DNA of 20,555 bases from Candidatus Nanohaloarchaea archaeon (GTDB lineage: Archaea; Nanohalarchaeota; Nanosalinia; Nanosalinales; Nanosalinaceae): the NCBI GenBank assembly GCA_046497485.1, contig JAWOFP010000048.1:1-20555 (forward strand). The letters run 5' to 3'. The position numbers and the translations under genes were made by a program. Shown here piece after piece: positions 1-20,555 of the stretch. The notes below the pieces were generated by a model. That model ran no database searches. It was not told where the DNA came from and saw nothing but the letters and a program-made list of their open reading frames with translations. The number at the start of each line of letters is the position of its first letter. Position 1 is the stretch's first letter.

Positions 1-921
1 AATGAGGGAAGCCGTTACCTTGAATGGAACTTTGTAGATGTAAAGGAAGGAGTTCCTTACGGTGTAACAGGAAGGCTGAACAGCGGGAGCGATCAAGGAT
101 TTGATCTATCGAATTATGATGTTTACACATGTAACTGGGAGTATCAAACTGATTCAAGCGGAGCAGTCAATGTTTCAGGCGATGTCAGAGAATTACATGC
201 AATTTCAAGCGACTCAGGAACTTCCAATTTAAGCATTGCGGACTGGTCCGCAGCAACCAGTATTGACCCTGAATTTGCTAGAGTTCCCTCTCCACCAGTT
301 TCATTTGAAGAGGGAGTTGCAGCAAGCAGGACAATGGCTGAAGCAATGGGCTGGCTTGAAACTCCTCAAACCATCTTTGATAACATTGGAGACTCTGTTA
401 TACCAGAAGGTGATCCTTCAGGAAGTACAACATTTGATGTATTAGGGTATGAAGGAGATGGAAGCCTCGTTGAGATTGTAACTGATGATACCTATACTCC
501 TTTCTATGGAGATGAACAAGATGATAACTCATGTACCGCTATCAATCAATATGATAATCCGTACAGTAGTTATTCAGGTATCCCAGCATATTCAGATATT
601 GATCATGTGTATTCAGCTTCTCCTCCTAGCTCCGATTGGGGGCCAGATGATGATGGAGAAGAGCCTGAATGGGAATGTCCAGACTGGTTCAACGATGGCC
701 CTGGTATCAAAGGTGAGCCTGTAGAAGTGCCAACTGTAATAGACTTTATAGAACAAGATGGAGAAAGGCCTGATGCAGTAGAGTTTGGTGAAGAAGGTAA
801 TCCGATTGCGAACTTTATGGCAGCCTACAATGATCCTGGGAATGGAATGCTGAAACTAACTTACCAAGATCATCAAGAGCTAAATGAAAGCTTGAATGCC
901 TGGGAGAACAGAGCTAACTGA
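1..921 (+). CDS. Acidic hypothetical protein, 5'-truncated, possibly secreted or surface-located
   Basis: Frame 1 is open from base 1 (NEGSRYLEWNFVDVKEG...) through the track ORF 334..921 to TGA at 919-921. It is rich in D/E/S/T/G/P and sits beside other surface-protein genes. Confidence 0.75.
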   Translation, partial: NEGSRYLEWNFVDVKEGVPYGVTGRLNSGSDQGFDLSNYDVYTCNWEYQTDSSGAVNVSGDVRELHAISSDSGTSNLSIADWSAATSIDPEFARVPSPPVSFEEGVAASRTMAEAMGWLETPQTIFDNIGDSVIPEGDPSGSTTFDVLGYEGDGSLVEIVTDDTYTPFYGDEQDDNSCTAINQYDNPYSSYSGIPAYSDIDHVYSASPPSSDWGPDDDGEEPEWECPDWFNDGPGIKGEPVEVPTVIDFIEQDGERPDAVEFGEEGNPIANFMAAYNDPGNGMLKLTYQDHQELNESLNAWENRAN

Positions 922-980
922 GAAAAAAAGGGGGTTAGAGTACAAGTAAAAACACCTTCTTTTCCTAATTTATTCCTTTT
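922..980. terminator. Probable bidirectional oligo-T terminator region between convergent genes
   Basis: An A-run just after 921 gives a U-tract on the minus strand. CTTCTTTTCC...CCTTTTTT gives U-tracts on the plus strand. The region lies between two convergent stop codons. Confidence 0.45.
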
Positions 981-2450
981 TTAATTCAGGCCTACTATTT
1001 CTTCAATCTCATTTCTTCCTGCTGGTTCTGCTGTTTCAACTACTCTGTCATACAAGTTGGTTCCAAGGTTTTCATCTTGGACATATGCTAGAGTTGCATC
1101 TTCTAATGATTCATCTTCATCTATGTATACTGCTATCCTTCCGTTATCTGAGACGCTAGGTAAATCCTCATTATTTTCAGGATTTCTAGCCTCAAATGAT
1201 GTAGCTTGATCTGTAGCTAAAGCCAGTTCAGCCACAGCAGAAGCAATATTGCTGACTGATTCTACATCACCTTCCTCAAATATCTGGTTAGAGGCCTCTT
1301 CAAGGAAATAGTCGTTCATTACATAGTTGGTGTTTGCAGTGTTTGCTTGTTCCGCCATGCTCATGATTGAGGCCTGTGTTCCTAAAGTCTTACTACTAGC
1401 ATTCTCATCATCGATACCATCAACATAACCCGGCTCAAATCCAAATATAGTTGATCTAGCATATTTACTGTTACTTATATTAGTTAATCTGTTAACTACT
1501 GGTTCATCTAGGCCTTCCGATACTTTGGTAGGTCTTTGTATATACACTGTTTCAGTTTCGGCGTCTAGTTGTATTATTCTGTCTTGTGAGTTTTCAGGAT
1601 TACTTACATTCATGGTCTTTAACCTGTTATCATCAATCTCATCGTTAACTCTTCGAGCTATTTCTGATGTTGTAAATCCTACTTCAGGTCCGCTTTGAGT
1701 AGTTCCGGGACTTCTTTTACCATCGATATCTGAAGCTATGTTTCCAGCTCTTGTTAATATTGTCTCCATCTGTTGATCTGGATTTAGGGAAGCTATTTCA
1801 TTGAAGGCCTCAGAGTATTCAGGATTACTCTTATCATAGTCCCAGGCAAATTCGTCATTAACGTAGTTTAGGTGTGCCTCTCGGGCTTCATCCCCGTCTA
1901 GGTCATGTTGTGCGAAAGCCCAGGGCGTTTCAAAGTTTGAGGCCTGTTCTCCTTCTACTCTCCTATCTATCGGGAATGCTGAAGGAGTTTGTGTTACGAA
2001 GCTAGCATTGTATTCTTCCCCATTAATTGTTGCTGTGAGTTCAGTATCTCCATGCGGAAGCAATTCTTGCGGAAGGTATAGGACTGCGTTATCATCTTCA
2101 ACTTCTAAATCACTTGAGGAAGCTTCATGACTACTTTCTTGGATACCGTTTGTTAACTGTAGAAGTATATCTGCGTTGAGTTCAGCAGTGTCTTGAGTAA
2201 AGTATACTTCATGGTTGCCTGGCTCGCTGTTCGCTGGATCTTTTTCAGAGAGGTTTGCATCGACAACTTCCTTCAAACCAGTTTCTAAATCTTCATCACT
2301 GTTGCCGTCTTCTGATGGATCTAGGTTATCGTCGTTTCCAGTCTCATACCCTTCATTATCTCTTTGGCATCCTGCTAGGCCGGCGGTTGCTCCTGCTCCT
2401 AGTGCTGTGAGCAGTTGTCTTCTATTCATATTGCCTGATCTTTCTGCCAT
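981..2450 (-). CDS. Tat-exported lipoprotein, paralog A, function unknown
   Basis: N-terminus MNRRQLLTALGAGATAGLAGC has a twin-arginine motif, an h-region and a LAGC lipobox. The mature part is acidic. An SD-like GAGGT lies upstream. Confidence 0.85.
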   Translation of the reverse strand: MAERSGNMNRRQLLTALGAGATAGLAGCQRDNEGYETGNDDNLDPSEDGNSDEDLETGLKEVVDANLSEKDPANSEPGNHEVYFTQDTAELNADILLQLTNGIQESSHEASSSDLEVEDDNAVLYLPQELLPHGDTELTATINGEEYNASFVTQTPSAFPIDRRVEGEQASNFETPWAFAQHDLDGDEAREAHLNYVNDEFAWDYDKSNPEYSEAFNEIASLNPDQQMETILTRAGNIASDIDGKRSPGTTQSGPEVGFTTSEIARRVNDEIDDNRLKTMNVSNPENSQDRIIQLDAETETVYIQRPTKVSEGLDEPVVNRLTNISNSKYARSTIFGFEPGYVDGIDDENASSKTLGTQASIMSMAEQANTANTNYVMNDYFLEEASNQIFEEGDVESVSNIASAVAELALATDQATSFEARNPENNEDLPSVSDNGRIAVYIDEDESLEDATLAYVQDENLGTNLYDRVVETAEPAGRNEIEEIVGLN

Positions 2451-2474
2451 TTATCTATCTTACCTCTTGATTAT

Positions 2475-3935
2475 TTAATTTAATCCTGCTATTTGTTCCA
2501 GTTCTGACTTACTTGTTGGTTCAGAGTCAGTTGTTATATTATCGTATACCGCTCCATTATCTGTAACAAACATAGTCATGTCTTCCAAGTTATCGCCAGG
2601 ATCTGCGGCCAGGCCTACATACATTGCATTTTGTAGACTTTCACCTACTTCGTAAAGAGGCTCTCCATTAATGTCATGGTTCACCATCTCTTCAACTCTG
2701 TTTAGGGAAGCCAGTGTATCAAATGCTTCTTGTGTATCTCCGTCTCCGAATAAATGTTCTTGTGAAATTATCTCAATAGCATAGTCATTTATTGGCTTTG
2801 TGCTAGATAGCGCAGGAGTAGTTGTGACTGCAGAGTTCAGAGAGTTAATTGCGTTCTCTGATTTTCTTTCATAATCAATACCTTCAATCTCTCCAGGCTC
2901 AAACCCATAAATCATGGCAGGATTTATCTTGTCTCCTTCAATCACTTTAAACTGTTCTTCCATAGGCCTTGATGTACCACTAGTACCCTGCCATATTAAT
3001 TCATCTGATTCTGGGTTGTAGTGAATTATTTCGTCTAGGCTATTTTCTGGGCTTGAAGCAACAATTGTCTTCAAATCTGTATCATGTATGTCTCTGATTA
3101 TTTGGGCTGCGCCATGACCTATTTCTTCTCCGCTCTGTGTCGTTCCTGTTGTTGGTGTATTAGGGACATCGTGTTCCATGTCCGACGCTATATCTCCAGC
3201 AATTTCTAGTATATCAAGCATTTCTGTACTTGGATCCATTTGTTCTATCTGTGCTATTCTATCGTCATAGTCACTCCCTAATCCATGAGTCCCATCATAT
3301 AATGATCCATCTGCTATTGGTTCTCTAACAATTTTGTTGTTAAGATAGTTGTGGTGTGCCTGAATGGCTTCTTCCGTGTCTAAGTCTTGTTGTGCAAAAC
3401 CCCATTCTGTTTGAAAACTTGAGGCCTGTTCTCCTTCTATGCTTCTATCTATTGGGAATGCTTGCGGAGTCTGAGTATTTATTTCGGCTTGTAACGGACC
3501 TTCAATGTCTTCGTCATGAAATTCTACTGATAGTATGCTGTCTCCATGAGTGAATAATGTTTCTGGGAGATTTATTGCTGCTCTATTATCTAGCTTAGCG
3601 ATTTCATCTGCAGTAGTTTCGTATACTTGTTCTTGAACTCCATTGGTAACTTGGACGGTTACATCTCCTTCTAAGTCTGCTGTATCTCTAGTGAAACTTA
3701 ATCCATATGTGTCGCCTTCATGTCTATTCAAATCGACATTTGATAAATTAGGATTAGGGGCGTCAGTAATACCTATCTCTTGTGGCTTATCTTGGCTTCC
3801 ATTACTATTTGGATCATTAGTTTGATCATCTTTTGGCTCTAGTGCCTGGTTACATCCTGCTAAACTTCCTGTTACTCCTGCTCCTAATGCACCTAGAACC
3901 TGTCTTCTATTGAAACCATCTCCCATGTTATCCAC
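2475..3935 (-). CDS. Tat-exported lipoprotein, paralog B, function unknown
   Basis: N-terminus FNRRQVLGALGAGVTGSLAGC. It is colinear with 981..2450 (AFPIDR..EGEQAS, GTTQSG, GFEPG, C-terminal GLN) and separated from it by a 24-bp gap. Confidence 0.85.
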   Translation of the reverse strand: MDNMGDGFNRRQVLGALGAGVTGSLAGCNQALEPKDDQTNDPNSNGSQDKPQEIGITDAPNPNLSNVDLNRHEGDTYGLSFTRDTADLEGDVTVQVTNGVQEQVYETTADEIAKLDNRAAINLPETLFTHGDSILSVEFHDEDIEGPLQAEINTQTPQAFPIDRSIEGEQASSFQTEWGFAQQDLDTEEAIQAHHNYLNNKIVREPIADGSLYDGTHGLGSDYDDRIAQIEQMDPSTEMLDILEIAGDIASDMEHDVPNTPTTGTTQSGEEIGHGAAQIIRDIHDTDLKTIVASSPENSLDEIIHYNPESDELIWQGTSGTSRPMEEQFKVIEGDKINPAMIYGFEPGEIEGIDYERKSENAINSLNSAVTTTPALSSTKPINDYAIEIISQEHLFGDGDTQEAFDTLASLNRVEEMVNHDINGEPLYEVGESLQNAMYVGLAADPGDNLEDMTMFVTDNGAVYDNITTDSEPTSKSELEQIAGLN

Positions 3936-4043
3936 TATGTAATAACAACACAGTAATGCTTTTTATATCTTTCTATCAATAACTAGACCGATTTTCAGAT
4001 GGTTATGAAAGATTATTTAATCAGGCCTAGGTAATTCTATGAT
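3936..4043. promoter_or_regulatory. Divergent promoter region with TATA-like boxes
   Basis: TATAAAA on the minus strand (~3960-3967) is about 28 nt before the 3935 start. TTATTTAA (~4013-4020) is about 27 nt before the 4044 start. This spacing is typical of leaderless archaeal transcripts. Confidence 0.45.
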
Positions 4044-7000
4044 ATGTATAGGAAGGCAGGTTCTATTCTACTTTTAGCTTTTCTAGCTTTACTGACTTTT
4101 TCTTTCTATGCTTCAACTTACGAGTCTTCTACTGGTGACGGAGGTTTTGGGGACGGTTCTGGCGGAGATAGTGGAGACGGCGGGCCTGGCGGAGGAAATT
4201 CTGAGGCTCCTGAAGCAGATTTTACTTGGACTCCAGATCCTCCTGAGGAAGGAGAGTCTGTCTCATTCCAAGATCAATCAAGTGAAGGAGCAAGCAGTAT
4301 AACGAATTATGAATGGGCATTTGAGGACCATGGAACCAGTTCAGGATCAACCAGTTCTGTAACATTTTCAGATGGTGGAAGCTATCAAGTAACTCTCAAG
4401 GTGACAGATGATAACGGTGAGAGTGATACTGCGGTGAAAACTGTCAATGTTGAACATGATAATAGTGACGATGATGATCCGGGGGATGATGATTATCCTA
4501 TAGAATGTCATGCACGAATAGGTGGAAGTCTTGTGGACAGCGATCAAGACGGTGATACAGGCCTTGATGATACTGGTTGTGTGGCTCCGTTGCCTGAAGA
4601 CGATGTTGAAGGAGCTATATGGGAGAACCATATTTCCAGTACGATAACTGGAGACCCTACCTCAGGTACAGGTAATGCTGGAAGGCCTCAGTTCTATATG
4701 TCTAACTCTGCTACGATTCAAGGAAATGATCTAGATAATACAGTTAATGAAGATACCTATGATGATTCAGGTACTTATCCTGAAGCAGATATTTATTATG
4801 CAGACTATGAAGGAAGTGAAGGAGGTTCAAGAGAAGACTGGGGTTTCGGAATTCTAGAAGACACAACCTTTGATACATTCCCTGCTGAAGCAACAGTCCA
4901 TAATGATAGAATAGTTCTTCCACCTCACAACCTTGATGGCGGTATGTGTGGGGATGGAATAGAGAATACTGGAGATTCTACTGATCCAAAGGGAGATGAT
5001 GACTCAAGTTCTCCTCCAGATTCAAACACTGAGGGATATGATACTGATTGTCGGGCTGATTGGGGTAGGCGGTGGGAAAGATACGATGTATCCAGTAGAG
5101 GCTCAAAACAGCCTGGTGAACCTGGAGAGCAGTCAGGTTTTGAGACTGAAGATAATGAGATTAAATGTAGAGATGACAACATGGATTCTGAAGGAAATAA
5201 CTTAGATCTATCATGCGATGACGGTAAAGATGCAAGTTGTTCTGATGGAGATAGTTCATGTCCTTGTGGAGGAGCTACAGGAAGTGATGGAGATAATGCA
5301 ACTTGCGATTCTGCTGAGGATTGGAGCGAGGACGAAGGAAAAAGTTACTGGTACGAAAGCTCAGGTACTTTATACAAGGAAACTTGTGAAACGGATGGAA
5401 CTGAAACATATGCGTCAGGTTCTAGTGGCAGTGATAAATCTTGTACAAATTATGATGGGGTAGATCTTGGTACAGGGGAATGCCAGTCATGTGTAGATGA
5501 CGGAGATAGTGATTATTACGGAGGAGACTCAGATTCTGTTTCTGGCACAAATAGGGACTGGAAACAGGCAGATAGCCAAAACTGTGATACCCACAATACT
5601 GTAGATGGTGGAACTGATAGCCCTTATAGATATGCAAATAGTGACGCGGCAACTTATACTGATTTCACATCTTACTTTGACAGCGATTGGGGTTCAGAAG
5701 GAAGAGTGTGGTGCGGTTTCGATTATACAACTACTGTTGATGCAGACGGACCGCAAGGCCTAAGCGATGGATTTGTAGTTATAGAAGAAGGAGATATTGT
5801 TGCAACTGAAAACTTAGAAAGAAATGATGAAGTCGGAGATCATGTCTCTGTTGATGGTTCAAATATTGGGAATCAGGATACTTTCCTTAATCTAATTGAT
5901 ACTGGTTGTAACGGTAAAAGAACCTGTATGAAATATGTAAATTACTATTCTTACGACAGCGGTTACACTTTAAGCGATAATCCTTCTGCATCTGAAGTAG
6001 CAGGTTCAGCTGTTAGAGCTGATGAATCAAGAGCTTATACTGCTGATGAAAGCTATTCTGTCTGTAAGAATATCAACAGAATAAATGAAGAACACGGCGG
6101 CGGACATCCATTAATTGACTGTGACTATTCACAACCTCAGCCAAGCGGAGGGCATGCCGATATTTCCCCTCTACCTGAGGCCTGTGGAGATGATACTCAA
6201 GAACATGTAATGGTTTTTGATGGAAACGAGGTAGATCAGACAGTAGTTCAGGATTACCCTATTTACTATCAGGAATGTGTTTCATGGGACTCGGCCGACG
6301 ATGAAGGTTATTTCTACAGTGAACACGGTCAAAGCCTTGATTCAAATAGCTGTGCTATTCAAGGAGAGGCTGTAGCAGAAGGAACAGTTGCAAATGTTGC
6401 TTCTACAGGCAATATTGGAAATACTGTTATTGATGAATCATTTGAGGAAGGTTCAGATAGTCCTGACTGGGAAGTCTGCCTAAATATTGATCAAAGTAAC
6501 TCGAATACGCCATACAATCACAGGTATAATGATGCTTCAAACACGGCATTTGGAGGGCAGTGGTACGATCTTGATGATGAAGTAGTTAACGATTACTTGA
6601 GATCAAATGAAGGAAGATTAGGCCTTTCAACGGATCAGAGAGCAGGCTCTCCAAGATACATTGATTATTACTACGGTGAGAATCCTTCTCCTTATGATGC
6701 AGAATATAATCCTGAAGGCGGTCGAACAGGGACTTCTCTGGTAGCTGATTGTGGACCTCTTCTAGATGGCTGTGGAGAAAATCAAGGAGATATTAGAGGA
6801 GCTGTAAATGATAATGAGGGAACCTTCTTCGGTTTCTTTGAAGAAGATGCATGGGACGATGATGCTCATCCTCATGGAGGGCCTTCTAATGAAGGATATA
6901 CAGCGAGAATAGACTGGTTGTTCATTGGACACATGAACATGATTAAGAGCCTTCAGGACATTTCAGGGGACAGTCGTTACAACGGCCAGATTTCATCTGG

Positions 7001-8975
7001 GCATCCTGATTACGAAGATTTCAGCAGAGAATGGTATGAAAACACTATGATAGATGCAGATAACTCTGTGCTTTACTCATATACCCTGAATAATACCTGG
7101 GTTATTGACTCTACAGGAGCGCCATATCCAGCTTACTCAGTAGATCTCTCGAATGGAAATAATTACGAAGACAATGACAACATACTAGAGGAATCCGACA
7201 GATCTCTCGGAGTACATTACAATGTAGATTATACAGGAGACAGAAGAACCGGTCCTGACAGCAGTTTCGATGTTAAAACTGACAAAGCTATGGGTAACTC
7301 CTTGGCAGTACTATCCAACAATGCGATGAATGATGAGGAAGGTAATGAGATAGAGAGCGGTGAAGCTTTCTGGATCGATCCTGATGATATAAGATATCAT
7401 TTAGATGAAGGAAACCTGGCAAGATTAAATGGAGGAAGTCTCGAGCAGATTCCAGATAGTGACTGGAAGAATCTAGCAGGAATATTTGAAATAGATTTGA
7501 CCGGCCCAGACTCAGGTCTCGGATGGGATTATGGGAAGGACAGTTATCAATCAAGTGGAAGTTATGATCCTGATGATCCTGATTTCGGAGATGAAAGCCA
7601 TGTTGTATTTACCGAAATCGCTTGGGAGAATGATAGTTCCGGAGATGTAGTTGATCCGCTTGAACCGCCTATGTGTGGAGATGACAGCCGAGAATATCTG
7701 CTTGAAGAGCAAGGAGAAGCCGATAATACTGAACAGTTTACAGGTACTTATGTCTGTGCTACGACCCCAGACTATTGTGTATACGACAGGAATCTGTATG
7801 AATCTGGCGAATATGAGCAGGCTAACGAGCCTGGTGAAGAAGAAGGAAGACTGAAGCAGGACGAAGAAGTTTGTTCCCAAGATGACCAAATTCATGAGCA
7901 TCCTATCTGGTTCGATCAGGACTATGCCCAGTACAGGCCTGATGACGATACTCAAGAACTTTGTAATGCTAACAGTCTTTACGGGCCTGAAGGCCAGCAA
8001 TGGATAGATTACGATGAAATAAATAATAACCCTCACGCATTCACAGGAGGAATTGATGACTCATGGAGTGAGAGATTGGACCAAGGAAGTCATGCAAGTC
8101 TTGAATCCGATTATGAAGGAGAAGAGTGGACTAATCATCCTTTAGATGCAGGTTATACCCCAGTACAAACTGGGTTTGATAGTGATAGAGTGGCTGATCC
8201 AAGCGAGATAGGAATGGAGTATGGCTTCTGCGGCGGGGATGATACTTCAGAATACCTAATTCATCAGGATTCTCAGAGTGAATATGTGGAAACCGATCAG
8301 TCAATTCAGGGAGTTGCAGCAAGCCCTGATAGCTGTGTATTAGACAATTCAGAGTATTCAAATATTGATTCAGATGCATTGGACAAAGATCATTTCACTG
8401 AGGCCCAGCTTCAAGATGAAAGAATGCTGTACAATGAAGGAGACTCGGTAACGTTTGACTCAGGAGACACACGGAGAACTGTTGCATGTTACGGCGGACA
8501 ATGGTGGAGCTCCTGGCCTATAGTATTCATGGAGGATACAGCAACTGTAGATCTTGGTGAAACAGGATTCACATCTTTCAGAATCATTAATCCTGATCAA
8601 GAGTCAAAGACTTTCGAACTAGGAATTAATCCAAGAGGTTCAGGAGAAACAGCAGATGACTTAGACCAAATGGTCTCATTCGAAGATACGGGAACAAATG
8701 ATATGACAGTAACAGTTCCAGGCCAGAGCTCAAACACCTATAGACTTGAAATTCAGGCAAACAGAGAGATAAACACTTCTGGCGCATCAGGAACGGATAT
8801 TGAGGTATTTGCAGAGTCTTCAGATGGAAGTCTGGATGGTGAAGACCAAGTAGACATTGCTACTAGAGATCGGAACTCGGCGGGTTCAGGAGAATCGAGA
8901 ACTATTCCAGGCCTGACACTGTTACAGTTAGCAGTGATTGCAGCGGTCTCTAGCTTGATATTTTTCAGAAATTAA
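4044..8975 (+). CDS. Large acidic cell-surface protein: signal peptide, Gly linker, PKD domain, Cys-rich region, CGDD repeats and a C-terminal PGF-CTERM-like anchor
   Basis: Hydrophobic N-terminus; PKD-like segment PEADFTWTP...YEWAF...GSYQVTLKVTDDNGESD (~4209-4451); about 34 Cys; C-terminus TIPGLTLLQLAVIAAVSSLIFFRN. Confidence 0.85.
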   Translation: MYRKAGSILLLAFLALLTFSFYASTYESSTGDGGFGDGSGGDSGDGGPGGGNSEAPEADFTWTPDPPEEGESVSFQDQSSEGASSITNYEWAFEDHGTSSGSTSSVTFSDGGSYQVTLKVTDDNGESDTAVKTVNVEHDNSDDDDPGDDDYPIECHARIGGSLVDSDQDGDTGLDDTGCVAPLPEDDVEGAIWENHISSTITGDPTSGTGNAGRPQFYMSNSATIQGNDLDNTVNEDTYDDSGTYPEADIYYADYEGSEGGSREDWGFGILEDTTFDTFPAEATVHNDRIVLPPHNLDGGMCGDGIENTGDSTDPKGDDDSSSPPDSNTEGYDTDCRADWGRRWERYDVSSRGSKQPGEPGEQSGFETEDNEIKCRDDNMDSEGNNLDLSCDDGKDASCSDGDSSCPCGGATGSDGDNATCDSAEDWSEDEGKSYWYESSGTLYKETCETDGTETYASGSSGSDKSCTNYDGVDLGTGECQSCVDDGDSDYYGGDSDSVSGTNRDWKQADSQNCDTHNTVDGGTDSPYRYANSDAATYTDFTSYFDSDWGSEGRVWCGFDYTTTVDADGPQGLSDGFVVIEEGDIVATENLERNDEVGDHVSVDGSNIGNQDTFLNLIDTGCNGKRTCMKYVNYYSYDSGYTLSDNPSASEVAGSAVRADESRAYTADESYSVCKNINRINEEHGGGHPLIDCDYSQPQPSGGHADISPLPEACGDDTQEHVMVFDGNEVDQTVVQDYPIYYQECVSWDSADDEGYFYSEHGQSLDSNSCAIQGEAVAEGTVANVASTGNIGNTVIDESFEEGSDSPDWEVCLNIDQSNSNTPYNHRYNDASNTAFGGQWYDLDDEVVNDYLRSNEGRLGLSTDQRAGSPRYIDYYYGENPSPYDAEYNPEGGRTGTSLVADCGPLLDGCGENQGDIRGAVNDNEGTFFGFFEEDAWDDDAHPHGGPSNEGYTARIDWLFIGHMNMIKSLQDISGDSRYNGQISSGHPDYEDFSREWYENTMIDADNSVLYSYTLNNTWVIDSTGAPYPAYSVDLSNGNNYEDNDNILEESDRSLGVHYNVDYTGDRRTGPDSSFDVKTDKAMGNSLAVLSNNAMNDEEGNEIESGEAFWIDPDDIRYHLDEGNLARLNGGSLEQIPDSDWKNLAGIFEIDLTGPDSGLGWDYGKDSYQSSGSYDPDDPDFGDESHVVFTEIAWENDSSGDVVDPLEPPMCGDDSREYLLEEQGEADNTEQFTGTYVCATTPDYCVYDRNLYESGEYEQANEPGEEEGRLKQDEEVCSQDDQIHEHPIWFDQDYAQYRPDDDTQELCNANSLYGPEGQQWIDYDEINNNPHAFTGGIDDSWSERLDQGSHASLESDYEGEEWTNHPLDAGYTPVQTGFDSDRVADPSEIGMEYGFCGGDDTSEYLIHQDSQSEYVETDQSIQGVAASPDSCVLDNSEYSNIDSDALDKDHFTEAQLQDERMLYNEGDSVTFDSGDTRRTVACYGGQWWSSWPIVFMEDTATVDLGETGFTSFRIINPDQESKTFELGINPRGSGETADDLDQMVSFEDTGTNDMTVTVPGQSSNTYRLEIQANREINTSGASGTDIEVFAESSDGSLDGEDQVDIATRDRNSAGSGESRTIPGLTLLQLAVIAAVSSLIFFRN

Positions 8976-8990
8976 ACTAAGAAAATAGGT

Positions 8991-9119
8991 TTAGAGGTTG
9001 AATAGACCTTTCTCTTTTTCTACATTGGTTGTTCCGTGAACTCTTTTTGCGTGTTTCTCTACTGTTTCTTCTTTTGAGAATACTTCGCCGCATTCTGTGC
9101 ATTCTAGGACTTCTGCCAT
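8991..9119 (-). CDS. C2H2 zinc-finger microprotein, 42 aa, not in the ORF track
   Basis: ATG at 9119 to TAA at 8991 translates as MAEVLECTECGEVFSKEETVEKHAKRVHGTTNVEKEKGLFNL. This has exact C-x2-C-x3-F-x8-H-x4-H spacing and fits the gap between its neighbours without overlap. Confidence 0.85.
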   Translation of the reverse strand: MAEVLECTECGEVFSKEETVEKHAKRVHGTTNVEKEKGLFNL

Positions 9120-9171
9120 AATCTGTGTTATGTATAAAATCCTTAAAACAATTCACTTCTCTAAAGAGTTT
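9120..9171. promoter_or_regulatory. Compact divergent promoter for the zinc-finger gene and proS
   Basis: 52-bp AT-rich gap. TTAAAA/TTTTAA at 9143-9148 is roughly equidistant (~26-27 nt) from both start codons. Confidence 0.4.
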
Positions 9172-10686
9172 ATGAGTCAGGAACTCGGGATTACGGTCGA
9201 TAAGCATCAGGATACTTCAGAATGGTATACACAGGTAGTACAGAAAGCAGGCCTTGCAGATTATGCGCCTGTAAAGGGTTGTATGGTGATTAAGCCCTAT
9301 GGCATGAAGCTGTGGGAATCGATCAAGGAAGACTTTAATGATAAGATTACTTCGACGGGTGTGGACAATGCTTACTTCCCGCTATTCATCCCTGAGTCCT
9401 ATCTTGAAAAAGAAGAGGATATAGTTGAAGGATTTGACCCGGAAGTTGCCTGGGTCACCCATGGCGGTGAGGAAGAGTTAGAGGAACGACTTGCTGTAAG
9501 GCCTACCTCCGAGTCTATAATCGCACCTTTCATGAGTGATTGGATCCGCAGCCACCGCGATCTACCGCTTAGATTAAATCAATGGGCCAATGTAGTCAGG
9601 TGGGAAGCGACCGATACTAGGCCTTTCCTCAGAACCAGAGAATTTCTCTGGCAGGAAGGACACACAGCACATGCAACAGAAGAAGAAGCAGATAAAGAGA
9701 CAATGCTGAGACTTGAACAGTACCAGGAAGTAATTGAAGACCATTTAGCTATACCAAGTATTTTGGGTTACAAGCCGGAACACGACAAGTTCCCTGGCGC
9801 AAAATATACTACAACAATCGAAACCTTGATGCCTGACGGAAAAAGCATTCAGTCAGGAACCTCTCATCAGCTTGGGCAGCATTTTGCCGAGGCCTTCGAC
9901 ATAAAGTTTGAAGATGAAGAATCCGAAGAACAGACAGCTTGGACCACAAGCTGGGGTCTCTCAACTAGAACAATCGGAGCATTAATCATGGCGCATGGAG
10001 ACGACGATGGACTAAGATTGCCGCCAGAAGTTGCTCCAACACAGATAGTAGTCGTCCCAATATTCCAAGAAGATAACCAAGAAGAAGTTATGGATTACGC
10101 AGAAGAAGTAGTTGAAGGCCTAGAAAATAGCTCTGGATGCGGCTGTGAGAGCTGCAGCTGCGGCTCAGATCTGCGTGTCAAGTTAGACGATCGGGAACAT
10201 AGAACGCCTGGCTACAAATTCAATGAATGGGAGCTGAAAGGAGTCCCGCTCAGAGTAGAGATAGGTCCTAACGAAGTAGAAGACGAAGCAGTTACAACCG
10301 TTAGAAGGGACAATGGGGAAAAAGAAATGGGGGTCGATAGAGAAGAATTCATTGATTCAGCAGAAGAAATTCTGGACGACATTCAGGCCTCAATGTATAA
10401 TGAGTTGGAAGAGTACTTGCAGGAAAATATTAGAGAAGCAAGCTCCAAGAATGATATTCTTTCAACTATTGGAAAGAATAGAGGCTATGTCAAGACCAAA
10501 TGGTGCGGAAAAGAAGAATGCGAGGAAGAAATCAAAGACCAGGTCTCAGCAGAAATTGTAGTCCTACCGTTCCAGGAAGACTCTAAACCAGCAACAATCC
10601 AGGCCTTAGAAGAAGAGATAGAAGGAGAATGCGCAGTCTGCGGACAAAAAGCAGAGAGATGGGCCTATTTCGCAAAGAATTACTGA
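9172..10686 (+). CDS. proS: Proline--tRNA ligase, archaeal/eukaryotic type
   Basis: Motifs SEWYTQVV, YFPLFIP, RPTSE, QWANVVRWE..TRPFLRTREFLWQEGHTAH, TSWGLSTR, HGDDDGLRLPP, PGYKFNEWELKGVP, the C-terminal Zn cysteines and terminal FAKNY. The ATG at 9172 (MSQELGIT) is preferred over 9097. Confidence 0.97.
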   Translation: MSQELGITVDKHQDTSEWYTQVVQKAGLADYAPVKGCMVIKPYGMKLWESIKEDFNDKITSTGVDNAYFPLFIPESYLEKEEDIVEGFDPEVAWVTHGGEEELEERLAVRPTSESIIAPFMSDWIRSHRDLPLRLNQWANVVRWEATDTRPFLRTREFLWQEGHTAHATEEEADKETMLRLEQYQEVIEDHLAIPSILGYKPEHDKFPGAKYTTTIETLMPDGKSIQSGTSHQLGQHFAEAFDIKFEDEESEEQTAWTTSWGLSTRTIGALIMAHGDDDGLRLPPEVAPTQIVVVPIFQEDNQEEVMDYAEEVVEGLENSSGCGCESCSCGSDLRVKLDDREHRTPGYKFNEWELKGVPLRVEIGPNEVEDEAVTTVRRDNGEKEMGVDREEFIDSAEEILDDIQASMYNELEEYLQENIREASSKNDILSTIGKNRGYVKTKWCGKEECEEEIKDQVSAEIVVLPFQEDSKPATIQALEEEIEGECAVCGQKAERWAYFAKNY

Positions 10687-10770
10687 CTAAACTCTTGCAC
10701 CTAAGTTGGGAAAAAGGAATTTCTCAAAATCTGCAAGCCATATTTAAAGTTTTAATTTAATGTTGTTATC

Positions 10771-11541
10771 ATGCAGTCACGATTTTATGATGTTGCTGAG
10801 GCAGGTTCAGAACTTGCGTATCAAGGCAATAATCAGGATTTACCTTTTGAGTTCTATGAAGAACTTGTAAGGGAAAATGATATTGAATCAAATAGTAGAT
10901 TGAGAGATACAAAAATTGATAATGTTGTTTTAGACTTAAGCACAGCACTTAGTGGTTACCTTAACCATTCTTGGTCTTCAGAATTTGATGTCGGAAGCGA
11001 TAGAGTATATGAAACATTAGATAGGGTATTTGGCTCTGATCTTGGACTCCACTGGGAACCAAGCGGAGAAGATTTTACTGAAGGAACATTTCATGATAAA
11101 ATAAATCCTAGAGAAATTTTTCAAAGTATAGCTCAGCTTTCCGATACAGCTGACATTTATTACCCTGATCATTTACAGGATGGATTAAAGGCAGCTAAAA
11201 ATAATCATTTATCAAATCTTAAAACCCAAGGTTTTAGCTCTTACCAAGAATTTGTTGCCAAGAAAGATGATTACAACAAATTTTGTTCACAGATTATCAC
11301 TGCATTAAATGAAGAAGCAATAGAACTTCATGCAATGAGAGATGCTGGAATGTACGAAGAAGCAAGTAACGGATACGACCATAATAGCTTCAATAGCCTG
11401 AGCTTCACTGAAGATGATGTTATTATAGATGCAGCAGCAGAATTAGATGGAAATACCGCAATTGCAACATTTGATAAAGACTTCATAAAATCTGATCTTG
11501 CAGCATTTCCGCCTCATTTAATTTCACAAATATGGAAATAA
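10771..11541 (+). CDS. Putative PIN-domain nuclease
   Basis: N-terminal VVLDLS and C-terminal SLSFTEDDVIIDAA...AIATFDKDF resemble the acidic PIN-fold motifs. The gene is AT-rich. Confidence 0.6.
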   Translation: MQSRFYDVAEAGSELAYQGNNQDLPFEFYEELVRENDIESNSRLRDTKIDNVVLDLSTALSGYLNHSWSSEFDVGSDRVYETLDRVFGSDLGLHWEPSGEDFTEGTFHDKINPREIFQSIAQLSDTADIYYPDHLQDGLKAAKNNHLSNLKTQGFSSYQEFVAKKDDYNKFCSQIITALNEEAIELHAMRDAGMYEEASNGYDHNSFNSLSFTEDDVIIDAAAELDGNTAIATFDKDFIKSDLAAFPPHLISQIWK

Positions 11542-11562
11542 TCTAGATCATCTTATAGAATC

Positions 11563-12834
11563 ATGATACTCAAAAACATTCGATATTTAGTCACTCAGAA
11601 CTCTGAGAGACAGATTTTGGAGAACATTGATTTGCAGATTCAAGAGGATAAGATTTCAGGCCTTGGCAGGAATCTTTCTACTGAAGGACATGAAGTAATT
11701 GATTGCAGTGATAAGGTTGTGATGCCTGGATTGGTTAATGCGCATACTCATGCTGCAATGACTTTGCTTAGAGGAATATCTGATAACAAAGAGTTACAGG
11801 CCTGGCTTGAGGAGGATATCTTCCCTGCAGAAGAAAAAATGGGTCCTAAGGAAGTTTACATTGGATCTCTCTTGGGCTGCGTGGAGATGCTTGAATCCGG
11901 TACAACTACTTTCAATGACATGTATGCTGAAATGGATGAAGTCGGTAGAGCCATTGATAGAACGGGTATAAGAGCTGTTCTCGGTAGAGGCCTTATGGAT
12001 ATGGACGATCGAAAGGATGAGAGAATGGATGATGCACTGGAGTTAATCAAGAGATTTGAAGATCATGATAGAATCAAAACAAATATTGCTCCGCACTCGA
12101 TCTACACTGCTTCTGAACAGCTTTTGAAAGAATCAAAGGAGGCCTCTGAAATTCTCGGGAAAAAGCTGCATACCCATGTCTCTGAAACGGAAAAGGAAAA
12201 CAGTGATTCAATGGATGAGAGAGGCCTTACTCCTGTCCAGTATTTGGATGAATTAGATCTTGTGAATGAGGATTTGATAGCGGCTCACTGCGTTCATTTG
12301 AAGGAAAGAGATAAAGAAATATTAAATGGTAAAAATGCAAGCATTGTTCACAATCCTTCCGCTAACCTAAAGCTTGGTTCTGGGATGGCTGACATACCTG
12401 AACTAGTTGACAGAGATATTAATGTAGCACTGGGCACGGATGGAGTGGCGTCAAACAATAATCTTAATTTATTTGAGGAAATGAAGATCGCTTCTATACT
12501 TCATAAGAGGAAAAGCCCGGAAAACATCACTGAGCGACAGGTTCTTGATATGGCTACGATTAATGGTGCAAAAGCTTTAGGCCTGGAAGATGAAATCGGT
12601 TCAATTGAGATAGATAAGAAAGCCGACTTGATAACTATTAATCTCAACAGGCCTGAAATGAATCCGGTTCACGGGAAGAGAGGAATAATATCTAACCTGG
12701 TTTATTCTTTCAGCGGGGATGTTGATGAGGTTATAGTTAATGGCGAACTAGTTTTAGATAAAGGAAGAATATTGGGTATTGAGGCCTCAGATTTATCTGA
12801 TTCTGTGAATAAATTAGGCGGAAGGATTAGATAG
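11563..12834 (+). CDS. mtaD: Amidohydrolase, 5'-methylthioadenosine/S-adenosylhomocysteine deaminase-like
   Basis: Motifs MPGLVNAHTH, APHSIYT, HTHVSET, AAHCVHL, HNPSANLKLGSG, ALGTDGVASNN and MATINGAKALG. Confidence 0.85.
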   Translation: MILKNIRYLVTQNSERQILENIDLQIQEDKISGLGRNLSTEGHEVIDCSDKVVMPGLVNAHTHAAMTLLRGISDNKELQAWLEEDIFPAEEKMGPKEVYIGSLLGCVEMLESGTTTFNDMYAEMDEVGRAIDRTGIRAVLGRGLMDMDDRKDERMDDALELIKRFEDHDRIKTNIAPHSIYTASEQLLKESKEASEILGKKLHTHVSETEKENSDSMDERGLTPVQYLDELDLVNEDLIAAHCVHLKERDKEILNGKNASIVHNPSANLKLGSGMADIPELVDRDINVALGTDGVASNNNLNLFEEMKIASILHKRKSPENITERQVLDMATINGAKALGLEDEIGSIEIDKKADLITINLNRPEMNPVHGKRGIISNLVYSFSGDVDEVIVNGELVLDKGRILGIEASDLSDSVNKLGGRIR

Positions 12835-14011
12835 CTATTATCTCTGAATTACTGTAGTCTGTTTCTGAAGCAGTTTCTTCAGCAGCCATTCCTGTCCCTC
12901 TAATGAATTCCGCTGCTTCTTCCACAAACTCTTTTTCTATCCTTTCTTTTGAAGGCCTGTACTGCATCTCTAATGCATCTCGGTTCTCTCCGTTAAAATC
13001 TATTTTCCCTGGATTGAATCCGCAGTACTCGAATCCTTCTCCTTCTAGTAATGTAGCAGCTCCCGGTAAATAATCGCTGTTAGCATCAAGTGTCAACCCT
13101 ATCCAGTAATCGTTACTTTCGCTACCGCTATTTTCCAGTCGTTCTTCCGCTGCTGATATTTCGTCCATTACATCTTCCCAGGTATAGTTCCCCATTTCTG
13201 ATTCGACTATTTCTATCTCAGCGAAGTTCATAGGGTCTTCAACTACCTTCGGTTTTACTTTGTAGGAACCATCTCTATGGTCAGATCCGGAATTGTTAAT
13301 CGTTCTTTCTATTCTTTCAAGACCTTCACTTCTTTTACTGTTGATATTTTCTCTACTTAATTCGACTATGTCTTCTGCCTCTTCTGGGACATATACTTCT
13401 GACTGATCGTTCTCAATTAAGCTATCGGCCCAGAGCATGTCAACTACTGTTACTCTTCCTTTCCCTTCGTAGGCTTGAGGGAACTTTTTGTCATACACTC
13501 CTGTAACTGCAAAATCGTGTTTGTCAGCGGTATGTTGAGTGGCTGCCGATTTATCAGCCAGTAACTGTGTATATATTATCTCAGATTGAGGTTCAGGCCT
13601 TGAGACCATGTCTTTCGCTGTCTCTAAACGATTCATGAATAATTCATCGTATACTGAGTTGTCTGAAGGCGTCCTTGAGTTTCTGTATTCTGGGTCTATA
13701 ATAGTTGATCCTAGTTCTAGAAGATTGTCCTGAAGTTTGAGAGATCCTACGCCTAAGAACTCATCATTGTTTTCGACAGTTCTCACTATCTCAGGGTTCT
13801 CTTGACGATCCCATCCAGCTCTTATTTCTTCAGGTTTCTCAGCGCCTCTAAGTTGATCATTCATATCATTTAAGAACTCTTCCAGCAGATCTGAATTAAC
13901 ATACATTCCATAGTAGTCTAGGTATTCTTCGATGAAAGTTTCTGTAATATTTTCTGCTTCTTCAGGCCTAGAAAGCCGTATTATCGGATCTATTTGCTGC
14001 GATTTTGACAA
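12827..14011 (-). CDS. GNAT-family acetyltransferase-like protein, start uncertain
   Basis: IRLSRPEE at the N-terminus; FLGVGSL...LELGSTIIDPEYR resembles GNAT motif A; GFEYCGFNPG near the C-terminus. The track start is TTG, and the 3' end overlaps mtaD by 8 bp. Confidence 0.6.
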   Translation of the reverse strand: MSKSQQIDPIIRLSRPEEAENITETFIEEYLDYYGMYVNSDLLEEFLNDMNDQLRGAEKPEEIRAGWDRQENPEIVRTVENNDEFLGVGSLKLQDNLLELGSTIIDPEYRNSRTPSDNSVYDELFMNRLETAKDMVSRPEPQSEIIYTQLLADKSAATQHTADKHDFAVTGVYDKKFPQAYEGKGRVTVVDMLWADSLIENDQSEVYVPEEAEDIVELSRENINSKRSEGLERIERTINNSGSDHRDGSYKVKPKVVEDPMNFAEIEIVESEMGNYTWEDVMDEISAAEERLENSGSESNDYWIGLTLDANSDYLPGAATLLEGEGFEYCGFNPGKIDFNGENRDALEMQYRPSKERIEKEFVEEAAEFIRGTGMAAEETASETDYSNSEIIAI

Positions 14012-14198
14012 GATTTATGCACCATGGGGTAATGTGTATTTTTTCATGTTTTAGTAAGTCACCTGTAGAATGTGTTTCTCCAAGCTGGGAAAAAGAGAAA
14101 CGTTATTCAGAAGTAATAGAAATAGCTAAAGCTGTCGATAAATCTAAAGATATTTGATTTACAGCTATTAACCATGTCTTAGAATCTTAATCTATTAT

Positions 14199-15269
14199 TT
14201 AAGTAACTTTTGTTATGAAAGCCTGAATACAGTCATAGTAGTCCTCGAGACTACTGATTACAAGATATTCTCCATCTTCATGAACATTATATCCTTCAGG
14301 ACCGAAGACTACTCCAGGAATTCCTTGCTGTGAAAAATGCCTTACATCGCTGGCAGGTTCTTTCCGCGTGATTTCAACTTGTTTATCTATAACGTCTTCA
14401 GATACAGATTTCAGTTTTTGAACAACGGAATTGCCAGCATCAGTATCAAGCATAGGATCTACAGCATTAATCTCAAAATTTAGGCCTTCAATATCCATTA
14501 TATCGTTCTCTATCTGTTCTGGATCATATTTTTCCGTATATCTGATATCTAGGCCTGCTTCGGCATAATCAGGGACGACATTTACTGCTCCTTTTGAAGT
14601 GAAATTTCCGAGATTAACTGTTGTGCCCCATTCCTCTTTCTCTGTGCTGAAGTTCTTCTTCAACTGAAAGTATTTCTCCCATAGTTTTTCTGCTGCGTTT
14701 TCACCGTTCCATGGTCTTGAGCCATGAGCATTTTTCCCTTCGGCGGAGATTGTTGCTCTGACTACTCCTTTCTGCTTGTTAATTATTTTCAGGTATCCAT
14801 CGGTATTGTTTGGCTCAGCGCTGATAACAAACTCTGGGCTGTAAAAATTTTCAACCAGGTATTTGGCTCCATTAAATCCTCCAACTTCTTCATCGGATAC
14901 AATCATCAGGCCTATTGATGGATGATATGTCTCCTTCAACACCTTCATTAAGCATGCAAGGCCTGACTTCATATCTGCTGAGCCTCTGCCGTAGAGCCTA
15001 CCATTTCTTTCAACAGGGTTGAACATTTCATCTTCTCCATCTACTACATCTAAATGTCCATGAAGCATTAATTCTGGGTCTTCAACATTTTTTACAACTA
15101 GGCTCTTTACCCCCTCTTTTTCATGTTCAGAGATTTTCAGTCCTGAACTTTCAAAATATTCTCTGATATAGTTTAAGGCCTTATCAAATTCCTCGTTATT
15201 TCCCTTAACTGTTTTGAACTTGATTATGTCTTCTGTGACATGGAGTATTTCATCTTCAGCTGAGTTCAT
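14199..15269 (-). CDS. M20 family metallopeptidase/deacylase (ArgE/DapE-like)
   Basis: Motifs HGHLDVV, LYGRGSADMKSG, SDEEVGG, AEP, GKNAHGSRPW, SDVRHF and C-terminal VFGP...NVHEDGEY. Confidence 0.92.
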   Translation of the reverse strand: MNSAEDEILHVTEDIIKFKTVKGNNEEFDKALNYIREYFESSGLKISEHEKEGVKSLVVKNVEDPELMLHGHLDVVDGEDEMFNPVERNGRLYGRGSADMKSGLACLMKVLKETYHPSIGLMIVSDEEVGGFNGAKYLVENFYSPEFVISAEPNNTDGYLKIINKQKGVVRATISAEGKNAHGSRPWNGENAAEKLWEKYFQLKKNFSTEKEEWGTTVNLGNFTSKGAVNVVPDYAEAGLDIRYTEKYDPEQIENDIMDIEGLNFEINAVDPMLDTDAGNSVVQKLKSVSEDVIDKQVEITRKEPASDVRHFSQQGIPGVVFGPEGYNVHEDGEYLVISSLEDYYDCIQAFITKVT

Positions 15270-15294
15270 CTATTTCTATTTTAGTTTTCATGAA

Positions 15295-16458
15295 TTATTT
15301 GATTTTGGATCCGAAGTATCCTGTCAGTAAAATGCATAATGCGATGAATGATAGGCTGTACTCGAAGAATATAGGCCTGTAGTTTAGGAAAATCATTAGT
15401 GTTACTGTGATGACGGTTACTTTTCCTATTCCAAAGAATATCTGTCTCATCATGAAGTATTCTATCAAGTCTTTTTCCTGGGCTCTTCTTGAGGCCTTTG
15501 TGAAGATAGGTAGATTAACCAGGGTATATGTTAATCCGTGAAGTGTCGATACTATAAGCGCTTGAAATGTTGAAGTTACTTGAGACATTAGAACTAATGT
15601 TATAGCTGCTAATACTGCGCCTGTAACCAGTACTTTAGGCCTATTATTTTCGTTCATGTATCTTCCTACTGCAAAACTAGTAGCTGCGCCTCCGACTGCT
15701 ATCAGTGTTCCAGCGCCTCCAATCTCTAGACTTCCTCCTATAACAATAGCCAGATAAATGGGCCAGACTATTTTTTCTCCTACGCTGTGTGCGCCTTCAA
15801 AACTATAGGTTAGAACTTCGCTTAATTCTAAGTCTTTAAAGAATTTAATGAAATCGACTTCCATTCCTTTACGGTGCTCTAAAGTAAAAAATAGAGGAAT
15901 GAAAGATGAAAACATGAGTAATGCGGCTGATCCAAATAAATGATTGAATGTACCGTAGAACAGGATTAGGCCTCCGGTTAATGGAGATATTATAGCTGCT
16001 AGAGAGGGCATTGAGAAGAATAGGCCTGCTTCAGACTCTGTCTGTTCTTTATCGCTTCCTTCAGCGAATTCGGGGTTCATTCCGGCCCAGTAAAGATTGA
16101 ATCCTGCTCCGCCTATAACTGCGGAGAGTTATAAGATATTTGTGACATCAGCAGCTCTAAGAATTAAGTAAAATGACAGAATAAATATTGAAGATATTAG
16201 AGAGATATGTTTGTAGCCTATCTTAGATGTCAAGATACCGAATGGATATGGAACTAGAATGCTCATTCCATAATAAATCATGAAGAAGTAGAAAACTGAT
16301 GTAACTGGGAATCCTGCTTCAAGTATGTAAAAAGGAATGAAAATTGCGATAAGGCCTTCAGCGAACTTGAACAAAAATCTGTGTAATAAGATTTCTTCTA
16401 CTTCCGTCCTGTTTTTCAGGAAGTTGGCTGGGCGTGAGTTTTGTAATCCGTTTAACAC
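15295..16458 (-). pseudogene. MFS transporter interrupted by a single in-frame TAA at 16129-16131
   Basis: Track ORFs 16129..16458 and 15295..16080 are in the same frame. The linker reads NIL*LSAVIGGAGFNLYWAGMNP with no other stop. The joined length is about 387 codons, multi-TM, with the MFS motif-A-like GILTSKIGYK. Confidence 0.8.
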
Positions 16459-16518
16459 ATTTTGAATTACAGTTTGCGTGTATTTATTAGGATGCCAAGA
16501 CTTAGGCTAACTGATTAC

Positions 16519-16597
16519 CTATATAAATTTGAACCGAGAATTGTAGTATAGAAGGTTGGTTATTGACCTGAAATTTTTCTAGTTCGGTGATATATTT
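16519..16597 (+). promoter_or_regulatory. psmB promoter and Shine-Dalgarno site
   Basis: TATATAAA at ~16520-16527 and GGTGA at 16586-16590, 7 nt before the ATG. Confidence 0.5.
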
Positions 16598-17236
16598 ATG
16601 GATAATAAAGAAGATGATAAGGTAGAAGAGTTCAAAACAGGGACTACAACAGTCGCATTAACAACAGAAAACGGTGTAATTCTTGCAGCAGATAGAAGAG
16701 CCTCAATGGGGCATTTAACTGCTTCAAAATACGCCAAAAAGATTTACAAATTGGACGACAATCTAGGCCTGACAATTGCAGGAAGCGTTGGAGACGCCCA
16801 AAGAATCGTTCGAATGATGCGATCCCAGTTAAAGCTTCACAGACTGGAGACAAAAGAACTTTCAGTCAAAGGCGCAGGAACACTTCTATCAAACATTTTA
16901 CACAGCAGTAAAATGATGCCTTACATGAACCAATTCATCCTTGGAGGCCTAGACGACGGAGAAGGAGTACTTTACGACTTGGATCCGGCAGGAGGCCTAA
17001 TGGAGCACAGATACTTTACAGCTACAGGTTCAGGAAGCCAGATGGCATACGGAGTCCTTGAAGACCATTACGAAGAAGGAATGGACCATGAAGAAGGTAA
17101 AGACCTTGCTCAGAGAGCCGTCAAATCCGCTATGGAGAGAGACACCGCATCCGGAAACGGAATCATGGTAGCTGAAATCACAGAAGATGGATTCAACATA
17201 GTTGAAGAAATGGAAGCAAAACAGGTAATGGAGTAG
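16598..17236 (+). CDS. psmB: Proteasome subunit beta
   Basis: Propeptide ending KTG followed by catalytic TTT; AADRRASMG, TIAGSVGDAQ, ATGSGS..AYGVLE and ERDTASGNG. Confidence 0.97.
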   Translation: MDNKEDDKVEEFKTGTTTVALTTENGVILAADRRASMGHLTASKYAKKIYKLDDNLGLTIAGSVGDAQRIVRMMRSQLKLHRLETKELSVKGAGTLLSNILHSSKMMPYMNQFILGGLDDGEGVLYDLDPAGGLMEHRYFTATGSGSQMAYGVLEDHYEEGMDHEEGKDLAQRAVKSAMERDTASGNGIMVAEITEDGFNIVEEMEAKQVME

Positions 17237-17293
17237 GCCTGTCACATAAACTACTCTTTATCTAATTATAATCAGAGGTTTTAATTCTTGACA

Positions 17294-20200
17294 ATGGAAG
17301 AACTAGACGATGTAGAAAGCATGCTGCCACCAGGAGCAAATATCTCAGATATACGCTTCGAGGCATCAGACATAGTACTATACACAGACAGCAAGGACTT
17401 TTTCCTTGACAACAGCGAGACAGTGAGAGAGCTAGTCTCAAAACTGAAAAAAAGGATAGAGGTAAGGCCTACATCAAAACTATTCAAAACTCCTGAAACT
17501 GCCGAAGAAAAAATTGAAGAAGCAGTGCCGGAAGAAGCAGAGTTAGAAGATACCATCTTCCAGCCAAGCCTCGGAAAAGTTATAATTAGAGTAAAAAGGC
17601 CTTCAAAACTGAAAAATGCAGAAGACAAAATTAAAGAAGAGGCCTTATGGAGCCCACAGTTCGAAAGAGTTCCAGCTATCGACTCGAAAATTGTAGATAA
17701 AGCCCGTGAACTAACAGTTGAAGACCCAGAGTTCAGAAAAGATTTCCTACACGACGTAGGAAAGAAAATCAGGCTAGATAAAAGCGTTGGAGATGAATGG
17801 ATCAGGATTTCAAGTCTCGGAGGCTTCAGACAAGTCGGAAGATCATGCGTACTCGTCCAAACAGAAGAATCAAATGTATTAATGGACGCAGGAATCAGTC
17901 CTGGCGCAGAACCAGGATCTCCAGAAAACTACCCTTACTTGAATGCCCCAGAGTTGAATCTTCAGGATCTTGACGCAGTCGTGCTTTCACACGCACACAT
18001 GGACCACTGCCTAACACCAGAAACACCTGTAACAATGGCGGACGGTACAAGAAAACCTATCGCACAAGTAGAAAAAGGCGAGAAATTAAAGACTGTGAAC
18101 TGGGAAACTGGAGAAGTAGAAGAAGGGAAATGTACAGGCACTAAGGAAGTAAAGGATGAAGAATATCTTGAGATAGAGACTAACTTCAATAACATCAAAG
18201 CTTCAGAAGATCATAAATTCTTCAAATTTGAAGAGTTAGAGGTTAAAGAAGTCAAAGCAGAAAAACTTGAACAAGGAGACTTAATCCCAAGAAAATCTGT
18301 GCAAAGACCTAAAACTAAGAATATAGAACTTGAAGAACCCGAGTTTAGCGAAAGAATAAGCTTGACAGAAAAGGCCAAATCAGAGCTTATTGAGAAACGC
18401 CAAGAGAAAGGCCTATCGCAGAGAAAGGCATCTAAGAACGCAGATAAAGGAATCAATTTTGTAAATGATTTAGAAAACAAATATGACTCGGTTTACAAAG
18501 AAAATCTAGAATCACTCCTTAATCTATATAATATCGATAGTAAACAGTTTTTCATAGATAATGATGTAGAAAAAACGGTTTACCCCGAAAATCTGAACAG
18601 TAAATTAGCACAATTTATAGGCTACTTCTATGGAGACGGGCATAGAGATGTAAATAGATTAAGATTGACAGATAAAAACCGAGAATGCCTTAAAGAATAC
18701 AACGATTTGGTTGAATCGTTATTTAACTACAGAGGGAATATCAGAAATCATCCTGACCGTAGTAAGGAAGCCTATACTCTAGAAATTAACAACGTTGGGA
18801 TAGTCAAATTTTTAGAGGATAACTTTGAAGGAATTTATCTTAACTCCTCAGAAGGCACTATACCCTCAGAAATTAAGAGAACAACTCATTCGAACATGAA
18901 ATCATTTATCAGAGGCCTGTTTGATGCTGAAGGAGATATAGGAAACATAATCAGGATCTCCCAAAGCAGTAGTGAAGTACGAAAAGAGATTCAAAACTTG
19001 CTCTCATCAATAGGTATTAAGGCTTCTAATTCTGACAAAGATATCAGAGTCTCAATTTCACAGAATGTCGAGATTAAGAAGTTTATTGAAAAAGTAGGAT
19101 CATCTCACCCTGTAAAGAAAGAGAAACAAGAAAGATTGTTAGAATTGATAGAAGACTCCAATTCTAGAGAGTTAATGCCGGTTAGATCTGAAGATCTCCA
19201 CAGGATATTGGAGGAAGCAGGAATGACTGGTCGTGTTGGAGGAAGCCCTAACTACAAGAACTTAGAAACATGTCTTGTGGACTGGTATAGGAGAGATTCA
19301 GATAGTTTGGCAGGTAAAGAAACTGTAAAGACTTTGATTCAAACTTTAGAAGAAAGAGTTACTGAGTTAAAATCAAAAGAATCCGATAATATTCCTGAAG
19401 CCAGGAAGTCTATCTCTGTAACTAGAGAAACTGTTGTCAATTCTACATCAAGTAGTATGGATCACGTCCAATTGATTGAAGATAAAGGGAAACCGATAGC
19501 GGTCCAAGAAGAAGTATCAGAATATCTAGAAACCCAGATAGAGTCAGCTATTACAGATACCCTAGAAAATATTGAATCATTGAAAAAATTGCTTTCTATG
19601 GATGTTGAATGGCATCAGATAAATAACATAGAAAAAGAAAATAACGAATACGGATATTTAGTGGATATCAGAGTTGATCCACATCATAACTTCATTGCAA
19701 ACGATCAAGTAGTTCACAACTGCGGAATGATTCCTTACCTATACAAAATGGGTTATGATGGCCCGCTTTACTGCACAAAGCCTACCCGTGACATGATGAT
19801 CATGCTATGCCTGGACTACATAGGCCTAGCGCATTCAGAGAATAACACGGCGCCTTACGATTCTTCAGCAATCAAGAAAGCAGTGAAGAGAACAATTACA
19901 CCGGACTATGGAGAGGTAACAGATATCACTCCTGATATGAGATTAACACTGAAGAATTCTGGTCATATTATCGGTAGTGCTTTAACTCATCTTCATGTTG
20001 GGGAAGGCCTCCATAATATCCTGTACACAGGAGACTACAACTATGATACTACAGAAACTCTTCGTCAAGCGGATACAGATTTCCAGAGAGTTGAGACAAT
20101 GATCACAGAATCTACCTATGGCGGTAGAGACGATAAGCAGACGCCTAGAGAGGAAGCTAACAAGAAGTTCCTTTCAAAGGTTAAACAGACATTGAGCAAG

Positions 20201-20555
20201 GGCGGAAAAGTTATTGTACCTGTTTTCGCAGTAGGCCGCTCACAGGAGGTTCTTGCTTTGCTCGCTGATGAGATGGATCGAAGCTACTTTGATTACAATG
20301 TCTATGTCGATGGAATGATCAATGACGCAAACGCTTTGCACACAGCTTACCCCGAGTTTCTTTCAAAGAAGATTCAGAACAAAGTAATCCGGAAGAACTC
20401 GCCGTTCCTCAAAGAAAATATCAAGGCGATCGGCAGCTACAATGAGAGACAAGAAGTCTACGATGACGATGCATGTATCATCCTAACTACTTCAGGATCG
20501 ATTACAGGAGGTCCAATTATGTCATACTTGAAGAGAGAGGCCTCAGAACCTGAAA
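17294..20555 (+). CDS. fttA: aCPSF1/FttA beta-CASP ribonuclease (transcription termination factor), intein-containing, 3'-truncated
   Basis: Open frame from ATG 17294 to the window end. It has an N-terminal KH region, LGGFRQVGRSC, LMDAG, SHAHMDH-[intein]-CG, SGHIIGS, YTGDY, ESTYGG, VPVFAVGRSQE and TTSG. The psmB-aCPSF1 adjacency is a known conserved archaeal gene pair. Confidence 0.95.
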   Translation, partial: MEELDDVESMLPPGANISDIRFEASDIVLYTDSKDFFLDNSETVRELVSKLKKRIEVRPTSKLFKTPETAEEKIEEAVPEEAELEDTIFQPSLGKVIIRVKRPSKLKNAEDKIKEEALWSPQFERVPAIDSKIVDKARELTVEDPEFRKDFLHDVGKKIRLDKSVGDEWIRISSLGGFRQVGRSCVLVQTEESNVLMDAGISPGAEPGSPENYPYLNAPELNLQDLDAVVLSHAHMDHCLTPETPVTMADGTRKPIAQVEKGEKLKTVNWETGEVEEGKCTGTKEVKDEEYLEIETNFNNIKASEDHKFFKFEELEVKEVKAEKLEQGDLIPRKSVQRPKTKNIELEEPEFSERISLTEKAKSELIEKRQEKGLSQRKASKNADKGINFVNDLENKYDSVYKENLESLLNLYNIDSKQFFIDNDVEKTVYPENLNSKLAQFIGYFYGDGHRDVNRLRLTDKNRECLKEYNDLVESLFNYRGNIRNHPDRSKEAYTLEINNVGIVKFLEDNFEGIYLNSSEGTIPSEIKRTTHSNMKSFIRGLFDAEGDIGNIIRISQSSSEVRKEIQNLLSSIGIKASNSDKDIRVSISQNVEIKKFIEKVGSSHPVKKEKQERLLELIEDSNSRELMPVRSEDLHRILEEAGMTGRVGGSPNYKNLETCLVDWYRRDSDSLAGKETVKTLIQTLEERVTELKSKESDNIPEARKSISVTRETVVNSTSSSMDHVQLIEDKGKPIAVQEEVSEYLETQIESAITDTLENIESLKKLLSMDVEWHQINNIEKENNEYGYLVDIRVDPHHNFIANDQVVHNCGMIPYLYKMGYDGPLYCTKPTRDMMIMLCLDYIGLAHSENNTAPYDSSAIKKAVKRTITPDYGEVTDITPDMRLTLKNSGHIIGSALTHLHVGEGLHNILYTGDYNYDTTETLRQADTDFQRVETMITESTYGGRDDKQTPREEANKKFLSKVKQTLSKGGKVIVPVFAVGRSQEVLALLADEMDRSYFDYNVYVDGMINDANALHTAYPEFLSKKIQNKVIRKNSPFLKENIKAIGSYNERQEVYDDDACIILTTSGSITGGPIMSYLKREASEPE
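18008..19720 (+). mobile_element. Intein of 571 aa with a LAGLIDADG homing endonuclease and HTH domain(s)
   Basis: Block A CLTPETPVTMADG; block B IKASEDHKFF; LAGLIDADG blocks LAQFIGYFYGDG (18605-18640) and FIRGLFDAEG (18905-18934); blocks F/G LVDIRVDPHHNFIANDQVVHN followed by +1 Cys. Removing it restores HAHMDHCGMIPYL. Confidence 0.95.

Follow-up and report, generated by a model that had tools for sequence, protein, structure and literature searches.

AGGCCT as a genome-wide iterated palindrome in a nanohaloarchaeon, and its possible build-up by motif-directed strand choice in mismatch resolution

Introduction

The contig JAWOFP010000048.1 of a Candidatus Nanohaloarchaea archaeon (assembly GCA_046497485.1), whose whole stretch of 20,555 nucleotides is referred to below as the window, raises the question of why one short palindrome, AGGCCT, recurs in its genes and between them, and what puts or keeps it there. 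Iterated palindromes of cyanobacteria are described in PMC4390886 and PMC5861425, namely HIP1, GCGATCGC, and such alternates as GGCGCC, GCsGC and rCCGGy, and the latter source gives for Synechococcus PCC 6312 the palindrome CAGGCCTG, which includes AGGCCT. The origin and upkeep of HIP1 have been debated for three decades, according to PMC13756078. A literature search found no paper on AGGCCT iteration in nanohaloarchaea.

Abundance and coding context of AGGCCT

The initial annotation had estimated about 59 copies at an approximately 20-fold excess, with some 20-25 GGCC in other contexts. The recount agreed, giving 59 copies from 766 to 20543 (2.9 per kb) against 3.1 expected from the base composition (GC 40.6%), a 19-fold excess that falls to 13-fold on the stricter dinucleotide null (100 shuffles, mean 4.46, maximum 10), and 22 of the 81 GGCC lay outside the AGGCCT context. 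The features of the window are the following.

766..20543, no strand: 59 scattered AGGCCT, by sequence count
4023..4028, no strand: intergenic AGGCCT with divergent genes on either side
9097..10686, plus strand: open reading frame read as proS with 7 AGGCCT, phases 2/3/2, the name coming from the initial annotation and sequence motifs
10771..11541, plus strand: gene for 256 aa with no Pfam match in a Pfam scan and 0 AGGCCT by site count
11563..12834, plus strand: amidohydrolase gene with 8 AGGCCT, 6.3 per kb
16598..17236, plus strand: open reading frame with 3 AGGCCT by site count, presumably a proteasome beta subunit judging by sequence features; relatives retrieved with it bear the name Nanohaloarchaea
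17235..17240, no strand: AGGCCT overlapping the TAG stop codon that ends the gene before it
18014..19721, plus strand: LAGLIDADG intein in an FttA/beta-CASP gene

The copies reported in three phases of proS (9249, A-G-L; 9499, R-P; 9890, E-A-F), as well as those at 4023 between genes and at 17235 over a stop codon, were found in place. The intein holds 2 AGGCCT per 1.7 kb, against 6 in the remaining 1.6 kb of its open reading frame. The 256-aa gene is likely a recent, variable insertion, since one X1 contig skips 10684-11563.

The excess extends far beyond the window, with 3,249 copies on all 66 contigs of the genome at 1.8-5.8 per kb by contig (mean 3.4 per kb, about 1 per 300 bases) and an observed-to-expected ratio (O/E) of 15.5 under a masked order-2 model. 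No flanking preference was seen outside the six bases, and the HIP1 core CGATCG is at expectation (91 copies, O/E 0.9).

An excess produced by codon use, amino-acid preference or assembly would have some footing in the over-representation of Arg-Pro (O/E 1.63) and Gly-Leu (O/E 1.43), but this dipeptide excess is missing from the related genome G024 (0.77 and 1.01). Coding copies by phase number 534/993/1399 against 102/123/183 in within-gene synonymous shuffles (n=20), which keep the protein and the per-gene codon use and leave codon pairs free, so that each phase stands at 5-8 times the null, and non-coding DNA is just as rich (3.6 against 3.3 per kb). Moreover, AGGCCT is rich in 11 further assemblies, four of them single-contig, and an assembly artefact is therefore excluded; the artefactual reading is refuted on all these counts, with a residual probability that is negligible. 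Thus, AGGCCT is confirmed as a genome-wide, DNA-level, frame-independent iterated palindrome, and the proposal of a HIP1-like word in a nanohaloarchaeon, beyond codon or amino-acid bias, is supported.

Strand choice or selection for a binding protein

We infer that the force behind this accumulation is biased repair rather than selection, and give a probability of roughly 40% to AGGCCT having been built up by motif-directed strand choice in mismatch resolution. Faced with a mismatch or heteroduplex, a putative factor would retain the strand reading AGGCCT, and changes creating a site would be fixed and those breaking a site undone. The palindrome would be guarded against changes on either strand because both strands would be read, and a second site within about 100 bp would compete for the strand choice, with the local bias being lost; this proposed competition would account for the short-range exclusion described below. 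A close rival, possible though doubtful, is weak selection for sites bound by a protein that organises the chromosome or protects DNA, with a benefit that saturates once a neighbouring site lies some 50-100 bp away or closer, and with specificity relaxed to a pentamer in one genus.

AGGCCT fills 64-78% of the permitted coding positions, at a similar level whether genes are weakly or strongly conserved (0.69-0.76) and along their length (0.68-0.74), and 675 of 820 isolated permitted positions carry it, which is in keeping with strand choice. The same holds for the one-mismatch neighbours, which lie close to expectation (O/E 0.9-1.3; GGGCCT 2.1), although no transition/transversion pattern is seen among them, a point against biased repair. 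The amino-acid contexts permitting a site are about twice as frequent as in G024 (2.41/5.07/7.47 against 1.15/2.86/4.55 per 1,000 codons), which favours selection for a binding protein.

Spacing between sites

AGGCCT sites exclude each other, and the effect fades over about 100 bp. The pair density is 0.14-0.28 below 20 bp and rises smoothly to about 1 past 120 bp; of the pairs of permitted positions less than 20 bp apart, 20 of 199 carry a site at both, against 1,488 of 3,151 at 300-600 bp. Generic hairpin avoidance is rejected, as other GC-rich inverted 6-mers have no short-range dip (1.0-1.1). No step-like footprint was found in the spacing, nor any clear 10-bp helical signal among periods of 3-40 bp, the peaks at 10.1 and 10.8 bp being weak and no higher than others. 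The smooth rise and the flat control 6-mers argue for strand choice, and the missing footprint and phasing argue against a bound protein.

The pentamer version in one genus

In the genus of the genome G022 the unit is the pentamer AGGCC. The half-sites AGGCC[ACG] are enriched in G022 at O/E 1.8-4.1, besides 5.8 for the palindrome and 0.7-1.6 for other GGCC, and AGGCCA is raised in all three genomes of the genus. At distances within 60 bp, the filling of half-sites drops to 0.65 of the baseline for opposite-facing pairs and to 0.85 for same-facing ones (ratio 0.76, p ~0.006, from this one genome and with pairs taken as independent), and both this orientation effect and the half-site enrichment are what strand choice would give. 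However, same-facing half-sites below 20 bp also exclude each other (0.54), an effect that goes beyond what strand choice by itself would give and that, as an exclusion in both orientations, suits selection for a binding protein. A toy equilibrium returned 7.1/2.4/1.0 under a pentamer rule and 15.6/1.0 under a hexamer rule, in agreement with the proposal, but its leak term is free and was set so as to fit, and the same numbers result if each strand brings a selective benefit that multiplies. In a replichore test of the Chi/KOPS type, half-site orientation in G022 varied with the local AT skew, with no two-arm pattern and a weak GC skew.

Distribution, conservation and decay among relatives

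The comparison with related nanohaloarchaea and their orthologues, as proposed in the initial annotation, showed AGGCCT to be rich in 12 of the 50 genomes of the family and to be gained or lost within genera. The gains and losses cannot be ordered, because the RpoA' tree covers 30 of the 50 genomes and is poorly resolved at its base. That close relatives repeatedly lack the word speaks against selection for a binding protein, while its retention between genera, 415 of 1,582 sites (26%) against G022 orthologues and 7.8% for control palindromes, speaks for it. Closer pairs, at 74-88% nucleotide identity, keep 60 of 89 sites, and yet the divergence around shared sites is not reduced (0.18-0.19 within 40 bp, 0.16 far away), which is consistent with biased repair; lowered mutation next to AGGCCT was not seen, closer pairs being flat and fourfold sites saturated between genera (0.35-0.39). 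AGGCCT is more often present in G022 where G000 also has it (0.67 against 0.47), a hint of position-specific effects that counts against biased repair. None of the 40 read differences listed, out of 1,222, fell within AGGCCT, where 0.7 would be expected, and this comparison therefore carries no information.

The sister genome G004 looks, from its sequence, like a decayed state, with an occupancy of 0.18-0.34, a predominance of one-mismatch forms and AGACCT at O/E 1.8, a pattern that fits strand choice. Foreign-looking regions are poorer, such as a provirus-like stretch of contig C59 (10 AGGCCT over 8.3 kb, compared with 89 over 25.9 kb) and a 13-kb gap in G022; no relative of the provirus helicase was found among viral contigs. 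These regions might suggest a self-tag role for AGGCCT in the exchange of DNA between cells, at uptake or at the start of recombination, with spread by molecular drive, but all the rival readings would lead to poor islands too.

Uptake, methylation and repair factors

The uptake tag raised in the initial annotation lost ground since ComEC and DprA were each found in 0/5 genomes (controls 10/14 and 11/14). DNA fragments taken up by cells are kilobases long, and the exclusion stops at about 100 bp. A role as self tag is thus quite unlikely, despite the precedent that HIP1 raises transformation (10.1101/2024.09.10.611283) and tracks uptake proteins (PMC13756078), as these sources put it.

An orphan methyltransferase coupled to methylation-directed or Vsr-type repair, as proposed for the cyanobacterial palindromes, is very improbable as the creator of AGGCCT, and the methyltransferase link suggested earlier was not upheld. 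The search of three families did find one C5 methylase (PF00145) here, but in only this one of the 10 rich genomes examined; PF01555 was above cut-off in 1/10 and PF02086 in 0/12, so that no methylase of the three families is common to the rich genomes. The C5 enzyme resembles M.HaeIII in its N-terminal part only and adjoins a McrB-like gene, and a weak PF01555 match is, as we take it from the sequence, a THUMP-type tRNA methylase. G024, with a full-length M.HaeIII homologue (E 3.4e-95), avoids GGCC (O/E 0.35). AGGTCT and AGACCT are undepleted (O/E 1.1-1.2), contrary to T:G repair. In favour, the succession from half-site to palindrome is reminiscent of the ratchet in two rounds described by Elhai (PMC4390886). 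Among the other options of the initial annotation, biased repair fitted best, though with neither methylation nor MutS, and a role as a binding site is a possible alternative.

MutS (PF00488) was found in 0/5 genomes (control 11/14), and NucS is in 46/50 genomes, rich or not; both weigh against biased repair. The mycobacterial NucS patch is given as 6-9 nt in PMC11551744, well under the 100-bp range, and NucS, MutS, ComEC and DprA were all set aside as having no link to AGGCCT. Four small DNA-related candidates that came out of a genome subtraction, winged-helix (5/5), second Orc1 (5/5), AbrB-like (3/5) and ParB-like (4/5), also occur in poor genomes, which argues against their serving as the bound protein, and a candidate of 85 aa is in 2/12 rich and 7/38 other genomes. 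The subtraction, covering 960 of 1,047 kb of G022 and 800 of 973 kb of G024, gave about 100 rows, 6 of which were tested across genomes and 21 Pfam-scanned; this partial coverage, and the lack of a factor among the candidates tested, also weigh against biased repair.

An ADP-ribosyltransferase-fold candidate

The remaining candidate, a gene for 146 aa at G000:C17:11966-12406, is a lead only. It is present in 7/12 rich against 0/38 other genomes of the family (5/10 against 0/36 once the four genomes from which it was chosen are set aside; the carriers are kin and not independent) and in 0/58 other genomes of the order, a distribution that the five other candidates do not have. It occupies the same locus in four genera and is cleanly absent from the intact locus of the decayed G004. 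However, it was not found in the single-contig genomes G005 and G010 (about 4 sites per kb), whose locus holds other genes, and the 9 metagenome contigs carrying it differ widely, with 1.7-4.6 sites per kb on 4 of them, 1.0 on another and 0-0.52 on the remaining 4.

The predicted model (pLDDT 85.4) belongs to the ADP-ribosyltransferase (ART) fold, with Tpt1 (Z 10.2, rmsd 2.6, 104 aligned) and DarT/DarT1 (Z 8.0-8.2) as best folds and ART-fold chains as all top structural matches, the best Foldseek E being 1.2e-3. Like Tpt1/KptA and DarT, most homologues conserve a His close to the N-terminus as well as the motif A-x-x-Y-A; unlike them, the candidate has 146 aa, about 10-18% identity and no Pfam match. 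Neither PADLOC nor an alignment against PDB sequences gave a match, and no relatives were seen among viral contigs. ESM Atlas returned hypothetical clusters at 0.93 and one cluster with PARP in 16%, and there are 8 representatives in 1.84 billion proteins. That this protein marks AGGCCT DNA or nick ends there, as the putative specificity factor of strand choice, is unlikely on these data.

Comparison with known systems

Like HIP1 and its alternates, AGGCCT is short, palindromic and GC-rich, exceeds expectation at least 15-fold, occurs in every frame as well as in spacers, is better conserved than control palindromes and is patchy among kin. Unlike HIP1, it belongs to an archaeon and obligate symbiont, has no flanking preference past six bases and leaves the CGATCG core of GCGATCGC unenriched; unlike the HIPs in general, it has a pentamer version in one genus, and no cognate methylase was found for it among the three families nor MutS in five genomes. 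The DNA uptake sequences of Neisseriaceae and Pasteurellaceae are non-palindromic, of 9-12 bp, need competence genes, and occur in thousands of copies, in genes despite amino-acid changes and more evenly than by chance. AGGCCT is likewise in thousands, rewrites proteins and is evenly spaced beyond chance, but it is palindromic, and neither ComEC nor DprA was found in any of five genomes. As type II restriction-modification sites, GGCC is that of HaeIII and AGGCCT that of StuI; the letters are the same and an M.HaeIII homologue exists within the family, yet AGGCCT is enriched here and GGCC avoided where that homologue occurs.

In the sources named, most cyanobacterial symbionts lose HIP1 (Elhai, PMC4390886), HIP density is 0.5-2.5 per kb against 3.4 per kb for AGGCCT (PMC4390886, PMC5861425), and the exclusion range is 1 kb in Elhai's model against about 100 bp here (PMC4390886), a MutSL methyl-directed model from which the present case also departs in that MutS was found in none of five genomes. 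Xu et al. argue for selection on HIP1 and a role in the chromosome (PMC5861425), a precedent for selection on a binding site here.

Implications

AGGCCT is an independent archaeal case of the HIP type, in a genome of 1 Mb and without the methylases that are regarded as central to such palindromes. Sister genomes that have, lack or are losing it, together with a genus using five letters, make drive and selection testable from strain data, and the gene set is small, so that the factor should be findable. How archaea without MutS choose the strand in repair appears unsettled in the literature. A methylation-independent, word-reading strand discrimination that rewrites genome and proteome to about three quarters occupancy, with an ART-fold writer in most carriers, is an improbable combination; if true, this would be the first case among HIP-type systems to offer a candidate enzyme together with on/off pairs inside genera and a specificity variant found in nature.

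Abundance and coding context of AGGCCT

The hexamer AGGCCT occurs exactly 59 times in the 20,555 bases of the window, against 4.46 in dinucleotide shuffles and 3.1 computed from base composition. The initial annotation, which had counted about 59 and expected about 3, is thus confirmed, as are its estimate of 20-25 GGCC in other contexts (22 counted) and its example sites in proS, in a spacer and across a stop codon. The window corresponds to contig C36 in the 66-contig, 967,558-base genome G000, and since the 3,249 copies found genome-wide leave no contig without the motif, the enrichment is not confined to the window; the runner-up palindromic hexamer reaches 699 copies. When the sites were masked for model training, the ratio of observed to expected (O/E) in G000 was 15.5 for AGGCCT and 0.9-1.3 for the nine one-mismatch classes, with the exception of GGGCCT (2.1), and no base preference flanking the motif was found genome-wide. 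The iteration of AGGCCT is, accordingly, real and strong.

In the 1,045 ORFs of G000, called for this analysis, the motif was found 534, 993 and 1,399 times in the three codon phases, while synonymous shuffling leaves only 102, 123 and 183; the non-coding DNA is also rich (3.6 per kb), which bears out the earlier suggestion that codon or amino-acid bias alone does not account for the enrichment. The occupancy, i.e., the fraction of positions permitted by the amino acids that carry AGGCCT, was 78%, 65% and 64% by phase, independent of the location along the gene and of gene conservation (0.69-0.76; 0.55 in genes without an orthologue). Regions of mobile appearance have a lower density. The G000 proteins contain permitting contexts at about twice the frequency seen in those of G024, a genome poor in AGGCCT, and are thus shifted toward such contexts.

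The following genes and elements were recorded besides (window coordinates, unless a contig is named):
981-3935, tandem pair of genes of ~490 aa each, the N-termini reading as twin-arginine, lipoprotein-like; the first has no Pfam match
4044-8975, predicted surface protein of 1,643 aa, acidic and cysteine-rich, with 7 AGGCCT only (1.4 per kb)
10771-11541, 256-aa gene without AGGCCT and without a Pfam match, skipped by one contig of run X1
17288-20554, intein-containing FttA/beta-CASP gene; the intein, of the LAGLIDADG type, has an additional HTH match and fewer AGGCCT than its host gene
G000:C59:5253-13600, integrated element with a tyrosine integrase and a D5-like helicase (the latter also in G022, 52% identity), partially filled with AGGCCT (1.2 per kb)

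Spacing, conservation and a possible mechanism

AGGCCT pairs closer than 20 bp reach 0.14-0.28 of the expected density, those at 35-70 bp about 0.6, and those more than 120 bp apart 1; no comparable graded dip was seen in seven control hexamers, three of which have low first-bin counts, and other inverted 6-mers of equal GC content showed no depletion. In G022, a rich genome of another genus, the enriched unit is the pentamer AGGCC, with O/E of 1.8-4.1 for the half-sites, 5.8 for the palindrome and near 1 for the remaining GGCC, and each of the three genomes of this genus has elevated AGGCCA. The G022 half-sites less than 60 bp apart are filled to 0.65 of baseline when opposite-facing and to 0.85 when same-facing (p ~0.006 in this genome alone, pairs taken as independent), and same-facing ones below 20 bp are also depleted (0.54). 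The sites common to G000 and G022 amount to 415 of 1,582, versus 7.8% for controls, despite saturated fourfold sites. In five closer pairs of genomes, 60 of 89 sites were intact, and their flanks had no reduced divergence compared with distant DNA.

The motif may have been built up by a rule under which the DNA strand that spells it would be retained, to which a probability of about 0.4 is given: neutral one-mismatch neighbours, graded exclusion, flanks without protection, the ladder of half-sites and the effect of their orientation would all follow from it, and a toy equilibrium with one fitted leak term reproduces the patterns of G000 and G022. Weak multiplicative selection on a binding site, which we consider a close rival and only slightly less probable, leads to the same equilibrium, and the two are therefore not separable here.

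Methylases, repair genes and known palindromes

The suggested link to a DNA methyltransferase was not supported in the three families searched. The C5 methylase family PF00145 was found in G000 alone among 10 rich genomes examined, PF01555 above cut-off in one of 10, and PF02086 in none of 12, and G024, with a full-length M.HaeIII homologue (L051), avoids GGCC. The G000 methylase adjoins an McrB-like gene and resembles M.HaeIII in its N-terminal part only. On G000:C53 (L001), the methylase gene diverges from this AAA gene and from one that is probably McrC-like, the cluster being a mobile restriction island. C5 methylases are also present in G024 (L051) and G020 (L050), both with very few AGGCCT. 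MutS, ComEC and DprA were each found in none of five genomes, and NucS in 46 of 50; the mycobacterial NucS patch of 6-9 nt, as given in PMC11551744, makes NucS unlikely as the sole agent.

AGGCCT behaves like the highly iterated palindromes (HIP) of cyanobacteria (PMC4390886, PMC5861425) but differs from them on the methylase criterion; it is apparently an unpublished archaeal HIP variant, without a shared methylase among the families searched. The initial annotation knew of no description in halophilic DPANN archaea, and our literature search likewise found none of AGGCCT with HIP, nanohaloarchaea or DPANN, while oligomer or methylome tables in supplements could still mention it. The motif is absent from the main texts of PMC11001535, PMC10266531 and PMC10609329, and the word 'archaea' occurs 0 times in the available text of PMC5861425.

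Distribution among relatives and search for a factor

Among 50 genomes of the family, 12 are rich (1,481-4,489 AGGCCT), G004 has 762 and 37 have 55-892; outside the family, the counts in 24 genomes range from 30 to 500. In the RpoA' tree (30 of the 50 genomes), the richness is patchy, with two of six genomes rich in one genus and the rich G003 being sister to G004, and the order of gains and losses is not derivable from its base, which lacks resolution. G004, with raised permitting contexts, an occupancy of 0.18-0.34 and AGACCT/AGGTCT in excess, looks like a loss of AGGCCT under way. The AGGCCT/AGGCCA ratio is 2.1-3.2 in G013, G063, G067, G006 and G068, a mild excess that perhaps represents old remnants, and 1.0-1.9 in the remaining poor genomes.

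From the genes common to G000 and G022 (960 of 1,047 kb), those of G004 (815 kb) and G024 (800 of 973 kb) were subtracted, an approach blind to altered specificity of a universal protein, to genes in uncovered stretches and to genes absent from the G000 assembly. Only one of the six candidates tested tracked AGGCCT, namely a 146-aa protein (ART protein) with an ADP-ribosyltransferase fold, as in Tpt1 and DarT, predicted by a structure model. Its gene was found in 7 of the 12 rich genomes and in none of 58 others, and is cleanly missing from the intact locus of G004. The locus is filled by other genes in the single-contig rich genomes G005 and G010, and four of nine contigs with the gene have at most 0.52 AGGCCT per kb. 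The ART protein is, on present data, neither necessary nor sufficient for the richness, and its association with AGGCCT may be explained by shared ancestry. The locus is variable and lies beside a topoisomerase-type zinc-ribbon gene. The ART family (G000:C17:11966-12406; G022 copy, L086:12708-13148) is small, unannotated and found only in Nanosalinaceae among the genomes searched, and it is of interest independent of any link to AGGCCT.
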